In this document: positions 1 through 64,000 of the stretch, one piece after another
Position numbering within the stretch: the first letter of the stretch is position 1
How the letters are laid out: each line of letters begins with the position of its first letter
From: an uncultured Bacteroidales bacterium
Lineage (GTDB): Bacteria; Bacteroidota; Bacteroidia; Bacteroidales; GCA-2748055
DNA length: 64,000 bases
NCBI GenBank assembly: GCA_963771005.1
Contig: CAVYRO010000008.1
Location: 197,029-261,028, forward strand
Direction: 5' to 3'
The notes under the pieces: generated by a model
Seen by the model: the letters and a program-made list of their open reading frames with translations, nothing else
Database searches by the model: none
Told to the model about the DNA's origin: nothing
Made by a program: the position numbers and the translations under genes

Positions 1-714
1 ATAATCCGTATTTGTTTCTAAAAATTTAGAAATAGACTCAATACCTATTTTTGTTTTACCAACTCCTGGTGCTCCGGATAATATTATTAAATCTTCTGTT
101 TTCAAGTGATTCAATATTTCCTCAATCTCAGTTTTTCTATGAAGAAACTTATTGTCTAAAGGAGTCGAAAGTTGATTTTCTTTGTTATTGTACTCAGCAA
201 TAAATCTGTCAAATGGCAGTATTTGACCAGTATCAATTGGTATACCTAGGAAATCCTTAGAAAGTAAAATGTACTTTGAAATTATCTCTATTGCCAAAGT
301 ATCAATGCCAATAAGTTCAATCCTTACATTTTTCGAGTTTGCATATGTTTGAATTTGTGTCTCTTCTTCGACTGTCAACCGAGAATTAAAACAAACGATA
401 ATTTGATAAACAAGGTCAGCTGATATCCCTGTTTTAGCAGGGTCTGAACATTTATTAATGTCATCTGAAATTTTGGAAACTTTAGATTCAGCTTGTGTTG
501 TATACTCTATATATGCTAATTTATTATCTGAAAGACGTACAAAACTATCAGGAGTGCCTTGGATAGTCTTTTGTTTACCTAGTTGACTTCCTGTACGATT
601 GAAACTACTATATTCCGTTTCTCTTAAAATTAGATAAGCATCACAAAGATTCTGAAATCCAGCGGGGTCAATCGCGATTAACTTTTGTTCTATGAGTTGT
701 AATCTACCTGTCAT
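1..714 (-). CDS. P-loop NTPase, N-terminal 238 aa only (C-terminus lies beyond the window); N-terminal region of unknown, possibly nuclease-like, fold
   Basis: Manual reverse translation from ATG at 714-712: MTGRLQLIEQKL...HLKTEDLIILSGAPGVGKTKIGIESISKFLETNTDY. Walker A motif is GAPGVGKT. The frame is open to position 1. It is absent from the ORF track because it has no stop in the window. Confidence 0.65.
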   Translation of the reverse strand, partial: MTGRLQLIEQKLIAIDPAGFQNLCDAYLILRETEYSSFNRTGSQLGKQKTIQGTPDSFVRLSDNKLAYIEYTTQAESKVSKISDDINKCSDPAKTGISADLVYQIIVCFNSRLTVEEETQIQTYANSKNVRIELIGIDTLAIEIISKYILLSKDFLGIPIDTGQILPFDRFIAEYNNKENQLSTPLDNKFLHRKTEIEEILNHLKTEDLIILSGAPGVGKTKIGIESISKFLETNTDY

Positions 715-833
715 TTTGTAATCAATCAATTGTGTGATGGCAAAAATTTGGCTCTTTTACAAGCTGAAGCATCAGCAAGTGGGATAGAGCTTGTAAAAGT
801 GCCAAATGTGCGTCGGCTGATTTTTACAATGAA

Positions 834-969
834 TGCCAACGGTCACTTGTATGTGGTCGGGCGGGATTTCGAAGAGAAATCGTGTCAGACCCGCAGGAAA
901 GTGAACAGCAAAGGTCTGACTTGTCAGACCGCTAAAACCCCCGCCTGCCATATACAATTTGTTAGCACC
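834..969 (-). repeat. attC-like recombination site 0
   Basis: TGCCAAC (834-840) ... GTTAGCACC (961-969). Stems are TTGTATGTGG/CCATATACAA and GGGCGGG/CCCGCC. The loop contains GGGATTTCGAAG, which is shared with other sites. Confidence 0.75.
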
Positions 970-971
970 AG

Positions 972-1499
972 TTATTTTTTCTTAATATTCTCAAGTATTT
1001 TAACAACTTCATCGAATGTGTCAATTGAATAACTTACACCTATGACTTGACTAAATTCATTATCGTTTCTTTTTATAAAATAAATTCCGTCTGATTGTCG
1101 AAAACTTGCGCCATTGTCTTGTATATAGTAAAAGCGACCTTGAAGTTCATCTCCATTGAAAATATCCTTGAAACTATCAAGTCTACGATATGTGTCGGGA
1201 AGTGGTTTACTGATAGAATCTCCATAATTAAGAAAAAAAGTTTCTCCTGAAATGGCAAATACTACTTTGTTGTCTTTCCTTTGTTTTGAAAATTGAAAAC
1301 CTTCTTCATTGGGTTGTCGACCAAGTCCCACGTAAGTTTCGGGAAAAGAAATAGTCAGTTCATCATTTAGTTCTTCTTCTATCCAAGCAGTTGAGGATAA
1401 ATTATCATTGTCTTTCTTACAACTTTGAAATAATGTTGTTGCAATAATCAGAACAACTGTCAATAATATTGGAACTTCAATTTTTTTTGTTGGTTTCAT
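972..1499 (-). CDS. Small lipoprotein, unknown function (cassette cargo)
   Basis: 175-aa ORF. N-terminus MKPTKKIEVPILLTVVLIIATTLFQSCKKD has a signal peptide and lipobox Cys. Confidence 0.6.
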   Translation of the reverse strand: MKPTKKIEVPILLTVVLIIATTLFQSCKKDNDNLSSTAWIEEELNDELTISFPETYVGLGRQPNEEGFQFSKQRKDNKVVFAISGETFFLNYGDSISKPLPDTYRRLDSFKDIFNGDELQGRFYYIQDNGASFRQSDGIYFIKRNDNEFSQVIGVSYSIDTFDEVVKILENIKKK

Positions 1500-1556
1500 C
1501 TTGTTTTATTTTTTCATAAAAGATGATTCTTAACATATTTTGGTTGCGTCATAATT

Positions 1557-1689
1557 GGTGCTAACGTTTCGCGTATATGTGACGCAGCTACCTGCGACTG
1601 AGCTTTGTAAGCTAAAGATACATAATTTTTCAGAATTGTTTTATTCGAAGCTGTGATGGTAGCTGTGGCACATATACGCGGTTAGGCAC
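1557..1689 (-). repeat. attC-like recombination site 1
   Basis: GGTGCTAAC (1557-1565), GTTTC, GCGTATATGTGACGCAGCTACC ... GGTAGCTGTGGCACATATACGC, G, GTTAGGCAC (1681-1689). Confidence 0.8.
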
Positions 1690-1696
1690 TGGGCTT

Positions 1697-2401
1697 CTAT
1701 CCAAGTCTGATTATTTTTACTTTTCCGTTAGTATAGGTCAATTTTAATAATGTGTTGTTCTCAATATATGCTATATCGTTTAATGATCCAATACAAATTT
1801 TGATAGGAGTATTTTTTTCATTGGGAACAAATATTCTTAATTCATTTTGATGACTGAACTTCTCATGTTTTCGAAATATTCCAATTCGACCTGAATAATC
1901 ATTTGGATAATATGATACTCTACGAAATGCAACATCCTCATAGCCATTTTCGCTTAAGCTTTTAATTATTCGATTAATAAAGTCTTTTGGTTTATAAATT
2001 AGAATGATAGATTCTCCAAATGATTTTGTATCAAACTTTAATTCTTCACTCTCATCCAATAGGTGTTCACTAAAGATGCCACTCAGACAATAAATATTTC
2101 CTTTTTTCTCTGAATCATTAACCATCACGGCATTAGCTGCATTTAAAGCAATTCCATCTTTGTTAATGTCCTTTCCAACATCGCACATTCTAACTTTGAC
2201 ATCGCCTAGAAACAATCTGTTTGAAATTCCATCATTAGGATCGGTACGATCTTCATTTTGATCACATATTCTTATGTAATCAAGTGTATTAAAGTAAATC
2301 TCACCTTTATCATACAGAGATTTAATATGTTCTGGATTTCCTCTTCGATACAGGAAATATAGAGTATTATCCTCAATCCATACTGTATTATCTTTTGTCA
2401 T
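1697..2401 (-). CDS. Hypothetical protein (single-gene cassette)
   Basis: 234-aa intact ORF filling the space between two attC-like sites. I recognise no motif with confidence. Confidence 0.5.
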   Translation of the reverse strand: MTKDNTVWIEDNTLYFLYRRGNPEHIKSLYDKGEIYFNTLDYIRICDQNEDRTDPNDGISNRLFLGDVKVRMCDVGKDINKDGIALNAANAVMVNDSEKKGNIYCLSGIFSEHLLDESEELKFDTKSFGESIILIYKPKDFINRIIKSLSENGYEDVAFRRVSYYPNDYSGRIGIFRKHEKFSHQNELRIFVPNEKNTPIKICIGSLNDIAYIENNTLLKLTYTNGKVKIIRLG

Positions 2402-2432
2402 AAAATAATATTTTCGAAGGTTTCATAGCCTT

Positions 2433-2564
2433 GTGCCTAACGTACGAGGCTAAAAACCGGCGGTCAACAGTGCACCACCCCTTAACCTACTAAATTTATT
2501 TTTTTTTGCACTTTCCCCCGAAACTTCCTGTCGCACGCTGGTATTTTAGCCTTTGTTAGAGGCC
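2433..2564 (-). repeat. attC-like recombination site 2a (belongs to ORF-less cassette copy 1)
   Basis: GTGCCTAAC (2433-2441), GTACG, AGGCTAAAAACCGGCGG ... CGCTGGTATTTTAGCCT, TT, GTTAGAGGCC (2555-2564). Near-identical to site 6a. Confidence 0.8.
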
Positions 2565-2807
2565 GGTTGTATGCGCGCTGGCAGACTGCTGATCTACTTT
2601 CCGTTCCCTGTCAGCCCACTCCAACCCTTTGCATATTCCCGCCTTTACTCACTGCGAGCGATGGATAATTGAAAACAGAGCGAGCGGCCAACTGGCTTTT
2701 AAAATATTCTGCCCCAACCCTGAAGCACTAACCTTATTTACCCTTCCGTATGCCCGCAAACCGTGCGTGGGGTAGGATGTGCCTCATGATAAGGATTTTA
2801 CTCAACT
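2565..2807 (-). other. ORF-less cassette body, copy 1 (candidate noncoding RNA or regulatory cassette)
   Basis: About 243 bp with no ORF of 60 aa or more on any frame. It is GC-richer than neighbouring cassette genes, bounded by attC-like sites 2a and 2b, and repeated at 7033-7275. Confidence 0.6.
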
Positions 2808-2940
2808 GGCCTCTAACGTTTGACAATATGGCCAGTAAGGGATAGCGGGTGATTTCTTATCACGATACACGAAAAGTTGAAGCGTGCTACAAACCTTCGC
2901 AAACCACCGAAACCCTTATTGGCTATATTGTGTGTTGGCA
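2808..2940 (-). repeat. attC-like recombination site 2b
   Basis: GGCCTCTAAC (2808-2817), GTTTG, ACAATATGGCCAGTAAGGG ... CCCTTATTGGCTATATTGT, GT, GTTGGCA (2934-2940). It overlaps the last codons of the radical SAM ORF. Confidence 0.8.
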
Positions 2941-4000
2941 TTTCGTTGCTTTTTCTATTTTCTCATTATAGCAAACTAATACATTTTTCTTATCTCCATG
3001 CCAATTATGAAATCCATTTCCCTGGCAATCTTTAAATTTTTTGCAAGATTCACATTGACCAACTCTTGTCCAATCCCTATTTCGAAATGGTTGAAATTTG
3101 TTTTCCCAAACCTCATAAAAATTATCCGTATAAATATTTCCTTGAGAAAAAGTCCTATCAATATTGGGACAGGCAGAAATTGAACCATCAATAAGAATTG
3201 AGCCGATATTAATCCCGGCTCTGCAAAAAAAGTATGAATCCCTTACCAATGGCTCATATTTTCCTACATATCCTTCACAACTAAATTTTACATCAATTTC
3301 TTTGGATTTTCGGCTCTCTGCTATAAAATCCATTAATTGAACAAATTGATTGTTAGTTAACAATAATTCTGGATTATGAGCAGCTCTCCCGATAGGAATA
3401 ATTGTAAATAATCTCCATGCCTTGACATTTTTCGAAATTAACAATTCACTAATCTGTTCAAGTTCATTGATATTCTTTTGATTTACACAAGTTACAATAT
3501 CGAAGTTAATTCGATTGGAAGTTGATGCCAATTCAATTGCCTTTATTACTTTATCGAAACTCTTTTCATTATTTCTCAACCAATTATGAGATTCCTTTAG
3601 GCCGTCTAAACTGATTGTTAATGCACCCATTCCAGCATTTAGCAATGAAATATGTCTCTGCTTATCGTATAAATGACCGTTTGAAACTATCGACCATTTA
3701 AAACCATCGTTTTCGCAATTCTTTTCCACAAAGTTCTAAGTCCTTTCGTAAAAGAGGTTCTCCTCCTGTAAATACAATGGTGAAATTTTGTGGTATGCTT
3801 TTTATTGAATCAACTGCCTTAAAAAGAACTTCTGCTGGCATATCTTTATGCATACTATTTTTTGAGCAATCACTCCCGCAATGCAAACAATTCAGATTAC
3901 ATCGTGTAGTACACTCCCAAAATAAGTAATTCAGTTCGTGAAGTTTTATTTCCGAATCTCTAAATTTTCTGAAACTATATTTTTTAAATTTAGTGAGCAT
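2923..4000 (-). CDS. Radical SAM / SPASM-domain enzyme, split by one frameshift near 3700-3730
   Basis: ORF 3698-4000 carries the CxxxCxxC cluster (CNLNCLHC) and GGEPLL. ORF 2923-3729 continues the fold and ends with Cys-rich SPASM-like segments (FFCRAG...SACPN, GQCESCKKFKDCQGNG). The break lies in an A-rich run. Confidence 0.75.
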
Positions 4001-4366
4001 CTATTTTTCTTCCATGGCTATATCTAAGAATACTTTTTTGCTTAAATCGGTCAACACAGTATCCTTTTCAATATAAAGTCCGTTTTGTGTAGAATCAATA
4101 TCTTGAAATTGGAGGGTTAATTCTTCAAGCATTTCTGTATAAAACGAAAACTTACCTTCATCATTTGTTAACTCATATTGCATATTTTCGGCAATAGAAA
4201 CTTTAATTCCCTTAATTGGTAATCCTGAGGTCTTAGATTTTACTTGTCCTTCAAGTAATAAATCCGGTTTAATATCCTGAGGTGTTCCATAACATGCTTG
4301 AAAAACAAACAATGCTGATGTTAAACTTAACCCTCCGACTATTTTTCTAAGCAAATTTCTTTTCAT
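4001..4366 (-). CDS. Small lipoprotein with carboxypeptidase-regulatory-like beta-sandwich, partner of the radical SAM enzyme
   Basis: Likely start at ATG 4366-4364: MKRNLLRKIVGGLSLTSALFVFQACYG, with a lipobox. The LLLEGQVKSKTSGLPIKGIKVSI...NDEGKFSF pattern is present. Its stop abuts the radical SAM start at 4000. The longer track ORF (to 4537) runs through the attC-like site. Confidence 0.6.
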   Translation of the reverse strand: MKRNLLRKIVGGLSLTSALFVFQACYGTPQDIKPDLLLEGQVKSKTSGLPIKGIKVSIAENMQYELTNDEGKFSFYTEMLEELTLQFQDIDSTQNGLYIEKDTVLTDLSKKVFLDIAMEEK

Positions 4367-4425
4367 GTTTTTCTTTTTATTATCTTGATGATTTTCAAGG
4401 TTAGCAGGTTGTTTCCTGCAATGAA

Positions 4426-4553
4426 TGCCAACGTTTCGCGTATATGTTGCGTACCGTTTACGACAAACGTCGTAAACACGGTTAAGCATAAATTTACGAG
4501 AAATTATTGTAAAGACCGAGGACCCGGTATGCAACATATACGCTGTTAGGCAC
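4426..4553 (-). repeat. attC-like recombination site 3
   Basis: TGCCAAC (4426-4432), GTTTC, GCGTATATGTTGCGTACCG ... CGGTATGCAACATATACGC, T, GTTAGGCAC (4545-4553). Confidence 0.8.
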
Positions 4554-4558
4554 AGGTT

Positions 4559-4861
4559 TTATTTATTTAAAGTGATGTCATAAATTAATAGTATTACTAA
4601 CCAAGTAACTGGCGAAAGAATAAGACTGAATAATACATATCTATAGATTCGTAAATGCTTTTTATAATCGATTTTTTCTTTTTTAGATCTTTCCAATTCA
4701 GTATATAGAAATCTAAGAGCTTCAAAAATAGGTTCTGCAAAATGACGATATGTATAGTTGAATTTAGATTTTAAGTAATTCCTTAAAATATAACTACTTG
4801 CTATCATATTTATTAATGATGTCACGAAAAGAAATACAAATATCTTATCCACTAAATTCAT
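4559..4861 (-). CDS. Small membrane protein, unknown function (single-gene cassette)
   Basis: 100-aa ORF with hydrophobic segments at both ends (IFVFLFVTSLINMIASSYIL; YVLFSLILSPVTWLVILLIY). Confidence 0.5.
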   Translation of the reverse strand: MNLVDKIFVFLFVTSLINMIASSYILRNYLKSKFNYTYRHFAEPIFEALRFLYTELERSKKEKIDYKKHLRIYRYVLFSLILSPVTWLVILLIYDITLNK

Positions 4862-4878
4862 CTTAGTTTCTCAAACTT

Positions 4879-5016
4879 GTGCCTAACGTGCGGCGGTTAC
4901 CGTATTTGCCGGCATTCGGAGACGAAAACTTTCATCCGAAATTACTGCCGATTAAATGCTCAAACCTCTAAATACTCAAAAAACCAGGCAATTACGGTTA
5001 CCGCATGTTGTAGGGC
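4879..5016 (-). repeat. attC-like recombination site 4
   Basis: GTGCCTAAC (4879-4887) ... GGCAATTACGGTTACCGCAT, GTTGTAGGGC (5007-5016). Stems are GCGG..TTACCGTA..TTGCC / GGCAA..TACGGTTA..CCGC. Confidence 0.75.
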
Positions 5017-5020
5017 GTAG

Positions 5021-5998
5021 TTATTCATACGCTTTAAATTGTCTCTCCATAAATCCCTTTATATATTTCTCTTGGTCTCTACTATATTTAATTCTTCCAT
5101 CTTTTGTCTCAATCTCTTTCCAACATTTAATATCACTGTAATTAAATTCGGTATCAGGAATCCTATGAATGATAAATTCTGTCTCATAAATTTTAGGCTC
5201 CATATTTTCATATTGCACTGTATCAAATCCATATAAGCGAATTGTATTTAAATCAACCTTATCAATTGACATTCTGAATTTTTCGTCGTTGTATCGAGTT
5301 ATTAGCAAATCCCTAATTACTATATCGTATCTAACAGGTATTCCTTTTCCTATTATAGATGAATACTGATAAATCGAATCATTAAGAAAAAGGTATTCTG
5401 TATAAGTACTATCAGCAGTGCTGTACCAATTTCCAATCAAGGTATCTGCAAGACTATTAAACTCTCTATTCGCAACTTTCTTTAGATCGAAATTATAGCA
5501 TTCAATATAGTTTCTTCTTGGTCGAGGTGGTTGTTTTACAAGAGGACTATCTAACTTAAGAATTTTGTCATAATCATTATGTTTTACTTTTTTATTCTCC
5601 AATTGCCAGCTTTCATTCGTTTTTTTGAAGCTAATTGAGCCAGATACATATATAAAATTTTCCAGTTCTTGCCAAGAGTTAATACAAAATCCATAATCAA
5701 TATTATTGGATGAGTAATCAAGTCTTATAGTTTCAAACCAAAATTTCGCACCCCAAAAAAATAAGTCCTCTTTTGACTTTGTAAAAATTAACCTTACGGA
5801 ACTAATAATTGTATCAGAAATATTAAATGGTAATCCATTTGAATTAATAAAAAGAGTATCAATCTCTCCGCTCGATAGAATTGAAGATTCTTTAATTGTC
5901 TCAATTGTTAATAAAACATAATCATCTGGATTAATCTGTTTTGTAAATCCATGAAAACTAAAGAATGTCAAAATTATCAGTAAAGAATATATCTTCAT
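5021..5998 (-). CDS. Exported protein, unknown function (single-gene cassette)
   Basis: 325-aa intact ORF with N-terminal signal-like MKIYSLLIILTFFSFHGF. Confidence 0.5.
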   Translation of the reverse strand: MKIYSLLIILTFFSFHGFTKQINPDDYVLLTIETIKESSILSSGEIDTLFINSNGLPFNISDTIISSVRLIFTKSKEDLFFWGAKFWFETIRLDYSSNNIDYGFCINSWQELENFIYVSGSISFKKTNESWQLENKKVKHNDYDKILKLDSPLVKQPPRPRRNYIECYNFDLKKVANREFNSLADTLIGNWYSTADSTYTEYLFLNDSIYQYSSIIGKGIPVRYDIVIRDLLITRYNDEKFRMSIDKVDLNTIRLYGFDTVQYENMEPKIYETEFIIHRIPDTEFNYSDIKCWKEIETKDGRIKYSRDQEKYIKGFMERQFKAYE

Positions 5999-6034
5999 TT
6001 ATATGTTATTTTTATGCAGGATGCTCTTCACTAT

Positions 6035-6171
6035 GCCCTACAACGTATGGCAATATGCGGAGGCCGGGATTTCGAAGCTCCAACTTATCAAACCGTTACA
6101 ATTTTGAGTAAATGTACAAAAGTTTAAAATACCCACATCCCCCGGCTTACGTATATTGCGTGTTGTGTTGC
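6035..6171 (-). repeat. attC-like recombination site 5
   Basis: GCCCTACAAC (6035-6044), GTATG, GCAATATGCGGAGGCCGGG ... CCCCCGGCTTACGTATATTGC, GT, GTTGTGTTGC (6162-6171). Confidence 0.8.
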
Positions 6172-6179
6172 GTATTTTA

Positions 6180-6869
6180 TCATCCATTCTCTTTTATAGC
6201 TCTATTTATCAATTTTGAAATCTTTCTCATCTTTGATTTTCGTCCTTTAATCAACGGTGTATCGCCCTGTTTTCCAATCAAAACGACAAAATATTCGCGA
6301 TAAAATAATCCATAAATGCCAAATAATAATAAAAAGATTCCAATAAAAAATGTTATTGTTATTATCCCGATAATAATCATCACAATACCGATAAAAACAA
6401 AGCTAGAGTTGTCATCCTTTCTTATTGTTGAATTATCAAAGTCAGTTAATTCATAACTTCTCCCACCACAGTTTACATATAATCCATTTAGTACTAAATC
6501 CTTGCTCGTATAAAATATTTTTTTCCGTTTATTCTTCTCTTTTTGTTTTTTTTCTTTTTCCTTTCGTTCAAGTTCATTCAATAAATCATTAACTGAAGAA
6601 TTTCTATAACCACTTTGATTATAGCTCGAACTTGAATTTGAGGAAAAGTAATCTGATGAATTAAATTTTGAATCAAATTGTGCTCTCTTATTATCATCTA
6701 TCAGAATGTCATAAGCTTCCTTAATTTCCTTAAATCGATCTTCAAAGAATTTATCACTATTTTGTTTATCGGGATGAAATTTTGTAGCATAAATTCTATA
6801 TGCTTTTTTAATATCATCCTTTGAGCATTCTGGTAATAATCCAAGTATTTGATAATAATTTTTCAGCAT
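6180..6869 (-). CDS. J-domain (DnaJ-like) protein with C-terminal transmembrane segments
   Basis: N-terminus NYYQILGLLPECSKDDIKKAYRIYATKFHPDKQ carries the J-domain HPD motif. There is a Lys/Glu-rich linker and C-terminal hydrophobic stretches (FVFIGIVMIIIGIITITFFIGIFLLLFGIYGLF). Confidence 0.7.
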   Translation of the reverse strand: MLKNYYQILGLLPECSKDDIKKAYRIYATKFHPDKQNSDKFFEDRFKEIKEAYDILIDDNKRAQFDSKFNSSDYFSSNSSSSYNQSGYRNSSVNDLLNELERKEKEKKQKEKNKRKKIFYTSKDLVLNGLYVNCGGRSYELTDFDNSTIRKDDNSSFVFIGIVMIIIGIITITFFIGIFLLLFGIYGLFYREYFVVLIGKQGDTPLIKGRKSKMRKISKLINRAIKENG

Positions 6870-6900
6870 TTGGCTATTGTATCTGTCGTTCTCCTAATAT

Positions 6901-7032
6901 GCAACACAACGTACGAGGCTAAAAACCGGCGGTCAACAGTGCACCACCCTTTAACCCACTAATTTTATTTTTTTTGCACTATCCCCCGAAACTTCCTGTC
7001 GCACGCTGGTATTTTAGCCTTTGTTAGAGGCC
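6901..7032 (-). repeat. attC-like recombination site 6a (belongs to ORF-less cassette copy 2)
   Basis: GCAACACAAC (6901-6910), then sequence near-identical to site 2a, ending GTTAGAGGCC (7023-7032). Confidence 0.8.
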
Positions 7033-7275
7033 GGTTGTATGCGCGCTGGCTGATTGCTGATTTACTTTCCGTTCCCTGTCAGCCCGCTACAACCCTTTGC
7101 ACATTCCCGCCTTTACTCACTGCGAGCGATGGATAATTGAAAACAGAGCGATCGGCCACCTGGCTTTCAAAACATTCTGCCCTAACCATCAACCACTAAC
7201 CTCATTTACCCTTCCGTATGTCCGCAAACCGTGCGTTGGGTAGGCTGTGCCTCACGATAAGGATTTTACTCAACT
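7033..7275 (-). other. ORF-less cassette body, copy 2
   Basis: Aligns with 2565-2807 along its whole length with scattered substitutions. No ORF of 60 aa or more. Confidence 0.6.
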
Positions 7276-7410
7276 GGCCTCTAACGCTCGCAGCTAGGCC
7301 CAGTGCGGGCTTTCGAAGCGATTTCTGTCAAACGAGTAAAAAGTTAATTTGAAAAAATGACATTTGCAAACCACTGAGCTGCCCGCATTGGGTTTAGCTG
7401 TTGTTAGCAA
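7276..7410 (-). repeat. attC-like recombination site 6b
   Basis: GGCCTCTAAC (7276-7285), GCTCG, CAGCTAGGCCCAGTGCGGGC ... GCCCGCATTGGGTTTAGCTG, TT, GTTAGCAA (7403-7410). Confidence 0.8.
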
Positions 7411-7417
7411 CTGGCCG

Positions 7418-7750
7418 CTATTCCATCAGTCCCTTTACTTCAAGGTAAAGTGGTGACAACTCTTTTTTTATGATTGCCCAAATCATCGAAGAGTCTACTG
7501 CATCGTAAGCATGTATGATACGATTTCGAAATCCAACAATTTTCCGGGCGTTGAATAGACTTATTTCAGGATGAATCAGGTCGAATTTGTTTACAGCTTC
7601 TCCGATTATTCCTAATTGTCTTTCAACGGCACTTTGAGTTTTCAGATCTTTTACATAATCTGTAAATGAGGAAATGTTGGATGTGAAGTCCTCAATTAAT
7701 TCAATAGCATGAATGATATCATCCAGGTATTTTAACCCCTTTTCCGTCAT
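7418..7750 (-). CDS. hepT: HEPN-domain toxin (DUF86/HepT family) of a HEPN-MNT toxin-antitoxin pair
   Basis: 110-aa ORF with the Rx4-6H HEPN motif (FRNRIIHAYD). It overlaps the 3' end of the upstream nucleotidyltransferase gene. Confidence 0.8.
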   Translation of the reverse strand: MTEKGLKYLDDIIHAIELIEDFTSNISSFTDYVKDLKTQSAVERQLGIIGEAVNKFDLIHPEISLFNARKIVGFRNRIIHAYDAVDSSMIWAIIKKELSPLYLEVKGLME

Positions 7751-8054
7751 AGATTAAAACTTTAGATGAATCAATGCTTTTTCTAAGATATGGGTTTCGA
7801 ATGGATGAATCAGTCAATAAATCGACCTTGGTATGAAAAAACAGTTCAAATGTGTCCCACAAAGAAATTAATTTCTCACCTCTTTCGATTGGATCAGAAG
7901 CGTCAATTTCCACAAGCAAATCAATATCACTTTTTTCTTTATCGAATTTATCAGTCGTCGATGAACCAAAAGCATACAAGTATTTAACATTATGAATTTT
8001 ACACAAATTCAAGAAGTTAATTCTGTCTTTTAATATCTTTTCTCGAATAACCAT
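7719..8054 (-). CDS. mntA: Minimal nucleotidyltransferase (MNT) antitoxin
   Basis: Start taken at ATG 8054-8052 (MVIREKILKD...). The NTase signature is YAFGSSTTDKFDKEKSDIDLLV (GS ... DxD). Confidence 0.75.
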   Translation of the reverse strand: MVIREKILKDRINFLNLCKIHNVKYLYAFGSSTTDKFDKEKSDIDLLVEIDASDPIERGEKLISLWDTFELFFHTKVDLLTDSSIRNPYLRKSIDSSKVLIYDGKGVKIPG

Positions 8055-8119
8055 AAAGCAAAGATAACTGATTTTAAGCAATTGTCAATTTCGTTTATAG
8101 TTTGTTGGTTCTCGGCTGG

Positions 8120-8253
8120 TTGCTAACGGTCGCGTGTATGAGTAGTGGCGGACTTCGAAGCACTTTCCAATCAAGATACACAGAATTTGATGCGAGGCAG
8201 AACACTCGAATACGCTACACCCCCCGCCATTACTTATACACGATGTTGGCGGT
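8120..8253 (-). repeat. attC-like recombination site 7
   Basis: TTGCTAAC (8120-8127), GGTCGC, GTGTATGAGTAGTGGCGG ... CCGCCATTACTTATACAC, GAT, GTTGGCGGT (8245-8253). It overlaps the last 8 codons of the methyltransferase ORF. Confidence 0.8.
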
Positions 8254-9132
8254 AGTTTTGTTTTTTATTAATTTGTATCTTATTGGATTCCAGTCGTTAT
8301 TGGCAGGTTTGTCTAATTTGAAATTGAAAAATAATATCTCGTTACCTTTTCTAATTTTATAAGCAGTATGATTAAATGAATACTCTTTGTTCTCGTATTC
8401 TTTATATAACTTTTTTATTTCAGGAACATTATCGTATGATACAATCCAATTAATCTCTTTTATACTTTTAATCTTTTCGCTTACAATTCTGTGATTTTCA
8501 TCACTATAATGATTCATATATAAAGTACTAGCCTTATGATAGTAAGGAGGGTCAAAATATAAAATGACATTTGAATTGTCAGTTTCCATTTCAATTTTGT
8601 CTATTAATTTTAATGCGTCTTTTTTATATAGTTTTATATCTTTCTTTCGAGAAGCAATTTTTCTAATTCTTTGCTTAATTTCTTCTTTGTTAAATCTACA
8701 GTCGATATTATAATCGCTTTTTTGCTCATATCCACCAATCGGCCCACCATTAATGATACCTGAATGATTTGTTCTATTTAAAAACAATGTAGAGAATCCT
8801 AACTCCAATAAACCAACTTTTTCTTTATAGCTTTGAACCTCTTTTAGCTTAAACCAATTTTCAATAGTAACTTCTGTTTTATCAATAAGTTCGCATAATT
8901 CTTCGCTCTTATTTAAAACAGAATACCAGAAAGCATAAATAGAACGGTCTTTATCATTTATAATCACTTTTTTTACAAAACCTTCAAATAGCAAGAACAA
9001 TGCAACAGATGCACCACCTGCATATGGTTCAACATATAAACCATTAATATTCCTGTCTATGCAAATTTTTGCAATAAATGCAGAGAGTTTGTTTTTCCCC
9101 CCTGGGTATCTAAGTGGCGAATAAAAAATCAT
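8230..9132 (-). CDS. Dam-family (D12 class) N6-adenine DNA methyltransferase
   Basis: 300-aa ORF with N-terminal PLRYPGGK, EPYAGGASV (SAM binding) and catalytic DPPY (ILYFDPPYYH). Confidence 0.85.
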   Translation of the reverse strand: MIFYSPLRYPGGKNKLSAFIAKICIDRNINGLYVEPYAGGASVALFLLFEGFVKKVIINDKDRSIYAFWYSVLNKSEELCELIDKTEVTIENWFKLKEVQSYKEKVGLLELGFSTLFLNRTNHSGIINGGPIGGYEQKSDYNIDCRFNKEEIKQRIRKIASRKKDIKLYKKDALKLIDKIEMETDNSNVILYFDPPYYHKASTLYMNHYSDENHRIVSEKIKSIKEINWIVSYDNVPEIKKLYKEYENKEYSFNHTAYKIRKGNEILFFNFKLDKPANNDWNPIRYKLIKNKTTANIVYK

Positions 9133-10514
9133 TTTCTTTTAAAATAATATTCAAGTATCTCTCCAATAATGAAAGAGTTTTTTAAAATTCCATCTTTAGC
9201 CACAGTAATGTTCCCATGTGCATACTTTGCAAGCATACCTTCAAGATTATTACCACCATCTAACCAATCAGTTGTCAAAGATAAATAGTTAACTGAGTCT
9301 TTTTCCAAACTCATTTCTTTTTTGGCAATCTTCAGAAAATCATTGTATAGTTGGTCTTTTTTTGATTTGTCGGAGTCACTTTCGTCAAAATACACCCTTG
9401 CGGCTACTTCGGTTATTAATCTCAAGGACATCCCAATTATTGGCAAAACTGTAGAATCAAATTCGTTTTTTTCATAAATGTTCAATATTGCACGATAAAG
9501 GTCATTGACTTTCCCTGCTTTTAGAGCCAAGGATTTGCCAAATAATGTATTGTTTTCTTTAGAAGTTGGAGTTTTTCTAGGAGGTAAAGTAATTGGAGTC
9601 TGTTCGGCTTTCTTTGTTCCCAATTTAACTGTTTCATTGCCAAATATGTCAGTCTTTTTATTTTTCTCTATATCGCTATTTACTTTAGCTACATTTTCAG
9701 ATTTTACACTTTCTAAATAACTTTTTATCTCAGGATTTTTGTTTAGTTCCCTTGTATCAACCGTATTGCCTTCAAAATCCTTCTTTTTTAAAACATTATG
9801 AATGATGACTTTCAGTTTATCAGGAAAGGTTTTATCTGTATAAGTTAACTCTCCATTTTCATCTGTGCTTAATCCAAATGTTTCCTTTGCAGGGCCAGTT
9901 GCTATAAACCTATAAAAAGTTGTAACATATCCTTGTCCAAGTACTTCATTAATTATTTCATTTGGTAAATCTAGTTTTCTAACAAATTCAGTAATCGCAA
10001 TCTTAATTTTAGTGTTCTGACTTTCAATACCTCTACGTTTTGAATAATTTATTTTTTCAGGTTCAAGCCATCCCACTTGATTGTTTCCTTTTGCGTGTTT
10101 CCTGTCAATATAGCGATAACACTGGTCTTTGTCTTCTGATACAAGACAATCAAGCAAAAAATTAGTGTCAATATTTATCGTTGATTTTTTATTTATTAGT
10201 GAAGTGTAGAACTTTTTATCAATATCAATAACCAACTCAGGATTTGATAATAATTTATATCCAGCAAGCCTTCTATTGCCTTCTAATACAATTAATTTAT
10301 CTGTTGAATCCCATACAACAACTTTTTCCAAATGTGGTAAGTCAATATCATTGACAATTTCGTCAACAAACTCTTTAAGCTTAAAGTTAGGTTTTGATAA
10401 AAAGTATTTAATAAGTTCTTTTTCGTCAGAATTATAATACTGGTCTGGAAATCGAGCATTCTCATCCCAAAGGAAAAGTTTTTCAATCGGTACTTTTTTC
10501 TCTGTAAAATTCAT
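9129..10514 (-). CDS. ParB/sulfiredoxin-fold N-terminal domain protein with a large uncharacterised C-terminal region
   Basis: 461-aa ORF. The N-terminal segment LIVLEGNRRLAGYKLL resembles the ParB-like nuclease-domain GxxR box. There is a 4-nt start/stop overlap with the methyltransferase gene. Confidence 0.55.
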   Translation of the reverse strand: MNFTEKKVPIEKLFLWDENARFPDQYYNSDEKELIKYFLSKPNFKLKEFVDEIVNDIDLPHLEKVVVWDSTDKLIVLEGNRRLAGYKLLSNPELVIDIDKKFYTSLINKKSTINIDTNFLLDCLVSEDKDQCYRYIDRKHAKGNNQVGWLEPEKINYSKRRGIESQNTKIKIAITEFVRKLDLPNEIINEVLGQGYVTTFYRFIATGPAKETFGLSTDENGELTYTDKTFPDKLKVIIHNVLKKKDFEGNTVDTRELNKNPEIKSYLESVKSENVAKVNSDIEKNKKTDIFGNETVKLGTKKAEQTPITLPPRKTPTSKENNTLFGKSLALKAGKVNDLYRAILNIYEKNEFDSTVLPIIGMSLRLITEVAARVYFDESDSDKSKKDQLYNDFLKIAKKEMSLEKDSVNYLSLTTDWLDGGNNLEGMLAKYAHGNITVAKDGILKNSFIIGEILEYYFKRK

Positions 10515-10583
10515 AATATTTCTATTTATAGAGTTCTTTTTGTCTAGTTAATATATTTAAAAAGAAACTTGTATTGACACCAG

Positions 10584-11351
10584 TTATTCTTTATTTTTAA
10601 CATAAATATGCTTAATATGTGTATTTTCTACTTCTTTCTCTTCTATATCAAAGTGAACATTCAAAGATTTAATTAGTGGAGTAAGTTTCGGGAAACCATA
10701 ATTACGAGAATCAAAATCAGGTTTCTTTTTCATAAGTAGCCCTCCAACTTCAGCAAGAAATGCCCATCCATTATCATCAGCCAAATCACCAATTGTCCCT
10801 TTTAATAACTTAATTAATTCATCATCAATTGTATCAATATCTATAGTTGTTGTTGTAACAGGAATACGAGATTGATTAGTTACAATACTTTCTGTTGTTT
10901 TTATTTCCGATATTCCAATAATTTCAATATAAATAAATTTGTCACATGCAACTATAAAAGGATTTGGAGTCTTTTTTTCACCAATCCCAACAACTAACAT
11001 TCCAGACTCCCTTAATCTAATTGCCAATCTTGTAAAATCACTATCGCTTGAAACAAGACAAAATCCGTCAACTTTCTGGCTATGCAATATATCCATTGCA
11101 TCAATAATCATAGCTGAATCTGTTGCGTTTTTTCCTGTTGTATAACTGTATTGTTGAATTGGTGTTATTGCGTGTTCTAATAAAGCTGGCTTCCATCCTG
11201 ATACAGTTGGTTTTGTCCAGTCTCCATAGATTCTCTTAATAGTTGGAATTCCAAGTTTTGCAATTTCATCTAGCATCCCCTTAATGTTTGAATAAGGAAT
11301 ATTATCTGCATCAATTAATACTGCTAATTTTAAATCATCTTTTTGTCTCAT
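10584..11351 (-). CDS. NYN-domain (PIN-like RNase) protein with C-terminal OST-HTH/LOTUS domain
   Basis: 255-aa ORF. LAVLIDADNIP...GKNATDSAMIIDAMDIL...FCLVSSDSDFTRLAIRLRESG is typical of the NYN fold. The C-terminal GWAFLAEVGGLLMKKKPDFDSRNYGFPKLTPLIKSL is LOTUS-like. Confidence 0.75.
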   Translation of the reverse strand: MRQKDDLKLAVLIDADNIPYSNIKGMLDEIAKLGIPTIKRIYGDWTKPTVSGWKPALLEHAITPIQQYSYTTGKNATDSAMIIDAMDILHSQKVDGFCLVSSDSDFTRLAIRLRESGMLVVGIGEKKTPNPFIVACDKFIYIEIIGISEIKTTESIVTNQSRIPVTTTTIDIDTIDDELIKLLKGTIGDLADDNGWAFLAEVGGLLMKKKPDFDSRNYGFPKLTPLIKSLNVHFDIEEKEVENTHIKHIYVKNKE

Positions 11352-11370
11352 GGTTGTACTTTTTTAAATT

Positions 11371-11506
11371 ACCGCCAACGGTTGGTGTATGAGGCGTTGG
11401 GCATTTCAACGCACTTCACTGTCAAACCGCTGATATGTTTATAAAATGTACTCATGTTTCAATTAACCACATGCTGCCCAATGACTTATACACATTGTTG
11501 TGCGGT
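11371..11506 (-). repeat. attC-like recombination site 8
   Basis: ACCGCCAAC (11371-11379), GGTTG, GTGTATGAGGCGTTGGGCA ... TGCCCAATGACTTATACAC, ATT, GTTGTGCGGT (11497-11506). Confidence 0.8.
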
Positions 11507-11631
11507 CGTACTTTTTCTTCAGTCAGGGTGGGCAAAGGCATACTCTTTGACAAGTTTTGGTCGTGGGGTTGACTTTTTGCGCGACTTGGCAATGTGTATG
11601 GCTTTAGCGAGGGCATTTCTATTTCTCCGAT

Positions 11632-13479
11632 TTATGGATTTAAAATGTCATATAAAATATCACCGGCTTTCGTGAGATTTCTCAACAAGTCATCTATTGT
11701 TATTTCTGCAACTCCTCTGTCGTTATAGGTCACATTTAGTCCAATAATTGCTTTATCAATTGTAAAAGGACTTTCCTTTATTTTAGTTAATCTATCACCA
11801 CCAGGATATGCTTCAGGGGGTACTCCTGTCGGTTTGGCAAACTGAACTCCTTCTCGTGTCCAGTCTTTAAAATGTATTGTAACCGGACTTTTTGTATTTG
11901 TGCCGTTATTAGTTACAGAGTAAATATTCTTTGCAATTTCGATTTTTGCTTGGTAATTAATCGCAGGTAAATTCAAATCAAACATGCTTCCTTTTGCAAC
12001 AAGTAATGTCCTCTCAGGTAGCGTAATATTTTTTAAGGCATCAATAACTTTAAAAGCAGCTAGAAGGTCATTTTTGTATATCGGACTTTCCAGGTCGTTG
12101 TGCGACATCGGATTAAAAAGAATGCTTTTGTATAAATACAAACTTTCAATTAAAATCATAGGCGGTTCAATTCCTAAATCGTCATAATATCGTTTAAGGT
12201 TGTCTATCAGCGTTTCAAGATTTGGTGGTTTTACTAAGCCTTTTAACCCTTCACCGACAGAATAGGTTGCCAACAATTTTTCGTGAAATAAATTTTCACA
12301 TTCTTTTCGCAAAGCATTAGCGCAAGCAGGGAAATCATAAACATTAAAGTAGGCTTTTGCTTTTTCAAAATTGGTCTTGTCTTGATGAATAATTTCGGGT
12401 CCTTCAGTTCCTTTGTAAAACTCAACAAATTTCCAGTCCCCAAGATTTAACTTCGCAACTTCATACCAGTGGCGGTCATAGGTTGTAATAAAAACCTGAA
12501 AATCTTTAAATACTTTATCTGCTTCGGCAACTTCTTTTTCTTGAAGCAATTGTAATAATTTCAACCTGTTTTCATTATCCAGACCGATTAAAATATCATC
12601 TAAGAATAAAGGTTTTATCTTCCTTGAAAAAGGACTTTGTTTAACAATCGCACCTAAGAAAATACTTATGGCAATAGCTGAAAGCTTTGCTTCATTTAAA
12701 ACAAACTGAGGATTATGGGCATCTAAATAAATTCCAGCACTTTCAACCAAAAGCAAAATCTTACTTTCAGTGATATTACCCCATTGATTTGTTGTTATTG
12801 TTCTACGTTGGAACTCAATTTTCAAGTCAGGGATTAGTTTTTCTAAAATTTTATTTACTGTTGGGGCTAAATAGTCAGGATTCCCGGTTAAAAATAATTT
12901 GTTAATCGCATTGTTAAATGCAATCGCTTTTTGTTCTACCGAAGCTTTCTTTTGCCGGGCAAAATAAAATTCATGACCACTGCCGAAAGGCTTATTACTT
13001 TCTTCTGCTACATCTGTCCAAAGTTTACCTAATTCAATGCCACCTGTTATAGTTTGAGATTTGAAATGTTTTAGTACACCATTTATTACAAGGTCGAAAA
13101 CATTGATTTGTTTACCAATTTTAATGTTGTGAACTGACAGCAAGTGTTTGTAGGTTATAAAACTCTTTAATCGGTTTGCATCTGTAATTGCTGGTGTTGC
13201 AGTAGTTTTTGTTGTATCGTTTAAGGTAAATTTTGCACCACCTTCAAATTCTACTTCTATTGAACAATCAGTTCCACCGTCATTAAGAAATAAGTTACGA
13301 AGAGCTGACATATCTATGTTTTCAACACTGGATTGAAAGAAGTCTTTTAGTGCATAATAAAACGAGCTTTTACCGCTTCCGTTTTCTCCATACATGAAAA
13401 CATTTTTACCACCAATTGGAATTTTCTCTTCCTTGGTAAATGCTTTATATTTATCAATGGTTACATTTTGGATTCTCAT
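11632..13479 (-). CDS. ABC/SMC-type (RecF-like) ATPase
   Basis: 615-aa intact ORF with Walker A GENGSGKSS near the N-terminus and Walker B/D-loop LFLDDILIGLD. Its ATG overlaps the methyltransferase stop (ATGA at 13476-13479). Confidence 0.7.
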   Translation of the reverse strand: MRIQNVTIDKYKAFTKEEKIPIGGKNVFMYGENGSGKSSFYYALKDFFQSSVENIDMSALRNLFLNDGGTDCSIEVEFEGGAKFTLNDTTKTTATPAITDANRLKSFITYKHLLSVHNIKIGKQINVFDLVINGVLKHFKSQTITGGIELGKLWTDVAEESNKPFGSGHEFYFARQKKASVEQKAIAFNNAINKLFLTGNPDYLAPTVNKILEKLIPDLKIEFQRRTITTNQWGNITESKILLLVESAGIYLDAHNPQFVLNEAKLSAIAISIFLGAIVKQSPFSRKIKPLFLDDILIGLDNENRLKLLQLLQEKEVAEADKVFKDFQVFITTYDRHWYEVAKLNLGDWKFVEFYKGTEGPEIIHQDKTNFEKAKAYFNVYDFPACANALRKECENLFHEKLLATYSVGEGLKGLVKPPNLETLIDNLKRYYDDLGIEPPMILIESLYLYKSILFNPMSHNDLESPIYKNDLLAAFKVIDALKNITLPERTLLVAKGSMFDLNLPAINYQAKIEIAKNIYSVTNNGTNTKSPVTIHFKDWTREGVQFAKPTGVPPEAYPGGDRLTKIKESPFTIDKAIIGLNVTYNDRGVAEITIDDLLRNLTKAGDILYDILNP

Positions 13480-16400
13480 TTTAAAGCTTCTTTTATTATT
13501 CTCACTTCTTCAATGCTGTCCAGAGTCTCAATGGCATATTTTACCGGGTGGTTGTCGTCATACAAACGTTCAAACTCACTTTGTACAATTGCCAATTTTT
13601 CTTCCGGACTCATGGTCTCATTTATTGGTTTTAGATTACCTAAGTGTTTGATTATTTCTTTATCAGCTGATTTGAGTTCTTTGGGGAAGTAAAGTTCATA
13701 AACTATTTCATTTATCAATTCAAAGAAAAACTGTTCATACAATTCATTTAATGAAAAGGAAAAAATGCAATACTGCCTAATGACTATTATTAAATTAGCA
13801 ATATCAGAATCATATGAAGGCAACGGAAAATTCCGAATATCAGTCACAAGAATTTTAGGAAAATCACCTTTTGTTGCTTTAGGTGAAGCATTAAAATGAT
13901 AGAAGGTTGCAATAGTTGAATTTAGAATTCCCCATAACCATTCAAGTGAATAACTGGTATTTTCCTTATTTATAATCGAAATAATTTGTGGGTCATTAAC
14001 CAGATGTTCTTCAACAATGCAGGCAATTATTGTTGGATTAGTAATTTCTCTAACTAAAACTCTCTTCCTATTAAAGTACCTTGGCTCGATATAGCCAGCA
14101 AGGTGTTTGCCATACCATATGTATGAATCAGCTTTCGAGTAACTGTATTTATTCAGGTTCCTACCTTGAATTTCTTGTTCATATTCTGATGATATTTTTT
14201 CAGTACTATGCCATTCTCTATTGTCAACAATAGAATTTCCATTTTCTTTTCCATAGGTTTTTATTAAATCACTCCTTCTGTATGGAATATAACCTTGCGA
14301 TATGTCAAACAAATTTTCAAGATTATTTCTTTTTTCTGTTATCCTCTTTATAGTTTCGACAGTAGTTGGGCTTAATTTAAATGCTAATCCCCAATTTTTA
14401 TTGAAAGATGTGATTTCTTCTTTTGAAATTTCTAATCTTGGTCTTGAAATTAATTCTATGAAACTATTTGCCTCATTGGTATTTCGATATCCAATACTAA
14501 TTGTTTCTTTAGTTAAACCTTTAGACCAATTGAAAATTGTATTTCTTACAACTGCACTCTCAAAAAACTTAAAGTTTGTACAATCCAAAATTTCATTTAC
14601 TGTCCACCTATCTAAAATCTTATTTCTATAATTTTCAGCAAATACATTAAACAATATGGAATTAGGAATTATAAAGGTATTGCATCCATTATTGTGTAAA
14701 AGCTTGAAAGAAAGTTCTATGAAAAAATAGTATATCTCATAATCAGGGACTTTTTCAAATTGCTTCAAAACTATCTTTCTGTAATCATCTTTTATTGATA
14801 CACCATATGGTGGATTTCCAATCACCACATCAAAACCGCCCTTTTCGTGCCAAACCTCTGAGAAATAGAGTTTGAAATCAAAGTCGATTTTATATCCTGC
14901 AAATTCTTCAATCTCATCTAATAGTTGTCTGATTTTCTTGTTTATCTGTAGGCGAAGTTCTTTCTTTTTAGTTTCATTTGTTTCATCATAAAAAAGTGGT
15001 TTTAATCTTTCTATTTCTTTTAGAAGTTCATCATTTGGTAAAACATCTGTTGGCTTACCAATTAATGAGTTGCCGCAAACAATTTTATAATCCAGATTTG
15101 GCAGGGTTTCAATGGGGTCAAGGTCATCTTCGTCGACCACAAGCGAAAGCCACAAACGCAAACGGGCAATATCAATTGCTGAAGCATCAATATCTACTCC
15201 GTAAATGCTTTCTTGAATAATATGGCGTTTTAATCGATAGATATAACGACTTTCGTTGATACTCTCGTGAAACTGAAAACCAAAGCCATCTAATTTTTTA
15301 TTCAAATAAGCATTGCTTAAATGCGGCATTAATACTAATTGTGCATTTACTAATTCATGTAACAAACCCACCGGAAAAGCCCCCGAGCCAATAGCAGGGT
15401 CGCAAATTCGTATTTCTGTTAATTTCCGGTCAATCAACTCTGCATTATTTCTAATGCTTTCAGGAATTTGGTATTTATAATCTTTGGTTTCTGTTCCTTT
15501 GTTTGCAACACGCTGGTCGTTTTCCAACGCAAAGTTTCCTTCTCGAATATAAACTTCTATGTCGTCTTTCTTAACTTTTTCTTCCAGTGCATTGTCCAAA
15601 TAATGTATCAGGCTTTCCTGGCACATATAATGCACAATTTCACGCGGAGTATAAAACGCGCCATTACCTTTTCGATCGTTTATCATCGAAAAGATTTTCA
15701 AAAACTTTTCCCAACATTTCCGGGTCAACAGCTACTTCTTTGTCCAGCGGCTCGTCTTCTTTTATGGTAAAGTTGTAGCGGTCAAAAACATCCAAAACTC
15801 CGGTTCCCTTATCTCCGGCTTTGTTTTTTTCTTCATTACTGAAATAGATTTTCGGGAATGGTAATGTTGGCAGTTTCCCAATCGTATTCTGCTTCAAACA
15901 ATCCTCCATTTAAAAATGGAATCCGGCAATCAAATCGTTTGTAATAAGAGTTTTCATTGTTCCGTTCTTTTGCCAATGCTTCGTAAAACAAGGGTTGCAG
16001 AATAATCTTTAAAGTAATTTTGGTTTTTTCTTTGAGCTTCTTCAAACAATTCCTGAATAAAACGTTTTTTTCCTTTTCCCCAATGTTCGTTTTGTGGTAC
16101 ACCCAGCCAGCCTTTTTTCTGCAAAAAATAGAGAAATACAATTTGCCCGAGTAGTTTTTTTGTAAATCGGGTGTTGTCAATATTCGCCTTTTCTAATTCG
16201 GATTGAATGTGCGTGTCGTTTTCAAAATGTTCGTACAGTTTAACATACAAATCTTTGTATTGACCGAAAAATTCATCGGTGACTTTTTCAATGCTAAAAG
16301 CATTTTCAATTTCTTCAATGGTAGGATTATTGCATATGTTTTGAAGTAATGGCAGAATTTGGTTTTTGCGTGTATGTGCTTTTTCATATTCACCCACCAG

Positions 16401-16867
16401 AAAGGAATACCTTTTTGCAGGTGTAAATTCTTTTCGGGTTTTTACCTTTTGTTTTTCTTCATCTAAGATACGACTGATGTTCGAGTTTAATGAACGAAAA
16501 ACGCCAGTCGGCTCCATCATCTTCTTTTGAATAAAAAGCAACAAGAGCATAATCTTTTTCAAATTTGCTCAGGTGTTTAATCACAAAATTTCGTAATGCG
16601 GTTCTGGCTCGTTCCAGTTTCGCACCGCTTTTCACTTCAACAATTAAAACGTCCAGCGCTTCGCCTTCCGGGTCAATGTACTTGCCAATTCGTTTGTAGG
16701 TGTTGATGTGTTCTTTGTGGTCGTCCCAAATATATTGTCCGCTGTAGACATTGCTTTTGGGTTCAATATCATTCAGCAAGTTTTTGACAAACAGTGTAAA
16801 CCGGCTTTCATCAAACCTTTACTTGAATGTTTCTTCGATTAAGTGATATGGCAGTATTTTTATCCAT
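13476..16867 (-). CDS. Large Eco57I/type IIG-like N6-adenine DNA methyltransferase; N-terminal third fragmented by frameshifts
   Basis: The intact 750-aa C-terminal ORF carries CDPAIGSGAFP (SAM motif I) and VVIGNPPYG (motif IV). The fragments 15664-15909, 15836-16180, 15954-16562 and 16459-16779 read as one continuous N-terminal region (e.g. QIVFLYFLQKKGWLG). The proposed ATG at 16867-16865 (MDKNTAISL...) comes from manual translation. Confidence 0.7.
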
Positions 16868-19800
16868 AATTATTTAATAAGGTATCCTGATAAAATGACT
16901 TCACGTTTTTGAAAAGCTTTTTTCGTGCTGTACTGTTTTCAATGGCAATTGCTCGAATGTGTTTTCTTAAAATATTGAGTGCTTCCAATGGGTCGATGGT
17001 TTTTTCCAATTCATTTTTAATGTCCCGGGCAGTGCGTTTTGCCATTGTACCCAGCTACTAAAATATTTTTCACACTTTCTAATAAATTCATCGTCCGAAT
17101 CGGTAAAGCTTTTGACAGTTTTTAAAGATTTATCTTTTAAGCGTTTTTCGATGTATTTTACATTTGAACGCCCGCCGGCGAGTTTTTTGCGGTTCATCGC
17201 CAATGGTGGTGTCCAACTCAAAGCGAGCCCTGTTTGTCTGTAAAAGATGGTAATAATCGTCAGGGATTTTTGCCCTTTTGGTTAAAGGTTTACATTCCAG
17301 ATTATAAACTGCATCAAAAAAAGTAATTTCATCTGAGCTGCCCTTTTTGTTGAGATAGAATTTTTTGAGTTTACCAATCCTGAAAAAAGTAAGTAGTTGA
17401 TTGGCTTCAATTTTTGACTTTTATAAATCCTGAACGGGCTTTTTTAGGTAGGTTTTTTATTTTTTGAAATAAATCAGGATTTTCATCTCTTATTTTTCGC
17501 ATCATTTCCAGATACTTCAATTCCGAATCGCCTTCTTCATCTTCTCCGGTGTAGGCCTTTTTGTTATTCAAGGTGTTAAACAATTCCTGACTTCCAATTT
17601 CTTCGCCATCGGTCAGGTATTTGGCATCTTCACCCAAAATATCATGAAACATCTGGATTTTATTGGTGATGTTCATTTCCAATCCAAGATGTGCATCCGA
17701 TTGTGTTGTTGGGAAGAAATTAAAAATATGCACATTTGTCAAATGCTGACTTCCCAAACGATTCACACGTCCGGCTCTTTGTAGCACTCTGGTTGGATTC
17801 CAGGGCAAATCGTAATTGATAACCACATTTGACCGATGAAGGTTAATTCCTTCAGCCAAAACATCGGTGGCAATCAGAATTCTCAAATCATTAACTTGTT
17901 CTTTTGGTTTTTCTATTTGGGTCGTAATTGGCTTGAATAATATCGCGTGAAACAGTGTGATTTGATGTTAGTTTCAAATCTGAGTGACGTCCGCCTTTAC
18001 TGGAATAAAACATTACCTATTTAGGAAATTCGTTTAGCAAAGCTTCATAAATGTAATCACCTGTTTCTTTTGATTCTGTGAAAATTACAAGCTTATTGTT
18101 CTATTCAAGTGATTTGGTTTTCTTTGATTCAAAAATGAACTGTTCAAGTTTCGGGTCTGAGTCAACAGTTCTGCCATAATTCTTTTACTTGTTTAAAACT
18201 TTTAAATCAAATTCAAGTTTTGTTTTAAAGTCTTTTTTAAAGTCTTTTGAATCATATTTGTTGGCTTTGTCTTCTTCAACCAATTCATCGAGTTTATCAA
18301 TGTCATCATTTCTCAAGCAGGTCGTAAACATCTACTTTTTTGCTGATATAAACTGTTCCAGAATCGAACATTGAGATAAAGTTTTCATAAGAAAGAATAA
18401 AACGGTCAACACTTTGCCGAAAAGCGTAAAAACTACTTTCCAAACGTTTAACAAGAATTCCTTTCATAAATCCTCCAACATTTCGCTGTTGTTGTTTTTC
18501 AAACTCACTTAGCTGCTTTATTTCCAATGTAAAAAAGCAACGGCGTGTATCTGGAATAGGTAAAGTGTGTAGGAGTTTTATCGTTTGCTTTAAAAGTGTT
18601 TTCAAATTCACCTTCGTATTCATATACAATTTTCTGCGGGTCTTTCACATTCAGGAAAAACCAAACCTTGTTTAAGAATATCGCCTTTAAAATAAGTAAC
18701 AACATCTGACCGTGTTCTTCGAACCATGACATATCTTAAAATGTTGTTTTTAATTTCGTTTGAAACTTCTTTAATGAGAATTTTATAAGCAGGGTCATCT
18801 TTTTCAACTTTCTTTAGCTTGGTTCTTAATGAATTAAAAAACTTTTCAAGATTTGGCACTCCGGGAATAGTTGACTGTTTTGGAGCCTGAAATAATTTAA
18901 GTTGTGCAAAAATATCATCAACCGTATTGTTTAAAGGAGTTGCAGTAACAAGAATTACTTTTTTGCCCCGGCAAATATCCAATAAGGTTGGCATATGATT
19001 GTGTGTTTTCATTTCTGAAACGGTGTGCTTCATCCACAACAATATAATCGTATCGTTCTAATCCTTTTTTAATGATGTGTTCCAGTTTACCAAGCGATTC
19101 AACTTCAAAACTTCGGATACCAAAATCAAATAAAGAATCTTTCCAGTAATCCTTTCAACACAGGAGGACAAACAACTAAAGTTCTGCCCTGAATTTGTTG
19201 AAGAAGTAAAGCTGTAATAAATGTTTTACCAAGACCAACAACATCAGCAAGAAAAACGCCATTGTATGCTTCCAGAATTTTCTTTGCCTGAATTGCAGCC
19301 TGACTTTGATATTTTAATTTCATAAATCCATCTGGCAGAAATGGGTCAAACTGGTCTTCCAGATTTATGTCTTCTTCCAAGTATTCATAAATTAATTTCA
19401 GATAAAATTCGTATGGAGTAATTTGATCATTTAACCATGTTTTTGTTGTAATTGTGTCAACAAAATCATCTGAAATATCAACAGATTCATTCCAAAGCTC
19501 ATTAAACTGGTTTTCTGCAAATTTAACATCTAATGTTTTCCTCAACTCAACATTAAATTCTCGGTTTGCCACAAAGCCAGATTCAGAAAAATTACTTGAA
19601 CCAGTAATTACAAAACCATAATCTCTGTCTTCAGGATGGAATCTGCCTATGTAAACTTTTGCATGAATATTTTTTGATGGATAGGCTCTTATTTCTAATT
19701 TTTTTCCATTTCCTCCAATTGCTTTATCATCTGCTGGATTTTTACATTCTTGTTGTAAAAATTCAATAAATTTCCGAATTCCAATTTCTAAGCTTGTTAT

Positions 19801-20143
19801 CATTTTCATCACTTGTTTCAATTTCAGTTTTCAGGTTTGCCTGAAATTGTTTTTTTGTTCTTTGATGCGATTCAAAATCAATCATTCCGATTTGCTCGTG
19901 ATATTGCAAAATATCATAAGAATCTCTGTCAACGCTTAAACCAACAAGTATTCTGACTTTTTCAACAGGTTCAAGTGATTCATACAATTGATAAAAACCA
20001 CTTGCCCTGAAATAACCAACAAGTACATCAAAAAGTTGAGTGTCTTTTAGTGTTGCTTTAAATCGATTTAATAAACTACTTCCATTTTCATTTGTGAAAA
20101 ATGTCAAGTCAGTTTGGTCAATATTATTTGTCTTCTTATCCAT
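16860..20143 (-). CDS. Phospholipase-D-like nuclease domain fused to SNF2-family helicase; heavily fragmented (8 or more frame breaks)
   Basis: 19763-20143 and 19126-19821 give the PLD region ([18 protein letters not shown]) and helicase motif I ([10 protein letters not shown]). 18620-19042 gives [11 protein letters not shown]. 17407-17886 gives helicase-C motifs ([31 protein letters not shown]). Short fragments continue to a stop at 16860. Confidence 0.7.
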
Positions 20144-20156
20144 TAAATTCAGTTAT

Positions 20157-20438
20157 TTACTCGATTGATTTAATTGTTTCTTGTAAACCAATCTTCAAAT
20201 ATTCCAACTCGCCCAGTTCTGTTAAAATCATTGATTTGATAAATTCAATTTGAATTTCCTTTTCCGGTTTGTCAAGTGTATCGGATAGGATTGGAATCAT
20301 TTCGGTCGTTGCACGTCTTTCATTGCGTTCAATCTTGCTTAACAATGAAGTATCAATGTCAAGTGCAGCAGCAACTTTTCTAAGGGGTAATTCTTTGTCT
20401 TCTCTTGCTTTCCGTAAGTATTCACCAAATGATTTCAT
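20157..20438 (-). CDS. XRE-family helix-turn-helix transcriptional regulator
   Basis: 93-aa ORF. FGEYLRKAREDKELPLRKVAAALDIDTSLLSKIERNERR is a canonical HTH_3-type segment. It is the first gene of the 9.1-kb cassette. Confidence 0.8.
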   Translation of the reverse strand: MKSFGEYLRKAREDKELPLRKVAAALDIDTSLLSKIERNERRATTEMIPILSDTLDKPEKEIQIEFIKSMILTELGELEYLKIGLQETIKSIE

Positions 20439-20603
20439 CTTGTCAATTTATTTTAGACGATTCTGTCCAAAAATACATCTTTTTTATTTTGTTTTTCCAT
20501 CAGCGGGTCGGAAAAGATTAAGCTCTTTTGGTTTTTTTAGGGTTGGCATTTTGTGTCGGCAAAAAACCAAATGTGCTTAATGTGCGTGGGGCTTTTTCAG
20601 TAT

Positions 20604-20741
20604 GCCGCACAACGTTTGACAATATGGCAAGTGGCGGTTTGCGGAGCGCGTCTGTATCCACCGTTGAAAAAGTTTGAAGCGGGCTACAATGCCCGAATTT
20701 ACTACTATCCCCGCCATTTGCTATATTGTGTGTTAGGGGGC
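20604..20741 (-). repeat. attC-like recombination site 9
   Basis: GCCGCACAAC (20604-20613), GTTTG, ACAATATGGCAAGTGGCGG ... CCGCCATTTGCTATATTGT, GT, GTTAGGGGGC (20732-20741). Confidence 0.8.
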
Positions 20742-20748
20742 GTTAATA

Positions 20749-21250
20749 TTATATTGTTGTCATTCTAAAATCTTTCCATCTTATGATTTCGGAATATGGA
20801 AATTCATTCTTTATGTGTTTTTTATATTTTGTCCTTGCTAACAGAAAAATTATTTGATTATCATCAATTTCAATATTTCTCTTGGCAATCTTATTTCTCA
20901 ATTTTGGAATATTAGAAATTAAATAATTCAAATTATTTTCATTTACTCCATTTTTTGAATTTCTATCTCTGATTTTTAATGGCTCATCGATTATATCAAT
21001 TAAGAAAATCCCCTTATCTCTGAAGTTCTATTAAAAACTTTTCATATTCAACCACATCTCTTGGTACGGTGTCAAAATAGTGATAAAAAATCGTTGCTGG
21101 TAAGCTGGTGTTTTCTTCCCTAATTCTGTTTTGAATAGTATCAGGTAAATAAAAATACTTTTTACCAGAAAAAGGAGGTGCTTCTCCAATTAGTAAAGTC
21201 TTAATTTTTAATGGTCTATATTTCTCGGAAATTTTAAAATAGTTTATCAT
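20749..21250 (-). CDS. Hypothetical protein, probably one gene split by a frameshift (track ORFs 21014-21250 and 20749-20931)
   Basis: The two short ORFs are adjacent and co-directional. The open frame of the second extends upstream almost to the stop of the first. No confident motif. Confidence 0.35.
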
Positions 21251-21681
21251 TTCACTATATCATATTGTTCGTAAAGTCCAATATTATCATACAAAGACAA
21301 TTTACCATTATTTTCAATTAAATAATAATCATTGTATCCATCCCCCATTAAGGCTTTGATAATAAATGTTTGTCTCCCAGATTTTGTCTTGGTATCTAAT
21401 TCCCACTTTTTACCAATCTTTAACTTCTCAATCTCCATCTCATTTATGTAGTAAACACCATTTTTTTTAAAAATTACAACCAAAACACCATCACCCTGAC
21501 TCCATTTGCCGAGAATATCAACAGATTTATTCTCTGCTAAAAATTTAATCATTAGTTTATCAGTTTTTGAATTATCAGTACTTGTATTTTTTTTTGTATC
21601 ATCATAATATGGAGCTGTCATTATAATTTCTAAATCAGGGTCAAAATGAGATGTAGCCCAAGCTCCTGAACCAACTTTCAT
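21247..21681 (-). CDS. Hypothetical protein
   Basis: 144-aa ORF with a 4-nt stop/start overlap with the next gene. Confidence 0.45.
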   Translation of the reverse strand: MKVGSGAWATSHFDPDLEIIMTAPYYDDTKKNTSTDNSKTDKLMIKFLAENKSVDILGKWSQGDGVLVVIFKKNGVYYINEMEIEKLKIGKKWELDTKTKSGRQTFIIKALMGDGYNDYYLIENNGKLSLYDNIGLYEQYDIVK

Positions 21682-21720
21682 TCCTGGTAGATAGTAGCAT
21701 ATAAATATCCTTTCATAATC

Positions 21721-22002
21721 CTAATTTAGTTCATTTTTTAGTTTTTTTGCCAATTTTTCAATTGAAGTTTTTTTAAACTCTTTATTTAATCGAACATCTA
21801 TACTTGCTTTAATTGAGGGAATAGATTCTTGTTTTATAATGGAATACTCATCAAAGATTTCATCATAATCAGTTTTATTAATATAATTATCAGATTGTTT
21901 ATCATCTCGATTTAGAACAAACTTCATCATTCCGAAAATGAAAATAACAACAACAATCCCTATTATAATTTCGAATTTTTTATCATTACTTTTTTTGTCC
22001 AT
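21721..22002 (-). CDS. Small membrane-anchored protein
   Basis: 93-aa ORF with a single N-terminal hydrophobic helix (FEIIIGIVVVIFIFGMMKFV). Confidence 0.45.
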   Translation of the reverse strand: MDKKSNDKKFEIIIGIVVVIFIFGMMKFVLNRDDKQSDNYINKTDYDEIFDEYSIIKQESIPSIKASIDVRLNKEFKKTSIEKLAKKLKNELN

Positions 22003-22055
22003 TTTTAATCTTATTTATCAGTTATATTGTCAACTGTCGGTTTGTTTGGTTTAAT

Positions 22056-22190
22056 GCCCCCTAACGGTGGCAATATGCAAAGTTTGGGATTACGGAGCGA
22101 TTCACTATCAAGCTACACGGCACTTGATGCGAGCCACAACCCTTGAATAACCTATTAAACCCCAATTTTGTATATTGCATGTTGTGTGCC
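22056..22190 (-). repeat. attC-like recombination site 10
   Basis: GCCCCCTAAC (22056-22065), GGTG, GCAATATGCAAAGTTTGGG ... CCCCAATTTTGTATATTGC, AT, GTTGTGTGCC (22181-22190). Confidence 0.8.
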
Positions 22191-22198
22191 GTAATTTT

Positions 22199-22534
22199 TT
22201 ATTTTTCTTTATTATTCATCAAATCTTTAGTATCGTTTATATATCTACGCTTCACATAAATCAATATTGACGGTCGAGTAGTACTCTCAGATATAATGCT
22301 GTTGTCATATCTAACTATTTCAACCTTATCAATCCAATCAGGATTAATCATTTTTAAAGTCAATGAATCAATTAGTAATTTATCCTTTTTTAAAACTAAT
22401 ACAAATTGGGCATTTTTATAATTAATATCCTTGCTTATGAAGGTTGAGCTACTTTTTGTTGTATCATTTTGAGCATGCAAGTTACTGCTGAAAAATATCA
22501 ACGAAGCAAATAAAAGTCTATATATTTTAATCAT
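22199..22534 (-). CDS. Small exported protein
   Basis: 111-aa ORF with signal-like N-terminus MIKIYRLLFASLIFFSSNLHAQ. Confidence 0.5.
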   Translation of the reverse strand: MIKIYRLLFASLIFFSSNLHAQNDTTKSSSTFISKDINYKNAQFVLVLKKDKLLIDSLTLKMINPDWIDKVEIVRYDNSIISESTTRPSILIYVKRRYINDTKDLMNNKEK

Positions 22535-22540
22535 GACAAA

Positions 22541-22939
22541 TCATTTTAATAAAAAATCAAATGTATCCTTTGTTACACTCTTAGTATACTGTCGGCTTTT
22601 GCCTTCTTTATCAATAAATCCAACAACTACAAAATCCTTAAATATCAAAAATCTAAAATCTTTACCAATTATTATCATATCAGATGGAGCATATGAAGCT
22701 GGTGAACTTTGCCAATCATCAGAGTTGTCAGTAAACCATTTTTTTAATTGGCTGTATTTGATCGAATTACAATCAATAATCCGATCTGTCGAATCACTTT
22801 TTAAAAAATATCCATCAGAATTAAATTTAAGTGTCAATCGCTGGTTGTTTTTAATTAATTCTGCAGTTTCAATCTTTACATTACATGAATTTAAAACAAT
22901 CAAAGAAATAAAACATATTATTATAGTAAATTGCTTCAT
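22541..22939 (-). CDS. Small lipoprotein
   Basis: Start taken at ATG 22939-22937 (MKQFTIIICFISLIVLNSCN, with a lipobox). The longer track ORF start lies inside the attC-like site. Confidence 0.5.
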   Translation of the reverse strand: MKQFTIIICFISLIVLNSCNVKIETAELIKNNQRLTLKFNSDGYFLKSDSTDRIIDCNSIKYSQLKKWFTDNSDDWQSSPASYAPSDMIIIGKDFRFLIFKDFVVVGFIDKEGKSRQYTKSVTKDTFDFLLK

Positions 22940-22957
22940 AAGTGCGGTTTTTATTAT

Positions 22958-23093
22958 GGCACACAACGTTTGATGGTATGGTGTCGTGCGGGATTACGAA
23001 GCGATTTCCTATCAGTTTACACCGACTTTTTTTACGAGCCACAAACGCTCGAAAACCTCTGAAACCCGCATGCACTATACCATGTGTTGGCGT
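22958..23093 (-). repeat. attC-like recombination site 11
   Basis: GGCACACAAC (22958-22967), GTTTG, ATGGTATGGTGTCGTGCGGG ... CCCGCATGCACTATACCAT, GT, GTTGGCGT (23086-23093). Confidence 0.8.
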
Positions 23094-23205
23094 TTCGTGC
23101 TTTGTTCCTGTCAGTCCGTGGGTTGGCAAGGCAAGCTCTTTGGCTGGTTTTGGAAGTGCATTGGCATATGAGACCAGACAATGTGCTTGACTTTTGTTGG
23201 ATGAA

Positions 23206-23575
23206 TCAATTAATATACATGAAAGATTGAGGAGGTGTCGCATTATAGTGTTCCTTTATACATAAAGCTTCATCATAAACCCTAGTCTCTTTAATTTTAA
23301 TGGCGTATCCTTTTTCTCTGCTTTTAAAATAGTTAAAGAAATACTTCTTATCGATTCCTGCAAATTCCTTAGTGGCATTCCATAAATCTGTTGGTTCTCC
23401 ACTTAATATTGATTCTATATCAAATTCTCCAATTACCTTCTGAACCTGAAGAAGAATATACAACCACTGTTTTAATATTGGGATTTTTAAATAATGACCT
23501 TCTGAATTCATATTTTTTTATCCCTGCGAATATTTTATCTGCAAATTCTGGTTTAATCGATAATAATACTTTCAT
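23206..23575 (-). CDS. ASCH-domain (PUA-like) protein, one frameshift
   Basis: Manual translation from ATG 23575-23573 gives MKVLLSIKPEFADKIFAGIKKYEFRRSLFKNPNIKTVVVYSSS. The track ORF then continues ...VQKVIGEFDIESILSGEPTDLW...GYAIKIKETRVYDE...PPQSFMY. The pattern is typical of small ASCH proteins. Confidence 0.6.
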
Positions 23576-23601
23576 CACTCTTTGTCTCCGTTATTATAGT
23601 T

Positions 23602-25067
23602 TTAAACTGTTCCTTCGTAATTTTCACGAATCCTCTTGGTGCTGATTCTGTAATCTTTAATAATCCCTAATTTAATTAATTGTTCAAGATTAATTCTTTT
23701 CGGAAATGAATAATTATAGAAAAAATTAACAATAAACGGTCTATTACGGGGATTAAAATTCCACCATTTTTTAAGCTCATCATTTGTAAAAATACTTCTC
23801 TTCCTACATTTTAAAATAAAATCGTTTTCGTCTTTTATGTCTGTGATTATGTTTTCAACAGTACCAATCGTCGAAATTACACTTTTATATTTACCACCTG
23901 TACGATAAAATATAATCAAATCTCCGGTTTTTAAGCCCTTTTCCCACGAGCGTGAAATGTATGCCTTCCTGATTGCATTTCTATGAAGCTCATTTTCGAC
24001 AAAATCCATTGGAGATTCTGTTGTTAAAATGGAGTCTGGTAATAATTCTGTATGATAATCGGGCCAAATTGGGCATAGGAAAATATTAGTATTACAAGAG
24101 ATATAAGGATATGTTAATTTTGGGTCAATTATATTGAATGCAGGTGAAAAATCCCTTGTGAGGACAATTTCTTCGCCACAACTTGATTTTTTCAGTTCCA
24201 TGTTCGGCAAACCCCCAAGTTTTAAGCATTTCAATTAATCTCTTCTGCTCTTCACGTTTATCAAATATAGTTACATAAATTTCATTGACTTTATTTACAA
24301 CTGCATTATCAAATATTATTTTTAAAAACCTTTCGCCTAATCGAACCCCATTACTCTCAACTTTAAATGTTCCAATTTTAAGTCTCTTTTTGGGTGTAAA
24401 GACAGGTGTAATATCCGAATAATTTTCATCTGTATTTTCAACTTTCACATATAGAAAAGAAAGAACATTTTCTTGGTTTTCTGTAATATATGCGGTTTCT
24501 TCAGATTTTTTATTAAACCAATTATCGAAACCAGGGTAATCCTCTCTGAAACTATCAAAAAAAGTATCTTTTAAGTTTACATTGCCAAATAATTTTTTTG
24601 ATACGCTCAGTACTTTATAATCAACTAAATGAGGATTTTCAGAAACAACTTTTTCTAAAAATGAATTGATGTTAAATACTTTCTCTGAAATGCCAAGCCT
24701 TTCGGCTTTTTTATGTATTTTTTTATCTTCTGTTACAAGTATGTCAGTTCGTCCACAAAATACTTCATTAAGAAGTTGTGTGTCATTTTTATCATTTTCA
24801 TTGTTATCCATCTCCTCCGATACATTTTTAACAGAATCGTCAAGTGGAGCAGTGGTTTGTAATTCGTTATAGCTTTTGAGTTTAATCTTTAAAGTCTCCA
24901 CGGCAGGTTTGTTGGAATTTTTATTTATTTCTTGATATAGTAATCGGATGTATACATTTTGTGTACTTAGCCTTATCCAACCATTTAAAAAGTATACCAA
25001 TATCTCGATTAACAACAGTACTTGTCTCACGGTGAATTATAATATTTGTATCAAGAAGTGCTTTCAT
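23602..25067 (-). CDS. Multidomain protein: N-terminal PIN-like segment, GNAT-like acetyltransferase segment, C-terminal PUA/ASCH-like segment; at least 2 frameshifts
   Basis: Manual translation from ATG 25067-25065 gives MKALLDTNIIIHRE... and later ILVTEDKKIHKKAERLG (PIN-like). The middle region has LKIGTFKV...GVRLGERFLKIIFDNAV...EIYVTIF (GNAT-like). The C-terminal ORF 23602-24234 has KTGDLIIFYRTGG...ISTIGTVENI (PUA-like). All domain calls come from motif resemblance only. Confidence 0.45.
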
Positions 25068-25256
25068 AGATTACGCTTAAATAATTTGTAAGGTATAAAA
25101 TCTTTGTTCAGCGCGTAAGGAAAAAATAGCTCTTTTACCAACAGAAGAAATTGCAAGTGGGTCAGGGTTGGTAAATGTGCTATTTGTGCGCAGGGTTTTC
25201 ATAGCTTTTATTTTATCGAATTACGAAATTTTCCTTCGGAGCCGCTGACAGCATGA

Positions 25257-25386
25257 ACGCTAACGGTCACCGGTAAGTTTCGTTGCCAGGGTTGTTGTGC
25301 TTGTTAAAATCATTAATTATCGTTAATCCGAATTTACGAATTCGGAGCGAACCTGGCAATGAAATTTACCGGATGTTGTGTGGCGT
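25257..25386 (-). repeat. attC-like recombination site 12 (first attC after the attI-like site)
   Basis: ACGCTAAC (25257-25264), GGTCA, CCGGTAAGTTTCGTTGCCAGG ... CCTGGCAATGAAATTTACCGG, AT, GTTGTGTGGCGT (25375-25386). Confidence 0.8.
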
Positions 25387-25393
25387 GCTATTT

Positions 25394-25687
25394 TTAAAAT
25401 ATCCTTTTTATGTTTTTCCGGCTAATATGGAGATAAACAATGGATACTTTAAAATCTACGATATTGTAAAAAATGGTGGTTTGCTTACTTAGAACAGCTT
25501 TTCGGAGGTGGGGATTATAGGTCGAGACAGGAAACATATAAGGATTCTGAATAATCAGTCCAAGCTGTTTATTTAATTTGTGCTTAAAACGATCAATCTC
25601 CTTCTGGGTCGATCGACTTGATAAATAATCTAGAATTTCTTCCAGATTTTTCAGGGATTCATCTGACCAATGAAGTTTATAATCCAT
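25394..25687 (-). CDS. RelE/ParE-family type II toxin
   Basis: 97-aa ORF whose start overlaps the end of a small upstream antitoxin-like ORF. The sequence style (MDYKLHWSDESLKNLEEILDYL...) matches plasmid-stabilisation toxins of Bacteroidota. Confidence 0.65.
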   Translation of the reverse strand: MDYKLHWSDESLKNLEEILDYLSSRSTQKEIDRFKHKLNKQLGLIIQNPYMFPVSTYNPHLRKAVLSKQTTIFYNIVDFKVSIVYLHISRKNIKRIF

Positions 25688-25904
25688 ATTTTTTCTTCAC
25701 TACTTCATGAGGTGTGGTTCTCCCTTGTTTAATGTCCTGTATCCCTCTTTCTATACTTGCCCGCTCATCATCGGAGAGATCATCCCACCAATCATGGCCC
25801 GAAGACCAGGAATCTTTAATAAGTTTTAAATACTCAATAGTCTCTTTATCTTCCAGTTTGGCAAGCCATTCTATCAACTCTAATTTTATTGTTTCCTGTT
25901 CCAT
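25677..25904 (-). CDS. Putative antitoxin of the RelE/ParE pair
   Basis: Start taken at ATG 25904-25902 (MEQETIKLELIEWLAKLEDKETIEYLKLIK...). About 75 aa, overlapping the toxin start by 11 nt. The longer track ORF begins inside the attI-like region. Confidence 0.55.
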   Translation of the reverse strand: MEQETIKLELIEWLAKLEDKETIEYLKLIKDSWSSGHDWWDDLSDDERASIERGIQDIKQGRTTPHEVVKKKYGL

Positions 25905-25966
25905 CACCTTTTTTTTCAAAGTTATGAAATTTTTGGTACTTTTTAATCGATAGGTGCTCTTTGCAT

Positions 25967-26030
25967 GACACACAACGTTTTTATATACGCAATATTACGA
26001 TATATAGATGTATATCGTAATATTGCGTAT
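25967..26030 (-). other. attI-like primary recombination site
   Basis: ACACACAAC (25967-25975), GTTTT, then a perfect 21-bp inverted repeat TATACGCAATATTACGATATA (25983-26003) / TATATCGTAATATTGCGTATA (26010-26030) around TAGATG. It has only one AAC/GTT box, no second box on the recombinase side, and is the last site before the recombinase gene. Confidence 0.6.
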
Positions 26031-26265
26031 AATATCTCCTGTCTGAAACTTTTAAAATTTTTCTGAACTACACGATGATCCTGTTTCCCTTTCCTTGTCC
26101 ACCCCCCCAGTGCTTTTCCTGTTTTTTGATTTATATGTCACTGTAAAACACTATCTTAAGGAAACCCGGTCGAATAAATCCTAAATGCTTCTTTCATTAC
26201 AGGTCCACTTAAAGCTAAAGGAAAAATTCCGAATTTCCAACCTTTGGCCGGAATTTCCTCCAACC

Positions 26266-27855
26266 TCACCCGATATCCAACTCATCAAAAGGATTTTTTT
26301 CATCCGTGTTTTTACGGCTGGTTACATGGGTGTATATTTCGGTGGTCTTGATGCTGCTGTGTCCCAACTTTTCCTGCAATGCCCTTATGTCCTTCGTCAG
26401 TTCGTAATCGTGCGTCGCAAAAGTATGCCTTACTTTATGAGGAGTTATGTCCTTATCGACGCCGGCCCGCACGGCTGCACGCTTCACAACTTTCTCAACA
26501 CTCCCTCGTGAATATTTCCCGCCGTTCATTCCTTCAAAAAGATATACCGAAGGCTTGTACCGTTCCATATATTTCTCGTAAAAAGGATCAAATTTCGCCG
26601 GAATGGGCACATAACGCTCCTTCCTTCCCTTGCCCATTATCAACAATTGCCGCCTTTCCCAGTCAAAATGGTCAAGTTTGCAGTCCAGGACTTCGGCTAA
26701 TCTCATCCCGGTAGCATATAATATTATGATCAGGGTCTTATGCTTGATGTTTCGGGTAACCTCAATCATCTTCTTTATCTCATCGGTATTCAGGAACTTC
26801 GGTAAAGTTTTTCCCAATTTGGGCCGGTCAATGAAATAAAATTTTCTTTCCCCGCCTTTGACTTTCTCATAATAAAACTTAATGGCATTGATGGCCAGAT
26901 TCAGGGTTGATTCAGAAACATTCCTCTCCACATTTAGATACATCAGAAATGACCTTATCTCATCTTCCGTGATCTTATCAATCTCTACTGTGTCGAAAAA
27001 ATTAATAAACTCCGTAAACATGGAAGTATAATTCCTGCAGGTATTCTTACTGTACCTTAACTCTTTCAGCTTGAAGATATACGTATCCGGACAGGGCCGG
27101 AAATTTTCAATCTCATCCCTTCTCTTTCTTTTTTTAACGGGTCCCCCCTTTACATCCTCTATGCAGGAAAAGGATTTTCCTAAAGCCGTGATAATGTTCT
27201 GCAATTGCCTGAGAAACAGTTCAGAAAAAGGGATTGAAAAGCATTTGTTCATTTTGTCATACTTCCAGTATGGGAATTCTTTGATTTTCTTGATTAAATC
27301 TTTGTTGTACTTACCGATAATCTTTAATCTGCCCGATGCAGTCCTGACGATCCGGATATCGGTATCAAATGCCGGGGACGAAATTTCATCTTCCTTCATT
27401 AATTCCGCATCCTTTAACCTGGTTCCAAAGTAGGATCGGATTTTATCAAGATTAGTTCCGAAATTTGTCACCTGCCAAAGCCTGTTCGTCCAATCCCAGT
27501 TGCTGTATCTAATTAATTCCTTGATGAACCGGAGGTCAGCTTCATTTTTCTCCATTTTAACCAGGATCTTTTTTTCAAAAACCTGCATAAGAACTGGCTC
27601 TGAACCTTCCGGATCCCCCTCCTTTTCCTTAGGTTTATCTGTAGAGGAGGCACTTTTTTCCTGATATTCAAGATTTGGAAACATCCTCTTTATCTCACTG
27701 AAGGCTTCACGCGTATACGGAATATGCCACGATCTATACGTCTTGCTCCAGGTACAACCTTTGATCGTCTTTATTTTTTCTTTTGTGGAAGTATCATAGG
27801 GGAATTTCAGAAGTATACGATACTCTCCGTGATGCAGGATTTTTTCCAGTTCCAT
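26266..27855 (-). CDS. Tyrosine site-specific recombinase (XerC/D-like catalytic domain) with a 240-aa N-terminal extension of three related modules
   Basis: 529-aa intact ORF. Catalytic motifs are ATGMRLAEV (Arg), GKGRKER (Lys), HKVRHTFAT (HxxR) and LGHSSIKTTEIYTHV (His, Tyr). The SAM-like core-binding segment is YSKNTCRNYTSMFTEFINFF...STLNLAINAIKFYY. Only 58 aa lie between GKGRKER and HKVRH by my count. Confidence 0.9.
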   Translation of the reverse strand: MELEKILHHGEYRILLKFPYDTSTKEKIKTIKGCTWSKTYRSWHIPYTREAFSEIKRMFPNLEYQEKSASSTDKPKEKEGDPEGSEPVLMQVFEKKILVKMEKNEADLRFIKELIRYSNWDWTNRLWQVTNFGTNLDKIRSYFGTRLKDAELMKEDEISSPAFDTDIRIVRTASGRLKIIGKYNKDLIKKIKEFPYWKYDKMNKCFSIPFSELFLRQLQNIITALGKSFSCIEDVKGGPVKKRKRRDEIENFRPCPDTYIFKLKELRYSKNTCRNYTSMFTEFINFFDTVEIDKITEDEIRSFLMYLNVERNVSESTLNLAINAIKFYYEKVKGGERKFYFIDRPKLGKTLPKFLNTDEIKKMIEVTRNIKHKTLIIILYATGMRLAEVLDCKLDHFDWERRQLLIMGKGRKERYVPIPAKFDPFYEKYMERYKPSVYLFEGMNGGKYSRGSVEKVVKRAAVRAGVDKDITPHKVRHTFATHDYELTKDIRALQEKLGHSSIKTTEIYTHVTSRKNTDEKNPFDELDIG

Positions 27856-28089
27856 GGCTTTGAATTTTTAAAGGTATTAATGATGACCCTGGTCTTCTAT
27901 TTACCACTTAATGGAAAAAACAGGAAAATCTCGCCCTGCCTGATTAGCTTTTTTTCAAAAAATTTTGCTTTAACCTTTCTGGATTTTGAAGTCATACTGC
28001 AGTACTAAGTATGCAAGTAAGCCCCATGCAATCTCATTTCTGCTTCAGGCAATCTTTTGCTCGATTACCAGCCATCAGGTCACAGCGAT

Positions 28090-28608
28090 TCACCTGAAGA
28101 AATGTCGCGGAAACGGGATGATCTCATTAACCGAGCTCTCATATTTCTCGTATTCCTCCCCAAATATCCTTTTTAATACACTTGTTTCACCATGGATGGA
28201 GAGCCTGAAGCCAATATACAAAACAATGGAAATAGAAAATGTCAGGCCTGAATGAAAAATAATTGCCATTGAAGGTATTATAAAAACGATCACAGACGAG
28301 TATATCGGATTCCGGCAAAGACGAAAAGGCCCTTTAGTGATGAGTTCACCAGGTTTAAAGTATTTCAGGAAGAAAACAGCAGAATAGATCCAGAAGATAA
28401 TCCCGGTCCCGAGCCAGATGAATCCTGCAACTTTAGCATATATGACATCCAGGAACTTTAAATCCAGGAATCCGGGATACATAAACATTACTACCGAGGC
28501 CAGGATTATGTATGGCAGGCTTACTATTGCCAGTTTTGGTCCGCAACCAAAAAGTGTCATAGATGTATTCATTATATCCTTATTAGTATTTGCAAGAAAA
28601 CTCGACAA
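28090..28608 (-). CDS. Isoprenylcysteine carboxyl / phospholipid methyltransferase-family membrane protein
   Basis: 172-aa polytopic ORF with GPFRLCRNPIYSS, matching the family motif G-x-Y/F-x-x-x-R-N/H-P-x-Y. Confidence 0.7.
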   Translation of the reverse strand: MSSFLANTNKDIMNTSMTLFGCGPKLAIVSLPYIILASVVMFMYPGFLDLKFLDVIYAKVAGFIWLGTGIIFWIYSAVFFLKYFKPGELITKGPFRLCRNPIYSSVIVFIIPSMAIIFHSGLTFSISIVLYIGFRLSIHGETSVLKRIFGEEYEKYESSVNEIIPFPRHFFR

Positions 28609-29349
28609 CCCTTCGACTTCGCTCAGGGACCGGCAACTTCATTCAAGAGGGTGAACTTAATCCGCCTACCGGATAGCACTATTAAAAATACCCCATTCTT
28701 TCCATATTTTGAATTTTTTAACCCATAAAATTTCTGGTGATGAGATTCCTGTTATCGCAGCAGCTTATCGGTATGGGTTTTACCAAACAGCCGATTTTAA
28801 ATTAACATCCTAATCCCATGACCTATACTGGTTAACCGCGTTATCAGATCCGGAAAAAAATCCTGTTTTTATACTGCCAGAAATAATCATACCATAACTT
28901 CAGGGTGGCGCTCAGCGACAGGGCAAACCCAGAAAACACCGGTCCCAGCCGGTCAAAAGTGAAGGAGACGAGAGGCGTGGCGATGTAATCACCCGATACA
29001 ATTACCGGGGAGCGGACCGTGTGAGCCTTACTTCCGCCTGGAACTTTACATGAAAGATCCTGTCCTCTGAACACAATTCCCTCTACCGGTGTTATTTATC
29101 AGAGGTTATAAAAAGGCTTGACGGGTCGTGCATCCCCCCGCCCCATGTGAGTCGTCTGTTTTTTGAATGGAACCTTTACTGAATAATTTTTTGTTAAATG
29201 GAGCCCGGAAATGGAGGTCGAGTGTCGAACATTCAATTCTTCCCCTGACCCGTGCCAGACAAAACGGGCTCACTGAAAATTGTTTAATCTGACTATTTGG
29301 AACTAACCCGGAGAGCTTCACCCCTTTCCGTATTAAATGAAAGCCGGTC

Positions 29350-29949
29350 ATGGAAGAGCATGATTTGATAGCCAGGATCAGGAAAGACGATGAAAAAGCT
29401 TTCGAGACGCTTTTCAGGAAATATTTTCAGGATCTTCTCAATTATGCCGGATTTTACATCGGCGACAAGCAACTTGCAGAGGACATTGTTCAGGATATCT
29501 TCCTGAAACTCTGGAGGTCAAGGAGGTCACTGAACATTAAAATCAGTATCAGGGGTTATCTGATCAAGTGGATCCACAACGAATGTATCAGCTTCCTCCG
29601 CCATGAAACGGCCAGGCACAAACACAGCGAGGTGCACCGCATGAAACTCCGGGAAGCACAGATCATGAACCGGCTGTTCAGCGAGACCGGCCTGAACCTC
29701 TTATTCGAAAAAGAGATCGATGTCCTCGTGTTGAATGCCCTCGAGAAACTTCCGGATCAAACAAGAAGAATTTACCTCCTGTCACGGGACCAGCACCTCA
29801 CCAACAAGGAAATCGCCAAAAGCTTTCATCTCACCGAAAAATCCATCGAATACCATATTACCCGTGCCCTCGAACTTTTAAGGATCGCCCTGAAAGACTA
29901 CCTCGTTGTTTTCCTGGCCACCGGCCTCCTTTTTCCATTTTTTTTCTGA
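29350..29949 (+). CDS. ECF-type RNA polymerase sigma-70 factor
   Basis: 199-aa ORF with region 2 (AFETLFRKYFQDLLNYA...DIVQDIFLKLW) and region 4 HTH (LTNKEIAKSFHLTEKSIEYHITRAL). It sits directly upstream of a FecR-like gene. Confidence 0.85.
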   Translation: MEEHDLIARIRKDDEKAFETLFRKYFQDLLNYAGFYIGDKQLAEDIVQDIFLKLWRSRRSLNIKISIRGYLIKWIHNECISFLRHETARHKHSEVHRMKLREAQIMNRLFSETGLNLLFEKEIDVLVLNALEKLPDQTRRIYLLSRDQHLTNKEIAKSFHLTEKSIEYHITRALELLRIALKDYLVVFLATGLLFPFFF

Positions 29950-30010
29950 ATCCGTTTAGGGATAAACGGCTCGCGGACGTCTCTTAAATACATACCTTGT
30001 TTTTAAGCTC

Positions 30011-31141
30011 ATGTCCGATTCAACCATTATTAAATTTCTTTTAGGCACAGCCACTCCCGAAGAAACCGATGCCCTTTTCGCCTGGCTTAATGAAGATACC
30101 GCCAATCGTCTTAAATATTTTGAAGTCAAAAGGATCTTCCTGGAAAGTCATGGTCCCGGCAAGGCAAATGTCGACCAGGCCTGGGAACGTATGCATCTTT
30201 CGTTACGCAGGGAGCAGGAGGACGGTCGGCTCTCCCATGGCAAAGGCCGGAGACTCTCACCTTTATATATCCTGGTTGCAGCCACCTTTGCGCTCCTGGT
30301 TATTACTACCTCGTATTTTGCCTTCAGGCTTCAGAATTTCAGGCAGATAACGGCCAAAGCGAACGAGATCAACGTTCCCTACGGCTCCAGGATCAGCATG
30401 GTTCTGCCCGACGGATCAAAGGTATGGCTTAATTCGGGAAGCAAACTGACCTACAATGCCGGTTTCGGACTGAATATCAGGAATGTTGATCTCACCGGCG
30501 AAGCCTTCTTCGATATCCGTCTCAATGCAAAAGTCCCCTTCATTGTCACAACCAGCGATCTCTCCATCCGCGTCCTGGGAACCGTTTTTAATGTCAGGTC
30601 CTACCCCGACGACAAGGTCATCGAAACGACCCTGGTCAGGGGAAGGATCGAGGTTAATTCCCTGAATGCCGGTGACAGGCAGAATACGATCGTCCTTTCA
30701 CCCCATGAAAAACTTATCTATACAAAGGCCGACAAAACCCTTGCACGGAGTCCCGCACAGGAAAATCAAGCCACCTCCCCCGCCGGAACCGCAGCCCAAA
30801 TAAAATCCGAAACAAGGATACATGTTGCCAAAATAGAATACCCTGAGAATGACGGTTCATGGAAGGACGGGAAACTGATCCTCAGGTCCGAACCCCTGGA
30901 GAACATCACCCGGCAGTTGGAACGACATTATAATGTACAGATCATCTTCCGGGATGATTCCATAAAGAATATAAAATTCACCGGCGTCCTCGACCAGGTC
31001 ACGATCGAAGAGGTGATGCGCGCGATTTCCAGCGCCTCGCCCATTAAATATGCGATAGACAAAAATGTGATAACCCTGAGATATGTAAAAAGATCAAAAA
31101 GCAAAAAGCCGGAAAATGCGGCCACATTTTCCGGCAGATAG
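30011..31141 (+). CDS. FecR-family anti-sigma factor / transmembrane sensor
   Basis: 376-aa ORF with a central TM helix (LYILVAATFALLVITTSYFAF) and a FecR-type periplasmic segment (LPDGSKVWLNSGSKLTY...VDLTGEAFFDI...PFIVTTSDLSIRVLGTVFNV). Confidence 0.85.
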   Translation: MSDSTIIKFLLGTATPEETDALFAWLNEDTANRLKYFEVKRIFLESHGPGKANVDQAWERMHLSLRREQEDGRLSHGKGRRLSPLYILVAATFALLVITTSYFAFRLQNFRQITAKANEINVPYGSRISMVLPDGSKVWLNSGSKLTYNAGFGLNIRNVDLTGEAFFDIRLNAKVPFIVTTSDLSIRVLGTVFNVRSYPDDKVIETTLVRGRIEVNSLNAGDRQNTIVLSPHEKLIYTKADKTLARSPAQENQATSPAGTAAQIKSETRIHVAKIEYPENDGSWKDGKLILRSEPLENITRQLERHYNVQIIFRDDSIKNIKFTGVLDQVTIEEVMRAISSASPIKYAIDKNVITLRYVKRSKSKKPENAATFSGR

Positions 31142-31209
31142 ATTAAAAACCCCAATCCGGGGAACGTGTTCCCGGGAACGGAATGTTTAACACTTAAACG
31201 TCTAAATTT

Positions 31210-34200
31210 ATGAAAACTAACGATGACAAGCATGCTATTTTCAAAAAAAATAGCATCAAAAAAATTCTACTCATTATGAAACTAACGTTATACCTTTTCA
31301 TTTTGACTGTTTTCCATGTGGCGGCTGCGGATGTCTTTTCACAGGACAACCTGATCAGTCTTAACATGAAAAACGCGACGGTACGCGATGTTGTAGGGGA
31401 GATCGGAAAGCAATCCAATATCGATTTCTTCTACAATGACAATCTGAAGGAATTAAACACGATAGTCAACGTTTCCGCAGAGAACCAGCCGGTTGAGAAT
31501 GTCCTTCAAGGAGCTCTTTCACAGGCGAATATGAGGTATGAGGCGATCAAGGACAATTTCGTCGTACTCATCCCGGGCATCAGCGAAATTAAACAACAAA
31601 CTACAGTTACCGGTAAGGTAACAAATACAGCAGGCGAACCTATGGTCGGGGTCACCGTGGTGGTCAAGGGAACCGATAACGGGACCATTACGAACCTCGA
31701 AGGGAAATATACCATACCGGTTTCCGGGGCAGATGCTGTCCTGGTTTTCTCATTCGTGGGCATGGAGACCAGGGAAGTACCTGTCTCCGGGCAGACGGTG
31801 ATCGATGTATCGCTCTCCGAATCAGCCGTCGGTCTTGAAGAAGTCGTGGCTATCGGTTATGGCACCGTCAGAAAAAGCGATCTCACGGGTGCGGTCGGAT
31901 CGGTGAATGCAAAAGATATTTCACGGTCCAATTTTGTACAAACGACCGAAGCGTTACAGGGACAGGTGGCCGGTGTCAGTATTGCCAGGTCGAATTCTAT
32001 GCCGGGCGCCGATTACAATATAGATATCCGGGGCCTCAGTTCCATCAATTTCAGCAACGCTCCCCTCGTGGTTATCGACGGTGTGATGGGTGGCAATCTC
32101 AATACGCTGAACCCCAGTGATATTGCTTCCATCGACGTATTGAAGGATGCTTCTGCCACAGCCATCTACGGGTCAAGGGGTGCAAACGGGGTGATCATCG
32201 TTACCACCAAAAAAGGTGCGACGGGGAAACCAAAGGTGACACTCGACAGCTATATCGGTGTAAAGGTAACCTCACATCTCCCCGATATCATGAATGCCCA
32301 GCAGTTCGCGAAAGCCTATACGGAGGATGTGGCGCTGACCAATGGCACACCTGATAAATTTACTTCCACCGAGCAGGCAACGATCGATGAAGGAAGATCC
32401 ACCGACTGGGTCGATCTGATCACCGATCCTGTTCCTCAAACGAGTCATGTCCTGGCAGTGTCCGGCGGGAACGGAAAGTACAAGGTACTATTTCTCGGGA
32501 GGTTATCTGAACGAACACGGAAATGTGATCAACACCGATTTTACCCGGTACAATCTCAAGGGAAGTATCGAGAGTAAATTCAATGATGTGGTCAAGGCAG
32601 GATTCACGAGTTACTATACTTACAGCCTGCAAAACCAGGGTTCCTTCGAAGCTCTGCGTTCAGCCTACAGGGCACGCCCTACAGGGGTGAACCTGTACAA
32701 GGATGTTATCAATCCCCAGGAGAACAATGAACTCGACTGGAATGGCTACGCTGTCTGGATGGGGATAAATGATCACCAGGTCCTGAATCCGGTTGTTGAA
32801 GGGGATGCGGAAAATTACAAGTATGAGACACGGAGGGGAAACCTGCTGGCGAATGCCTTTGTGGAACTGACGCCCTTCAGGAACTTCTCGCTGAGATCTT
32901 CCATGTCGACATCGACCTCCAATATGAGGCTAGGGGACTTCCGCGGCACGTATACCAAGTCGCAGAAAACAACGAGCAAACCCAGGGCTGAGTATAATAC
33001 GGAAAACTTTACATCTTATACCTGGGATAATATCCTGAATTATAAAATCGTGGCCGGCCAGCACCAGGTTAATTTTTCGGCTATTCAGAGTACATTCCAG
33101 GAAAGAACGGAATCTTCAGATATCCAGGTCGAGAATCTTCCTTATAACTCCATCTGGTACAATGTAGGTTCTGCCGGAACGATCAATGGCGTAAGCAGTA
33201 ACCTGATCAAGCGTACACTCCTGTCATACATGGGCCGACTGAACTATTCCTGGGCCGACCAGGTGCTTTTCACTGCATCCGGACGCTGGGACGGGTCTTC
33301 GGTCCTGGCTCCGGGGCATAAATGGGCTTTCTTCCCCTCGGCCGCCCTGGCATGGAGGATCAGTGAAACTTCCTTCCTGAATGATGTGGATTTCCTGTCC
33401 AGCCTGAAACTGAGGTTGAGTTACGGCATCGTAGGGAATGATGTGGTACCCCCATACGGAACACAGGCCAACCTCATAAGCACGCCCTACGATTTTGACG
33501 GAGTCGGCAGCGTTCGGACTCGCCCCTTCAACACTCGGCAACCAGGACCTGAAATGGGAGATGAGCAAGGAGCTGAATTTCGGCATCGACGCCGCCATTC
33601 TTGAATAACAGGATCTACGCATCGATCGATCTTTACAACAGGAATACCGTGGACCTGATCCTTAACCAGAAACTCCCCACTTCATCCGGCTTCGAGGATG
33701 TTACTTCAAATGTGGGTAAGGTTCAGAATAAAGGAATAGAGGTCACCCTCAATACCGTTAATATAGTCGCGGGCGATTTCAGGTGGAGCACCAATCTCAA
33801 TTTCTCGGCAAACCACAATGAGATCAAGGAGCTCTATGGAGGCGGCATCACTGCTGATAAAGGGAACGGCTGGTTCGTAGGGGAATCACTGAACTCCAAT
33901 TACTACTTCAAATTTGACGGTATATGGCAGGAGAATGAGGCAGACCAGGCAACAGCCTATGGGCAGGAACCCGGTTCGGTAAAGGTGGTCGATCAAAACA
34001 GCGATGGTAAGATCTCCTCTTCAGGTGATGATCGACGACAGGGTAATTCTGGGTACCGAACTTCCGAAATGGATCGGCGGTATGACCAATACGATGAGTT
34101 TCAAGAATTTTGATTTCTCATTCTTTATCTATACACGCCAGGGCGTGCAGTTCAGGAACGGGATGCTGTCCGGGACCATGGGTGAAGTGACCAATGGCCG

Positions 34201-34525
34201 CTACAATCACCTGAACCTGAATTACTGGACTCCAAATAATCCTACCAATGATTATTTCGGGCTTACCATGTCCAACCCTTACCGCCAGGCAATTGAATAC
34301 CAGGATGCATCCTTTGTACGCGTTGCGAATATCACCCTGGGTTACAATTTTCCCGGCAGCCTGCTGAACAAATGGCAGATCGGTAATTTCCGCATTTATG
34401 CACAGGTTAACAATCCCTTTGTATTCACGGACTATGTCAGTTTTGATCCTGAATACAATTCAAATACCTACAGAGATAATGTACCCTTTACGACATACCT
34501 TTTTGGCATAAGCCTGGGTATCTGA
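31210..34525 (+). CDS. SusC/RagA-family TonB-dependent transporter with N-terminal STN signalling domain; 3 frame breaks
   Basis: Track ORFs 31210-32577, 32447-33604, 33601-34113 and 34004-34525 are collinear pieces. The STN-like region is MKNATVRDVVGEIGKQSNIDFFY. The carboxypeptidase-regulatory-like region is VTGKVTNTAGEPMVGVTVVVKGT. Plug motifs are VVAIGYGTVRKSDLTGAV and DVLKDASATAIYGSRGANGVIIVTTKKG. SGGN..TRYYFSGGY lies across the first break. Confidence 0.9.
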
Positions 34526-34558
34526 AAATAGATTGTTTGACCATAAAAATATAAGAAA

Positions 34559-36385
34559 ATGAAGCTATATAACAAATGGAACATCATTCTGGCATGTTAT
34601 CCTTCTCATAGCGGGATCCGGATGTCAGAACTTTCTCGAAGAAGAACCCGTATCCAATATCACCGCGGATTCCTATTATATTGATGCAGAACGGGTTTGA
34701 AGACCTGGTTAAATCTTCCTATACTCTGCTTCGCGATATCTCACAGCAGCGGAACCTTGTCCTGCTGGGCACGGATATGTTCACGAGCCTCGGCTGGGCT
34801 AAGCCTTCGGATGCCGGCAACGGCCTGGATCTTTACGATGTCAGGATGAATTCTGAAGAAGGCTCACTAAAATCCCTCTGGGATTTGCTCTACCGTGAGA
34901 TCGGCCGGACGAACACGGCAATTACCCGTGCGCCCGGCATCGATATGGATGAAGAGCTCAAAACAGTGAGGGTTGGTGAGGAAAAATTCCTCCGGGCCTA
35001 CTGTTACTTTCAGCTGGTTCAGCAATGGGGAGATGTACCGATGCCACTTGAAGAGACTACGACGGCCAGCAAAAAGGTCGATCGCGTTGCTGTCAGCCGA
35101 TGTGTATACCCAGATCCTGAAAGACCTGACCGATGCAGAAGCAGTCCTTCCGGAAACGGCCTCCGATTACGGCCGGGCAACGAAGGGTGCTGCCCGGTTT
35201 CTTCTCTCCAGGGTATACCTTACCAGGGGATGGAATTATAATAATTCCCTGGGTGGATCGGCGGCCGATTTCGATAAAGCGCTTCAGTTTGCGGACGATA
35301 TCATCGATGCCTATCCGCTTGCCGAACACTACAGCGATCTTTTCCCCCAGCATTCCGAGAATCCTCTCACGGAAACCTTCCCCTCTCAGAATGACCGGAA
35401 TCCCGAAATTGTTTTTGCCGTGCAGTACAGTGATGATGTGCTGACCTACCTCGGGGATCCGTCAAACCCCGATGCACTCCCGGGCAATAATGCCCATTCA
35501 ATATTCGGGGGCGGAGTGGAGGAAATGCCCGGTCAAAATTCCAGAACCAGCGAATATAACAGGCACCTGAATGATTTCGTCGTTACGCCGGCAATGTACC
35601 GATTATATGATCCTCAATTGGACAACCGGTACCAATGGAATTTCGTGGATGCCATCGTTGCCCTTCACGACGTGAAAAATTTCCAGCCGGTCATTGGTGA
35701 TACAACCATCAAGATCAATATCAGCGCCGGTGATACAGTGGTCAGGTACCGTGCCTGGAATAATCCCGCAGATCCTTCGGAAAAAGGGATCGATGTCGGG
35801 GGTGACAAACCCTATGCCGTGCTTAACACGAGCGATTTCGGGACCATCGGGAAAACCGCATACCATGATGAATTTAAGACCCCGCTGATGTGGAAATTCT
35901 GGCAACCCGGCATCCCTTACGGAGATGCTTACGGCACTACGGATTTCATCCTTTTCCGGTCGGCCGAAGCCTATCTTATCGCTTCCGAAGCCATCGTGAA
36001 AGGAGCTTCAGGCGGCAAACTGGGTGATGCATCGGTTTATTACAATAAGGTCCTCGATCGCGCCCTTGGGGATGATAAAGGAGAGATGCCCTACCGAGCC
36101 GCCGATCCGGCAGCCGTTGGAACGCTTGATTCCGTCTCCTACAGGGCCACTCCCGGTAACGTGACAATTGACATGATCCTCAATGAACGGGCCAGGGAAC
36201 TTCTCGGGGAAGGTATGCGCTGGTACGATCTGAAAAGAACAGGCAAACTGATCGAACGCACGACGGAAATGAATCCCTGGACAGCAGCCAAAGGCCAGAT
36301 GGACCAGCATCATCTGGTGCGGCCTCTGCCCCAGAGCGAGATCGACCTGTCTTCACCGGCGATATCTCAAAATGAAAATTATTAA
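34559..36385 (+). CDS. SusD/RagB-family outer-membrane glycan-binding lipoprotein; frameshifted
   Basis: ATG at 34559 (MKLYNKWNIIL...) shifts frame into ...QNFLEEEPVSNITADSYY, then into track ORFs 34681-35241 and 34973-36385. The C-terminal ILNERARELLGEGMRWYDLKRTGKL is a typical SusD ending. Confidence 0.8.
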
Positions 36386-36553
36386 TGATAATTTGTTGTT
36401 TAAAAGAAGTTGAATGTGAAATTCGCAGGAGGAACATGGAACCTGGAAAGCGGATTCCGGTCAGTATACCGGGACAGATGACGCGGGATCCGCTTCCCAA
36501 ATTCATCCACCTATTCCATATTCCCGGAATTTTAATCAATAGGAATTCATATT

Positions 36554-39001
36554 ATGACAGAAAGCACGAGTAGACCATTTCTCACCCTCCTAAGTTTTCT
36601 TACTCTGGTTCTCAACAACTCTTCACTTGCCCAAAAGCAAGACCCGGATACATTTTCCGGAATAAAAATGCAATGCGAAGATCTCTATCATGGGGCAGGC
36701 GCCCCCGATAGCCTGGTACAACCCATTGTCGATGCCGCGAATTCGAGGTGGTTATTCTTTTCCTCTGCCTGCAGGCCCTTCGGAATGGTCAATCTTAGTC
36801 CGGATATGGCTGTTGATGGCGCCTGGAATTCCGGATACCGGTATAATGAGGATACAATACTTTTTTTCAGCCATATCCATGCCTGGCAGATGTCGGGAAT
36901 ACCGGTCATGCCCGTAACCGGCCGTTTCAAAGGTCAGTTGGGTCCTCACGTATACGGGTCCCTGTACTCCCACGATAATGAATTTATCCGGCCCGGTTAT
37001 CATGCCGTTTATCTCAAAAGCTACGGTATATGGGCTGAACTCACTTCCACGACGAGGGTGGGATTTCACCGCTATACCTTCCCTGCCGGGGGTGACAGGT
37101 ACATTCTGCTCGACCTGGGAACCCTGCTGGGTCCCTCCGGAACAAAGGAAGGACTGGCCAGGATGACCAGCCGGAAGGAGATCGAAGGCTATGCCGTCAT
37201 GGAGAAGACCAGCCGCCGGCCCAAACCGCTGAAAGTTTACTATGTTATGCAGTTTGATACCCCGTTTGAGAGCATGGCTGCCTGGCAGAATGGCAGGATC
37301 CTCGGCACGGTGGAGAATTTTACGGGTCCGGATGGTGGCGTTTTTATGAAAATTCCTTCGACCGGTAAAAATACCGTTCTCATGAAGGTGGGTATATCCT
37401 ATACCGGCATTGAAGCCGCCCGTGAAAATATCCGGGCCGAATTGCCGGGGTGGAACTTTGACGCGGCCGTGCATGATTCATACCGCGAATGGAATGATTA
37501 CCTCGGCCGTATTGAGGTCAGGGGAGGTACATTCATTCAGCGAAGGCGTTTTTATACCGATCTCTGGCATGCCTTGCAGGGTAGAAGGATCATCAGTGAT
37601 GTGAAAGGAACCTACCCGGACAATACGGGACCCGAAACACGTACCGGTCAGATTCCCCCGGGAAAGGACGGAAAACCCGCCTTCAATCATTTCAATTCGG
37701 ATTCCTTCTGGGGTGCCCAATGGACGCTTAACACGCTATGGGATCTTGTATATCCGGAGATCACGGAGCAGTTTATCAGGTCCATGTTACGGATGTACGA
37801 CGACGGAGGACTAATCCCCCGCGGCCCTTCCGGTGGAAATTATACTTTCGTGATGACCGGCGCCTCAAGCACGCCTTTTATCGTGAGCGCCTGGATGAAG
37901 GGGATCCGCGGATTCGATGGAGAGAAAGCGTACGAAGGAATGCGGAAGAATGCCTTCCCCGGCGGACTGATGAGCAAGGCAGGTTATGAGCATAAAACGT
38001 ATCGGGGCGGTGGAATAGAATATTACATAGAGAAAGGATATGTTCCCTATCCCCTGGGAGATAAAACCTGGGGAGCTCACCAGGACGGTGCCGGTCAGAC
38101 CCTCGAATATGCCTACCAGGACTGGTGCCTCGCGCAGATGGCCCGGGCACTCGGTAAGGAAGAAGATTACCGGCTCTTCATGGAACGGGCGACGAACTAT
38201 AAAAATCTTTATGACCCGGGATCGGGCTGGATGCGGCCCAGAAACAGGGACGGCAACTGGTTTGAACCTTTTGATCCCCTGGCTGTCGATGAAGGTTTTG
38301 TGGAATCCAATGCAGCACAGGCCACCTGGTTCGTTCCCCATGATGTCAAAGGCCTGGCCGGTCTGATGGGAGGAAGGGACAGCCTTGTACAAAAACTCGA
38401 CCGTTCGTTCCGGATCTCGGAACAAACCGATTTTCATGAGAAAAAATTTAACACCGATGATCCCTTTGTAAAAGCGGAAAGGGCGCGGACATATATAAAT
38501 TACGGGAATCAGCCATCCATGGAAGTGGCATTTATCTTCAACTATGCAGGCGCCCCCTGGCTGACGCAATATTGGTCAAGGGAAGTGGTCAACCGGATCT
38601 ATTCGGACCTCACGCCTGAGAAAGGGTATAACGGCGACGAAGACCAGGGGCTCATGGGGTCGCTGGCCGTGCTGATGAAGATCGGGCTTTTCGACCTCCA
38701 GGGGGGCGCGGCACTCAATCCGGTTTATGAGATCGGCAGCCCGCTTTTTAACGAAGTGGTTATTCACCTCGATCCGCATTTTTATCCCGGGAAGACCTTT
38801 ACGATCACCGCCAGGGATAACAGCGACGGTAACCGGTTTATACAAAACGCCGAGCTTAACGGAAAGCCGCTGGAAAAATGCTGGTTTATACATGATGACA
38901 TTGTTTCAGGGGGCCGGCTCATCCTGCAAATGGGTGCTGTCCCCGACAAAAATTGGGGAAGCGCTCCCGGTGACGCTCCTCCCTCGATGTCGGATCAGTA
39001 A
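36554..39001 (+). CDS. GH92-like glycoside hydrolase (divergent alpha-mannosidase family member)
   Basis: 815-aa intact ORF with signal peptide. Motifs are RPFGMVNLSPD, GYRYNEDTILFFSHIH..SG, and C-terminal YNGDEDQGLMGS resembling the GH92 acid/base region. Confidence 0.6.
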   Translation: MTESTSRPFLTLLSFLTLVLNNSSLAQKQDPDTFSGIKMQCEDLYHGAGAPDSLVQPIVDAANSRWLFFSSACRPFGMVNLSPDMAVDGAWNSGYRYNEDTILFFSHIHAWQMSGIPVMPVTGRFKGQLGPHVYGSLYSHDNEFIRPGYHAVYLKSYGIWAELTSTTRVGFHRYTFPAGGDRYILLDLGTLLGPSGTKEGLARMTSRKEIEGYAVMEKTSRRPKPLKVYYVMQFDTPFESMAAWQNGRILGTVENFTGPDGGVFMKIPSTGKNTVLMKVGISYTGIEAARENIRAELPGWNFDAAVHDSYREWNDYLGRIEVRGGTFIQRRRFYTDLWHALQGRRIISDVKGTYPDNTGPETRTGQIPPGKDGKPAFNHFNSDSFWGAQWTLNTLWDLVYPEITEQFIRSMLRMYDDGGLIPRGPSGGNYTFVMTGASSTPFIVSAWMKGIRGFDGEKAYEGMRKNAFPGGLMSKAGYEHKTYRGGGIEYYIEKGYVPYPLGDKTWGAHQDGAGQTLEYAYQDWCLAQMARALGKEEDYRLFMERATNYKNLYDPGSGWMRPRNRDGNWFEPFDPLAVDEGFVESNAAQATWFVPHDVKGLAGLMGGRDSLVQKLDRSFRISEQTDFHEKKFNTDDPFVKAERARTYINYGNQPSMEVAFIFNYAGAPWLTQYWSREVVNRIYSDLTPEKGYNGDEDQGLMGSLAVLMKIGLFDLQGGAALNPVYEIGSPLFNEVVIHLDPHFYPGKTFTITARDNSDGNRFIQNAELNGKPLEKCWFIHDDIVSGGRLILQMGAVPDKNWGSAPGDAPPSMSDQ

Positions 39002-39132
39002 GTGATTCGCAACCTTATGATCAATTTGTTCTGTTGCCGGTATAAATGGAACATTCCGAAGGATTGCTGCAGTAAATTTCAAATACAGGTCACTCCCGGA
39101 CCGGCCGGGATGGGATTATAAAAGTAAATGGA

Positions 39133-39879
39133 ATGATCATTACCCATATCCTTACTATGTTCTTCCTTTATCAGCTAAATGGATCCCCGGTTGGGGATAC
39201 CGTGAAACAACCGGGCGACGGGGAACCGCAAAAAGGAAAATTGATCTATGAGAACCCTTTTTCGGGGCCTGATGATGTAAAGGAATGGATAATGGAAGGA
39301 CCGGGCGAGCTAAAGTTCCGGGGCGGATGGATGGAAATGTTCTCCCGGCAACCCCTGTGGGATCATGTTTTCTGGTGCCCGCAGGATTTCCCGGCTTCCT
39401 TTGTGGCTGAATGGGAAGCCCGGAACATGCAGCCCGACAGCGGGCTGCTCATTATTTTTTTCGCGGCAAAGGGTGATTCGGGACAGGATATTTTTGCACC
39501 CGGTATGCCGGAACGGGACGGCACCTTCCGGTATTATAACCGGGGACGTATCGCCTGCTATCATATCTCCTACTATGCAAACAACCCGAAAAATCCGGAA
39601 AGAAACGATTCACACCTGCGAAAGGACCCGATGTTTGCCCTCCTGCAGACGGGACCGCCGGGAATTCCTAAAAATTCGACGGCGATCCACAAAATGCGGC
39701 TTATAAAAGATAAAGGACATATCCTGATGTTCGTGGACGGGAGGAAGATCATCGATGTTACCGATGACGGATCAAAAAACGGCCCGGTTTATGGCAGCGG
39801 GAAGATCGGCTTCCGCCAGATGCGGTGGTCGCATTTCGGTTATCGGAATTTCAGGGTCTGGGAATTGAAAAAACCATGA
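39133..39879 (+). CDS. DUF1961 (YesU-like, concanavalin-type) protein
   Basis: 248-aa ORF. The pattern WIMEGPGELKFRGGWMEMFS...FWCPQDFPASFVAEWE...GKIGFRQMRWSHFGYRNFRVWEL is recalled from DUF1961 proteins of pectin/rhamnogalacturonan loci. Family assignment is from memory. Confidence 0.5.
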   Translation: MIITHILTMFFLYQLNGSPVGDTVKQPGDGEPQKGKLIYENPFSGPDDVKEWIMEGPGELKFRGGWMEMFSRQPLWDHVFWCPQDFPASFVAEWEARNMQPDSGLLIIFFAAKGDSGQDIFAPGMPERDGTFRYYNRGRIACYHISYYANNPKNPERNDSHLRKDPMFALLQTGPPGIPKNSTAIHKMRLIKDKGHILMFVDGRKIIDVTDDGSKNGPVYGSGKIGFRQMRWSHFGYRNFRVWELKKP

Positions 39880-39933
39880 TGATATGCATATTCAACATAA
39901 AACAGCATAGAAAAATGAAGGGTATTAAATACA

Positions 39934-41331
39934 ATGGCCTTGCTGCTTCTTTCGTGCATCCGGCTAAGCAGCGCCCAGTCTTCGGAGAAACCGAATTTTA
40001 TATTTATCCTGACGGATGACCTGGGATGGACGGGCACATCTTCAATGATGGATCCCCGCTATCCGGCTTCGCGAAGTGATTACCACGAGACCCCGAATAT
40101 CGACCGCCTGGGGAATGAAGGCATGAGATTCACCAACGGGTATGCCCCGGCAGCCATCTGTTCTCCTTCGCGCAGGGCCATACAGTACGGGCAGACACCG
40201 CTAAGGGAGGGAGATATTACCTTCCCGGAAAGATATGATCCCCATTCTCATGCCTGGCTGACAATTCCCGGGATGCTCAAGGCAGCCGATCCCTCCTACA
40301 GGGCTGCCCATTATGGGAAATGGGACCTCAGGGCAGGGATTTTTCCGGAAGACCTGGGTTATGACGAGAGTGACGGAAATACGGGCAACAGGAACGGGGA
40401 TGTCATGTCGGATAAATCCACCAAATGGACGGCCGTTTATCTGAACAATGATCCGAAAAGAATTGAGACGCTCACAGGTAGAGCCGTCAATTTTATTGAA
40501 AGGCAGGTCCGGGACGGGAATCCTTTTTACCTGCAGGTATCTCATTATGCAACGCATGTTGATTTTCAGACGAGGGAAAACACCTATCAAAAGTACCTTA
40601 AGAAGGAAAAGGGCGAAATCCATGACCATGCCGCATTCGCAGGTATGCTCGAAAACCTGGACGATGGCATAGGACGTATTCTCGATGAAGTGGAGAAGCT
40701 GGGAATTTCAGCCAACACTTTCATCATCCTCATGGCGGATAACGGGGGCGTGGAATTCATCCCTCCGGTAAGGAACAGGCTGGATCCTCCCTCGAAGTTC
40801 AGCCGGAAAATGAGGAATTATCCGCTCAGGGGCGGAAAATGGGTTCTTTACGAAGGGGGGATCCGTGTTCCCTTTATGGTGAAAGGACCGGGCATACCCG
40901 CGGGAAGCTATTGCAATAAGGCAGTGACAGGCTGCGACATTCTTCCAACGCTGGCCGTACTCGCAGGGTATCCTTCGCCTCTCCCCGCTTATGTGGATGG
41001 CGGCAACATTGCACCGCTCTTCTCGGATCCTGAAAACAATACGGTGAAGAGGGAACATCCTGAATTATTCTTCTACAGGTACAACAAAGGGTATCCCCAT
41101 GAGGCTGTTATCCGCGACGACCTTAAACTAATCCGGTTCCTGAAGACGGGAAAGAGCGAACTTTATAATATTTCGGAGGACGTGGGAGAGACCAACGATC
41201 TCTCGGAGAAAATGCCTGCTAAAGTGTTGGAACTTCAGCATGAGCTCGATGATTATATGAAGGAAGTAGATGCCGAGGCGATCCGGAATTCATCCGGAAA
41301 CGAAAAGAAAGACAACGATGATGATGATTAG
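39934..41331 (+). CDS. Formylglycine-dependent sulfatase (S1 family)
   Basis: 465-aa intact ORF with signal peptide. Motifs are PNFIFILTDDLGW and CSPSRRAIQYG (CxPxR). Confidence 0.85.
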   Translation: MALLLLSCIRLSSAQSSEKPNFIFILTDDLGWTGTSSMMDPRYPASRSDYHETPNIDRLGNEGMRFTNGYAPAAICSPSRRAIQYGQTPLREGDITFPERYDPHSHAWLTIPGMLKAADPSYRAAHYGKWDLRAGIFPEDLGYDESDGNTGNRNGDVMSDKSTKWTAVYLNNDPKRIETLTGRAVNFIERQVRDGNPFYLQVSHYATHVDFQTRENTYQKYLKKEKGEIHDHAAFAGMLENLDDGIGRILDEVEKLGISANTFIILMADNGGVEFIPPVRNRLDPPSKFSRKMRNYPLRGGKWVLYEGGIRVPFMVKGPGIPAGSYCNKAVTGCDILPTLAVLAGYPSPLPAYVDGGNIAPLFSDPENNTVKREHPELFFYRYNKGYPHEAVIRDDLKLIRFLKTGKSELYNISEDVGETNDLSEKMPAKVLELQHELDDYMKEVDAEAIRNSSGNEKKDNDDDD

Positions 41332-43918
41332 AAAACTTGCATTAATGGTGATCCTTTCTTTCAGTAGCGTGATTCACCCGGAAAAACAGGTCAATCCTGC
41401 CGCCTTTCCGGGTGATTACCCCGTTCTGCATCCAAAATTCAGGCAATGGGCTGCCCCTTCCGCGGGCGAAAAAGTCCGTTTCAATCCCCCTGCCCTGCTA
41501 TGGCCTGCGGCGAAAGGAAAAAGTGTGACCTACGAGGTAAGACTTTCCCCGCGAAAGGATTTCACCGGACCGGGGCTTATCCGGGCAGAAGGAATATCAA
41601 TGGCCGTTTTCAACCCTCACATGATGCTTTCACAAGGGTACTGGTATTGGCAATACCGGGTATCCAGCCGGACAATGGTCGGAGGTGAATGAATTCATGG
41701 TTTCTCCGGATGCGATCGGCTTTGCCTCTCCCCCGCCGGAAACCTTGCTTTCAAATATACCGCGGCATCACCCGAGAGTTTTAGCCGGCCTTGACAGTCT
41801 CAATGTTTTTCGTAAGTCTACAGTCGCCTTGCCCGACGCACAGGTCATCATCCGTGAAGCCGGTGAGCTGCTGGGGGAACCCGTTATGAATGAATCGGAG
41901 GGCGAACGGGAGATCCGCGGAAAACGGGATTTCCGGGATAAGAAACTGGCGATGCGGGCCAGCATGAAAATCAGCAATTTCATGTACGGGGCCATCGATC
42001 ATTTCTGCAAGGCATGGATCCTCACCGGCGATAATAAATATGCCGGCGGTGCCATCCGTTTTGGGATGGAAGTGGCATCATGGGATCCGGAAGGTCTGAC
42101 GGCGTTGAGCGATTTCGGTGATGCAAGGTGCATGCTTGCCACGGCGCTCGTATTTGACACCTTTCATGACAGGCTTACCGCCAGATCAGCGATCTGCACT
42201 TGTTAAAGCCACAAAGGCCAGGGCTGACAGGATCTATGCATCCTGGGTAAACTACATCGATCCGAAGATATTATCGAACCATGTATGGCAGTATATCCTG
42301 GATTATTTCTATCAATCGGCCCTCGCCCTGTACGGGGAAACTGACGATGCAGGAAAATGGCTGACTTATGCGTACGAGCTGTGGTTTGCCAGGGCTCCTG
42401 TTCTCGGGGGCAGAGACGGGGCCTGGGTCAATGGTTTTTCCTATTTCCGTCTTAACATGGAAACCCTTCTTGACATCCCGGCAAGCATAAAGAATTACAC
42501 CGGGTTTGATTTATGCAGGCAGGCATCCCTGGTACCGGGATAATGTGAAATGGCTGATCTATGGTTTCCCGCCGGGGTCCTCAAGTGACGGGTTCGGAGA
42601 TAATTGTGAAGAACTTTTCGCCCCCGGGCAGGAATACCTGGCCTGGGCCGATGCCCTCAGCAAGCTGACGGGCAGCGGGGCAGCTTCATGGTATGTCTCT
42701 GAAATCGCCGAATGACCGGGGACTTCAGCTGCAGGATGCCGGGATGCTGAGGTGGTTCAGACTGAAATATCTCCGGGAAAATGAAGCTGCCGCACCCGAA
42801 AAGCCCGGGAACTGGCCATTGTCAAAAGCCTTTTACGATGCCGGAGTGGTGGAAATGCATACCGATCTTGGCAAATACGCCCCGCGACCTGATGGTAGCC
42901 ATGCGTTCCAGTCCGTATGGGGCTTACGGCCATATGCTGGCCGATCAGAATACCTTCCAGATCCTGTACGGCGGAAAACGGCTTTTTTATAATTCAGGCT
43001 TTAAGATCGATATGAAAGATCCCCACAGGCTGGGCTGGTACAAGCATACCCGGGGCCATAACGGCATCCTCGTCGATAACCTGGGCCAGCCTTTTGATAC
43101 GGAAGCTTATGGCTATATCGCCCGTTTTATCAACGGCAAAGCAATGTCGTTTGCCCTGGGAGATGCCTCGCAGGCTTACAGCAGCGCCGAAGAGGACCAG
43201 GATGCAGGATTGAAAAAATTCCGCCGCTATATCCTTCTGCTCAGGCCGGATATCGTAATTGTTTATGATGACCTGGAGGCTGATCACCGTGCAGACTGGG
43301 AATGGCTCGTTCACAGCCCGGGAAAGATCATTCCGGATACGGCAGTAAATACCTTTTCAGCCGGCAACGAAGAGGTATCATCAAAAACGTACTTTTATGC
43401 TTCGGGACCTGTCCGTTGGTCTCTTGCCGATACCTTCGCCATCGCGGCAACGAACTGGGCAGGAAAAACGGACGAAGAGGGCGAACCCGTTCATTATGAG
43501 AATACCCAGGTTCATCTTTCGGCAGGAACAATCCATAAATCGGAAAAAATGCGTTTTCTGGCTGTTTTCATGATCGGTCCCGGCAGGCCCCCTGGGAACG
43601 GGACGGTGAGCCATAATGAAAGGATCCGGGGTGTTTCAGACCGGCGACTGGATCATCAAGGCCGAAATGGACACTACCGTCGCTGCCCGGATCGGGGTCA
43701 CAAAGAGAGATGGTTCCGTTTATTTTTCTTCATCAGCCGACACTCTCCGTTACAACGGAAAATCGTATACGGGGTCCGAACCGGGGAGCTCAAAATTGGT
43801 GGAAAATAATGACGGAAAGTATCTCCTTTTCAGAATGCGGGGAAAAAATCCCTGCAGTGGTGAAAGAAATCCCTCCCCGGTATACAACGGGGGTCAACAG
43901 GAAGGAGGAATGATATGA
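41318..43918 (+). CDS. Heparinase II/III-like polysaccharide lyase family protein with DUF4962-type N-terminus; 5 or more frame breaks
   Basis: Collinear track ORFs are 41270-41692, 41685-42206, 42118-42543, 42506-42715, 42693-42992, 42781-43809 and 43616-43918. The N-terminus is MMMIRKLALMVILSF...RFNPPALLWPAAKGKSVTYEVRLS. The C-terminal-domain motif is WYKHTRGHNGILVDNLGQ. The start overlaps the upstream sulfatase stop. Confidence 0.6.
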
Positions 43919-45506
43919 AGAAATCAATGAAACAAAAGCTCCTGGTTCTGGGTGGGATCAGCGTTATCCTTGGCGGTTGCGATCCGGTAAGATCCGGCCA
44001 GGAAAATTATCCGCAGCCCAATATCCTTTTTGCCATCTCCGATGATCAGTCATACCCTTACTGTTCAGCCTATGGAACCGGAGGGGTGAGTACACCGGCT
44101 TTCGACCAGGTAGCCCGGAGCGGCATCCTCTTTAACAATGCTTATGTGGCAGCTCCCCAATGCAGCCCCTCGCGTGCTGCAATACTTACCGGGCTTAATA
44201 TATGGCAGCTCGAGGAAGCAGGTACTCATAGCAGTTATTTCCCCAAAAAATTTCCGGTCTTCACCGACTTGCTTGAACAGAACGGGTATAAGATCGGTTA
44301 CACCGGGAAAGGATGGGCACCCGGTAACTGGAAGGATGCCGGGTGGAGCCGGAATCCGGCAGGCCCGGAATATAACGGCAGTAAATTCGATTCGGTCCCC
44401 GCCGCCGGTATCAGTCCGGTTAACTATTTTGCCAATTTTAAGAAATTTTACCAGGAAAAAACGGAAGGCCAGCCCTTCTTCTTCTGGTACGGGGGACATG
44501 AGCCGCACCGCGCCTATGAGGCCGGATCGGGAAAAGGCACGGGAATAAAATATAACCTTCCTCCCGGGTTTTCTTCCTGAGGATTCCCTGGTTCTCAGCG
44601 ATATCGATGATTATGTCTTTGAGATCGAATGGTTTGACAAACAACTTGGTAAAATGCTGGACTTCCTCCGTGAAAAAGGTGAACTGAATAATACGGTCGT
44701 AGTTGTCACCTCCGATAACGGGATGCCCTTTCCTTCCGCCAAGGCCAACCTCATGGAATTCGGTACGCATGTACCGCTGGCCATAAGCTGGCCGCAAGAG
44801 ATCAAACCGGGCCAGGAACGTGATCAGCTGGTCAGTATGATCGATCTCGCTCCGACTTTCCTTGACCTGGGGGGCGTTAAAGATGATTCCCGAGATGACC
44901 GGGAAAAGTCTTGAGGATCTTCTCATGCCGGAGAATGATAAACCGGTCCCTGCGCATCGTTCCTATATCCTTACGGGCAGGGAGAGGCATACCCATGCCC
45001 GGCCCGATAATCTCGGGTACCCGGCAAGGGCCATCCGCGATAAGAAATTCCTGTACATCGAGAACCTTAAACCTTATCTCTGGCCTGCAGGTGATCCCCC
45101 GCCTCATTTTGAAGGAAAGGAAGTGGTGCCTCCCGGATATAAAGAAATCGGTGAAGGATACAATGATATTGATGATGGTCCTACCAAGACCTGGCTTATC
45201 GATAACCGGGATGAATGGCCTGAATATTTTGAGGAAGGATATGCAAAACGTCCTGCGGAACAGTTGTACGATCTTATGAATGATCCTTCCTGTATGCATA
45301 ATCTCGCCGGGGAAAGCGACTTCGATTCCATCCGGACCACTCTCAAATCAACGCTTGAGGAAAAATTAACAAGACAGGGCGACCCCAGGATGCTCGGATA
45401 CGGGGATATTTTCGACAGCTACCCCAGGTTCGCTCCCATGCGGAATTTTCCCGGTTTCAAAAAACGCGGAGAGTATAATCCTGAATTCCAAATCAAAAAT
45501 GAATAA
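43915..45506 (+). CDS. Formylglycine-dependent sulfatase; 2 frame breaks
   Basis: Pieces are 43915-44580, 44654-44914 and 44862-45506. Motifs are PNILFAISDDQSYPY, CSPSRAAILTG and VVVTSDNGMPFP. Confidence 0.8.
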
Positions 45507-47031
45507 GAACATCCTGCTTCCGGTAATGTTTTTGCTCGGGTCGCATGTCCCCGACAAACCTCCGGTAAAAAAGATACCGGTCATCATCATTATGTCGGAT
45601 CAACTGAGGTATGATGCCTTAGGCAAATTCACTCCGAATATCAATTCCCTGAAGGAGGAGGGTATTACCTTTAACAATGCTTACTGTGCCTGCCCTCTTT
45701 GTGCCCCTTCCCGGGGGTCGTTTTTCACAGGCCTTTATCCGGACAATTCGGGTTCCCTCATCAATGGATGGGCCAAAGAAGATGAACATTACCGGGATGT
45801 GAAAGCCGGGACTCCCAATCTTTACCAGGCAATGGAAGGCATATGGGACAGCCGGCATATCGGGAAACAACATTTCTTCACTGCTGACCGGATCGACCAG
45901 GATCCTGGCTCCCGTACCCGCTGGATCACGAAAAAGGATTACCACAAATGGCTGAAAAAGCAAAATATTCCCGCACCCGGCGGCAGGGAGTATTCCGATA
46001 AGGCTCCGGAGCTTATCTCTGAGGATTTCACCCGGCTGAAATCCTATTCCATCCCCGAAACAGGGATATACAAACCGGGTATCGAATACTATTTCGATCA
46101 TTATATTGCCGGGAAGGCGGTTGATGCGATCCATGAAAAAAGGGAAAATGACAAACCCTTGCTGATCAACGCCATGTTCCTCGCACCACATCCACCCTTG
46201 TCGGTTCCCGAGCCGTATTTCAGCAGGATTAAACAGGACGAACTGGATATCCCTGAAAATGTGGGGGTCTGGTATGACGGGCAGTCACCGCTCCAGATGT
46301 ATAATCTTACCGGTTTCTTCGGATCGCGTTACTCCAGGAAGGAATGGTCAGCCATCTGGCCGAAATACATGGGGCTGGTCAGCCTGCTCGACGATGAGGT
46401 GGGAAGAATACTTCAGGCCTTGAAAAATGAAGGATTGTATGATAAGGCGCTGATCATCTTTACGGCCGACCACGGCGAAATGCTGGGCAGTCATTCCTTA
46501 TGGCAGAAGATGTGCATGTACGAGGAATCGGTCCGCGTGCCGCTCATCATCAAATTTCCTTCGGATTTCAGTCCTGCCATTCATAGATCTGATGAATTGG
46601 TGAGTCTCATCGATATCTGGCCCACCCTGAAAGATTACCTCGGTCTCGAAGTCCCCGGAACCACCGACGGCATCTCCCTCATGCCTCTTGTCAAAGGTCA
46701 GGAGGCGCCGAGGAAGAGGATCTTTATCCAGTATGACGGGAATGCCGCCTATGGCAATAACCAGCGATGCGTGGTGGAAGGAAAACGTAAACTTATTGTG
46801 GACACCTTTAAGGATGAGGTATACCTGGAACTCTATGATGTAGGGAGCGATCCCCGGGAAAAAGTTAATCTTGCCCTTGATCCCGGAAACGGGGATATGG
46901 TGAAAGATCTTCTCGGCACGGTCCGTACATTCATGAGAGAAAATAACGATCGACTCGTTCTCCCCGCTTCGGTTTATGAAACTTTCATGAAAAATTATAC
47001 GCCTGCGGAAGATGAGGGCGGTGATGAATAG
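45499..47031 (+). CDS. Formylglycine-dependent sulfatase
   Basis: 510-aa intact ORF with VIIIMSDQLRYDALG, CAPSRGSFFTG and IIFTADHGEMLG. Confidence 0.85.
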   Translation: MNKNILLPVMFLLGSHVPDKPPVKKIPVIIIMSDQLRYDALGKFTPNINSLKEEGITFNNAYCACPLCAPSRGSFFTGLYPDNSGSLINGWAKEDEHYRDVKAGTPNLYQAMEGIWDSRHIGKQHFFTADRIDQDPGSRTRWITKKDYHKWLKKQNIPAPGGREYSDKAPELISEDFTRLKSYSIPETGIYKPGIEYYFDHYIAGKAVDAIHEKRENDKPLLINAMFLAPHPPLSVPEPYFSRIKQDELDIPENVGVWYDGQSPLQMYNLTGFFGSRYSRKEWSAIWPKYMGLVSLLDDEVGRILQALKNEGLYDKALIIFTADHGEMLGSHSLWQKMCMYEESVRVPLIIKFPSDFSPAIHRSDELVSLIDIWPTLKDYLGLEVPGTTDGISLMPLVKGQEAPRKRIFIQYDGNAAYGNNQRCVVEGKRKLIVDTFKDEVYLELYDVGSDPREKVNLALDPGNGDMVKDLLGTVRTFMRENNDRLVLPASVYETFMKNYTPAEDEGGDE

Positions 47032-47055
47032 ACGGATTAAAATAAAAGCGTGCTT

Positions 47056-48613
47056 ATGAACCTTGCAGTAAAAATAACCCTTCTTGCCGGGGCCGCAGTA
47101 TGGGGAGCCGGATGTGGCCGGGGAACCGGAGCTCAGCCATCAGGAGGATACACCCACGCGGCCGAATATCCTGATCATCCTGGCTGATGACCTGGGATAT
47201 GGGGATGTTTCGGCTTATAATCCGGGGGAAAAGATCAAGACACCCAACATTGACACTCTGGCTTCCCGGGGTATGCGGTTTACCGATGCCCATGCGCCAT
47301 CGTCGGTATGTACGCCCACCCGTTACAGCATTCTCACAGGCCGCTATTGCTGGCGAAGCCGTCTTCCCAAAAGTGTACTCAGGGGTTACGGCCGCGCTCT
47401 CATCCAAAAAGACAGGCCCACTATCGCCGGCATACTGAAAGAAAGGGGATACGAAACAGCAGTGATCGGCAAATGGCATCTCGGACTGGACTGGGTTGTT
47501 AAAAACGGGCGTGAAGACGCGCTTGAAGTGCCTGAAAATTCAGACAGCATAAGAGTGGTAACGGATATGGATCCGGATGCCATCGATTTCAGCCGTCCAC
47601 CGACCGACGGTCCGTTGACCCATGGTTTCGACTATTCCTATATCCTGCCGGCATCGCTGGATATGGAACCCTACTGTTACCTCAGGAACGACACGCTGAC
47701 AGCGCTTCCCACATCGCATACGCCCGGGAACGACCTGAATACCGGTTATACCGGGGCTTTCTGGCGGGCAGGGCTGATGGCTCCGGATTTCAAATTTCCG
47801 GAAGTCCTCCCGGCATTCACCTCGGATGCGGTAAAATATATCCATGACCATAGCGGGAGGGACAAACCCTGGTTCCTTTATTTTGCCATGACGGCCCCAC
47901 ACACTCCTTGGCTGCCTTCCAAAGAGTTCAAAGGATCGTCGGAAGCCGGTCAGTACGGTGATTTTGTGACCATGGTCGACGCCATGGTGGGAAAGGTGGC
48001 AGGGGCTTTGAAGGAGAGCGGACAGGAGGATAATACGCTGCTGATCTTCACCAGCGATAACGGCCCCTTTTGGAGGCCTGCATTTATTCAGAAATTCGAC
48101 CACCGTGCCGCCTATATCTATCGCGGCATGAAGGCCGATGCCTGGGACGGAGGGCACCGGATCCCGTTTATCGTCTGCTGGCCCGGGAAAGTGAAACCCG
48201 GTGCGAAAAGTGATGTAACCTTGACCCTCGCCGATATAATGGCCACGCTGATGGATGTCCAGGGGCTGGATCCGGAAAAAGCACCGGGAGAAGACAGCTA
48301 CAGCATACTTCCGGTACTGCTTGGCAAGTCGGACATTATCCGCGGGCAGGATGCCGTTGTGCATGAATCTTCACACGGACTTTTCGCCATCCGAAAAGGC
48401 AAATGGAAACTCATTGAAGGAAGGGGATCAGGCGGGTTCAGTGAACCTGTGACCTATGATCCCAAACCCGGGGAACCAAAAGGCCAGCTCTATGATATGG
48501 ATGCCGACCCGTCAGAGACCAATAACCTTTACCAGGATAAACCGGAAATTGTGAAAGAACTCCGGCGTGGACTTGACAGTATTAAAGAAATTAAGGAAAA
48601 TGAAAACCGGTAA
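47056..48613 (+). CDS. Formylglycine-dependent sulfatase (arylsulfatase-like); frame break just after the signal peptide
   Basis: ATG at 47056 gives MNLAVKITLLAGAAVWGAGC in one frame. The main ORF 47084-48613 has PNILIILADDLGYGD, CTPTRYSILTG and LIFTSDNGP. Confidence 0.8.
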
Positions 48614-48763
48614 TTGGACGGCTATCGCCAACCGGATGACCGGGTAGATACGAAACACAATCTGTGATAATCTGTGTAATCCGTGGTGAAAAAACCGAAT
48701 CTGGAAACATCCCGAAACCGGCTCCCGGAACTTACATACTAACAAAATTAAAAAATAATTCCC

Positions 48764-50315
48764 ATGAAAACGCTTATAATACTAATCTCACTCATTCCTC
48801 TCCAGTCTTCCATCTATTCGCAGAAATACAACATCGCGGATATGGGGGCAAAAGGAGACGGCGTAACGATCAATACCAAAATGATCCAGGATGTCATCGA
48901 CCGTGCCTCCGGCAACGGAGGGGGAATGGTGATCATCCCTGAGGGGCGGTTCCTTTCCGGCACTATCATGCTGAAATCCGGGGTGGAGCTTCACCTCGAA
49001 GAAAATGCCGTCTTGCTGGGAAGTACCGATCCCTATGATTATCCCTTAATGAAAGAAGTTCTCGGCAGTGATAGAAAGCCGGAACATCAGCGTGGCGCCC
49101 TGATCCTTGCGGAAAACCAGGATAACATCAAAATTTCGGGTCCCGGAACCATCGACGGACAGGGCCGTGAGCTTGCCCTTGCCATCGACAGCCTGTATTA
49201 TGCCGGTGTCCTCGACATTAAGTATTATAATCTGCGGCGAAAGAGACCCGGAAGACGGCCCGGGGATATCGTCTTTTACCGGTGCAATAATGCCGGCGTT
49301 ACCGGGGTCACGATCAAAAATTCAGGCTCCTGGGTGCAGACCTATGAATTATGCCATAATCTCATTATCGATCAGATCAGGGTCGAGAGTGATGCCTACT
49401 GGAACAATGACGGGTTGGATATCGTGGACTGCGTGAATGCCAGGGTCACGAATTGCTATGTCAATTCAGCCGATGACGGGATCTGCCTGAAATCGGAGAA
49501 CGAAGGTTACTTTTGCGATAGTATCTATGTGGCAAATTGCACTGTCAGGTCAAGTGCGAGCGCTGTTAAATTCGGCACGGCTTCCGTGGGCGGGTTTAAA
49601 AATATTGTCATCAGACATATTTATGTCTACGATACCTTCCGTTCGGCCGTTGCCCTGGAATCGGTTGATGGCGGCGATCTTGAAAATGTCCTGGTCGACA
49701 GTGTGATCGCCGTGAATACGGGGAATCCCATTTTTATCCGGCTCGGACACAGGAACGGGGATAGCCATACCGGCAGCCTGAAAAATGTCATCGTCAGGAA
49801 TATCCAGGCCCAGGTACCCTATTCCGTTCCCGATATTAACTACGAGATCCGGGGACCGGAGCTGGACTTCTTCCATAATCCCTTTCCGTCGTCCATTACC
49901 GGCATTCCCGGGCACATGGTCGAAAATGTGACCCTGGAAAATATTCACATCACTTATCCGGGCCGGGGCAACAAGGGATATGCCTATTTGCCGGTTTACC
50001 GTTTGCAGTCGGTGCCGGAGGTGGAAGAACCAGTACCCGGAGTTTTCGATGTTCGGGGAGCTGCCCGCCTGGGCTTTTTATGTAAGGCATGTGAAAGGAC
50101 TGACTTTGAAAAATATTACGGTCAAGGCGGAAGCTGATGACTACCGCCCGGCATTCGTGTTCGATGATGTTCAGGATCTGCAAATTGACCGGGTTCATAT
50201 CTCAAAATCGAACAAAAACGCCCCTATCGTGCTGAAACAGGTATCGGGGGAACAAATTGAGGATGTTTTTATACCCGGATTTGAGGGTAAGAAGATAGAA
50301 ATGATAAAAAAATAG
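48764..50315 (+). CDS. GH28-family glycoside hydrolase (polygalacturonase/rhamnogalacturonase-like); one frame break near 49980-50137
   Basis: YNIADMGAKGDGVTINTKMIQDVIDRAS..GGGMVIIPEGRFLSG. Catalytic-region motifs are NNDGLDIVDC and SADDGICLKS. The tail ORF 49980-50315 is collinear. Confidence 0.75.
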
Positions 50316-50365
50316 AATGAAATAATCGATCAAGTGGATTCCGTTATACCTTTAAAATCAAAACA

Positions 50366-51914
50366 ATGAAATATCCAGTAAAAATATTCCTGCTTGCTTT
50401 AATCTTTGGTCTTTCCGTACAATGGCAGGTAAGCGGAAGTACAATACCAAAACATGTATTTAATGTAAAGGATTACGGTGCTGCCGGTGATGGCTCAACA
50501 ATGGATACGAGAGCCATTAACAATTGTATCGATTCGGCCTCTGCTGCCGGTGGCGGCACGGTTTATTTCCCGGCCGGAGAATATCTGACCGGTTCCATCC
50601 ATCTGAAAAGCAATATCGGGCTCTTCATCGGTCCGGGCGCCGTTATCGTGGCGACATCCTATGATGATTCGGCCGAATACGACAAGGCGGAACCTGCCAT
50701 CAATGATATTTACCAGGATTTCGGCCACAGTCATTTTCAAAACAGCCTGATCTGGGGAGAAAATCTGCATGATATTTCCATCACCGGTACCGGCATGATC
50801 TGGGGCAGCGGATTGGTTAAGAATTTAATGGGGATGAACCGTCCCGACTATCCGAACAAATCCATATCCCTCCTTTCCTGCCGTAATGTGATCATCCGGG
50901 ATATCTCGATCCTTCACGGGGGTTGGTTCGCCATTCTTGCCACAGGAGTCGATAATCTGACCATTGACAACCTGAAAATAGATACAAACCGGGATGGCAT
51001 GGATATCGATTGTTGCCGGAACGTCAGGATATCCGAACTGTACGGTGAATTCTCCCGGTGATGACGGTATCTGCCTCAAGAGTTCCTTTGCCCTGGGTTA
51101 TCCGCGGAGCACGGAGAACGTGACTATCAGTGACTGCCAGGTAAGCGGGTACATCGAAGGAAGCCTTCTCGACGGAACCTTCATGAAACAGGAGTGGGAA
51201 GGCAGAGGTCCCACGGGCCGGATAAAATTCGGGACCGAGTCGAATGGGGGCTTTAAAAATATTACCATCACGAACTGCGTCTTTGACCATTGCCGCGGTC
51301 TTGCGCTCGAAACTGTTGACGGCGCCATACTGGAAGACGTCACCATCAGCAATATCACGATGCGGGACATCATGAATTCACCCATCTTCATCAGGCTCGG
51401 AGCACGAATGCGGGCCCCCGACAGCATGGCTGTAGGCGTCTGCCGGAGGATCATCATCAGCAACGTCATCGTATATAACGCGGTAGATACCAATTCGGCT
51501 TCTATCATCAGCGGGATCCCGGGTCATGAGATCGAAGACCTGCACCTGAGCAACATCCATATTTATTACAAGGGGGAAGGAACAGAAAAAATGGCAGCCG
51601 GAAATGTTCCCGAGTACGAAAAGGATTACCCCGAACCCGACAAATTCAAAACCGTTCCTGCTTATGGTTTTTTTATAAGGCATGTCAGGAATCTGGATAT
51701 GACCGACATCTCGGTGAAGTTCCTCAACCCGGAGAAAAGACCTCCTTTCTTCCTCGAAGACGTATCAGGAGCACGTTTCAGAAACATTGAAGCCGAAACA
51801 ACGAAGGGAGTGCCCGTTTTTAACCTGAATGACACCAGGGATCTGACTTTCCGGAGTGTGGCAGGTGTAAAGGATGCCAGACTCGCAAAGACAGACCATT
51901 CCAAATTACAATGA
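50366..51914 (+). CDS. GH28-family glycoside hydrolase; one frame break near 50994-51061
   Basis: FNVKDYGAAGDGSTMDTRAINNCIDSAS..GGGTVYFPAGEYLTG. Motifs are NRDGMDIDCC and GDDGICLKS across the break. Confidence 0.75.
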
Positions 51915-51954
51915 CCGGCAGAGATCTGCTGTAAAAATATAAAACACCGAAATA

Positions 51955-53430
51955 ATGAAAGCTTCAGCGGTTATTCTCTTAATGCTCGCAATGTCCGTAT
52001 GGGGATGCTCATCCTCCCGGCCGCATGAAGGTCCCTTCTTTACCACCGGTATCAAAATAGGGGAAGTGACACCCAACCAGGCCATCGTATGGGCAAGACT
52101 TACGAGGGATCCCATCCGCGTTCCCGATTCGGCGCCCGTTCCGGTTATCCTGTATAAGGATCCGCAGACGGGTGATTTCGGTCCCAAACCTGACGGCGAC
52201 TCACGACCGGATCTGGAACCCCGGGTTACCTACCCTGAGGGTACAGATATAAATTCCATTGCGGGGGCAGTGCCGGGTGCACCAGGTGACGTGCGTTTTT
52301 CATGGAGGAACGGCGGCGGTGATTGGGAAAGATCCCCCTGGCAGCCGGTGAACACGGAACATGATTTTACCACCCGCTTTACGATCAAAGGCCTTATGCC
52401 GGCGACCGGTTACGAATTGAAAGTCGAAGCCAGGCCACAAAACGGTCAATCCCTTTCCGATACCCTTTCCGGAAGTTTCACAACAGCGCCCGCCCCTGAT
52501 GTCCCGGCTGATGTCACTTTTATGGCCGTGACCGGCCAGGCTTATCCCGACAGGGATGACAACAGCAACGGGTTTAAGATCTACAAGGCCATGCTCAGAC
52601 AGGATCCCGATTTTTTTGTCCATACCGGCGATATTATTTATTACGACCAGTATGCCAAAAACCTGGAACTGGCCCGCTGGCACTGGCAGCGCATGTACAG
52701 CTTCCCTAACCTCCTGGATTTCCACCGCCGGGTAGTGAGCTATTTTGAAAAAGATGACCACGATACCTGGATGAATGATTGCTGGCCCACCATGGAAACC
52801 AAATTTATGGGTGATTTCACCTTTAAACAGGGCCAGCAGGTTTTCCTGGACGAAGTTCCGATGGGTACCCGGACTTACCGTACTTTCCGCTGGGGAAAGG
52901 ATCTCCAGGTATGGCTCGTGGAAGGGCGGGATTTCCGTGTTTCCAATGATATGCCCGACGGACCCGGAAAAACGATCTGGGGCGAAGAACAACTCGAATG
53001 GTTTGAGAAAACTGCCGGCGAATCCGATGCGACCTTTAAGGTACTTATTACTCCCACGCCAGTTGTGGGTCCCGACCGTCCACAGAAAGATGACAATTAC
53101 GCCAATAGCGGTTTTCAGTATGAAGGACAAAAGATCCGCGATTTTATTGCAAAACAGCCCCGTATGTATGTAGTCACCGGCGACCGCCACTGGCAATACG
53201 TTTCGAAGGATGATAAAACAGGCATCATGGAATTTAGCACGGGCCCCGAAAGCGATCAGCATGCCGGGGGATGGAAACAGGGCGATAAACGGCCGGAGCA
53301 TTTATACCTCAATGTGGTTGGCGGCTATCTCGAAGTCTCGGTCTATCATAAAAACAATAAACCGGGAATCGTTTTCCGGCATCATGATGTGGACGGGAAG
53401 GTATTGTTTGAATACGGGGAGGGTGTATAG
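51955..53430 (+). CDS. PhoD-like metallophosphatase
   Basis: 491-aa intact ORF with a lipoprotein-like N-terminus (LLMLAMSVWGCSSS). The PhoD_N-like segment is IKIGEVTPNQAIVWARLTRD. The metallophosphoesterase-like segment is FFVHTGDIIYYD. Confidence 0.55.
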   Translation: MKASAVILLMLAMSVWGCSSSRPHEGPFFTTGIKIGEVTPNQAIVWARLTRDPIRVPDSAPVPVILYKDPQTGDFGPKPDGDSRPDLEPRVTYPEGTDINSIAGAVPGAPGDVRFSWRNGGGDWERSPWQPVNTEHDFTTRFTIKGLMPATGYELKVEARPQNGQSLSDTLSGSFTTAPAPDVPADVTFMAVTGQAYPDRDDNSNGFKIYKAMLRQDPDFFVHTGDIIYYDQYAKNLELARWHWQRMYSFPNLLDFHRRVVSYFEKDDHDTWMNDCWPTMETKFMGDFTFKQGQQVFLDEVPMGTRTYRTFRWGKDLQVWLVEGRDFRVSNDMPDGPGKTIWGEEQLEWFEKTAGESDATFKVLITPTPVVGPDRPQKDDNYANSGFQYEGQKIRDFIAKQPRMYVVTGDRHWQYVSKDDKTGIMEFSTGPESDQHAGGWKQGDKRPEHLYLNVVGGYLEVSVYHKNNKPGIVFRHHDVDGKVLFEYGEGV

Positions 53431-53449
53431 GTGTAAACTATGCGTGCTC

Positions 53450-53477
53450 TGCGGTTAAATAAAAAATAGTAACCGCA
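53450..53477 (+). terminator. Stem-loop 20 nt after the PhoD-like stop codon (possible terminator)
   Basis: TGCGGTTA (53450-53457) pairs with TAACCGCA (53470-53477) around a 12-nt A-rich loop. There is no clear U-tract. Confidence 0.3.
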
Positions 53478-53510
53478 AAGGTCGCAAAGGTTGCGCAAAG
53501 ATCGCAAAGG
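53473..53510. repeat. Four tandem copies of a 9-10 bp unit containing GCAAAG(G)
   Basis: ccGCAAAGGtcGCAAAGGttgcGCAAAGatcGCAAAGG, read directly at 53473-53510. Confidence 0.7.
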
Positions 53511-53552
53511 GAGGAGGGAACTTGAGTTTGTCCTTTTTCAGAATGTCCAAAA

Positions 53553-53637
53553 ATTGTAATACAATACATAAAAAAACGATATATTGTGTATTGCGATACA
53601 AAAAATTTGAAAAAAAATTGTATTACATTACATAAAA
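53553..53637. promoter_or_regulatory. AT-rich direct repeats upstream of the GH78 gene (candidate operator/promoter region)
   Basis: ATTGTAATACAATACATAAAA (53553-53573) and ATTGTATTACATTACATAAAA (53617-53637) match at 19 of 21 positions. A looser copy, ATTGTGTATTGCGATACAAAA, lies between them. Confidence 0.35.
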
Positions 53638-53751
53638 CAACCGGTGTAGTAAATTTTAATCTTTCTGCCTTATGGCTGTGGATAAGCAATTTAATTTTAT
53701 GAAAAAAATAAATCCTCCAATCAACCAATCAACAAATCAACAAATCAACAA

Positions 53752-56037
53752 ATGAACAGGTTACACCTTATAAAAATATCTCTTCTCCTCCTGCCGGGGC
53801 TGATCTTGCCGGTCTGCGGTATGCATGCCGGAAATGTCCCCACCCATCTCAGCATAAATTTTCTCACCCGTACCGGTCAGGTCTTCCTCAATGGTTATCC
53901 TGTTAACACTCCTCTCGCCGCGGCCGCGGCCGGAAATGAAAATTATGAGTACGCTGAAATTGCACAGGATCATCCCTTCTTCGGATGGGTCGTTCCTTCC
54001 TCCGGTGACAGCACATTACAGGCAGGTTACCGGATCCTGGTATCTTCCTCGATGGAAAAGATCCGGAATGACACCGGCGACATCTGGGACTCCGGGAAGG
54101 TGGAAAATGATGCATCGATAAACGTGCGGTATAAGGGTAAGCCACTGGAACCGGGAAATGTCTATTACTGGAAAGTGAAGACCTGGGATAACCATGACGT
54201 TGAATCCGGATATTCCGCTGTTTCTGCATTCCGCACAGCCAATGAAATGACAGGTTATGCCACGGCACGCTATCCCCTGCAGAAAGAAGACGAATATCCG
54301 GTGAGCATTAAACCCGTTTCAGACAGCCTGACCTTCATCGATTTCGGGAAGGATGCCTTCGGCCGCCTGAGACTCAGCCTTCAGGGCCTACCCGGAATTG
54401 ACAGCATTACCATCAGCCTTGGAGAGGCTGAGAAAAATGGGAGGATTGACAGGGAACCCGGCGGTACGATACGTTTTTCCATGTATAAACTGGCGCTGCG
54501 GGGCGGCTGGAACACCTACATCATCGCCATCCGGCCCGATATGAGAAACACACGTCCGGGAGCCATCCCGATGCCGGCATACACAGGCGATGTAACCCCG
54601 TTCCGCTACTGTGAGATCGAGGGATATCCATCCGACATTCCAGGATACCAGATTATCCGCGAGATGACATTCTACCCTTTCGACGAAACGGAGTCCTTTT
54701 TTACAAGCTCCGATTCAATCCTGAACGCTGTATGGGATCTCTGCAAATATTCAATAAAAGCCACGTCTTTCACCGGAACCTACGTGGACGGCGACCGCGA
54801 AAGAAAGCCTTACGAGGCGGATGCGCTGATCAACCAGCTCGGACAATACGGAGTGACCCGCGAATACAGCATGGCACGCCATACGCTGGAATATCTTATT
54901 TTTCATGCCACATGGCCCACCGAATGGATACTGCAAACGGAACTTATGGCCTGGCACGATTACATGTACACCGGGAATACATCTCTTTTTGAGAAGTATT
55001 ACGATGAGTTGAAAGCTAAGACTATGATGCCGCTTGAGGATAAATTCGGGTTTATCAGCAGCCGATCAGGTAAGGTAACACCCGGGCTGCTTGAATCCAT
55101 CCATCTCAATGACCAGCTTCGTGACAATGTGGACTGGCCGCATTCGGGAGGTCTCGGACTTAGTAAAAAAGAACCCGGGGAAACGGACGGTTTCATCTTC
55201 GAGGATGTGAATACAGTGGTAAATGCCTTTTACTTCAAGGCGCTGGAGATAATGGCCGGAGTTGCCGGGATCACAGGTCGGAAAGAGGATAGTGCCATGT
55301 TTGCATATCATGCAGCCAGGCTGAATAAATCATTCAATGTTTTCCTGTTTAATAAACTGGGAAAAGTCTACCGTGATGGCATCGGAACCCGCCATGCCTC
55401 TCTCCATGCCAATATGTTTCCCCTGGAATTCGGACTGGTGCCTGAAAAATACGACGATGATATCCTCGATTTCATCCGGACAAGGGGCATGGCCTGTAGC
55501 GTTTACGGCGCCCAGTTCCTTCTGGATGCCCTTTACGATCAGAATGAGGCAGGCTATGCACTTGATCTGTTGACTTCGACATCCTCCCGGAGCTGGTACA
55601 ACATGATCAGGGCAGGTTCGACAATTACAATGGAGGCCTGGGATAATAAATACAAGCCGAACCAGGACTGGAACCATGCCTGGGGTGCGGCACCGGCGAA
55701 TATTATCCCGCGCAAACTGATGGGTATCGAACCCCTGGAACCAGGCTTCCGCAAGATCCGGATAAAACCCCGGCCGGATGATCTCGAACACGCGGAGATA
55801 AAAGTTCCAACGATCCGGGGAGAGGTAACGGTTTCCTTCCTGAATAAAGCCGGGGAACCTTTCACACTTGACGTCACAACACCTGCCAATACAATCGCAG
55901 AGATTTACCTTCCCTACCCGTCAGGATCACAAAAAATAACCTCAGACGGTGAACCGGTTTCCTTTGCAAGGGAGGGAAAATATGCCGTCGTTCATAATGT
56001 CGGATCCGGGAGTCATACTTTCAGCATAGAGGAATAA
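53752..56037 (+). CDS. GH78-family alpha-L-rhamnosidase
   Basis: 761-aa intact ORF. The N-terminal domain pattern is PFFGWVV...LQAGYRILVSSS...IWDSGKVENDASINVRYKGKPLEPGNVYYWKVKTWD. The six-hairpin region has TYVDGDRERKPYEADA. Confidence 0.75.
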   Translation: MNRLHLIKISLLLLPGLILPVCGMHAGNVPTHLSINFLTRTGQVFLNGYPVNTPLAAAAAGNENYEYAEIAQDHPFFGWVVPSSGDSTLQAGYRILVSSSMEKIRNDTGDIWDSGKVENDASINVRYKGKPLEPGNVYYWKVKTWDNHDVESGYSAVSAFRTANEMTGYATARYPLQKEDEYPVSIKPVSDSLTFIDFGKDAFGRLRLSLQGLPGIDSITISLGEAEKNGRIDREPGGTIRFSMYKLALRGGWNTYIIAIRPDMRNTRPGAIPMPAYTGDVTPFRYCEIEGYPSDIPGYQIIREMTFYPFDETESFFTSSDSILNAVWDLCKYSIKATSFTGTYVDGDRERKPYEADALINQLGQYGVTREYSMARHTLEYLIFHATWPTEWILQTELMAWHDYMYTGNTSLFEKYYDELKAKTMMPLEDKFGFISSRSGKVTPGLLESIHLNDQLRDNVDWPHSGGLGLSKKEPGETDGFIFEDVNTVVNAFYFKALEIMAGVAGITGRKEDSAMFAYHAARLNKSFNVFLFNKLGKVYRDGIGTRHASLHANMFPLEFGLVPEKYDDDILDFIRTRGMACSVYGAQFLLDALYDQNEAGYALDLLTSTSSRSWYNMIRAGSTITMEAWDNKYKPNQDWNHAWGAAPANIIPRKLMGIEPLEPGFRKIRIKPRPDDLEHAEIKVPTIRGEVTVSFLNKAGEPFTLDVTTPANTIAEIYLPYPSGSQKITSDGEPVSFAREGKYAVVHNVGSGSHTFSIEE

Positions 56038-56049
56038 TTCAGAAGATAG

Positions 56050-56430
56050 ATGAAGGAGCCATCGCGCATGAAAATAAAATCAGGAATGAGAAAAGCATTT
56101 TACCTTGCCGACGGGGTTTCGAACGGGGAGGGAATTTATACATTCACGAGCATTCAATCCCTGGAATCGGATGCTCCCGCCGTATTCTCCTTTACGGACC
56201 ATGGCCATCATTTCACCGGAGATTATAAGGGAATAGCGGTGATAAAGGTGGACAGCGAAGGAAACCTTCAAAAACTGGCTGCAACGGGTTTTAGTTCGAT
56301 GAACCGGGATAATCATGTGATTTTACGCGCCGGTTCTCCCTGCGATATTTTCGTTACACCCGGGAAAAACGGATGGCATGCGGTGGTGGCAGATAAAGAG
56401 CACCATGTACAAATATTCGCGGAAGAGTAA
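56050..56430 (+). CDS. Hypothetical protein
   Basis: 126-aa ORF between two glycosidase genes. No signal peptide or motif recognised. Confidence 0.35.
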   Translation: MKEPSRMKIKSGMRKAFYLADGVSNGEGIYTFTSIQSLESDAPAVFSFTDHGHHFTGDYKGIAVIKVDSEGNLQKLAATGFSSMNRDNHVILRAGSPCDIFVTPGKNGWHAVVADKEHHVQIFAEE

Positions 56431-56463
56431 AAATTGATTTTTACAGAATGTATTATTCTGATT

Positions 56464-58485
56464 ATGAGACTTAGAAACATTTTATTCCTGAGCTTCACCA
56501 TTCTCGTCACCGGTTTTTTCACAAGTTGCCGGCATTCATATGAGGTATGGCTGGATGATCTTGAAATCAAAAAGTATTCGCAGGATATAAGTTCACCTTT
56601 ACCTGTCAATCCCGGCAGCGGGGATACGATAAAAATAGGAGACCAAAAATTTAACCGGGGTATCGGCGTGAAGTTCGTCAGTGCCCTGTCCTTTTTCCCC
56701 AATGGAAAGGCGAAAAGATTTACGGCTTCTGCAGGGCCCGGCATGAATGCCCCGGATCCCACGCCTGTGAAATTCTATGTCATCGGGGACCGGAAGATCC
56801 TGTTTGAGAGCAGGATCATGGGCAGGGGCGAACCGCCCGAGGATATCGATGTCAGCCTGGAGGGTATCAGAGGGGTGGGGTTGCTCGTTGTGAAAGCAGG
56901 TGAAATCCGCCAAAGATCCGTTTCCTGGTGGGCGGATGCAAAATTTATTATGCTTGAGGACAAAGGCCTTCAGCCTGTCATGGACAGCGAAAAAAAATAC
57001 ATACTTACGCCTTCGCCGGGCGATACACCAGAGATCCATTCGGCGAAAGTTTTCGGGGCTACCCCCGGTAACCCGTTCTTTTATACCATTGCAGCCACAG
57101 GGATCCATCCACTCCATTATTCTGCCAGGCATCTTCCGCCAGGTCTCACGCTGGATCCGGTGACGGGGATCATTACCGGTCGTATAAACCGGAGAGGAAC
57201 CTGGCAGGTTAGACTGAAGGTGCAGAATGCTTCCGGCGAAGATGAACAGGCACTAACCATCATATCCGGCGATACGATTGCACTCACTCCGCCGATGGGA
57301 TGGAACGGATGGAATTCCTGGGCCAGGGACATTGACAGGGAAAAGGTGATCTCGTCTGCCGATGCCATGGTCAACTCAGGACTGGCCGGTTTCGGCTGGA
57401 CCTACATTAATATCGATGATACGTGGGAGGGACAGAGAGGAGGCCTGTATAACGGCATTCAGCCCAATGAAAAATTCCGGGATTTTGCGGAAATGGTAGA
57501 TTATATTCATTCACTCGGACTGAAAGCAGGATTGTATTCAACGCCCTGGATCAGCACATATGCGGGGTATACCGGTTGCTCTTCCCCTTTCAGTGAAGGG
57601 TATTTTCCGGATTCTGTCAGGGAAAACCACAGGGAATACCGCTATGTGGGGAGATATACCTTTGAACCGGAAGATGCCCGGCAAATGGCAGCGTGGGGTA
57701 TTGATTTCCTTAAATACGACTGGCATCTGACATTGCCACCGGCTGAACGAATGCTGGATGCCCTGAGGCATTCGGGAAGAGATATCGTTTACAGCCTTTC
57801 CAATTCGGCTCCTTTCGATCAGGCTGCACAATGGGCTGAAACCGCTAACATGTGGCGAACAGGGGGTGATATCAGAGATACCTGGCTGAGCCTGTACTCG
57901 TCGGCATTTTCCATCGATAAATGGGCCCCCTTTGCTGGTCCGGGGCACTGGAACGATCCGGATATGCTAGTGTTGGGAAATGTCTCCACCGGAATGGATT
58001 TGCATCCCACGCGGCTCACACCCGATGAGCAATACAGTCATATGAGTATCTACTGCCTGCTGTCGGCCCCCCTGATCCTGGGATGCCCCCTGGAGTCGCT
58101 CGATCCCTTCACCATCAACCTGCTGACAAATGACGAGGTCCTGGAAATTGACCAGGATCCCCTCGGAAAACCTGCCAGATTAAAAAAGAATGAAAACGGT
58201 GTGCAGATCTGGGTCAAAACGATGGAGGATGGCAGTTATGCAGCCGGGATTTTCAATACCGCAGAATATGGCAATACGCCGGATTCTTTTTTCCGCTGGG
58301 GCGATGAAAAACCTTTGGAATTCACATTCGATCCCGCATCTGTAGGCTTGACCGGCAAATGGAGATTTCGTGATGTATGGCGCCAGAAAGATCTTGACGA
58401 GGGTAATCCGGCACCAACATTCACCATTCCTTTTCACGGCGTGATACTATTAAAAATGATCTCCATTAAAGACGCTACAAAATGA
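56464..58485 (+). CDS. GH27-family alpha-galactosidase-like enzyme with N-terminal NPCBM-like and Ig-like domains
   Basis: Start taken at ATG 56464 (MRLRNILFLSFTILVTGFFTSC, with a lipobox). IGDQKFNRGIGV is NPCBM-like. LPPGLTLDPVTGIITG is an Ig-like repeat. PPMGWNGWNSW and YINIDDTWEG are GH27 signatures. Confidence 0.75.
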   Translation: MRLRNILFLSFTILVTGFFTSCRHSYEVWLDDLEIKKYSQDISSPLPVNPGSGDTIKIGDQKFNRGIGVKFVSALSFFPNGKAKRFTASAGPGMNAPDPTPVKFYVIGDRKILFESRIMGRGEPPEDIDVSLEGIRGVGLLVVKAGEIRQRSVSWWADAKFIMLEDKGLQPVMDSEKKYILTPSPGDTPEIHSAKVFGATPGNPFFYTIAATGIHPLHYSARHLPPGLTLDPVTGIITGRINRRGTWQVRLKVQNASGEDEQALTIISGDTIALTPPMGWNGWNSWARDIDREKVISSADAMVNSGLAGFGWTYINIDDTWEGQRGGLYNGIQPNEKFRDFAEMVDYIHSLGLKAGLYSTPWISTYAGYTGCSSPFSEGYFPDSVRENHREYRYVGRYTFEPEDARQMAAWGIDFLKYDWHLTLPPAERMLDALRHSGRDIVYSLSNSAPFDQAAQWAETANMWRTGGDIRDTWLSLYSSAFSIDKWAPFAGPGHWNDPDMLVLGNVSTGMDLHPTRLTPDEQYSHMSIYCLLSAPLILGCPLESLDPFTINLLTNDEVLEIDQDPLGKPARLKKNENGVQIWVKTMEDGSYAAGIFNTAEYGNTPDSFFRWGDEKPLEFTFDPASVGLTGKWRFRDVWRQKDLDEGNPAPTFTIPFHGVILLKMISIKDATK

Positions 58486-58553
58486 GGATGTTATTCAATA
58501 CCGTATTTCTTTTACCGGTTCGTCCGGTTAATGATCAGAAAAACAGGCACATC

Positions 58554-60863
58554 ATGACTGGAACTTTACAAATATGGTTTTATGCCCTTGCCGCCATACT
58601 GCTTATGATAAATACAACGGTCACGGCCCAGCGGGATCTGACCCGGTATGTCGATCCGCTTACAGGGTCTATGAATTCAATGGAACTTTCCGCAGGCAAT
58701 ACCTATCCCTGTATCGCTTTGCCTTTTGCCATGAATCACTGGACTCCCCAAACTGCGATGAACGGTGAACGGTGGCAATACTCCTATACCTCACATCAGA
58801 TCACCGGACTGAAGGAGACGCATCAGCCGAGTCCCTGGGTCGGGGATTATGGCGTTCTGTCTCTTATGCCTACGGTAGGACCGCCCAAATTCCTGGAAAA
58901 GGACCGGCAAAGCTGGTATTCCCATCAGTCGGAGGTGGCCCTCCCCGGATATTACCGTGTTTACCTGGCCGCGCATGACATCACCGCCGAAATGGCGCCC
59001 TCTGAAAGGGGCTGCATGATGCAGTTCACTTATCCGGAAACCGCCCGCGCCAATGTCGTTATAGATGCCTTTGATCAGGGTTCATATATCAGGGTAACGC
59101 CCGGAAAGCAAAAGGTGGAAGGTTATACTACTTTTCATAACGGGGGAAAGGAGGATCTGCCCGGTAACTTCAAAAACTATTTCATCATCATTTTTGACAA
59201 GCCCTTCGATCATTTTTTGACCTGGGCGGACTCATCATTCACGGCAGGAAAGAAGGAAGCCAACGCCAACAGGACGGGAGCCGTGGTGACCTTCAACACC
59301 CGGCCGGGTGAGAAAATCGTGGCCAGGGTGGCTTCTTCCTTTATCAGTATGGAGCAGGCGGAACTGAACTTATCCCGGGAAATCGGAAGGAAATCATTCG
59401 CCAAGGTAAGGGAAGAAGGAACGGATGCATGGAACAGCTATCTCTCGAAATTTCTCGTGGCGGACAGCGGGATAAATGATCTGGACCATGTGCGGATGTT
59501 CTATACCTGCCTCTACCGGATGCTGCTATATCCGCGCAGGTTCTTCGAATACGATGCCACGGGAAAGATCATGCATTACAGCCCGTACAACGGAAAAGTC
59601 CTCCCCGGAAGAATGTATACCGATAATGGTTTCTGGGATACTTTCAGGGCCGAACACCCTTTCTTTACTCTCTTTTTCCCGGACCTTAGCTCGCATATCC
59701 TGGAAGGGCTCGCCAATACCTACCGGGAGAGCGGGTGGCTTCCGGAATGGGCATCACCCGGTCATATCAATTGCATGATCGGCTCCAATTCGGCATCGGT
59801 GATCGCCTCAGCTTACCTGAACGGGGTAAAGAGTGCAGATATCGATGTATTATGGAATGCAGTTTATAAAAATGCCTACCATGCCCATCCCTCGATCACA
59901 TCCGTTGGACGGGCCGGGATTGCAGAATATGACAGGCTGGGTTACGTTCCCTTCGATATCATCAACGAGAGCGCCGCCCGGACACTGGAGTATGCCTATG
60001 ATGATTTTTGCGTTTACAGGCTGGCCCAAAACCTGCACAAAGACAGGGAGATCATTGAGACCTTTCGTAAGCGGGCCATGAATTATAAAAACCTGTTTTA
60101 CGATAAATATAAACTGATGGCCGGCAAGGACTCAGCCGGTAACTTCAGGCCCGGTTTCAATCCTTTTGCCTGGGGAGGCGATTTCACCGAAGGGAACAGC
60201 TGGCATTATACATGGAGCGTGCTCCATGATCCACGCGGACTGGAAAAATTGATGGGCGGACAGAAGATCTTTGTGCAAATGCTGGATACTGTTTTTAGTA
60301 TGCCCCCGGTATTTGACGATAGCTATTACGGTAAAGTCATCCATGAGATCCGTGAGATGCAGATCGAGGGCTTCGGACAGTATGCTCACGGTAACCAACC
60401 CATTCAGCATATGATCTACCTGTACGACTGGGCGGGGAACCCTGGAAGGCGCAGTACTGGGTCGCGGCAGGTGATGGACAGACTCTATCATCCTTCTCCC
60501 GATGGTTACTGCGGCGATGAAGACAACGGTCAGACTTCCGCCTGGTATGTCTTTTCGGCTCTGGGTTTCTATCCGGTTTGTCCGGTAACGGGTGAATATG
60601 CCATCGGATCGCCCTTGTTCAGGGAAGTGAGAATCACTCTTCCTAATGGCAAATTACTGGAATTGAAAGCCGATAGCAATGGTGAAAAAAGCGTTTATAT
60701 AAACGGCATCACCATTGACGGTGAACCTTATTCGAAAAATTATTTTACACGTACCCTGCTTCAGGAAGGAGGAACAATAGATTTTCAGATGTCATCCAAA
60801 CCAAATACCGGAAGGGGAACTCAAAAAGCTGATTTCCCTTATTCCTTTTCCGATGAAGAATAA
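58554..60863 (+). CDS. GH92-family alpha-mannosidase
   Basis: Start taken at ATG 58554 (MTGTLQIWFYALAAILLMINTTVTAQ). Motifs are GNTYPCIALPFAMNHWTPQT, THQPSPWVGDYG and CGDEDNGQTSAWYVFSALGFYPVCP. Confidence 0.8.
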   Translation: MTGTLQIWFYALAAILLMINTTVTAQRDLTRYVDPLTGSMNSMELSAGNTYPCIALPFAMNHWTPQTAMNGERWQYSYTSHQITGLKETHQPSPWVGDYGVLSLMPTVGPPKFLEKDRQSWYSHQSEVALPGYYRVYLAAHDITAEMAPSERGCMMQFTYPETARANVVIDAFDQGSYIRVTPGKQKVEGYTTFHNGGKEDLPGNFKNYFIIIFDKPFDHFLTWADSSFTAGKKEANANRTGAVVTFNTRPGEKIVARVASSFISMEQAELNLSREIGRKSFAKVREEGTDAWNSYLSKFLVADSGINDLDHVRMFYTCLYRMLLYPRRFFEYDATGKIMHYSPYNGKVLPGRMYTDNGFWDTFRAEHPFFTLFFPDLSSHILEGLANTYRESGWLPEWASPGHINCMIGSNSASVIASAYLNGVKSADIDVLWNAVYKNAYHAHPSITSVGRAGIAEYDRLGYVPFDIINESAARTLEYAYDDFCVYRLAQNLHKDREIIETFRKRAMNYKNLFYDKYKLMAGKDSAGNFRPGFNPFAWGGDFTEGNSWHYTWSVLHDPRGLEKLMGGQKIFVQMLDTVFSMPPVFDDSYYGKVIHEIREMQIEGFGQYAHGNQPIQHMIYLYDWAGNPGRRSTGSRQVMDRLYHPSPDGYCGDEDNGQTSAWYVFSALGFYPVCPVTGEYAIGSPLFREVRITLPNGKLLELKADSNGEKSVYINGITIDGEPYSKNYFTRTLLQEGGTIDFQMSSKPNTGRGTQKADFPYSFSDEE

Positions 60864-60961
60864 CGCTTTTTAAAAGTAAAAACGAAAATGTTGATCCCGT
60901 AATTCAAAATTACAGGCATGGTTTTCACCGGGAAAACTTCAAAAAACGTCAACGGATAAAA

Positions 60962-63900
60962 ATGCGTGTCATGGTAAAAAGAATTCAAATAAAACAACGT
61001 CTTTTATTAGGGGGATTGTCTTTGATGGCGGCACTGGTGTTAACCGGCGGACGCTCATTTGAGATACGGACGGATCGTTTATATTCGCTGAAAATGATGC
61101 CGGAAGATTCGCTCAGGGAACATTTTCTGCAACCGTCCCGGGCTTATACCATTCTGCCTTTCTGGTCATGGAACAATACCCTCAGAAAGGACAGGCTCAA
61201 CTGGCAAATGGATCAGATGATGGGCAAGGGGATTTACGGAGCATTCATGCATGCCCGCGCCGGCATCGACTCCAGTGAAACTCCTTATTTCTCTGAAGGC
61301 TGGTGGGATGCGGTCGAATCGACGGTAAAACATGCCGGTGAAAACGGTTTTTATGCCGGTTTGTATGACGAGGATAAATGGCCCAGCGGCAGTGCAGGTG
61401 GAAGGGTCATTGCCCGGAATCCCGGTGAATTTATCAAAAAGGCCATGCATTACACATCTTTCGAAGTAATAGGCCCGCAGACTGTACGGCTGGAATTGAT
61501 GGACAGGCCGTACGCGTTGTTTGCCGGGAAAACAGATGAAAGGGGAAGGTACGACAGCCGGACACAGAAAGATCTCACCGCGTTTGCCGGGCAGGAATGG
61601 GGCGTGCCGCCGGGAAGGTGGGTGATCACAGCATTTAAAATTGTAAAAGACCCACATGAACAGATTGACTACCTCGACACAGCTGCGGTGGCCGCATTTC
61701 TCCATGTGACCCATGATGAGTATTACAAACGTCTGGCCCCTTATTTCGGAAATACCATCCCGGGCGTTTTCTTCGACGAGATCTATGCCAGTTTTTCAGA
61801 CCGGTTTCATAACCTTTTCTGGACCGACGATTTTGACACGGCATTTTTATCACAAAAGTCCTATGATCTCAGGAATAAACTTCCGCTCCTGGTCCTCGAA
61901 GATCCCGACAGCTCCGCCGGGGTGAGGTACGATTATTTCGACGTCGTCAGGGACCTGTACGCCAGGGCGTGGTTTAAACAATATGCCGGCTGGGGCGATG
62001 ATCATCATATATGGGTCACCGGACATACTACCGAGCTGATGTCCCAGTTCAACAGGCAGTCTGATTATTTTTACACCATGGGACAGCTCCAGGTGCCTGG
62101 AACCGATATTGAGGATTTCAGGTACAGCTATCCGCGTCATATCGATTTCTACAGCCCGAAGCAGATCAGTTCCATTGGCCATATGTACGGGAAAAAACGG
62201 ATCATGGCGGAAACCATGGGGGGAGGGGGCTATACCATACCCCTGGAAGAGTACCGGTATGGTTCAGCCATGCTCGGGGTTTACGGTATCAATATGTTCG
62301 TTCCGCATTTGTTTCACTATTCCCAGGAACTTCCTGTGAACCAGGCCGACTGGCCGCCGAGCTGGTTTTACCGGAATCCTTACTGGAAATATTTCAAGCC
62401 GCTGGCTCAATTCATGCAACGGCTTTCGTATATGAACAGCCAGGGTCATCATGTCTGCGATGTGGCCGTGCTTTATCCGCTTACAGATTTGTGGCTCGCC
62501 AGTTTCGGAGCAACTCCCGATCCTGAGTTTTATACGGCAGTGCAAAGGCTCCTTCTGGAAGAACATATCGACTATGACGTCATCGACCCCTATTCCCTGT
62601 CGAAGGCCGGAACCGATTCCCTGGGACTGAAGATTGCCGGTGAACACTACCGGTTTCTCATTCTGCCCTCTCTCACTGCAGTCAGCCGGGGGGACCTGGA
62701 AAAAATCACCGAATTCGTTGCCAACGGGGGTGTCCTCATCTCTGTGGCCGGGATGCCCGTGGAATCGGACGTGAAAAGTCCGGTAGATCCGGAGGTGAGA
62801 AAAGCCATGAATGACATCTTCGGTTTCGATTACAAAGATCTGAGTAGCCGCGATTACCATACCTGGGGAAAGGAAAAAATTCACAGGTATACGGTAGATA
62901 AAAAGGAATCCGGAGGCATAGGCATTTTTACCTGGTATCCGGAAGAATTACCGCAATCATCCGGCGCTTTGCCCAGGCAGACGTTCTCATTCCGGGGAAC
63001 GACAGCCAATGGATCAGGTACAATCATCGCCGGGTGGGCAACAGGGAAATCTACTTTCTTGTGAACGGACATCACAGGGCCGATACGCTTTGGTCAGTTT
63101 AAGAAGTAAGGGTATTCCATGGCTGTGGCAGCCCGAAACCGGAGAAGTCAGTCGCCTGACGAATTTCAGGGAAAATGGTGACAGACTCGAGGTCATGATG
63201 GAATTTTGGTCAATGGGAAGCCTGTTATATCGTGGTTGAGCCCGGCAAGGCTGCAGGACATGAATGGCTGGTCAGATCCACAGATCTCACGGACATGAAA
63301 ATAAATCATCATGGCAATGGAATCGATATTACCGGCTGGGCACCGGCTTCAGGAAGTCATTCGGTCACAATGGAGAAAACGGATTGTGCCGTAACAAAAG
63401 ACTGGCGGGACGGGGAGATTCTGCAGGAAATCCGTCTCGACGGGACCTGGCATTTTCAACTCAGTCCCTCATCTCTCGATTACACATGGGCTCCTGGCAT
63501 TGACAGCGACACGGTGGAACTGCCTGTCATGGAATTCAGTCCGGTGGAGGCAGAGGGTAAATCCACATCGACCTCTCTCAATCCTCAATCTGGCGATTCC
63601 CGGAAAAGAGTGAAGATTGAAGATGCCTACAATCACAAAGAAGGTTGTCAGCGTTATCTCAGCGACTGGGATGCATGGTGGATCAGCTATTATGAATATG
63701 GAAAGCACATCGCTGAAATCAAAGGGGGGACCTGGTATTTCCGCAAATCATTTAACCTCCCTGGGCGCATAAAGAAAGCCACGCTGGAAATGACGGGGGA
63801 TAAGGCTTATGAACTAATTCGTAAACGGCCGGCTAACCGGAAGTGACAATGACTGGAAATCTGTTGAAAAATATGACTTTGCAGATTTCCTGAGGACGGG

Positions 63901-64000
63901 GAAAAATGAGATCCTTGTGAAAGTTACTCATGGCGAAGGATTGTTGTTACAGGGACGGATCGATATGAAAGGAGGCGAGCCGTTGATGATTTTATCTGAC
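60962..64000 (+). CDS. Large glycoside hydrolase, GH106-like (alpha-L-rhamnosidase-type jelly-roll family); several frame breaks, 3' end beyond the window
   Basis: N-terminal PSRAYTILPFWSWNNTL...GIYGAFMHARAG...YDEDKWPSGSAGG is recalled from GH106-type enzymes. Track ORFs 60962-63064, 63009-63239 and 63232-63846, plus the open frame to 64000, are collinear. Family call is from memory of motifs. Confidence 0.45.

Follow-up and report, generated by a model that had tools for sequence, protein, structure and literature searches.

The question raised by this locus is whether the minus-strand gene groups in the left part of the window (the whole 64-kb stretch of Bacteroidales DNA analysed here), which are separated by long palindromes, form an integron-like cassette array, and whether the tyrosine recombinase beside them is the enzyme that runs it. 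Between the gene groups, from 838 to 25377, lie 15 polar hairpin sites (AAC...GTT):

838-963, plus strand, attC-like site 1
1563-1683, plus strand, attC-like site 2
2439-2557, plus strand, attC-like site 3
2815-2936, plus strand, attC-like site 4
4430-4547, plus strand, attC-like site 5
4885-5009, plus strand, attC-like site 6
6042-6164, plus strand, attC-like site 7
6908-7025, plus strand, attC-like site 8, a near-identical copy of site 3
7283-7405, plus strand, attC-like site 9
8125-8247, plus strand, attC-like site 10
11377-11499, plus strand, attC-like site 11
20611-20734, plus strand, attC-like site 12
22063-22183, plus strand, attC-like site 13
22965-23088, plus strand, attC-like site 14
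25262-25377, plus strand, attC-like site 15, folding strand plus

The original prediction described palindromes of constant architecture and 128-138 bp. The constant hairpins are real, but that length counts flanks, and from AAC to GTT the sites measure 116-126 bp (n=15). Site alignment and folding recovered the architecture as it had been given, with the order AAC-G, 4-5 unpaired nt, an AT-rich box of the GTATATG or GCAATAT type, a GC clamp, a loop, the complementary arm, 1-2 nt and (T)GTT. The loop sequences are indeed related between sites, the motif GGGATTTCGAAGC occurring in about half of them. As had been observed, ORF ends enter the sites, the stop of 8230-9132 lying inside 8125-8247 and that of 2923-3729 inside 2815-2936. 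RNAalifold predicts 20 pairs for the window sites, with compensatory changes in 13 of the 20, and such changes also support every one of the 15 L-stem pairs in a set of 47 sites taken from other genomes, where 93.5% of the cells are paired as compared with 67% in shuffles. The plus-strand fold is stabler than the minus-strand fold in 13/15 window sites (p=0.005) and in 35/47 sites of the other genomes (p=5e-5).

The sites share one orientation and are restricted to the array. A covariance model trained on all 15 of them (R1) scores these sites with 82-125 bits on the plus strand versus at most 12 bits on the minus strand, and it finds no further match across the whole 64-kb window, including the 36 kb of host sequence on the right side of the array (28-64 kb). 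The bases outside AAC and GTT are particular to each cassette and complementary between its two ends, which agrees with the flank rule that had been claimed for successive copies: the match is perfect over the first 9-10 nt at 13/14 inter-site junctions, most of which match at 12/13 nt, against a chance expectation of about 4^-7 per junction. The sole imperfect inter-site junction, from site 14 to site 15, reproduces the 7/8 match reported before (GTTGGCGT vs GTTAGCGT). At the attI side, however, GTTGTGTGGC and GTTGTGTGTC agree at 9/10 positions on recounting, not at 8/10.

A duplicated cassette locates the crossover. The block from AAC at 2439 to AACG at 2818 and that from 6908 to 7286 share about 93% identity, and the duplicated unit is bounded exactly at AAC triplets, so that one unit consists of a hairpin plus the content to its right on the plus strand. 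These boundaries place the crossover at the plus-strand AAC end of every site, i.e. at G|TT on the gene-coding minus strand, which is the end opposite to the plus-strand GTT that had been proposed.

The position of these sites at the 3' ends of genes, together with their strong hairpins, would also suit ordinary intergenic repeats (REP/MITE-like) or operon-end terminators without a role in recombination. We give this explanation next to no credence and consider it effectively refuted by the confinement of the sites, their strict polarity and flank rule, the exact boundaries of the duplicated unit, and, as described below, the linkage to one recombinase family and the replacement of first cassettes at attI.

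The remaining features of the locus are as follows:

1-25977, minus strand, cassette array with 15 complete cassettes and a partial 16th cut by the window edge
2558-2814 and 7026-7282, minus strand, two copies of a 258-bp non-coding cassette
2923-4000, minus strand, radical SAM/SPASM gene, split
6180-6869, minus strand, DnaJ-domain protein
7418-8081, minus strand, HepT/MNT toxin-antitoxin pair
8230-11351, minus strand, PD-Lambda-5 A+B with an NYN-LOTUS protein
11500-20610, minus strand, 9.2-kb multigene cassette
23602-25030, minus strand, PDC-M11A candidate defence gene in two ORFs (split)
25394-25973, minus strand, ParE-like toxin with partner, the cassette closest to attI
about 25966-26040, minus strand, attI-like site (palindrome and junction with the first cassette)
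26266-27855, minus strand, tyrosine recombinase of 529 aa, oriented like the cassettes

The predicted number of 16 or more cassettes thus holds, and the partial cassette at the left window edge indicates that the array runs on past the window. Its GC content is 30-36%, that of the host flank about 50%. The cargo consists mostly of toxin-antitoxin and anti-phage defence modules; the 9.2-kb cassette encodes an HTH protein, a fragmented PLD/SNF2 helicase, a type IIG/DrmMI-like methylase and an SMC-like ATPase, and many of the small cassette ORFs gave no family match.

The attI-like site is found about 290 bp downstream of the recombinase stop codon and consists of a palindromic box followed by AAC|GTT. 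Its top (minus) strand reads TATACGCAATATTACGATATA-CATCTA-TATATCGTAATATTGCGTATA-TAAAAAC|GTTGTGTGTC, in which a perfect 21-bp inverted repeat (25984-26031) precedes the first-cassette junction at 25975-25978. An analogous palindrome with a GTT junction is present in six other loci (L008, L019, L020, L082, L084 and L086).

The recombinase is not a classical IntI, as had been recognized. Its residues from about 255 to 529 form a SAM-like core-binding domain and a catalytic domain (the Phage_integrase and SAM-like domains were detected) with conserved catalytic residues R385, K, H473xxR476, H499 and Y508, but the IntI-specific insertion of about 42 aa is absent, and the alignment to IntI breaks exactly there. 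The best matches among solved structures are VchIntIA (2a3v, Foldseek E=1.8e-15) and archaeal XerA; the NCBIfam IntI model scores 180 bits against a cut-off of 265, and XerA_Arch, with 219.1 bits, falls just below its cut-off of 220. In a rough neighbour-joining tree, midpoint-rooted and calculated without bootstraps, the family is sister to the insertion-bearing true IntI proteins and apart from XerC/D-like proteins. The VchIntIA sequence used in the IntI alignments and in this tree groups with the L069 Vibrio IntI, and it is consistent with the PDB and NCBIfam results.

Run on other genomes, R1 detected similar arrays next to recombinase homologs. These arrays occur in Flavobacteriales, Cytophagales, Chitinophagales and Bacteroidales, with weaker detection in Ignavibacteriota, and always lie downstream of the recombinase and on the strand opposite to its coding strand (L003, L004, L008, L015, L019, L020, L024, L026, L081, L082, L086 and L087). 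Matches in L035 are weaker, and its flank rule is broken or incomplete; in Calditrichota sites are present but arranged differently, and an array in Gemmatimonadota (Gemmatimonadaceae, L029) emerged from a motif scan. The flank rule is obeyed at 9/9 junctions in L026, at those junctions that were read in L015, L019 and L029, and at part of the junctions in L008. More than a dozen genomes, spread over several orders and phyla, repeat the same layout: the recombinase, the attI-like palindrome and the array adjoin one another, and both their distance and their relative orientation are maintained.

Cassette-wise variation in related genomes is found in samples of two other species. The same 542-aa recombinase and upstream flank are present in L081, L082 and L083, which are identical over 11,810 nt save 3 SNPs, after which their first cassettes differ, those of L082 and L083 both beginning with GTTA; L084 and L085 share another recombinase and upstream flank and likewise carry different first cassettes. 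The divergence sets in right after GTTA at the attI junction, and the replacement takes place within about 180-240 bp downstream of the recombinase gene. Exact-match metagenome scans for the window locus itself gave no matches.

Based on these observations we think that the locus is, with good probability, a sedentary chromosomal integron-like gene-cassette platform run by the adjacent recombinase, composed of an IntI-sister recombinase without the insertion, an attI-like site and at least 16 co-oriented cassettes that each end in an attC-like hairpin. Judged from its sequence, and with strain turnover known from other species, the platform appears to be functional or recently functional and of a distinct class. 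This supports the suggestion of an undescribed integron class, and no published description of such a system was found in the literature.

CALINs are the IntegronFinder category of attC clusters without an integron-integrase, and the array resembles them, as no protein here passes an IntI-specific test; a current pipeline, if its attC model fires at all, would probably call it a CALIN. It could thus be an ordinary CALIN that is served in trans by a canonical IntI elsewhere, the adjacent recombinase being an unrelated Xer-type or mobile-element integrase. CALINs are common (PMC9024848), the genome view is 64 kb, the recombinase scores almost at the XerA cut-off, and it lacks the insertion that PMC9668308, citing Messier & Roy 2001, reports to be essential for IntI activity. 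Against this stand the recurring layout, the first-cassette replacement close to the recombinase gene, the L-box motif that attI palindromes have in common with attC sites, a site geometry unlike the sole canonical attC seen beside a true IntI (L068), and the sister position to IntI. In many genomes the array is physically linked to a conserved IntI-related recombinase and an attI-like site and is therefore neither orphaned nor degraded; we regard service in trans as improbable.

The platform run by its own recombinase could be envisaged, by analogy with integrons, to work as follows. The non-coding (plus) strand of each site would fold into a long imperfect hairpin, with an R box of YAAC-G paired with T-GTTR and lengthened to 10-13 bp by cassette-specific bases, and with an asymmetric internal loop, 4-5 nt versus 1-2 nt, that parts it from the AT-rich L box. 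The recombinase would cleave at the 5' AAC of the folded strand (G|TT on the coding strand) and exchange the cleaved site with attI or another attC, which would excise circular cassettes and insert them at attI. Strand choice would rest on the asymmetric loop and on the conserved G.T wobbles, whose counterparts in the opposite strand are C.A mismatches, and not on the extrahelical bases that the IntI insertion reads.

The N-terminal part of the recombinase may, speculatively, assist in recognizing either the substrate in its folded or branched form or arm-type repeats at attI. Residues 1-235 form three beta-beta-alpha-beta-beta-alpha repeats in a confident AF2 model, which are absent from the IntI sequences compared (VchIntIA, L048 and L069). 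HARP, XPB damage-recognition and MutS-type folds are structure-specific DNA binders. These are the only recurring theme among the weak Foldseek matches (SMARCAL1 HARP with an E-value of 0.34, the XPB damage-recognition domain and MutS mismatch-binding domain), although those proteins carry them on helicases or ATPases and not on a tyrosine recombinase. The repeats of the window protein have no significant Pfam match of their own, but Pfam HARP reaches 24-26 bits in three homologs (cut-off about 25) and 17.8 bits in a fourth. It is also conceivable, if clearly less probable, that the recombinase runs the array with its core domains alone reading the hairpin, the repeats being arm-type or accessory binders of double-stranded attI repeats, or protein-protein or regulatory modules. 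The weakness of the HARP match would fit this, as would a repeat number that ranges from 0 to 3 and attI regions that repeat one box directly and inverted (ATAAACGCAA twice in L082, for example), whereas the theme of structure-specific binders and the near-cut-off HARP scores argue against it. Repeat-less recombinases (L014 and L035) still adjoin arrays, which likewise fits this alternative and shows that the system does not depend on the repeats.

Sedentary chromosomal integrons, such as the Vibrio cholerae superintegron, consist of IntI, attI and attC arrays, and in the "inverted integrase" integrons of Treponema and others intI is co-oriented with the cassettes. The platform shares with sedentary integrons, and especially with that group, a tyrosine recombinase, an attI-like site and a long array of cassettes that all point one way, in which an imperfect palindrome with YAAC...GTTR boxes closes each cassette. 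Further common traits are cassette-specific R-box halves with an inferred crossover at G|TT of the coding strand, a stem kept by covariation and not by sequence, folding biased to the bottom strand, replacement of the first cassette between strains (here in other species), and VchIntIA as the closest solved structure to the recombinase core. The cargo, too, is typical of sedentary integrons, with toxin-antitoxin and defence genes, small unknown ORFs and, in L081, a Cass2-domain protein. Xer proteins resolve chromosome dimers at a single dif site; archaeal XerA and XerC/D resemble the recombinase in core architecture and sequence (PDB 4a8e and 5hxy), but they have neither hairpin-site arrays nor N-terminal repeats, and the XerC/D-like proteins form a separate clade. 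The differences from known integrons lie in the missing additional domain, which is the defining feature of the IntI family, and in the N-terminal repeats, in the 10-13 bp R box with its conserved G.T wobble, in a strongly asymmetric R/L spacer on the arm with the inferred cleavage site, in an L box in which no bulged base was seen, and in an attI that is a long perfect palindrome. The hosts differ as well: complete integrons have been reported to be almost absent in Bacteroidota and neighbouring phyla (PMC9024848), yet many related bacteria that were thought to be nearly integron-free possess the system described here.

The left 28 kb of the window have a GC content of 30-36%, as against about 50% in the remainder, and nearly all long ORFs of this part lie on the minus strand. 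The right flank is an ordinary Bacteroidota polysaccharide-utilisation locus with an ECF sigma factor, a FecR anti-sigma factor, a SusC-type receptor and SusD. In the left part, the ORF groups are separated by 15 imperfect palindromes, which start with AAC and end with GTT on the plus strand and measure 116-126 bp from AAC to GTT. They were located by a seed-based scan; a strict ungapped arm scan gave only three. The elements on which the following analysis is based are these:

838-25377, plus strand: fifteen attC-like sites, numbered 1-15 from left to right; cassettes are named by their flanking sites
25966-26040, minus strand: attI-like site
26266-27855, minus strand: gene of a 529-residue tyrosine recombinase

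In the alignment of the 15 sites (A2), AAC-G and T-GTT are invariant, the AT-rich box is of the TATG / (T)ATA type, and about half of the sites have the loop motif GGGATTTCGAAGC in common. RNAalifold proposes 20 base pairs, 13 of which are preserved by two-sided changes. A covariance model built from the sites (R1) scores them with 82-125 bits on the plus strand and at most 12 bits on the minus strand, and a search of the 64-kb window, with filters off over 1-30000, gave no further copy. Because of these strand scores and the lack of copies elsewhere in the window, we regard the sites as real, strongly polar and confined to the array. Rfam at gathering thresholds had no match in the window, and no Rfam family corresponds to the sites. 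The same architecture is found in 47 independent sites of other genomes, where AAC and GTT are nearly invariant and the adjoining bases agree with YAAC and GTTR. In an alignment that was fitted to the model, which somewhat favours the pairing figures, 93.5% of cells are paired in these 47 sites compared to 67% in shuffles, sliding the partner column leaves at most 51% paired, and compensatory changes occur at all 15 L-stem pairs. Imperfect palindromes with R'' RYYYAAC and R' GTTRRRY boxes, in which structure is kept over sequence, are what is found in integron attC sites.

The bases outside the boxes follow a strict rule, for which the 10 nt 3' of the left site's GTT were compared with the reverse-complemented 10 nt that precede AAC in the right site. 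The flanks match perfectly over the first 9-10 nt at 13 of 14 window junctions, and most junctions agree at 12 of 13 nt. The recurrent single mismatch lies at position 11 (G vs A), which appears as a G.T wobble with the plus strand folded and as a C.A mismatch with the minus strand folded. Two junctions that the original prediction had described as imperfect were borne out, with cassette 11->12 matching at 9 of 10 nt and cassette 14->15 at 7 of 8, whereas its count of 8 of 10 on the attI side has to be corrected, as GTTGTGTGGC and GTTGTGTGTC agree at 9 of 10. The rule is kept at all nine junctions of the Algibacter onchidii locus L026 and at the junctions read in L015, L019 and L029. As in integrons with their crossover at G|TT, each cassette thus keeps an R'' box of its own along with the distal portion of R', and its flanks are complementary.

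Flank complementarity alone would leave the crossover end of the site undecidable, and it is a duplicated cassette that decides the matter. Two blocks, from AAC 2439 to AACG 2818 and from 6908 to 7286, are about 93% identical. Identity between them sets in precisely with the AAC of sites 3 and 8 and stops exactly past the AAC-G of sites 4 and 9, the hairpins of which are unlike. The mobile unit thus consists of a hairpin together with the DNA on its right on the plus strand. In gene orientation this unit is the cargo followed by its own site, and the crossover in the plus-strand AAC is the coding-strand G|TT, which is the classical integron polarity. From this polarity, the plus (non-coding, 'bottom') strand is expected to fold, and the hairpin stabilities agree: the plus-strand hairpin is the more stable one in 13 of the 15 window sites (Wilcoxon p=0.005) and also in 35 of the 47 sites from other genomes (p=5e-5).

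The duplicated unit itself (2558-2814 and 7026-7282) is a cassette of 258 bp in which no frame holds an ORF. Both copies carry near-identical attC sites, and the GC content of the cassette is above that of its neighbours. It may be non-coding, in the sense of an sRNA or a regulatory element; an exact 40-mer from it had no match in the metagenome collection.

The attI-like site directly precedes the first cassette, and its sequence on the coding strand is TATACGCAATATTACGATATA-CATCTA-TATATCGTAATATTGCGTATA-TAAAAAC|GTTGTGTGTC. It comprises a perfect inverted repeat of 21 bp (25984-26031) and then the cassette junction. The palindrome contains a GCAATAT / CGTATA motif, which is also the L box of several attC sites. 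A palindrome followed by GTTR and a cassette-type flank is likewise found 3' of homologous recombinase genes in L008, L019, L020, L082, L084 and L086. Related loci show what happens at this point. Three samples (L081, L082 and L083) share a 542-residue Chitinophagales recombinase (P0029) and the genes upstream of it, and they differ by only 3 SNPs up to ...TTGCGTTTATACAAAT; beyond it, the first cassettes are entirely different, with those of L082 and L083 both opening with GTTA. Similarly, L084 and L085 have recombinase P0040 in common and are identical up to ...TTTCGGTGTTA, after which they diverge. In both sets, attI is therefore the insertion point of a strain-variable first cassette, and the window counterpart is the palindrome with its AAC|GTT junction. 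The cassette-wise variation between relatives by which the original prediction could be checked is thus present, and it lies at the predicted insertion point. A further difference, between L086 and L087, was rejected as cassette variation, as it falls within a gene and not at a site. An exact-match metagenome scan with the window attI palindrome gave no match and no sister strain of the window genome.

Palindromes next to genes could also be REP or terminator repeats, they could serve a shufflon-type inversion system, or they could belong to Xer/dif dimer resolution. All three were rejected in view of the single orientation of the sites, the flank rule and the link to turnover at attI. Xer/dif moreover relies on a single dif site with no linked cassette array, whereas here arrays of 2-15 sites adjoin the recombinase gene in many genomes.

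A possible promoter element, TAACTTTG, was noticed in 25900-25930 on the minus strand, about 12 nt 5' of the likely ATG of the first cassette gene (~25904). It fits the Bacteroidota -7 promoter consensus TAnnTTTG, and because of this fit the first, toxin-antitoxin cassette may carry its own promoter.

The core of the recombinase (residues ~255-529) comprises a SAM-like domain and a Phage_integrase domain (Pfam, 127 bits). The catalytic R-K-H-R-H-Y set is complete, with R385, K, H473xxR476, H499 and Y508 invariant or nearly so across 20 homologs. No Xer equivalog model was passed: XerA_Arch scored 219.1 bits (cut-off 220), XerC 186 (cut-off 335) and XerD 173 (cut-off 330). The integron-integrase subfamily model TIGR02249 reached 180 bits vs a cut-off of 265 and PRK15417 121 vs 435; both matches are split in two, the breaks lying at model positions 181 and 194. 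Of all families, XerA_Arch, XerC and TIGR02249 gave the best scores. Among solved structures, the sequence is closest to an archaeal Xer (4a8e) and to the Vibrio cholerae integron integrase VchIntIA (2a3v), and the latter is also the top fold match (E=1.8e-15). Messier and Roy reportedly described in 2001 an IntI-specific additional domain around patch III, which is also what the intI_Cterm test of IntegronFinder addresses, and every IntI-model match breaks into two stretches at the place of this insertion. In BLASTP and MAFFT alignments a gap of ~42-45 residues opens opposite VchIntIA residues ~197-245, and the VchIntIA sequence used forms a tight cluster with the IntI of the Vibrio locus L069. 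The segment in question has 25 residues in the window recombinase and 67-68 in true IntI. The additional domain is treated as defining for integron integrases in PMC9668308 and PMC8138268. The gap, the split matches and the sub-cut-off scores thus uphold the earlier statement that the enzyme is not a classical IntI. A rough neighbour-joining tree of the core places the family next to insertion-bearing true IntI (Vibrio L069 and others), and XerC/D-like proteins lie elsewhere in it.

Residues 1-235 are modelled confidently (pLDDT 83.7) as three beta-beta-alpha-beta-beta-alpha repeats. The Pfam HARP family (PF07443) did not match the window recombinase at E<=0.1, and it scored 23.9-26.4 bits on the homologs P0027, P0038 and P0029 and 17.8 bits on P0062 (cut-off 25). 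Foldseek with the N-terminal region gave weak matches only (E>=0.05), among which the SMARCAL1 HARP domain (26% identity), the XPB damage-recognition domain and MutS domain I recurred. All three are structure-specific DNA-binding modules. The assignment of the repeats to HARP and the role proposed for them are tentative. Array-linked recombinases have 0, 1, 2 or 3 such repeats, and every one of these proteins lacks the IntI insertion.

A word-indexed protein search gave 961 relatives at E<=1e-10. The best 120 of these are mostly full-length with ~40% identity, and the few organism-named sources among them are Bacteroidales, Chitinophagales, Thermonemataceae and similar. With the N-terminal region alone as query, 686 clusters (50% identity) were obtained at E<=1e-3. 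The contigs of many relatives stop just past the recombinase gene, which would be expected if assemblies broke at repeats. Where R1 finds arrays beside homologous recombinases, they are always downstream, with the sites on the strand opposite to the recombinase coding strand.

Loci of other genomes with R1 arrays beside a homologous recombinase
L003: Aquiflexum
L004: Bacteroidales
L008: Flavobacteriaceae
L015 and L020: Flavobacterium
L019: Polaribacter
L024: Bacteroidetes
L026: Algibacter, 10 sites
L081 and L082: Chitinophagales
L086 and L087

Beyond these, L035 (Ignavibacteriota) has weaker R1 matches with a broken or incomplete flank rule, and a motif scan gave a seven-site array beside a one-repeat recombinase in L029 (Gemmatimonadaceae). 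In the window, as in all array-bearing Bacteroidota, Ignavibacteriota and Gemmatimonadota loci found, the recombinase gene points the same way as the cassettes, so that the window lacks the divergent arrangement of intI and cassettes, with Pc within intI or close to it, that is expected of integrons. Only L014 (Calditrichales) shows this classical layout among the array loci. There (747-8673), the sites lie upstream of a 280-residue recombinase, on its own coding strand, and this protein has neither an N-terminal repeat nor the IntI insertion. In L086 (14943-17016) and L087 (7779-9852), an IS91-type (Y2 transposase) gene and a second, short tyrosine recombinase lie within the array in opposite orientation.

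With integrons the platform has in common an IntI-related recombinase, an attI and structured attC sites with YAAC/GTTR boxes, and further, as far as can be read from sequence, the G|TT crossover, the bottom-strand bias and insertion at attI. By analogy, the recombinase is predicted to recombine attI with attC, and attC with attC, in their folded single-stranded form. In canonical attC sites, the R box is 7 bp long, the central spacer is unpaired and roughly symmetric, and the L box carries extrahelical bases. The window sites depart from this fine structure: the R stem is lengthened to 10-13 bp, the spacer by the R box has 4-5 nt in the 5' arm vs 1-2 nt in the 3' arm, and the L stem is continuous, with G.T wobbles in place of bulges. 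For comparison, a canonical attC beside a true IntI (L068, 61-119) has spacers of 5 vs 7 nt; it was the one clear canonical attC in a motif scan of the true IntI loci L046, L048, L058, L068 and L069. Unlike IntI, the window recombinase is without the additional domain by which that family is defined. Because of this absence and the different fine structure of the sites, the platform should best be described as integron-like in its working and outside the IntI-defined family. Co-orientation of integrase and cassettes is known for 'inverted integrase' integrons (PMC4889954). According to PMC9024848, only In0 elements were at first reported from Bacteroidetes and later one complete integron, in Salinibacter, and surveys based on the IntI definition find almost no complete integrons in Bacteroidota. 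In open-access papers and bioRxiv, we found no published description of the association of recombinase and array in Bacteroidota.

The cargo of the window array resembles that reported for sedentary integrons (bioRxiv 10.1101/2024.07.02.601686). The first-position cassette encodes a ParE-like toxin and its partner; others carry a HepT/MNT toxin-antitoxin pair, PD-Lambda-5 A+B with a NYN-LOTUS protein, PDC-M11A (split over two ORFs, 23602-25030), a type IIG/DrmMI-like methylase, an SMC-like ATPase, a fragmented PLD/SNF2 helicase, a split radical SAM/SPASM gene (2923-4000) and a DnaJ-domain protein, and many small ORFs have no family match. Large multigene units can be cassettes as well, as indicated by a 7.4-kb unit in L082 with a type I restriction-modification system, DarTG and a site at each end. 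In the window, R1 with filters off found no degenerate sites within the 9.2 kb at 11500-20610, and for this reason the region counts as a single cassette, with genes for an HTH protein, a PLD/SNF2 helicase, a type IIG methylase and an ATPase. An intact homolog of it is present in the Chitinophagales array of L081 (17669-21629), where it begins right after a site; identity is 65% for the HTH protein and ~70% over the first 400 nt, counted from near the cassette boundary. This suggests that whole defence systems move between orders as single cassettes.

Breaks into overlapping ORFs, caused by frameshifts, were also observed in the host flank (31210-36385), where the SusC-like gene has fallen into four parts and SusD into two. 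In the array, the radical SAM/SPASM gene, the PLD/SNF2 helicase (15836-19821) and PDC-M11A are split. Such splits could reflect pseudogenisation or decay, but because host genes are broken as well as array genes, they may rather be indel errors of the assembly.

We lean, with some caution, towards an undescribed and widespread integron class in FCB-group phyla, that is, in Bacteroidota and, with weaker or single-locus representation, in Ignavibacteriota, Calditrichota and Gemmatimonadota. The integrase of this class would form a lineage sister to IntI in which the additional domain was lost or never existed, and it would recognise folded attC sites of another build, with an asymmetric internal loop, G.T wobbles and an extended R box. 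Fused, weakly HARP-like repeats would assist this recognition in many members. The arrays would act as stores of cassettes for anti-phage defence and for toxin-antitoxin systems, in phyla at present regarded as nearly integron-free. Integrons are defined by IntI with its additional domain, and surveys rest on that definition. If the linked recombinase without insertion runs the arrays, integron-type gene capture would be far wider than current tools report, and many 'CALINs' or unannotated arrays may be complete systems. The IntI insertion would then not be the sole route to recombining folded single-stranded sites, which would bear on the evolution of structure-specific recombination and of integrons from Xer-like ancestors. 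A large reservoir of mobile cassettes for defence and toxin-antitoxin systems would lie hidden in environmental and host-associated Bacteroidota, and a new pair of recombinase and site with built-in strand selectivity would become available for study and engineering.

A second conserved hairpin of ~55 nt (GCTCTTTT-stem ... stem-AAATGTGC on the attC-folding strand) lies at a distance of 30-80 nt from an attC site and, read in gene orientation, occupies the 5' end of the cassette that comes next.

Copies of the ~55-nt hairpin, all on the attC-folding strand
Window, 751-802
Window, 20522-20576
Window, 25129-25180
L081, 17691-17744
L083, 11848-11899
L084, 11980-12031
L014, 8524-8585
L020, 14257-14310

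These eight copies are those found in 1.43 Mb scanned, and all eight are in array-bearing loci. The hairpin might act as a promoter or an insulator, or as an element of a 5' UTR.

Follow-up and report, generated by a model that had tools for sequence, protein, structure and literature searches.

A duplicated non-coding cassette in a Bacteroidota integron-like array, probably inserted by site-specific recombination

Introduction

Duplicated cassettes are contained in the integron arrays of Vibrio, and the integrons of the Treponema denticola type have an inverted integrase gene, which is co-oriented with the cassettes and has its 3' end facing the array. The integrases of the latter type are classed as IntI, i.e. 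as enzymes with the additional domain. This domain is needed for IntI activity, and recombinases that are encoded near attC sites and lack it are not considered IntI (PMC4889954, which also provides the definition of CALIN); the I2 helix has been described as the innovation that enabled recombination of single-stranded attC sites (PMC7790495). ORF-less cassettes with promoter activity have been found in Treponema-type integrons (PMC6557892), and complete integrons are reported to be rare in Bacteroidota (PMC9024848).

Here we analyze a window, the whole 64-kb stretch of DNA under study, in which an earlier note had described a 376-bp ORF-less unit that is present twice. We propose that this unit is very probably a non-coding gene cassette of a chromosomal integron-like array, which would have been inserted as a circle by site-specific recombination. 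The array itself looks like an integron-like variant that is apparently undescribed: a literature search found no description of the recombinase family at its head or of such Bacteroidota arrays, though one may already have been published.

Results

The array and its attC-like sites

From position 1 to about 28,000 the window has roughly 32% GC and its genes lie on the minus strand, and from 28,000 to 64,000, where GC is roughly 50%, it carries a polysaccharide-utilisation locus with FecR, SusC/SusD, GH92, sulfatases, GH28 and GH78, which places the host in the Bacteroidota. The SusC-like TonB-dependent receptor of this locus (31210-34525, plus strand) appears to be broken into several overlapping ORFs, so that a pseudogene or sequencing frameshifts are possible.

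The cassette array (834-25381, minus strand, ~32% GC) probably extends past position 1. It contains 15 attC-like sites, each of them on the minus strand. The sites were located with a covariance model, R1, which was built from 12 of the array's own inverted-repeat elements chosen by eye and script. They lie at 834-967, 1559-1687, 2435-2561, 2811-2940, 4426-4551, 4881-5013, 6038-6168, 6904-7029, 7279-7409, 8121-8251, 11373-11503, 20607-20738, 22059-22187, 22961-23092 and 25258-25381; no comparable match was found in the window outside 834-25381, the next best having an E of 0.23. The AAC…GTT cores are invariant among the 12 seed sites, and 13 of 16 stem pairs are compensatory. In a larger set of 35 sites, drawn from related loci as well as the window, pairing was seen in 91% of cells as compared with 62% in shuffles and 28-38% in slid-partner controls, 14 of the 16 L-stem pairs changed on both sides, and AAC/GTT was invariant in every site (35/35). 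The plus (bottom-like) strand folds better than the minus strand, as in the site at 8121-8251 (-19.3 kcal/mol, z -2.0, versus -15.1 kcal/mol, z 0.0), and this better folding of the strand complementary to the coding strand matches the behaviour of integron attC sites.

Near-identical attC arms (…TGCCTAAC-GCGTATATGT…ATATACGCGAAACGTT) were observed in two different cassettes, at 1559-1687 and 4426-4551, and the cassettes after the sites at 834 and 4426 share the start TTGGCATTCATTG (820-834 and 4415-4430). These like arms and starts may reflect shared ancestry of the sites or recombination between them.

The repeated unit is one cassette with its own site

Global alignment of 2439-2819 with 6908-7287 gave 93.4% identity, with 24 mismatches and 1 gap over 381 columns, and MAFFT alignment of the exact cassettes gave 93.6%, with 23 mismatches and 1 gap, in agreement with the manual estimate of the earlier note (about 24 differences including one 1-nt indel, ~93-94% identity); BLAST assigns an E of ~1e-170 to matches of this sort, and chance cannot account for the repeat. 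A repeat search reported this pair only, i.e. no third copy of the 376-bp unit in the 64-kb window. The similarity had been said to be confined between AAC boxes, with unrelated flanks, and this was the case: the 60-nt flanks of the two copies, compared without gaps, share 35% (left) and 45% (right) identity, the left flanks reading GTGCCTAAC and GCAACACAAC and the end shared by both copies GGCCTCTAACG, and no similarity ran past the AAC boxes into the neighbouring cassettes. The residual likeness of the right flanks arises because both are attC-like sites, which are different but belong to one family.

When the boundaries are placed by the integron convention, with the crossover at G|TT, i.e. 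AA|C on the plus strand, the ORF-less cassettes occupy 2441-2816 (copy 1 or variant 1, minus strand, 376 nt, 49% GC) and 6910-7284 (copy 2 or variant 2, minus strand, 375 nt). The extent given earlier (2442-2817 and 6911-7285) holds, and the convention moves these coordinates by one base, a shift that the sequence cannot settle because AAC is common to both sides. In both copies, each end coincides with the AA|C crossover to within 1 nt, as judged from sites that R1 located independently. The attC-like site of copy 1 occupies 2441-2566 (minus strand; R1 match 2435-2561, 77.9 bits, E 1.8e-16) and its non-coding body 2567-2816 (minus strand, 250 nt), the plus-strand end of which, GGCCTCTAA, complements the R'' box of the same cassette; the corresponding parts of copy 2 are 6910-7034 (R1 match 6904-7029, 75.9 bits) and 7035-7284, also on the minus strand. 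An R1 site thus ends at both boundaries of both copies, bearing out the claim that the unit is exactly one cassette, consisting of a body and its own attC-like site. The attC site expected of an integron gene cassette was found in both copies (2435-2561 and 6904-7029, E ~1e-16), as scored with R1, the model from the array's own sites.

Read along the minus strand, copy 1 consists of the start TTAGAGGCC, the 250-nt body, R'' (GGCCTCTAAC; plus strand GTTAGAGGCC, 2555-2564), 3 nt, L'' (GGCTAAAA), a loop, L' (TTTTAGCC), 6 nt and the final G, with R' represented by the G|TT at 2441. The plus-strand DNA of this site folds with -17.6 kcal/mol (z -2.25). Among the 23-24 substitutions and the one 1-nt indel between the copies, 19 differences are in the body (7.6%), and the attC part differs by 3.2% (4 substitutions and the indel), all in the central loop, both stem arms being identical.

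The start of the cassette, TTAGAGGCC, complements its own inner box R'', GGCCTCTAAC, with a match of 10/10 (GTTAGAGGCC versus GGCCTCTAAC). All of the array cassettes (15/15) obey this rule, several of them perfectly over 9-10 nt, and thus show the circular permutation that is characteristic of integron gene cassettes. Such a rule would be expected only if the cassettes had entered as circles through recombination at G|TT.

The same cassette occurs between different neighbours

As the earlier note had stated, the two copies have different neighbours. The attC-like site of the radical-SAM cassette upstream of copy 1 (2811-2940, minus strand, R1 107.5 bits) carries the R' box (GTTAGAGGCC) that is the entry point for copy 1, and the entry point for copy 2 is the R' of the site of the upstream HepT/MNT toxin-antitoxin cassette (7279-7409, minus strand, R1 104.2 bits). 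A genome scan with a 24-mer from the body found the cassette in one other genome, a Prolixibacteraceae MAG (L001), which provides a third, tandem context. Positions 1-1994 of L001 are 97.5% identical to window positions 4430-2437, comprising the radical-SAM cassette and variant 1, and the variant-1-like copy is directly followed by a variant-2-like copy, which is 97.9% identical to window copy 2. These tandem copies have a spacing of 375 bp, the junction CTCTAA|CGTACG and the same boundaries as in the window. The order in L001 is radical-SAM cassette, variant 1, variant 2, and that in the window is HepT/MNT cassette, variant 2, a cassette for a DnaJ-domain protein, two more cassettes, radical-SAM cassette, variant 1; four cassettes therefore lie between the variants in the window and none in L001, indicating that whole cassettes have been reordered. 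The occurrence of one unit between different neighbours, another hallmark of integron gene cassettes, was thus seen in two contexts in the window and in the tandem context of L001.

MAFFT alignment of the copies showed that 8 central columns separate the variants and that about ten changes are private to window copy 1; both variants predate the split of the window genome and L001. With copies that are 6.5% diverged and variants that are both older than the split, the pair points to old shuffling or separate acquisition and not to a recent event. A 20-mer scan of metagenomes gave only chance 20-nt matches, and a distant blastn search of plasmids and phages found no further copies. Comparison with L001 also revealed that the first cassette of the window (from 25975) follows the attI-like site here and an attC site in L001, the similarity beginning at the same GTT (junction AAAC|GTT).

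A pair of genes encoding a tyrosine integrase and an IS91-family Y2 transposase was observed inside arrays in L001 (2400-4740), L007 (14943-17016) and L011 (13690-15713). In L001 and L007 this pair ends (…GGCGGATTTAGTTCA) 83-84 nt away from the start codon of the integrase gene, right next to the AAC of an attC R'' box, which suggests that the pair targets attC-like sites site-specifically. An 88%-identical copy of the 84-nt end lies at window positions 28652-28733, just outside the recombinase side of the array.

The body of the cassette

The unit had been described as ORF-less, and no ORF of at least 20 aa, on either strand of either copy, is conserved between the copies. The sole co-linear ORF, which starts with TTG on the plus strand and encodes 48 aa, has 8 residues that differ between the copies, and the nucleotide differences in it are mostly non-synonymous. 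Rfam gave no match in the whole window at the gathering threshold, and in 2200-3000, searched to an E of 10, nothing beyond snoRNA noise (E 2.9-7.2); genes for tRNAs or tmRNA were likewise absent. The RNA fold of the body was no better than that of shuffles on either strand (z +0.3 to +1.1), and there were no convincing compensatory pairs among the 8 columns that separate the variants. Neither a sigma-70 promoter scan of the unit nor a regex search in both orientations for TAnnTTTG, the Bacteroidota motif, gave a hit. The 49% GC of this cassette stands out against the 32% of the array, and sequence constraint on the body is not above that of the neighbouring coding cassettes.

Another ORF-less cassette, of 307 bp (R'' TTATATAAC, R' GTTATATAA), was observed in three tandem copies in a homologous array (L005, 16737-17660), and it directly follows attI in L006 (11813-12124), the recombinase and upstream genes of which are identical to those of L005. 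The 376-bp unit has no similarity to this 307-bp L005 cassette beyond that of shuffles.

The recombinase at the head of the array

A gene for a 529-aa tyrosine recombinase (26266-27855, minus strand), the only tyrosine recombinase in the 64-kb window, is located immediately upstream of the array and points its 3' end towards it. The protein consists of three N-terminal beta-beta-alpha-beta-beta-alpha repeats (residues 1-255) and an Xer/IntI-type core (residues 256-529). It aligns continuously with XerA (4A8E), the best PDB match (E 1.4e-36), and in two pieces with VchIntIA (2A3V), having 22 residues where IntIA has 65, a stretch that contains the IntI-specific insertion (I2 helix region, near patch III). 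Its score is 219 bits with the NCBIfam XerA model (cut-off 220) and 180 bits with the integron-integrase model TIGR02249 (cut-off 265), and PF00589 matches in one uninterrupted stretch. The additional domain by which IntI is recognized (IntegronFinder; Messier and Roy) is absent from the 529-aa recombinase, which, judging from these alignments and models, is not a canonical integron integrase. The family as a whole conserves residues 1-255, for which the structure prediction has a pLDDT of 86. The repeats match Pfam HARP weakly, and Foldseek aligned them locally with SMARCAL1 HARP and the XPB damage-recognition domain at E >0.04 throughout, so that a HARP/XPB fold for the predicted structure is only a lead.

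Between this gene and the array is an attI-like junction (25974-26031, minus strand), where the first cassette begins; it comprises a 21/23-nt palindrome (TATACGCAATATTACGATATA-CATC-TATATATCGTAATATTGCGTATA), TAAAAAC and G|TT. The locus therefore has the parts of an integron platform, i.e. an integrase gene, an adjacent attI and a cassette array, in the orientation of the inverted type. Junctions composed of a palindrome, 6-7 nt and G|TT were also found in homologous loci (L005/L006, ~11770-11812; L007, ~11750-11795), the palindrome arms often being TATACGC…GCGTATA or AAACGC…GCGTTT.

The recombinase family is common in Bacteroidota, with >120 clusters of proteins of ~540 aa at 38-61% identity, and the N-terminal region matches 684 cluster representatives (50% identity clusters). 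We examined seven distinct homologue loci, two of which were uninformative, one being without DNA and the other having only 1.6 kb downstream. Among the five with usable downstream sequence, four carry R1-type sites on the same strand (L004, L005/L006, L007/L008 and L010), encode homologues ~40% identical to the 529-aa recombinase and each have several kb downstream; in the fifth, IS elements lie directly downstream. L005 and L006 have identical recombinase and upstream genes, and their cassettes differ from just after the downstream palindrome. In L010 one R1-type site (9579-9705, minus strand, 48 bits) is found on the opposite strand, upstream of the recombinase gene; in every locus the remaining sites are downstream of this gene and co-oriented with it.

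Cargo of other cassettes

Several of the other cassettes encode proteins with recognizable domains. The HepT/MNT pair (7418-8081, minus strand) matches the Pfam families HepT-like and NTP_transf_2. By the R''/start rule, 11503-20607 (minus strand) is a single cassette of 9.1 kb, far above typical cassette size, with a defence-type set of genes for an SMC/AAA ATPase, an Eco57I/MmeI-like methyltransferase with a TaqI_C domain, a helicase C-terminal fragment and a PLD nuclease. The segment 8230-11351 (minus strand) encodes a D12 adenine methyltransferase, a 461-aa protein and an NYN/OST-HTH nuclease, and the first cassette after attI (25394-25973, minus strand) has two small overlapping ORFs with the look of a toxin-antitoxin pair. 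In the multi-gene cassette at 2817-4430 (minus strand), a gene for a CarboxypepD_reg-like protein accompanies that of a radical SAM/SPASM enzyme, which is split between two ORFs (3698-4000 and 2923-3729), possibly because of a frameshift. With the many defence-type genes in their cassettes, such arrays may be a reservoir of Bacteroidota defence systems that has gone unrecognised.

Discussion

How the unit came to be

We propose that a circular cassette would enter a resident site at its conserved G|TT, which is AA|C on the plus strand, the same route being taken by every other unit of the array. Because of such circular insertion at G|TT, the start of each copy would complement the inner box of that same copy, and its last base would be the G of the site that it carries. 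The circular form would join …CCTCGTACG|TTAGAGGCC…, a junction that can also be written …GCCTCGTACG|TTAGAGGCCAGTTGAG…. The two copies would be two old variants of one cassette, each now behind another cassette, variant 1 behind the radical-SAM cassette and variant 2 behind the HepT/MNT toxin-antitoxin cassette. Conserved synteny points to the adjacent 529-aa tyrosine recombinase as the putative catalyst, and by analogy with integrons the substrate would be the folded strand complementary to the coding strand. We infer that the body has no role needed for mobility, which on our reading requires only the attC site; the body may merely ride on this site as a passenger, or it may carry a regulatory RNA, a promoter or another signal that is invisible to the tools used.

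The claim of the earlier note that the unit moves by recombination at AAC/GTT rather than by segmental duplication is supported by the boundaries, the complement rule, the order in L001 and the unrelated flanks. Segmental duplication, whether by homologous recombination or by replication slippage, would make the AAC end points a matter of chance or of microhomology, for which the AAC/GTT and the few neighbouring bases common to all sites could serve. We consider it exceedingly improbable, given that both ends of both copies lie within 1 nt of the crossover, the flanks are only 35-45% identical, the copies are apart in the window but adjacent in L001, and the unit follows the circular-permutation rule like all 15 cassettes; neither similarity extending into the neighbours nor arbitrary end points were found, and the alignment contradicts a segmental or tandem duplication. 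It is also highly unlikely that the unit is not a cassette but a non-autonomous, MITE-like transposable element, or another element that targets attC sites, even though it is ORF-less, is present in multiple copies, has 49% GC unlike the 32% GC array, and has site-targeting elements nearby in the form of the integrase and IS91-type transposase pair that abuts the R'' AAC in L001 and L007. The ends of the unit, TTAGAGGCC… and …CCTCGTACG, do not form terminal inverted repeats, there is no target-site duplication or duplicated flank at either copy as would mark a MITE or insertion sequence, a complete array-type site is present at the exact place of a cassette site, and the neighbouring sites are intact.

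Two further explanations leave the cassette nature of the unit untouched and concern its body and its catalyst. The copies, moved by the same mechanism, might have been kept for a function of the body, such as an effect on downstream cassettes through an internal promoter or a small or antisense RNA. Promoter activity of ORF-less cassettes is documented (PMC6557892), both variants have been retained in two genomes, and the unrelated 307-bp ORF-less cassette is likewise multi-copy in a homologous array (L005, L006). Nevertheless, we regard such a function as somewhat unlikely, since neither a sigma-70 nor a TAnnTTTG promoter motif was found on either strand, there was no Rfam match and no folding better than that of shuffles, the body diverges more than the attC part (7.6% versus 3.2%), the orthologous pair (95.5% identity) diverges more than the neighbouring coding cassette (97.5%), and the unit has no similarity to the 307-bp cassette. 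As for the catalyst, a canonical IntI encoded elsewhere, for instance in the rest of the 1.87-Mb contig, could recombine the sites, in which case the 529-aa recombinase would be unrelated to them and the array would be a CALIN beside an Xer-like gene. This would accord with reports that the additional domain is necessary and that domain-less recombinases near attC are not IntI (PMC4889954; PMC7790495), and with a view that is limited to 64 kb of the genome. It seems unlikely in light of the position of the recombinase gene at the head of the array, next to a palindrome and GTT junction and in the same orientation as the cassettes, an arrangement kept by ~40%-identity homologues in four of the five loci with usable downstream sequence. 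In addition, cassette content diverges exactly after the junction in L005 versus L006, and the window contains no second tyrosine recombinase.

Insertion of a circular cassette through AAC/GTT is thus the reading that we prefer for both copies. For the array as a whole, we tentatively suggest that it might be run by an undescribed Bacteroidota clade of recombinases, with Xer/IntI cores that lack the I2 helix and with N-terminal repeats, acting on hairpins of ~125 nt. We hypothesize that the N-terminal repeats bind DNA structure-specifically. If so, these enzymes would amount to a second version of the integron, independently built or ancestral, and the ORF-less duplicate would be a footprint of recombinase activity.

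Comparison with known systems

A cassette that is present twice is routine integron biology, and the duplication itself is ordinary for integron-type arrays; the value of this duplicate is that it provides clean sequence-level proof that the units of the array move whole through the AAC/GTT crossover. What sets the platform apart is that it works like an integron but fails the test that defines IntI. If the 529-aa enzyme is the catalyst, Bacteroidota would capture cassettes in a form that current tools label as orphan attC clusters, and the arrays would constitute a natural test of hairpin-site recombination without I2.

Comparison of the array with sedentary chromosomal integrons, such as the Vibrio superintegron, revealed many shared features. 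These include co-oriented units, sites that are imperfect palindromes with AAC…GTT cores, the G|TT crossover, cassette starts that complement their own R'', the recurrence of the same cassette, a cargo of toxin-antitoxin and defence genes, and ORF-less cassettes, examples of which are known (PMC6557892). In contrast, the IntI-specific insertion is missing from the recombinase of the present array, the N-terminus of which is extended by 255 aa; the array's sites, uniformly ~125-131 nt, have an asymmetric internal loop (5-6 versus 2-3 nt) and a stem of 17-19 bp in which no extrahelical bases are obvious; the attI-like site is palindromic, whereas the attI of classical integrons is double-stranded and has direct repeats; and the host belongs to the Bacteroidota. 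Integrons of the Treponema denticola type are alike in having the integrase gene co-oriented with the cassettes, its 3' end toward the array, and in the ORF-less cassettes described in that group (PMC6557892), but they differ in that the recombinase here lacks the IntI additional domain.

A scan of the IntegronFinder type would probably assign the array to the CALIN, as there is no intI_Cterm-positive gene nearby. Unlike in CALIN, a conserved recombinase family is consistently found at the array head, and the array is therefore probably not an orphan. Finally, Xer/dif-type modules (pdif on Acinetobacter plasmids, IMEX) share with the present system an Xer-like core and modules bounded by palindromic sites. 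However, dif-like sites are ~28 bp, double-stranded and crossed over in the central spacer, whereas the sites described here are hairpins of ~125 nt with covarying stems and a crossover outside the stem, and they are organized in unidirectional arrays with a recombinase gene at the head.

Follow-up and report, generated by a model that had tools for sequence, protein, structure and literature searches.

A probable attC-type site marked by fixed G·T mispairs in an integron-like cassette array of a Bacteroidales bacterium

Introduction

The XerCD recombinases integrate the CTX phage through a single-stranded hairpin substrate, attP(+). This action of a Xer recombinase on a folded single strand is dealt with in PMC3442271. 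Classical attC sites are also known to differ between their strands. Indeed, their bottom strand is more stable by 2.12 kcal/mol and contains 1.24 G:T pairs per strand versus 0.39 (Nivina et al. 2016, NAR, PMC5027507). According to the view held in the field, the acquisition of the I2 helix turned a recombinase of duplex DNA into a recombinase of single strands (Escudero et al. 2020), and this helix docks the extrahelical bases of the site (MacDonald et al. 2006, as cited by Escudero et al. 2020). Complete integrons were almost absent from Bacteroidota in a survey of complete RefSeq genomes (IntegronFinder 2.0 preprint).

The locus described here belongs to an uncultured Bacteroidales bacterium and was analysed in a stretch of 64,000 nucleotides, hereafter the window. 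It holds a chromosomal, integron-like array located directly downstream of its own tyrosine recombinase gene and of an attI-like site. We consider it likely that positions 8121-8251 are the attC-type site of a 3.2-kb cassette of this array, and that this site works as a folded + strand marked by fixed G·T mispairs. A bias of G·T pairs towards one strand is already published for classical attC sites (PMC5027507) and is not new alone. What is new here is the fixed position of the mispairs, stems that are mostly free of bulges and an I2-less integrase with three N-terminal HARP-like repeats.

Organization of the array and of its cassettes

None of the 15 sites of the array deviates from AAC and GTT (Table 1), and the 7-mers that include these triplets fit RYYYAAC and GTTRRRY loosely (TGCTAAC and GTTGGCG in site 7). 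All 15 sites also display an unpaired central spacer, with 4-6 nt on the AAC side and 0-3 nt on the GTT side, an asymmetry already pointed out by a sequence-only reading of this DNA, whose quoted arm sequences were all found as written. Throughout the chain, each right box, once reverse-complemented, gives the left box of the following site, and the loop sequence, as well as the arms, is common to the sites of the array. All the cassette ORFs with family matches lie on the - strand; therefore, as the same reading had stated, the + strand is complementary to the strand that codes for the cassettes. In the cassette ending in site 7, the stop codon of the D12 adenine methyltransferase gene falls within the site itself.

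Table 1. Coordinates of site 7, of the array and of the associated integration functions (positions in the window)
Feature	Position	Strand	Remarks
Site 7, complete attC-type site	8121..8251	+ (bottom), on which it is read	from R' box TGCTAAC to R'' box GTTGGCG
AAC-to-GTT span of site 7	8125-8247		AAC, 5-nt spacer, 19-bp stem, 72-nt loop, stem, 2-nt spacer, GTT
AAC triplet of the R' box, site 7	8125-8127	+	probable crossover point, from the complementary-box chain and from duplicated-cassette ends in equivalent AAC boxes
Unpaired central spacer of site 7	8128-8132 (5' side); 8243-8244 (3' side)	+	GGTCG (5 nt) on the 5' side, AT on the 3' side
5' stem arm of site 7	8133-8151	+	CGTGTATGAGTAGTGGCGG; the mispaired G bases are G8140 and G8145
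Variable terminal structure of site 7 (72-nt loop region)	8152..8223	+	partly conserved among array sites
3' stem arm of site 7	8224-8242	+	CCGCCATTACTTATACACG; T partners T8230 (offset -15 from GTT) and T8235 (offset -10)
R'' box GTTGGCG of site 7	8245..8251	+	GTT at 8245-8247; the left box of the following site (ACCGCCAAC at 11377) corresponds to the reverse complement of this R'' box
Array, 15 attC-type sites	838..25377	+	intervening cassettes coded on the - strand
Array sites, AAC to GTT, first five	838-963, 1563-1683, 2439-2557, 2815-2936, 4430-4547		
Array sites, AAC to GTT, next five	4885-5009, 6042-6164, 6908-7025, 7283-7405, 8125-8247		
Array sites, AAC to GTT, last five	11377-11499, 20611-20734, 22063-22183, 22965-23088, 25262-25377		
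Remainder of the cassette ending in site 7	8248..11378	-	whole cassette including site 7 ~8127-11378 (3.2 kb); ends set by the duplicated-cassette rule
ORFs of the site 7 cassette	11351-10584; 10514-9129; 9132-8230	-	NYN/OST-HTH protein; unknown ORF; D12 adenine methyltransferase
379-bp cassette without long ORF	2439..2817	+	second copy 6908-7285, 93-96% identical
attI-like site	25974..26031	+	AAC 25974-25976, 7-nt spacer, perfect 21-bp hairpin TATACGCAATATTACGATATA at 25984-26031; no GTT after the hairpin
Tyrosine recombinase, 529 aa	26266..27855	-	co-oriented with the cassettes
Recombinase domains			residues 1-233, three HARP-like beta-beta-alpha-beta-beta-alpha repeats; residues 259-515, Xer/IntI-like core without I2 insertion

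The boundaries of the cassettes can be deduced from the one that is duplicated (2439-2817 and 6908-7285). The identity between its two copies starts at AAC and stops at AACG, so that the boundary of the cassette is placed in the AAC (R') box of the + strand. The boundaries thus lie where they are expected for a mechanism of the classical type acting on the bottom strand. The cargo of the array includes toxin-antitoxin and restriction-modification genes, and the flanks of the array carry ECF sigma, FecR and SusC-type genes, as found in Bacteroidota.

The attI-like site is located 230 bp from the stop codon of the recombinase gene, and the array then follows. Its AAC triplet reads G|TT on the coding strand and is where the first cassette begins. 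The loci L082, L085, L002 and L084 are arranged likewise, with a TATACGC/TAAACGC hairpin, 6-7 nt and GTT. Furthermore, in the metagenome contigs L081 and L082, the recombinase and the upstream genes are alike and the downstream genes differ exactly from the attI point on.

Other kinds of repeated hairpins were considered and rejected. A permissive Rfam scan of positions 1-28500 gave nothing at the sites and no matching Rfam family, and for all the cassette genes the + strand is the antisense one, both of which speak against a known RNA family or an element acting at the RNA level. REP/BIME or IS200/IS605-type hairpin repeats were discarded since the scanned ORFs include no HUH (RAYT/TnpA) transposase and since it is a tyrosine recombinase that accompanies the sites.

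Number and position of the stem mispairs

The stem of site 7 contains just two mismatches, G8140·T8235 and G8145·T8230. In the 15 sites of the window, A·C and C·A are absent from the 20 positions nearest to GTT, which comprise 222 Watson-Crick pairs, 25 G·T or T·G pairs and 24 mismatches of other types; among the latter, 18 sit in four sites of irregular register (0, 2, 6 and 11). The claim that the left and right arms differ near-systematically by G·T on the + strand is thus borne out. The stems of 11 of the 15 sites are free of gaps and bulges, with irregularities that are chiefly G·T at offsets -10 and -15 from GTT (20 G·T versus 6 other), and the four remaining ones show an irregularity near -12 to -15 in place of the clean G·T at -15. 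In the predicted folds of sites 0 and 11, a one-base bulge is located on the 5' (AAC) arm and not on the opposite one; extrahelical bases on the arm opposite AAC, which characterize attC sites, were not found in the window array.

The comparison was extended to 42 distinct sites from 14 sources. The detector used for their identification gives the same penalty to G·T and A·C, and their strand was assigned from the spacer asymmetry and the position relative to the recombinase gene, independently of the mismatches. The array of L035 (Ignavibacteriota), whose perfect 11-12-bp stems are devoid of G·T, was left out of the counts as a different variant. The types of mismatches are far from evenly spread in this set, which contains 71 wobble pairs versus 9 A·C mismatches (binomial p = 4e-13). 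At offset -15, G·T is found in 36 of the 42 sites, any mismatch in 40 and a Watson-Crick pair in two only; at offset -10, G·T is found in 22 sites, the mispair being missing in about half of the whole set. All the other positions together give 13 wobble pairs versus 9 A·C (p = 0.52), so that a diffuse tolerance to wobble can be rejected. The entire G·T bias arises from two fixed positions, 15 and 10 nt 5' of GTT.

The polarity of the fixed mispairs is constant in the 14 sources, the AAC arm always carrying G and the opposite one T, and the identities at -15 and -10 are conserved together with their neighbours (A-G-T on one arm, A-T-T on the other). In two sites of L085, a one-base bulge on the 3' arm replaces the -10 mispair. 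Seven bottom-strand C·A mismatches were also counted in the 42 sites, six of them at offset -6 in Flavobacterium and Chitinophagales loci (L015, L020 and L081), so that some conserved mismatches do not favour the bottom strand. The remainder of the stem displays compensatory changes in 17 of 18 pairs; 92.9% of the cells are paired versus 55% after shuffling and 34-41% in slid registers, percentages of pairing being inflated by a detector that demands it, which leaves the G·T : A·C ratio unaffected. These data point to selection on the folded form, with the structure of the stem, rather than its sequence, being conserved.

The G·T feature spans Flavobacteriales, Cytophagales, Chitinophagales and Bacteroidales within Bacteroidota as well as a second phylum (Calditrichales), with recombinases that are only 27-45% identical. 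In L014, the recombinase gene and the array diverge, yet the strand carrying G·T is still complementary to the cassette ORFs. The bias therefore tracks the cassettes and not the recombinase gene.

Folding energies of the two strands

With DNA parameters, the + strand of site 7 folds at -19.3 kcal/mol (z -2.06) and the - strand at -15.1 kcal/mol (z -0.11), the latter forming the same stem interrupted by two 1x1 internal loops. The mean energies of the 15 array sites are -20.8 (+) and -18.4 (-) kcal/mol, the + strand being better in 13 of them (Wilcoxon p = 0.005). The mismatches thus favour the folding of the + strand, as the sequence-only reading had proposed. Its wording that only one strand can fold well was, however, too strong: the difference amounts to 2.4 kcal/mol (about 12%) and the - strand still folds, so that the gap is modest. 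Among 48 sites, the bottom strand is more stable in 38, by 2.0 kcal/mol on average (p = 8.5e-6), and its predicted folds are enriched in G:T pairs (2.8 versus 1.6 per strand).

Replacing G·T by G·C in silico reduces the asymmetry between strands from 2.44 to 0.37 kcal/mol, the gain per site being 5.2 kcal/mol for the bottom strand and 7.2 kcal/mol for the other strand. G·T pairs as stabilizers of the + strand can therefore be dismissed, since G·C would make this very strand 5.2 kcal/mol better: what is kept is the mismatch, not stability. Folded as RNA, the coding-strand version of the sites is 4.5 kcal/mol weaker than the + strand version.

The recombinase

The recombinase matches the Pfam family Phage_integrase (E = 5.8e-37), and its catalytic residues R385, K409/K412, H473-x-x-R476, H499 and Y508 are invariant or nearly so among 61 homologues. 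VchIntIA (126 bits) and XerA (129.5 bits) are about equally close to it. Its best family match is XerA_Arch (219.1 bits for a cut-off of 220), far ahead of its scores relative to cut-off for XerC (186/335 bits) and XerD (173/330 bits), and it aligns colinearly with Pyrococcus XerA (PDB 4A8E). There is no dif context around the gene but a cassette array instead, and such arrays lie downstream of recombinase homologues in at least 11 other loci; the homologues number roughly 1,000 in all. The co-orientation of integrase and cassettes is reportedly known from the 'inverted' group of integrons (Boucher et al. 2007).

The region corresponding to I2 comprises 23 residues (428-451) versus 66 in VchIntIA (chain 179-245), and the alignment breaks there. 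Likewise, the match to TIGR02249 is split at model position 181 and reaches 180 bits for a cut-off of 265. I2 is absent from four relatives as well. Judging from these alignments, the recombinase is not a canonical IntI. The earlier assignment to an integron-type array hence holds as regards the attC-like sites but not as regards a classical integron, the integrase being devoid of the I2 insertion.

The AlphaFold model of the N-terminal part displays three confident beta-beta-alpha-beta-beta-alpha repeats (pLDDT about 85-97). Their relationship to the HARP domain (PF07443) is suggested by the homologues P0027 and P0038 (25.3 and 26.4 bits for a cut-off of 25), the window protein itself giving only E = 0.57. 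Foldseek returned weak local matches to the N-terminal domain of XPB (probability 0.97-0.98, E 0.15-0.28) and a weak one to the HARP domain of SMARCAL1 (4O66, probability 0.80, 26% identity). To our knowledge, three N-terminal HARP-like repeats occur in no described IntI. The HARP fold binds DNA structures in repair proteins, and by analogy these repeats may help to capture the folded strand. Their number is 0, 1 or 3 in the relatives; a role as the reader of the mispairs is weakened by L014 (0 repeats) and L026 (1 repeat), whose sites carry both mispairs. The full-text literature accessible without subscription, as far as searched, gave no account of HARP-fused or I2-less recombinases with cassette arrays.

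Proposed mechanism and alternatives

By analogy with IntI, the recombination would involve single-stranded DNA: the + strand, complementary to the coding strand, would fold into a hairpin that is the working substrate, and the recombinase would bind the paired AAC/GTT boxes at the base of this hairpin and cut in the 5' AAC. The G·T mispairs 10 and 15 nt from GTT would leave the helix of the + strand continuous, whereas on the complementary strand the same two positions would turn into disruptive C·A mismatches; the mispairs would thus mark the substrate strand and, hence, set the orientation of the cassette. This marking would depend in part on stability (about 2 kcal/mol) and probably on geometric landmarks as well, which a protein may read. 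Fixed G·T mispairs would in this way fill the role of the bulged extrahelical bases of classical attC sites.

Several points count against this proposal. The I2 domain held responsible for single-strand recombination (Escudero 2020) is absent from the recombinase; the energy gap is modest and both strands fold; the C·A mismatches at -6 do not favour the bottom strand; the -10 mispair is missing in about half of the sites; and four stems of the window are irregular. Moreover, the fixed G and T could in principle serve to distinguish two half-sites in duplex DNA. If so, the arms would be non-identical half-sites similar to those of XerC/XerD at dif, the G-versus-A differences would set directionality and the G·T reading would be incidental. 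The Xer-like core without I2 helix and the conservation of G and T at -15 and -10 with the neighbouring bases agree with such a duplex recognition. However, the remaining stem varies freely yet stays complementary, as the compensatory pairs attest, which points to structure as the conserved feature; an asymmetric position gives a + strand wobble in one case out of six by chance, and both fixed positions do; the L085 bulges stand in for the -10 mispair; and nothing like the variable 70-nt loop that separates the arms is found in duplex core sites. All this makes duplex recognition improbable in our opinion. We hold a similar opinion of a selection of the mispairs for weakening the hairpin of the cassette mRNA (in its C·A version) and limiting cruciform extrusion while the bottom-strand hairpin stays usable. 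The weaker RNA fold of the coding strand and the cost of G·T relative to G·C for both strands would suit it, but a mismatch anywhere in the stem would suffice, and neither the two fixed distances from GTT in 14 sources nor the constant polarity would be explained; besides, this weakening is compatible with strand marking and does not exclude it.

Recombination of the coding (-) strand, with C·A mismatches as flexible, flip-prone equivalents of extrahelical bases, appears very unlikely. C·A mismatches open more easily than G·T, and a recombinase that differs from IntI may not follow the classical rule. Nevertheless, the duplicated cassette ends in + strand AAC boxes, the attI-like AAC is also on the + strand, cleavage of the - strand at its own 5' AAC would shift the boundaries to the other box, and the - strand has the less stable fold. 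Finally, it is hardly credible that all the sites simply inherited, without selection, two G·T positions that a single founder repeat happened to have. Loop and arms are indeed common within the array, as they are in the attC sites of sedentary integrons, but the positions around the mispairs turned over through all four types of Watson-Crick pairs while -15 stays G·T, and the feature occurs in several orders and a second phylum with distant recombinases. Folding of the + strand marked by the fixed mispairs thus remains our favoured explanation.

On a more tentative level, these loci could represent a separate lineage of integron-like gene capture, widespread in Bacteroidota and neighbouring phyla, where mispairs replace bulged bases for the choice of the bottom strand; we would not call this probable. 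Surveys of integrons require an IntI-specific domain that is missing from this integrase and may, therefore, overlook an I2-less lineage. If such a separate lineage exists, single-strand hairpin recombination would have arisen without the I2 helix or would predate I2.

Significance and comparison with known systems

Arrays with every other hallmark of integron cassettes adjoin I2-less recombinases, and 40 of the 42 sites carry a mismatch at a fixed position. The combination of such recombinases with mostly bulge-free sites offers a direct test of whether mispairs alone can encode the choice of strand, and gives engineers a second and simpler kind of structure-specific recombination site to work with. 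It also suggests an integron-like gene capture in a phylum almost devoid of complete integrons in the RefSeq survey (IntegronFinder 2.0 preprint).

Classical sites are compared here on the basis of published data; the Vibrio locus L069, taken as classical control, gave no sites by pattern scan. The window sites resemble classical attC sites in several respects. Both combine inverse AAC...GTT core boxes with an imperfect inverted repeat and a variable terminal structure, and in both the central spacer is unpaired, the boundary of the cassette falls in the R' box and the site comes after the ORF on the coding strand. The bottom-strand advantage is similar (2.12 kcal/mol published versus 2.0-2.4 here), and G:T pairs are enriched on the bottom strand in both. 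Unlike the window array, in which 11 of 15 stems are continuous and bulge-free, classical sites have 2-3 bulged extrahelical bases opposite AAC. In addition, Nivina et al. 2016 (PMC5027507) report no positional specificity, whereas G·T lies here at two fixed distances from GTT, and the central spacer of the window sites is more asymmetric (5-6 versus 0-3 nt).

Like IntI (VchIntIA, structure 2A3V; NCBIfam TIGR02249), the window recombinase is a tyrosine recombinase encoded beside an attI-like site and a cassette array, and, in sequence and predicted fold, no Xer protein is closer to it than VchIntIA; unlike IntI, it lacks the I2 helix, scores below the IntI cut-off and has about 250 extra N-terminal residues. 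Among the Xer recombinases (archaeal XerA, XerC/D), archaeal XerA provides its best family match and a colinear alignment, but Xer recombinases act on 28-bp duplex sites, whereas the window sites are 120-nt hairpins and the window system has a cassette array and an attI-like site instead of dif, plus N-terminal repeats. The CTX attP(+)/XerCD system differs by a phage integration site used once at dif, without cassette array, attI-like site or dedicated recombinase. It nevertheless resembles the system proposed here in associating a Xer-type recombinase without I2 with a folded single strand, where mismatches in the stem define the substrate.

A cassette array beside a tyrosine recombinase gene

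Complementary boxes, a duplicated cassette, an attI-like end and variable downstream content, four lines of evidence in all, mark the element as a cassette array. Along the whole chain of sites, the box after each GTT is the reverse complement of the box before the AAC of the next site (for example GTTGGCGGT after site 7, the attC-type site under study, and ACCGCCAAC before site 8), a signature that circular cassettes leave when they all integrate through one shared crossover point. One 379-bp cassette, devoid of any ORF of at least 80 aa, is present in two copies (2439–2817 and 6908–7285) that are 93–96% identical. As their identity starts at AAC and stops at AACG, the crossover takes place in the AAC box of the + strand (R' in integron terms). 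The site of this cassette has an unusual short stem (AGGCTAAAA) with an irregular distal part.

The attI-like end of the array (see the table) and the stop codon of the recombinase gene are 230 bp apart, and the same layout (TATACGC/TAAACGC hairpin, 6–7 nt, GTT) also follows homologous genes in loci L082, L085, L002 and L084 of other genomes. The metagenome contigs L081 and L082 carry an identical recombinase and have all upstream genes in common; their downstream genes differ from the attI point (about 11810) onwards, those of L082 encoding a type I restriction-modification system and DarT/macrodomain, those of L081 small ORFs, a GyrI-like protein and a helicase/methylase system. This difference is a strain-level turnover at the attI point.

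Up to about position 26000, the window has a G+C content of 31–36% and carries every ORF on the − strand; the flanking chromosome, from 28000, is at about 50%, and its ECF-sigma, FecR and SusC-type genes are typical of Bacteroidota. The sharp step near 28000 is consistent with acquisition of the cassettes from low-G+C donors.

Features of site 7, its cassette and the recombinase end of the array
Feature	Position in the window	Strand	Remarks
Site 7, 5' arm	8133–8151	+	19 nt
Site 7, complementary 3' arm	8224–8242	+	pairs with 8133–8151, gap-free
Cassette ending in site 7	11378 down to about 8127	−	site 7 is its 3' end
attI-like end of array	25974–26031		AAC, 7-nt spacer, perfect 21-bp hairpin, no GTT beyond
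Tyrosine recombinase gene	26266–27855	−	adjoins the attI-like site

Structure and folding of the sites

A scan for AAC, short spacer, stem, loop, stem, short spacer and GTT, with equal penalties for G·T and A·C, retrieved 15 sites from 838 to 25377, all sharing one orientation and matching sites 0 to 12 of the sequence-only reading. Site 7 (+ strand, 8120–8253) is made of TGCTAAC, GGTCG, a 19-nt arm, a 72-nt loop, the complementary arm, AT and GTTGGCG. G8140·T8235 and G8145·T8230 are the sole mismatches between its arms, and the last gene of its cassette, encoding a D12 methyltransferase, has its stop codon inside the site. This architecture and the crossover box are established.

The sequence-only reading claimed that stem mismatches are systematically G·T on the + strand, that the spacers are asymmetric and that only one strand can fold well. 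Tabulation bears out the first two points. Indeed, counted over the 20 stem positions nearest GTT, the pairs of the 15 sites are Watson-Crick in 222 cases and G·T/T·G in 25; A·C and C·A are absent, and of the 24 other mismatches 18 are confined to four sites with a register irregularity; the spacers measure 4–6 nt after AAC versus 0–3 nt before GTT. The strands also differ in energy when both are folded with DNA parameters, the means being −20.8 kcal/mol (+) and −18.4 kcal/mol (−), with the + strand better in 13 of 15 sites (Wilcoxon p = 0.005). For site 7, the values are −19.3 kcal/mol (z = −2.06) and −15.1 kcal/mol (z = −0.11). The third point went too far: the − strand of site 7 forms the same stem, broken by two 1×1 internal loops.

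Across 48 sites, the bottom strand (the + strand here, complementary to the cassette coding strand) is favoured by 2.0 kcal/mol, in 38 of them (p = 8.5e-6). The mispairs explain nearly all of the asymmetry, since only 0.37 of 2.44 kcal/mol remains once G·T is replaced by G·C in silico. As the same replacement would make the bottom strand 5.2 kcal/mol more stable per site, the conserved feature is the mismatch and not the stability.

Two fixed mispairs of constant polarity

Sites adjoining related recombinases elsewhere were added, and the whole set was aligned by distance from GTT, which yielded 42 distinct sites from 14 sources. At offset −15, i.e. 15 nt 5' of GTT, 36 of the 42 have G·T, four another mismatch and two a Watson-Crick pair; at −10, G·T (22) and Watson-Crick pairs (20) share the sites, and two L085 sites have a bulged base instead of this mispair. 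The remaining offsets to −20 show 13 wobbles and nine A·C/C·A (p = 0.52), for a total of 71 wobbles versus nine A·C (p = 4e-13). The polarity never varies: G always comes from the AAC arm and T from the other one. A subgroup of sites in L015, L020 and L081 (e.g. L015 13962–13812) combines G·T at −15 and a Watson-Crick pair at −10 with a conserved bottom-strand C·A at −6, a mismatch of no advantage to that strand.

Around these two positions the stem sequence changes freely, with compensatory changes in 17 of 18 stem pairs, and selection on pairing is established: 92.9% of stem cells are paired, versus 55% in shuffles and 34–41% in slid registers, a percentage that site detection inflates while leaving mismatch types unaffected. 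The L014 array (Calditrichales) lies upstream of the recombinase gene and diverges from it, and there the G·T strand is still complementary to the cassette ORFs; therefore, the bias tracks the cassettes.

The recombinase

A complete tyrosine recombinase, its catalytic residues conserved, spans residues 259–515 of the window protein. Its top family match is XerA_Arch (219.1 bits; cut-off 220), and the integron-integrase model reaches 180 bits (cut-off 265) in two stretches, with a break at model position 181. Among solved structures, Pyrococcus XerA (129.5 bits) and the integron integrase VchIntIA (126 bits) match it equally well. Residues 428–451 (23 residues) face VchIntIA residues 179–245 (66 residues), and as this gap falls at the position of the IntI-specific I2 helix, the recombinase is devoid of the I2 insertion. 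Four relatives show the identical break.

The first 250 residues are predicted to fold into three beta-beta-alpha-beta-beta-alpha repeats (pLDDT about 85–97), with weak local Foldseek matches to the XPB N-terminal domain and the SMARCAL1 HARP domain; two homologues reach the Pfam HARP threshold. Since array-adjoining relatives carry none (L014, L035), one (L008, L019, L020, L024, L026) or three (window, L015) of these HARP-like repeats, the latter cannot be required to read the mispairs. Among these loci, L014 has the classical divergent gene order; the others, like the window, have a recombinase gene co-oriented with the cassettes. At E ≤ 1e-3, the window protein matches about 1,000 proteins in the database. 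Nearly all of the best 120 are full-length (about 520–590 aa); these 120 are 37–61% identical to it and, where named by their source, called XerD or site-specific integrase.

Cassette contents and variant arrays

The contents of the window cassettes are typical of sedentary integrons and include ParE and HepT/MNT toxin-antitoxin pairs, DNA methyltransferases, a helicase/methylase system that has decayed and a NYN nuclease-like protein. One 9-kb cassette (11500–20610) carries an SMC-like ATPase, an Eco57I/MmeI-type methylase and a PLD/SNF2 helicase split into several short ORFs (15954–20143); its intact counterpart in the L081 array encodes a 1102-aa helicase and an MmeI-like methylase. This cassette looks like a decaying defence system.

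A second hairpin family opens three cassettes (746–807, 20517–20581 and 25124–25185), 30–80 nt past the crossover box of the preceding site. Its − strand consensus, ACGCACAtt..GCACaTTT..stem-loop..AAAAGAGC, includes two fixed non-Watson-Crick stem positions and matches nothing in Rfam; the family may represent a leader RNA or an element that regulates cassettes.

L035 (Ignavibacteriota; 11093–17292) has nine sites with perfect 11–12-bp stems and a branched loop, devoid of G·T, beside an I2-less recombinase (250.7 bits on the IntI model, cut-off 265), and is a further variant. Two genes inside the L085 cassette array (14943–17016), one for an IS91-type transposase and the other for a second tyrosine recombinase, have the opposite orientation. 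Furthermore, in many metagenome-assembled genomes (L001, L002, L004–L007, L009, L010, L012, L013 and L017), the contig extends no more than a few hundred bases past the downstream end of the recombinase gene, as expected if a repeated or variable array breaks assembly; draft-genome surveys will therefore undercount such arrays.

Proposed mechanism and alternatives

The + strand would fold, recombinase monomers would bind at the AAC/GTT boxes, paired with each other, and at the stem next to them, and cleavage would occur in the 5' AAC, as for classical integrons. The mispairs would render the two strands non-equivalent: on the + strand they would be wobbles of nearly isosteric geometry, with T across from the AAC arm, on the − strand C·A disruptions of reversed polarity. 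Classical attC sites carry extrahelical bases on the arm opposite AAC, about 9–17 nt from GTT according to our reconstruction of the published numbering from the attCaadA7 sequence, which agrees with the names G16 and T23. The −10 and −15 mispairs lie within the same zone. Because of this shared arm and zone, and of the bulge swap in two L085 sites, the G·T mispairs may be regarded as functional equivalents of extrahelical bases.

The mispairs could alternatively stem from an asymmetry of half-sites read as duplex, from selection on the stability of an mRNA or cruciform only, from use of the − strand or from mere inheritance. Each would have to cover the fixed position, the fixed polarity and the free covariation of the surrounding stem together, and none of the four does. 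A folded + strand marked by G·T mispairs is the mechanism that the sequences suggest.

Comparison with known integrons

The general G·T strand bias is a known phenomenon, confirmed here. For classical attC sites, Nivina et al. (PMC5027507) found the bottom strand to be 2.12 kcal/mol (7.6%) more stable than the top one, with 1.24 G:T mispairs versus 0.39, and proposed that this bias favours bottom-strand recombination. The sequence-only reading, which equated the + strand with the bottom strand that recombines in classical integrons, was right in direction; its core idea is not novel, since Nivina et al. report the same bias, with an equal effect size. The sites of that paper have bulged bases, and it reports no positional specificity of G:T; here G·T occupies fixed positions.

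The I2 helix has been described as the innovation enabling single-strand recombination (Escudero et al. 2020); it recognizes attC sites, whose extrahelical bases are structural landmarks (MacDonald et al. 2006, as cited there). Among complete RefSeq genomes of Bacteroidetes, the IntegronFinder 2.0 preprint reports one complete integron, in Salinibacter, where an earlier survey had yielded only integrases without cassettes. No description of cassette arrays with I2-less or HARP-fused recombinases was found in the literature covered, which largely excludes subscription journals. Compared with classical integrons, the novelty indicated by these comparisons lies in integron-like arrays that appear to use fixed G·T mispairs in place of bulged bases, together with an integrase without I2.

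Follow-up and report, generated by a model that had tools for sequence, protein, structure and literature searches.

The locus lies in a low-GC integrated island within the window (the whole stretch of 64,000 nt that was analysed) and holds three open reading frames, all on the minus strand: a gene for a NYN and LOTUS domain protein, a gene for a 461-aa protein, hereafter A, and a gene for a DNA methyltransferase, hereafter B (Table 1). All three had been proposed in a first-pass annotation, whose span (8254-11370) needed correcting at both ends: it missed the final 24 nt (3′) of the methylase gene and ran 19 nt past the start of the NYN gene. The 4-nt overlap that it described between the genes for B and A is present in the sequence, where the junction reads ...AAA AGA AAA TGA, with the ATG at 9132-9130 forming the ATGA overlap. 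The stop codon of the NYN gene is separated by 69 nt from the start of A, on the same strand.

Table 1. Features of the PD-λ-5-type locus; positions are those of the window.
Feature	Position	Strand	Basis or remark
PD-λ-5 B, D12-class (Dam-family) N6-adenine DNA methyltransferase, 300 aa	8230..9132	-	DPPY at 8542-8553
PD-λ-5 A, ParB/Srx-like protein, 461 aa	9129..10514	-	4-nt ATGA overlap with methylase start
NYN + OST-HTH/LOTUS protein, 255 aa	10584-11351	-	Pfam
A residues 1-100, ParB/sulfiredoxin-fold domain	10215..10514	-	Approximate boundary; Foldseek, hhalign, invariants
A residues 101-300, helical middle region	9615..10214	-	Approximate boundary; Foldseek/hhalign extension, invariants
A residues 325-461, six-helix C-terminal domain 'var1', candidate effector	9132..9542	-	Predicted model
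Two-gene module as mobile unit	8134..10521		blastn identity limits

B is an active-looking DNA methyltransferase, judged from its DPPY motif (residues 194-197), its SAM motif (EPYAGGAS) and a full-length D12 match (Pfam MethyltransfD12, PF02086; 9.6e-18, residues 9-247), in agreement with its earlier description as a complete D12-class adenine methyltransferase. Its score against TIGR00571 'dam' is 64 bits, under the cut-off of 114.85, so B is not a Dam equivalog. Palindrome avoidance was considered as a guide to the specificity of B and rejected: GATC is strongly depleted in the island, but once the flanks of 80 related loci are pooled, its depletion there is no greater than that of GGCC or CTAG, and palindrome avoidance therefore says nothing on methylase specificity.

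Comparison with the PADLOC models placed both proteins in a known system, PD-λ-5. B matches the PD-Lambda-5_B model PDLC04018 over its full length (1.7e-111, residues 3-281 of the 291-position model), and A matches 23 PD-Lambda-5_A models in all, the best being PDLC03998 (3.8e-33, residues 5-389), with PDLC04013 (2.1e-24) reaching over residues 1-446. The gene order is likewise that of PD-λ-5: adjacent, co-directional and with A first. As far as these models can identify it, the pair is an intact copy of PD-λ-5 and not the uncharacterised combination for which it had been taken (PMC9519451). PD-λ-5 was described as a two-gene system from a prophage of E. coli ECOR7, annotated as 'ParB/HEPN, methyltransferase' (Vassallo et al., 2022; PMC9519451). 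According to this description, it came from a selection for phage resistance and lowers the plating of most phages tested, affecting all but one of 10 phages in E. coli (the cloning host was Δmrr), with the strongest effect against T-even phages; the DNA of these phages is modified and withstands most classical restriction (PMC9519451). A model in which unmethylated sites are cut does not by itself explain why protection is best against T-even phages. In the literature that we searched, no biochemistry or mechanism is reported for PD-λ-5.

Relatives of A are numerous (459 homologues; 3241 clusters at 50 % identity, E<=1e-3) and are closely tied to methylases. In 76 of the 78 loci with room for it, A has a homologous, co-directional D12 methylase downstream, which is immediately adjacent in 68, the commonest spacing being a 4-nt overlap; this conserved linkage, a check suggested on first pass, contradicts the alternative then entertained that the methylase is an orphan. 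At one locus, L056, A has no methylase nearby. The hosts of the pair include Bacteroidota, Patescibacteria, DPANN and Heimdall archaea, Gammaproteobacteria and Planctomycetota; two Vibrio elements, a P2-like phage and a plasmid, carry it as well, and the module often sits among other defence and toxin-antitoxin genes.

Blastn comparisons revealed that identity to the copy at locus L001 (95.4 %) is confined to positions 8134-10521 of the window, that is, from 7 nt upstream of the start codon of A to around 96 nt downstream of the methylase stop codon. The limits are the same in L002 to L005, whereas the identity to L091 spans 8146-10545, and a 99.9 %-identical contig (L090) departs at 8123 into an IS21 element. 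No third conserved component was found in the flanks, where the commonest family occurs in 9 of 80 loci. For the Eco57I-like methylase in the neighbourhood, a tblastn search upstream found no N-terminal half.

A matches no Pfam or NCBIfam family of any kind, nuclease families included, and no recognised endonuclease fold was found in it in Pfam, NCBIfam or the PDB; the earlier statement that no recognisable restriction endonuclease is present is thus literally true for this copy. A PDB sequence-profile search with A returned a coiled-coil artefact only. ParB_N was not found above the Pfam threshold in A, and Pfam was also empty for 38 close relatives, including for ParB_N and for the C-terminal domain. 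Nevertheless, the ParB-type box LEGNRRLAGYKLL noticed on first pass is there, at residues 77-89, and includes E78, G79, N80, R81 and R82, which are invariant in 71 distinct relatives, as are W16, N19 and R21. In the N-domain, LWDENARF corresponds to the NPR box, which reads ENPR in distant relatives, and EGNRR to the GxxR box. The top 12 PDB matches retrieved by Foldseek with the AlphaFold model of A (pLDDT 82) are all of ParB, Noc, sulfiredoxin or PadC types, the best for the N-domain being 6sdk, 7bnk, 7ol9, 6ky4 and 6ryk (probability 0.9-1.0, E 0.02-0.14); the alignments to ParB and Noc span 236-297 columns and thus extend past the N-domain. Likewise, hhalign aligned a 111-sequence profile of A to a Spo0J alignment (E 0.0094) with the NPR and GxRR boxes in register and as far as the helix-turn-helix region, where LDLPNEI pairs with LTLPENI; the ENLQRE box of ParB is not conserved in this alignment, and a 38-sequence profile against a low-diversity Spo0J alignment gave an E of 0.24, which is not significant. 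Database names concur: the UniRef name of a protein 74 % identical to A (P0024) begins with 'ParB/Sulfiredoxin', and PGAP names a Vibrio relative 'ParB/Srx family N-terminal domain-containing protein'. A Persicobacter plasmid 'ParB partition protein' (hhalign 97 %) was discarded as evidence, since its own match to Pfam ParB_N is marginal (E 0.094). For the E. coli PD-λ-5A, a published HHpred analysis gave ParBc at 96.4 % (PMC9519451). The profile comparisons asked for on first pass thus support a ParB/Srx fold for the N-terminus of A, with statistics that are moderate, and the N-domain probably binds NTP, because its NPR and GxRR boxes, NTP-binding in ParB, are intact. The middle region, kept together with the N-domain in all variants, has its own invariant residues in the same 71 relatives (H140, W149, E153, R202 and R255) and is possibly the DNA-binding part.

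The C-terminal domain of A is modelled as six helices with a pLDDT of 90, and searching it with Foldseek against the PDB and BFVD gave noise only, with no match below E 1. R365, which opens an RxxxE motif, and H433, within LAKYAHG, are kept in 71 out of 71 proteins; three helical sequence variants of the domain all retain both residues, their mutual identity being just 14-21 %. In 9 of 98 diverse relatives (~9 %) the domain is replaced, at residues ~340-480, by the DpnII-MboI restriction endonuclease domain PF18742 (eight of them confirmed one by one, with E from 1e-28 to 1e-43), with a D...E-x-K motif, a replacement for which we found no prior description in the PD-λ-5 A family in the literature searched. 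Three of the four such paralogues whose neighbours were looked up precede a D12 methylase that shares 35-39 % identity with B, and the fourth faces an N6_N4 methylase. One other relative has a weak TIR-like C-terminus, with a TIR_2 gene beside the methylase. Since the C-terminal domain is swapped for a DpnII/MboI domain while the methylase is kept next door, the C-terminus of A is, by this comparison, a swappable candidate effector on a conserved ParB-like core. It is therefore likely that this domain, and not the ParB-like one, is the effector; the first-pass proposal of the 461-aa protein as nuclease or sensor partner of the methylase holds for the dedicated partnership, but probably not for the ParB-like domain as the acting part. 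The conservation of residues, together with the domain replacement, suggests a catalytic role for the helical domain, which would most likely be a metal-independent, HEPN-like nuclease.

We consider, with a probability of about 0.72, that the two-gene unit is an intact anti-phage module of the PD-λ-5 type, similar to restriction-modification (RM) systems, in which B marks, A senses and the C-terminus of A acts. B would mark the DNA of the host itself with m6A, at a short motif; A would be the restriction or sensor partner, its ParB/Srx core and helical region engaging DNA and the core reporting unmethylated, foreign DNA; and the six-helix bundle, with R365-x3-E369...H433, would carry out the response. 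Self would be told from non-self by methylation, and catalysis, on DNA or RNA, would reside in the C-terminal domain. The linkage in 76 of 78 loci, the match to PD-λ-5 and the ParB fold all speak for the RM-like module first suggested for this locus. Counting against our reading are the moderate ParB statistics, the C-terminus with neither a significant match nor an Rx4-6H motif, and the methylase-less L056. The pair is accordingly to be annotated as PD-λ-5, a system that gives broad protection in E. coli, with the NYN/LOTUS gene excluded. The comparative picture is of a large family across bacteria, candidate-phyla bacteria and archaea, with an almost obligatory methylase partner, a conserved ParB-like core and a replaceable C-terminal module, sometimes a DpnII/MboI endonuclease; the hypothesis that we offer for it is that of a ParB-type switch whose sensing is gated by methylation and whose effector is modular.

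Much more tentatively, PD-λ-5 A might represent a distinct class of restriction enzyme, whose ParB/Srx nucleotide switch, which may, as in ParB, be a DNA clamp gated by CTP or NTP, scans for missing m6A and licenses interchangeable C-terminal effectors. These may comprise an R/E/H helical nuclease fold in three variants, the DpnII/MboI PD-(D/E)xK domain and possibly TIR; if this were true, the helical domain would be either a novel nuclease fold or a HEPN domain that has diverged very far.

Vassallo et al. suggested a dual RM and abortive infection system, in which the C-terminus of A would be a HEPN RNase, and the detection by A of DNA that is foreign or unmethylated, or of a methylase that is interfered with, would lead to RNA degradation and to cell death or arrest, with phage DNA left uncut. 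HHpred gave a weak match (35.6 %) of the E. coli PD-λ-5A to DUF4145, of the HEPN clan (PMC9519451), DUF4145 also matches one of the 98 diverse relatives of A (E 0.004), and, in our reading, the helix with RxxxE is similar to helix 1 of DUF4145. The stronger protection against T-even phages, which resist classical restriction (PMC9519451), agrees with such a response, and the weak TIR-like relative with its TIR_2 gene suggests a tolerance of non-DNase effectors. However, the canonical HEPN motif Rx4-6H is absent from A, where R365 and H433 are 68 residues apart, the HEPN proteins retrieved by Foldseek (1jog, 5yep) are among the noise (E 2-8, probability <=0.1), and the sole confidently identified alternative effector at the C-terminal position is a DNA endonuclease domain. 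The 'HEPN' label that its discoverers gave to the helical domain is thus not confirmed, and the dual system, while possible, seems to us rather unlikely.

The ParB/Srx N-domain could itself be the nuclease, nicking DNA in the manner of Osa or RK2 ParB, with the C-terminus regulating or binding the methylase. NTP-modulated DNA nicking is documented for the ParB/Srx superfamily (Maindola 2014; Johnson 1999; cited in PMC12839542), and conservation in A is highest in the N-domain and the middle region, where most of its invariant polar residues also lie. We find this improbable, given that the paralogues append a PD-(D/E)xK endonuclease to the same core, which would be redundant if the core cut DNA, and that the C-terminal variants keep their R/E/H set despite their low identity, as is typical of an active site.

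The pair might also serve no defence, the methylase shielding the mobile element from host restriction and the ParB-like protein targeting DNA or having a regulatory role. ParB-like and methylase combinations do occur on phages and plasmids, and the strong GATC avoidance in the island shows past restriction pressure, but the phage-resistance phenotype of the E. coli homologue (PMC9519451), the restriction endonuclease domain that paralogues carry on this core and the frequent company of other defence and toxin-antitoxin genes make this reading very improbable.

The NYN gene was correctly recognised on first pass (Pfam NYN 3.3e-38, OST-HTH/LOTUS 1.4e-16), but its product was also considered an additional effector of one three-gene cassette, whereas the unit that travels together consists of just the methylase and 461-aa genes. 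A NYN homologue was found within 8 kb of related A-B pairs in none of 80 loci, and A or B within 5 kb of NYN homologues also in none of 80; the gene has no PADLOC match and no conserved neighbour among the loci of its homologues, and DNA homology with other copies of the module stops before it. Judged from these neighbourhoods, it is an apparently unrelated bystander, independent of A-B. An upstream promoter is lacking from the conserved DNA of the module, so A-B may here depend on the NYN gene or the 69-nt spacer for its transcription; this and the shared strand are what favours a cassette with the NYN/LOTUS RNase as a working component, which against such a lack of co-occurrence is scarcely credible.

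Several known systems resemble parts of this module. PrrC and RloC, associated with type I RM, are the classical pairing of RM with abortive infection, and, should the HEPN reading hold, would share with it the coupling of a methylation system to a nuclease of the HEPN type; their proteins and architecture are different, and no type I Hsd genes belong to the module in the window. With the CTP-dependent clamps Spo0J and Noc, A shares the fold of the N-domain, with the NPR and GxRR boxes, and probably the DNA-binding helical region that follows it. In contrast to those proteins, A lacks a ParA partner (Pfam found no ParA among the module neighbours), the ParB C-terminal dimerisation domain and a ParB_N match above threshold.

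Systems of the GmrSD and SspE type consist of a ParB-like DUF262 NTPase fused to an HNH-type DUF1524 nuclease. The likeness lies in a single polypeptide with a ParB/Srx-superfamily N-domain and a C-terminal effector, and in the role in defence; however, those systems are modification-dependent (type IV) or phosphorothioate-sensing and lack a cognate methylase, whereas the window has one. Pfam found neither DUF262 nor DUF1524 in A of the window; among 98 relatives, one had such a match, at E 0.005. DpnII/MboI-type RM systems combine a D12 methylase, DpnM, with a PD-(D/E)xK endonuclease. The module resembles them in that a Dam-family D12 methylase adjoins its partner gene and in that paralogues of A end in PF18742, but A in the window is without a recognisable endonuclease domain and has some 300 residues of ParB-like core that are missing from classical DpnII and MboI. 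The closest system is PD-λ-5 itself, with two co-directional genes on a mobile element, the first for a protein with a ParB-like N-terminus and the second for a D12 methylase. The prototype lies in a coliphage-type prophage, whereas the copy in the window is found in a low-GC Bacteroidota island and, since the best A model covers just residues 5-389, its C-terminal domain may be another variant than that of the E. coli prototype.

Searches of PADLOC-DB identified the methylase as PD-Lambda-5_B (1.7e-111, full length) and its 461-aa ParB/Srx-like neighbor as PD-Lambda-5_A (3.8e-33, with 22 additional A models also matching), and returned no match for the NYN protein. The two matching genes, hereafter B and A, are a new, intact member of PD-λ-5, a known and experimentally validated system; this identity had escaped the first-pass annotation, which proposed a three-gene cassette of methylase, ParB-like protein and NYN/LOTUS protein. 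The three co-directional ORFs are otherwise as it described, apart from slightly offset coordinates. The methylase is indeed a complete D12-class enzyme with a DPPY motif (residues 194–197): it matches PF02086 (9.6e-18, residues 9–247), carries the SAM motif EPYAGGAS and scores 64 bits, below the cut-off of 114.85, with the Dam equivalog model. Likewise, A contains the reported ParB-type box (LEGNRRLAGYKLL, residues 77–89) and shares with the methylase the 4-nt overlap, an ATGA in which the methylase start codon overlaps the stop of A; it shows no Pfam or NCBIfam family match.

Features of the window and ATPase genes inserted between A and B in three other loci (own coordinates)
Feature	Position	Strand	Evidence or remark
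HepT-like HEPN RNase (110 aa) overlapping MNT-type nucleotidyltransferase (120 aa)	7418–8081		
B, D12-class adenine methyltransferase, complete, 300 aa	8230–9132	minus	Pfam PF02086
A, 461-aa ORF	9129–10514	minus	ORF call
NYN + OST-HTH/LOTUS protein, 255 aa	10584–11351	minus	Pfam: NYN 3.3e-38, OST-HTH/LOTUS 1.4e-16
SMC_N/AAA_15-type ATPase (615 aa) and Eco57I/TaqI_C methylase (750 aa)	11632–15728		
Helicase_C fragment	17407–17886	minus	
SNF2-related domain fragment	18620–19042	minus	
PLDc_2 fragment	19126–19821	minus	
Tyrosine integrase	26266–27855	minus	at GC boundary
AAA_15/AAA_21 ATPase, ~518 aa	L032 9388–10944; L042 9350–10927; L061 9394–10947		

A word-indexed search retrieved 459 homologs of A, whose family comprises 3241 clusters at E≤1e-3 and 1419 at E≤1e-10 among representatives clustered at 50% identity. 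We sampled 80 loci in a scan with one genome per species, with hosts from Bacteroidota, Patescibacteria, DPANN and Heimdall archaea, Gammaproteobacteria, Chloroflexota, Planctomycetota and others. Of the 78 loci with room for a downstream gene, 76 have a homolog of B there in the same orientation as A, which bears out the partnership sensed from the sequence. The methylase is immediately adjacent in 68 loci (gap −56 to +57 nt), most commonly with a 4-nt overlap, and the other eight have split A ORFs or, in three cases (two Gammaproteobacteria and Olleya), an AAA_15/AAA_21 ATPase gene that separates A from B and makes up a three-gene variant of PD-λ-5. As for the two methylase-less loci, A stops after 303 aa beside an apparent transposase gene in one (L062), and is truly solitary in the other (L056). 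A P2-like Vibrio phage, next to its integrase, and a Vibrio maritimus plasmid also carry the A-B arrangement; PGAP names the products there “ParB/Srx family N-terminal domain-containing protein” and “DNA adenine methylase”.

None of the 80 A-B loci contained a NYN homolog, and no other flanking family was present in more than nine of them. Reciprocally, in 80 metagenomic loci with NYN/LOTUS homologs (60–81% identity), neither A nor B occurred within 5 kb of these homologs, which had no conserved partner. Additionally, the DNA match between the window and a 95%-identical copy from a Prolixibacteraceae genome is limited to positions 8134–10521, and four more distant copies show the same limits, which exclude the NYN gene. 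Because of this mutual absence and of the point at which DNA identity stops, the unit consists of two genes, with the NYN gene as a bystander and not the cassette member once supposed. The NYN/LOTUS protein is itself widespread and well conserved, matching at least 590 metagenomic stretches (the best 80 at 60–81%) as well as the phage family phrog_37744 (8.6e-67).

The AlphaFold model of full-length A, from a 38-sequence alignment, has a pLDDT of 82, with a disordered linker at residues 302–320 and a second low-confidence stretch at 403–421. The top 12 Foldseek matches in the PDB were ParB, Noc, sulfiredoxin and PadC, with probabilities of 0.9–1.0 for most of them and E-values from 0.02 to 0.2. 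The N-terminal consensus of 111 diverse relatives, ENPR ... EGNRR, matches the two ParB boxes, and both were in register in a profile-profile comparison with a Spo0J alignment (E 0.0094; E 0.24 with a shallower profile of A). These results support a ParB/Srx fold for the N-terminus of A, as read from the sequence at first pass. Membership of the partition-ParB family was rejected, with none of the members examined reaching the Pfam ParB_N threshold. On a Persicobacter plasmid, a protein (L082, 1444–2547) annotated as “ParB/RepB/Spo0J family partition protein” is similar to the first 160 residues of PD-λ-5 A (hhalign 97%, E 3e-11) and matches ParB_N much more weakly (E 0.094); its annotation may be wrong.

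Residues invariant in 71 distinct full-length proteins include W16, N19, R21, E63, E78-R82, Y86 and K87 in the N-terminal part, and H140, W149, E153, R202, R255, R365 and H433 in the remainder, while E369 is kept in 67 of them. Modeled alone, residues 325–461 form a confident six-helix bundle (pLDDT 90). Since searches of the PDB and BFVD gave this domain no neighbor with E <1, with HEPN proteins surfacing only among globins and capsid proteins, and since no Rx4-6H motif is present, the HEPN label for the C-terminus of A is unconfirmed.

The C-terminal ~140 residues exist as three sequence variants, found in 55, 14 (the type in the window) and 7 genome loci, which are 14–21% identical to each other and keep R365 and H433. 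In 9 of 98 diverse relatives, PF18742 (REase_DpnII-MboI) takes the place of the helical C-terminus; the eight that were confirmed one by one have it at residues ~340–480 (E 1e-28 to 1e-43), with a visible D...E-x-K motif. Three of the four DpnII-type paralogs examined are directly followed by a D12 methylase 35–39% identical to B; the fourth (L088, 617–3225) has a convergent N6_N4 (beta-class) methylase instead, and therefore the methylase partner is exchangeable too. Locus L089 (1664–5157) may hold yet another effector variant: the C-terminus of its A relative is weakly TIR-like (E 0.003, below threshold), and the next two genes encode a D12 methylase (43% identical to B) and a TIR_2-domain protein. 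Together, these comparisons point to a conserved sensor core whose effectors can be exchanged and which is always accompanied by a DNA methylase.

GC content is ~32% around the pair, from the left edge of the window up to ~28 kb, and ~50% beyond; the window contains no tRNA genes. The low-GC part resembles an integrated island, at least 28 kb long and continuing past the left edge; the GC jump may also come from a chimeric assembly. GATC is scarce in positions 1–28000 (28 sites versus 84.6 expected; O/E 0.33, the lowest of 16 four-base palindromes), with no sites between 7893 and 15673 and four between 7893 and 25590, and its O/E is 1.16 in the adjoining high-GC DNA. In the pooled flanks of the 80 related loci it is 0.70, a depletion no greater than that of GGCC or CTAG, which rules out deducing the methylase specificity from GATC avoidance.

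The gene pair directly downstream of B, HepT/MNT, is a toxin-antitoxin system of the standard type VII. At this position, contig L090 (from a different sample, 99.9% identical) instead carries an IS21 element (IstB; 3416–5090, window equivalent just below 8123), the divergence starting ~107 nt past the methylase. The island also encodes a DnaJ (J-domain) protein (6180–6869) whose linker is rich in Ser/Asn and whose C-terminus has transmembrane segments. A 4-nt overlap joins the start of the SMC_N/AAA_15-type ATPase gene to the stop of the Eco57I/DrmMI-like methylase gene. The latter has a TTG start, and its product aligns to DrmMI/PglX and, of type IIG enzymes, only to the methylase half. The products of the two genes weakly match components of MADS (PADLOC mad3, NCBIfam MAD2) and may form a separate defense pair, uncharacterized or truncated. 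The run of short TTG-start minus-strand ORFs at 15836–19821 resembles a helicase/PLD gene set broken by frameshifts, which with the DrmMI-like methylase would be DISARM-like; the fragments may instead reflect indel errors of a long-read assembly.

PD-λ-5 was discovered through functional selection from E. coli ECOR7, and its cloning required a Δmrr host (Vassallo et al., 2022, PMC9519451). Its supplementary table entry reads “ParB/HEPN, methyltransferase”, and the HHpred results given there are ParBc (96.4%, residues 6–89) and a weak DUF4145 (35.6%) for A, and MethyltransfD12 (99.9%) for B (PMC9519451). Later papers on PD-λ-5 restate this description without adding a mechanism. What the data show is homology to PD-λ-5, conservation of the operon, the ParB/Srx fold, replacement of the C-terminal domain and, for the E. 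coli prototype, phage resistance. We infer that B would methylate host DNA as a self-mark, that the ParB-like core of A would bind DNA and tell unmethylated DNA apart, probably under control of a bound NTP, and that its C-terminal domain would be the effector, with putative catalysis at R365/E369/H433 on either DNA or RNA. T-even phages resist classical restriction, and the greater protection against them (PMC9519451) keeps alive an RM+Abi reading with this C-terminus as an RNase. The DpnII/MboI paralogs favor DNA as the target for at least some family members. It is less likely that the ParB domain is itself the nuclease, because those paralogs append a dedicated endonuclease to the same core. 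The pair owes its remaining interest to the mechanism of PD-λ-5 and to the effector-swapping pattern found here.
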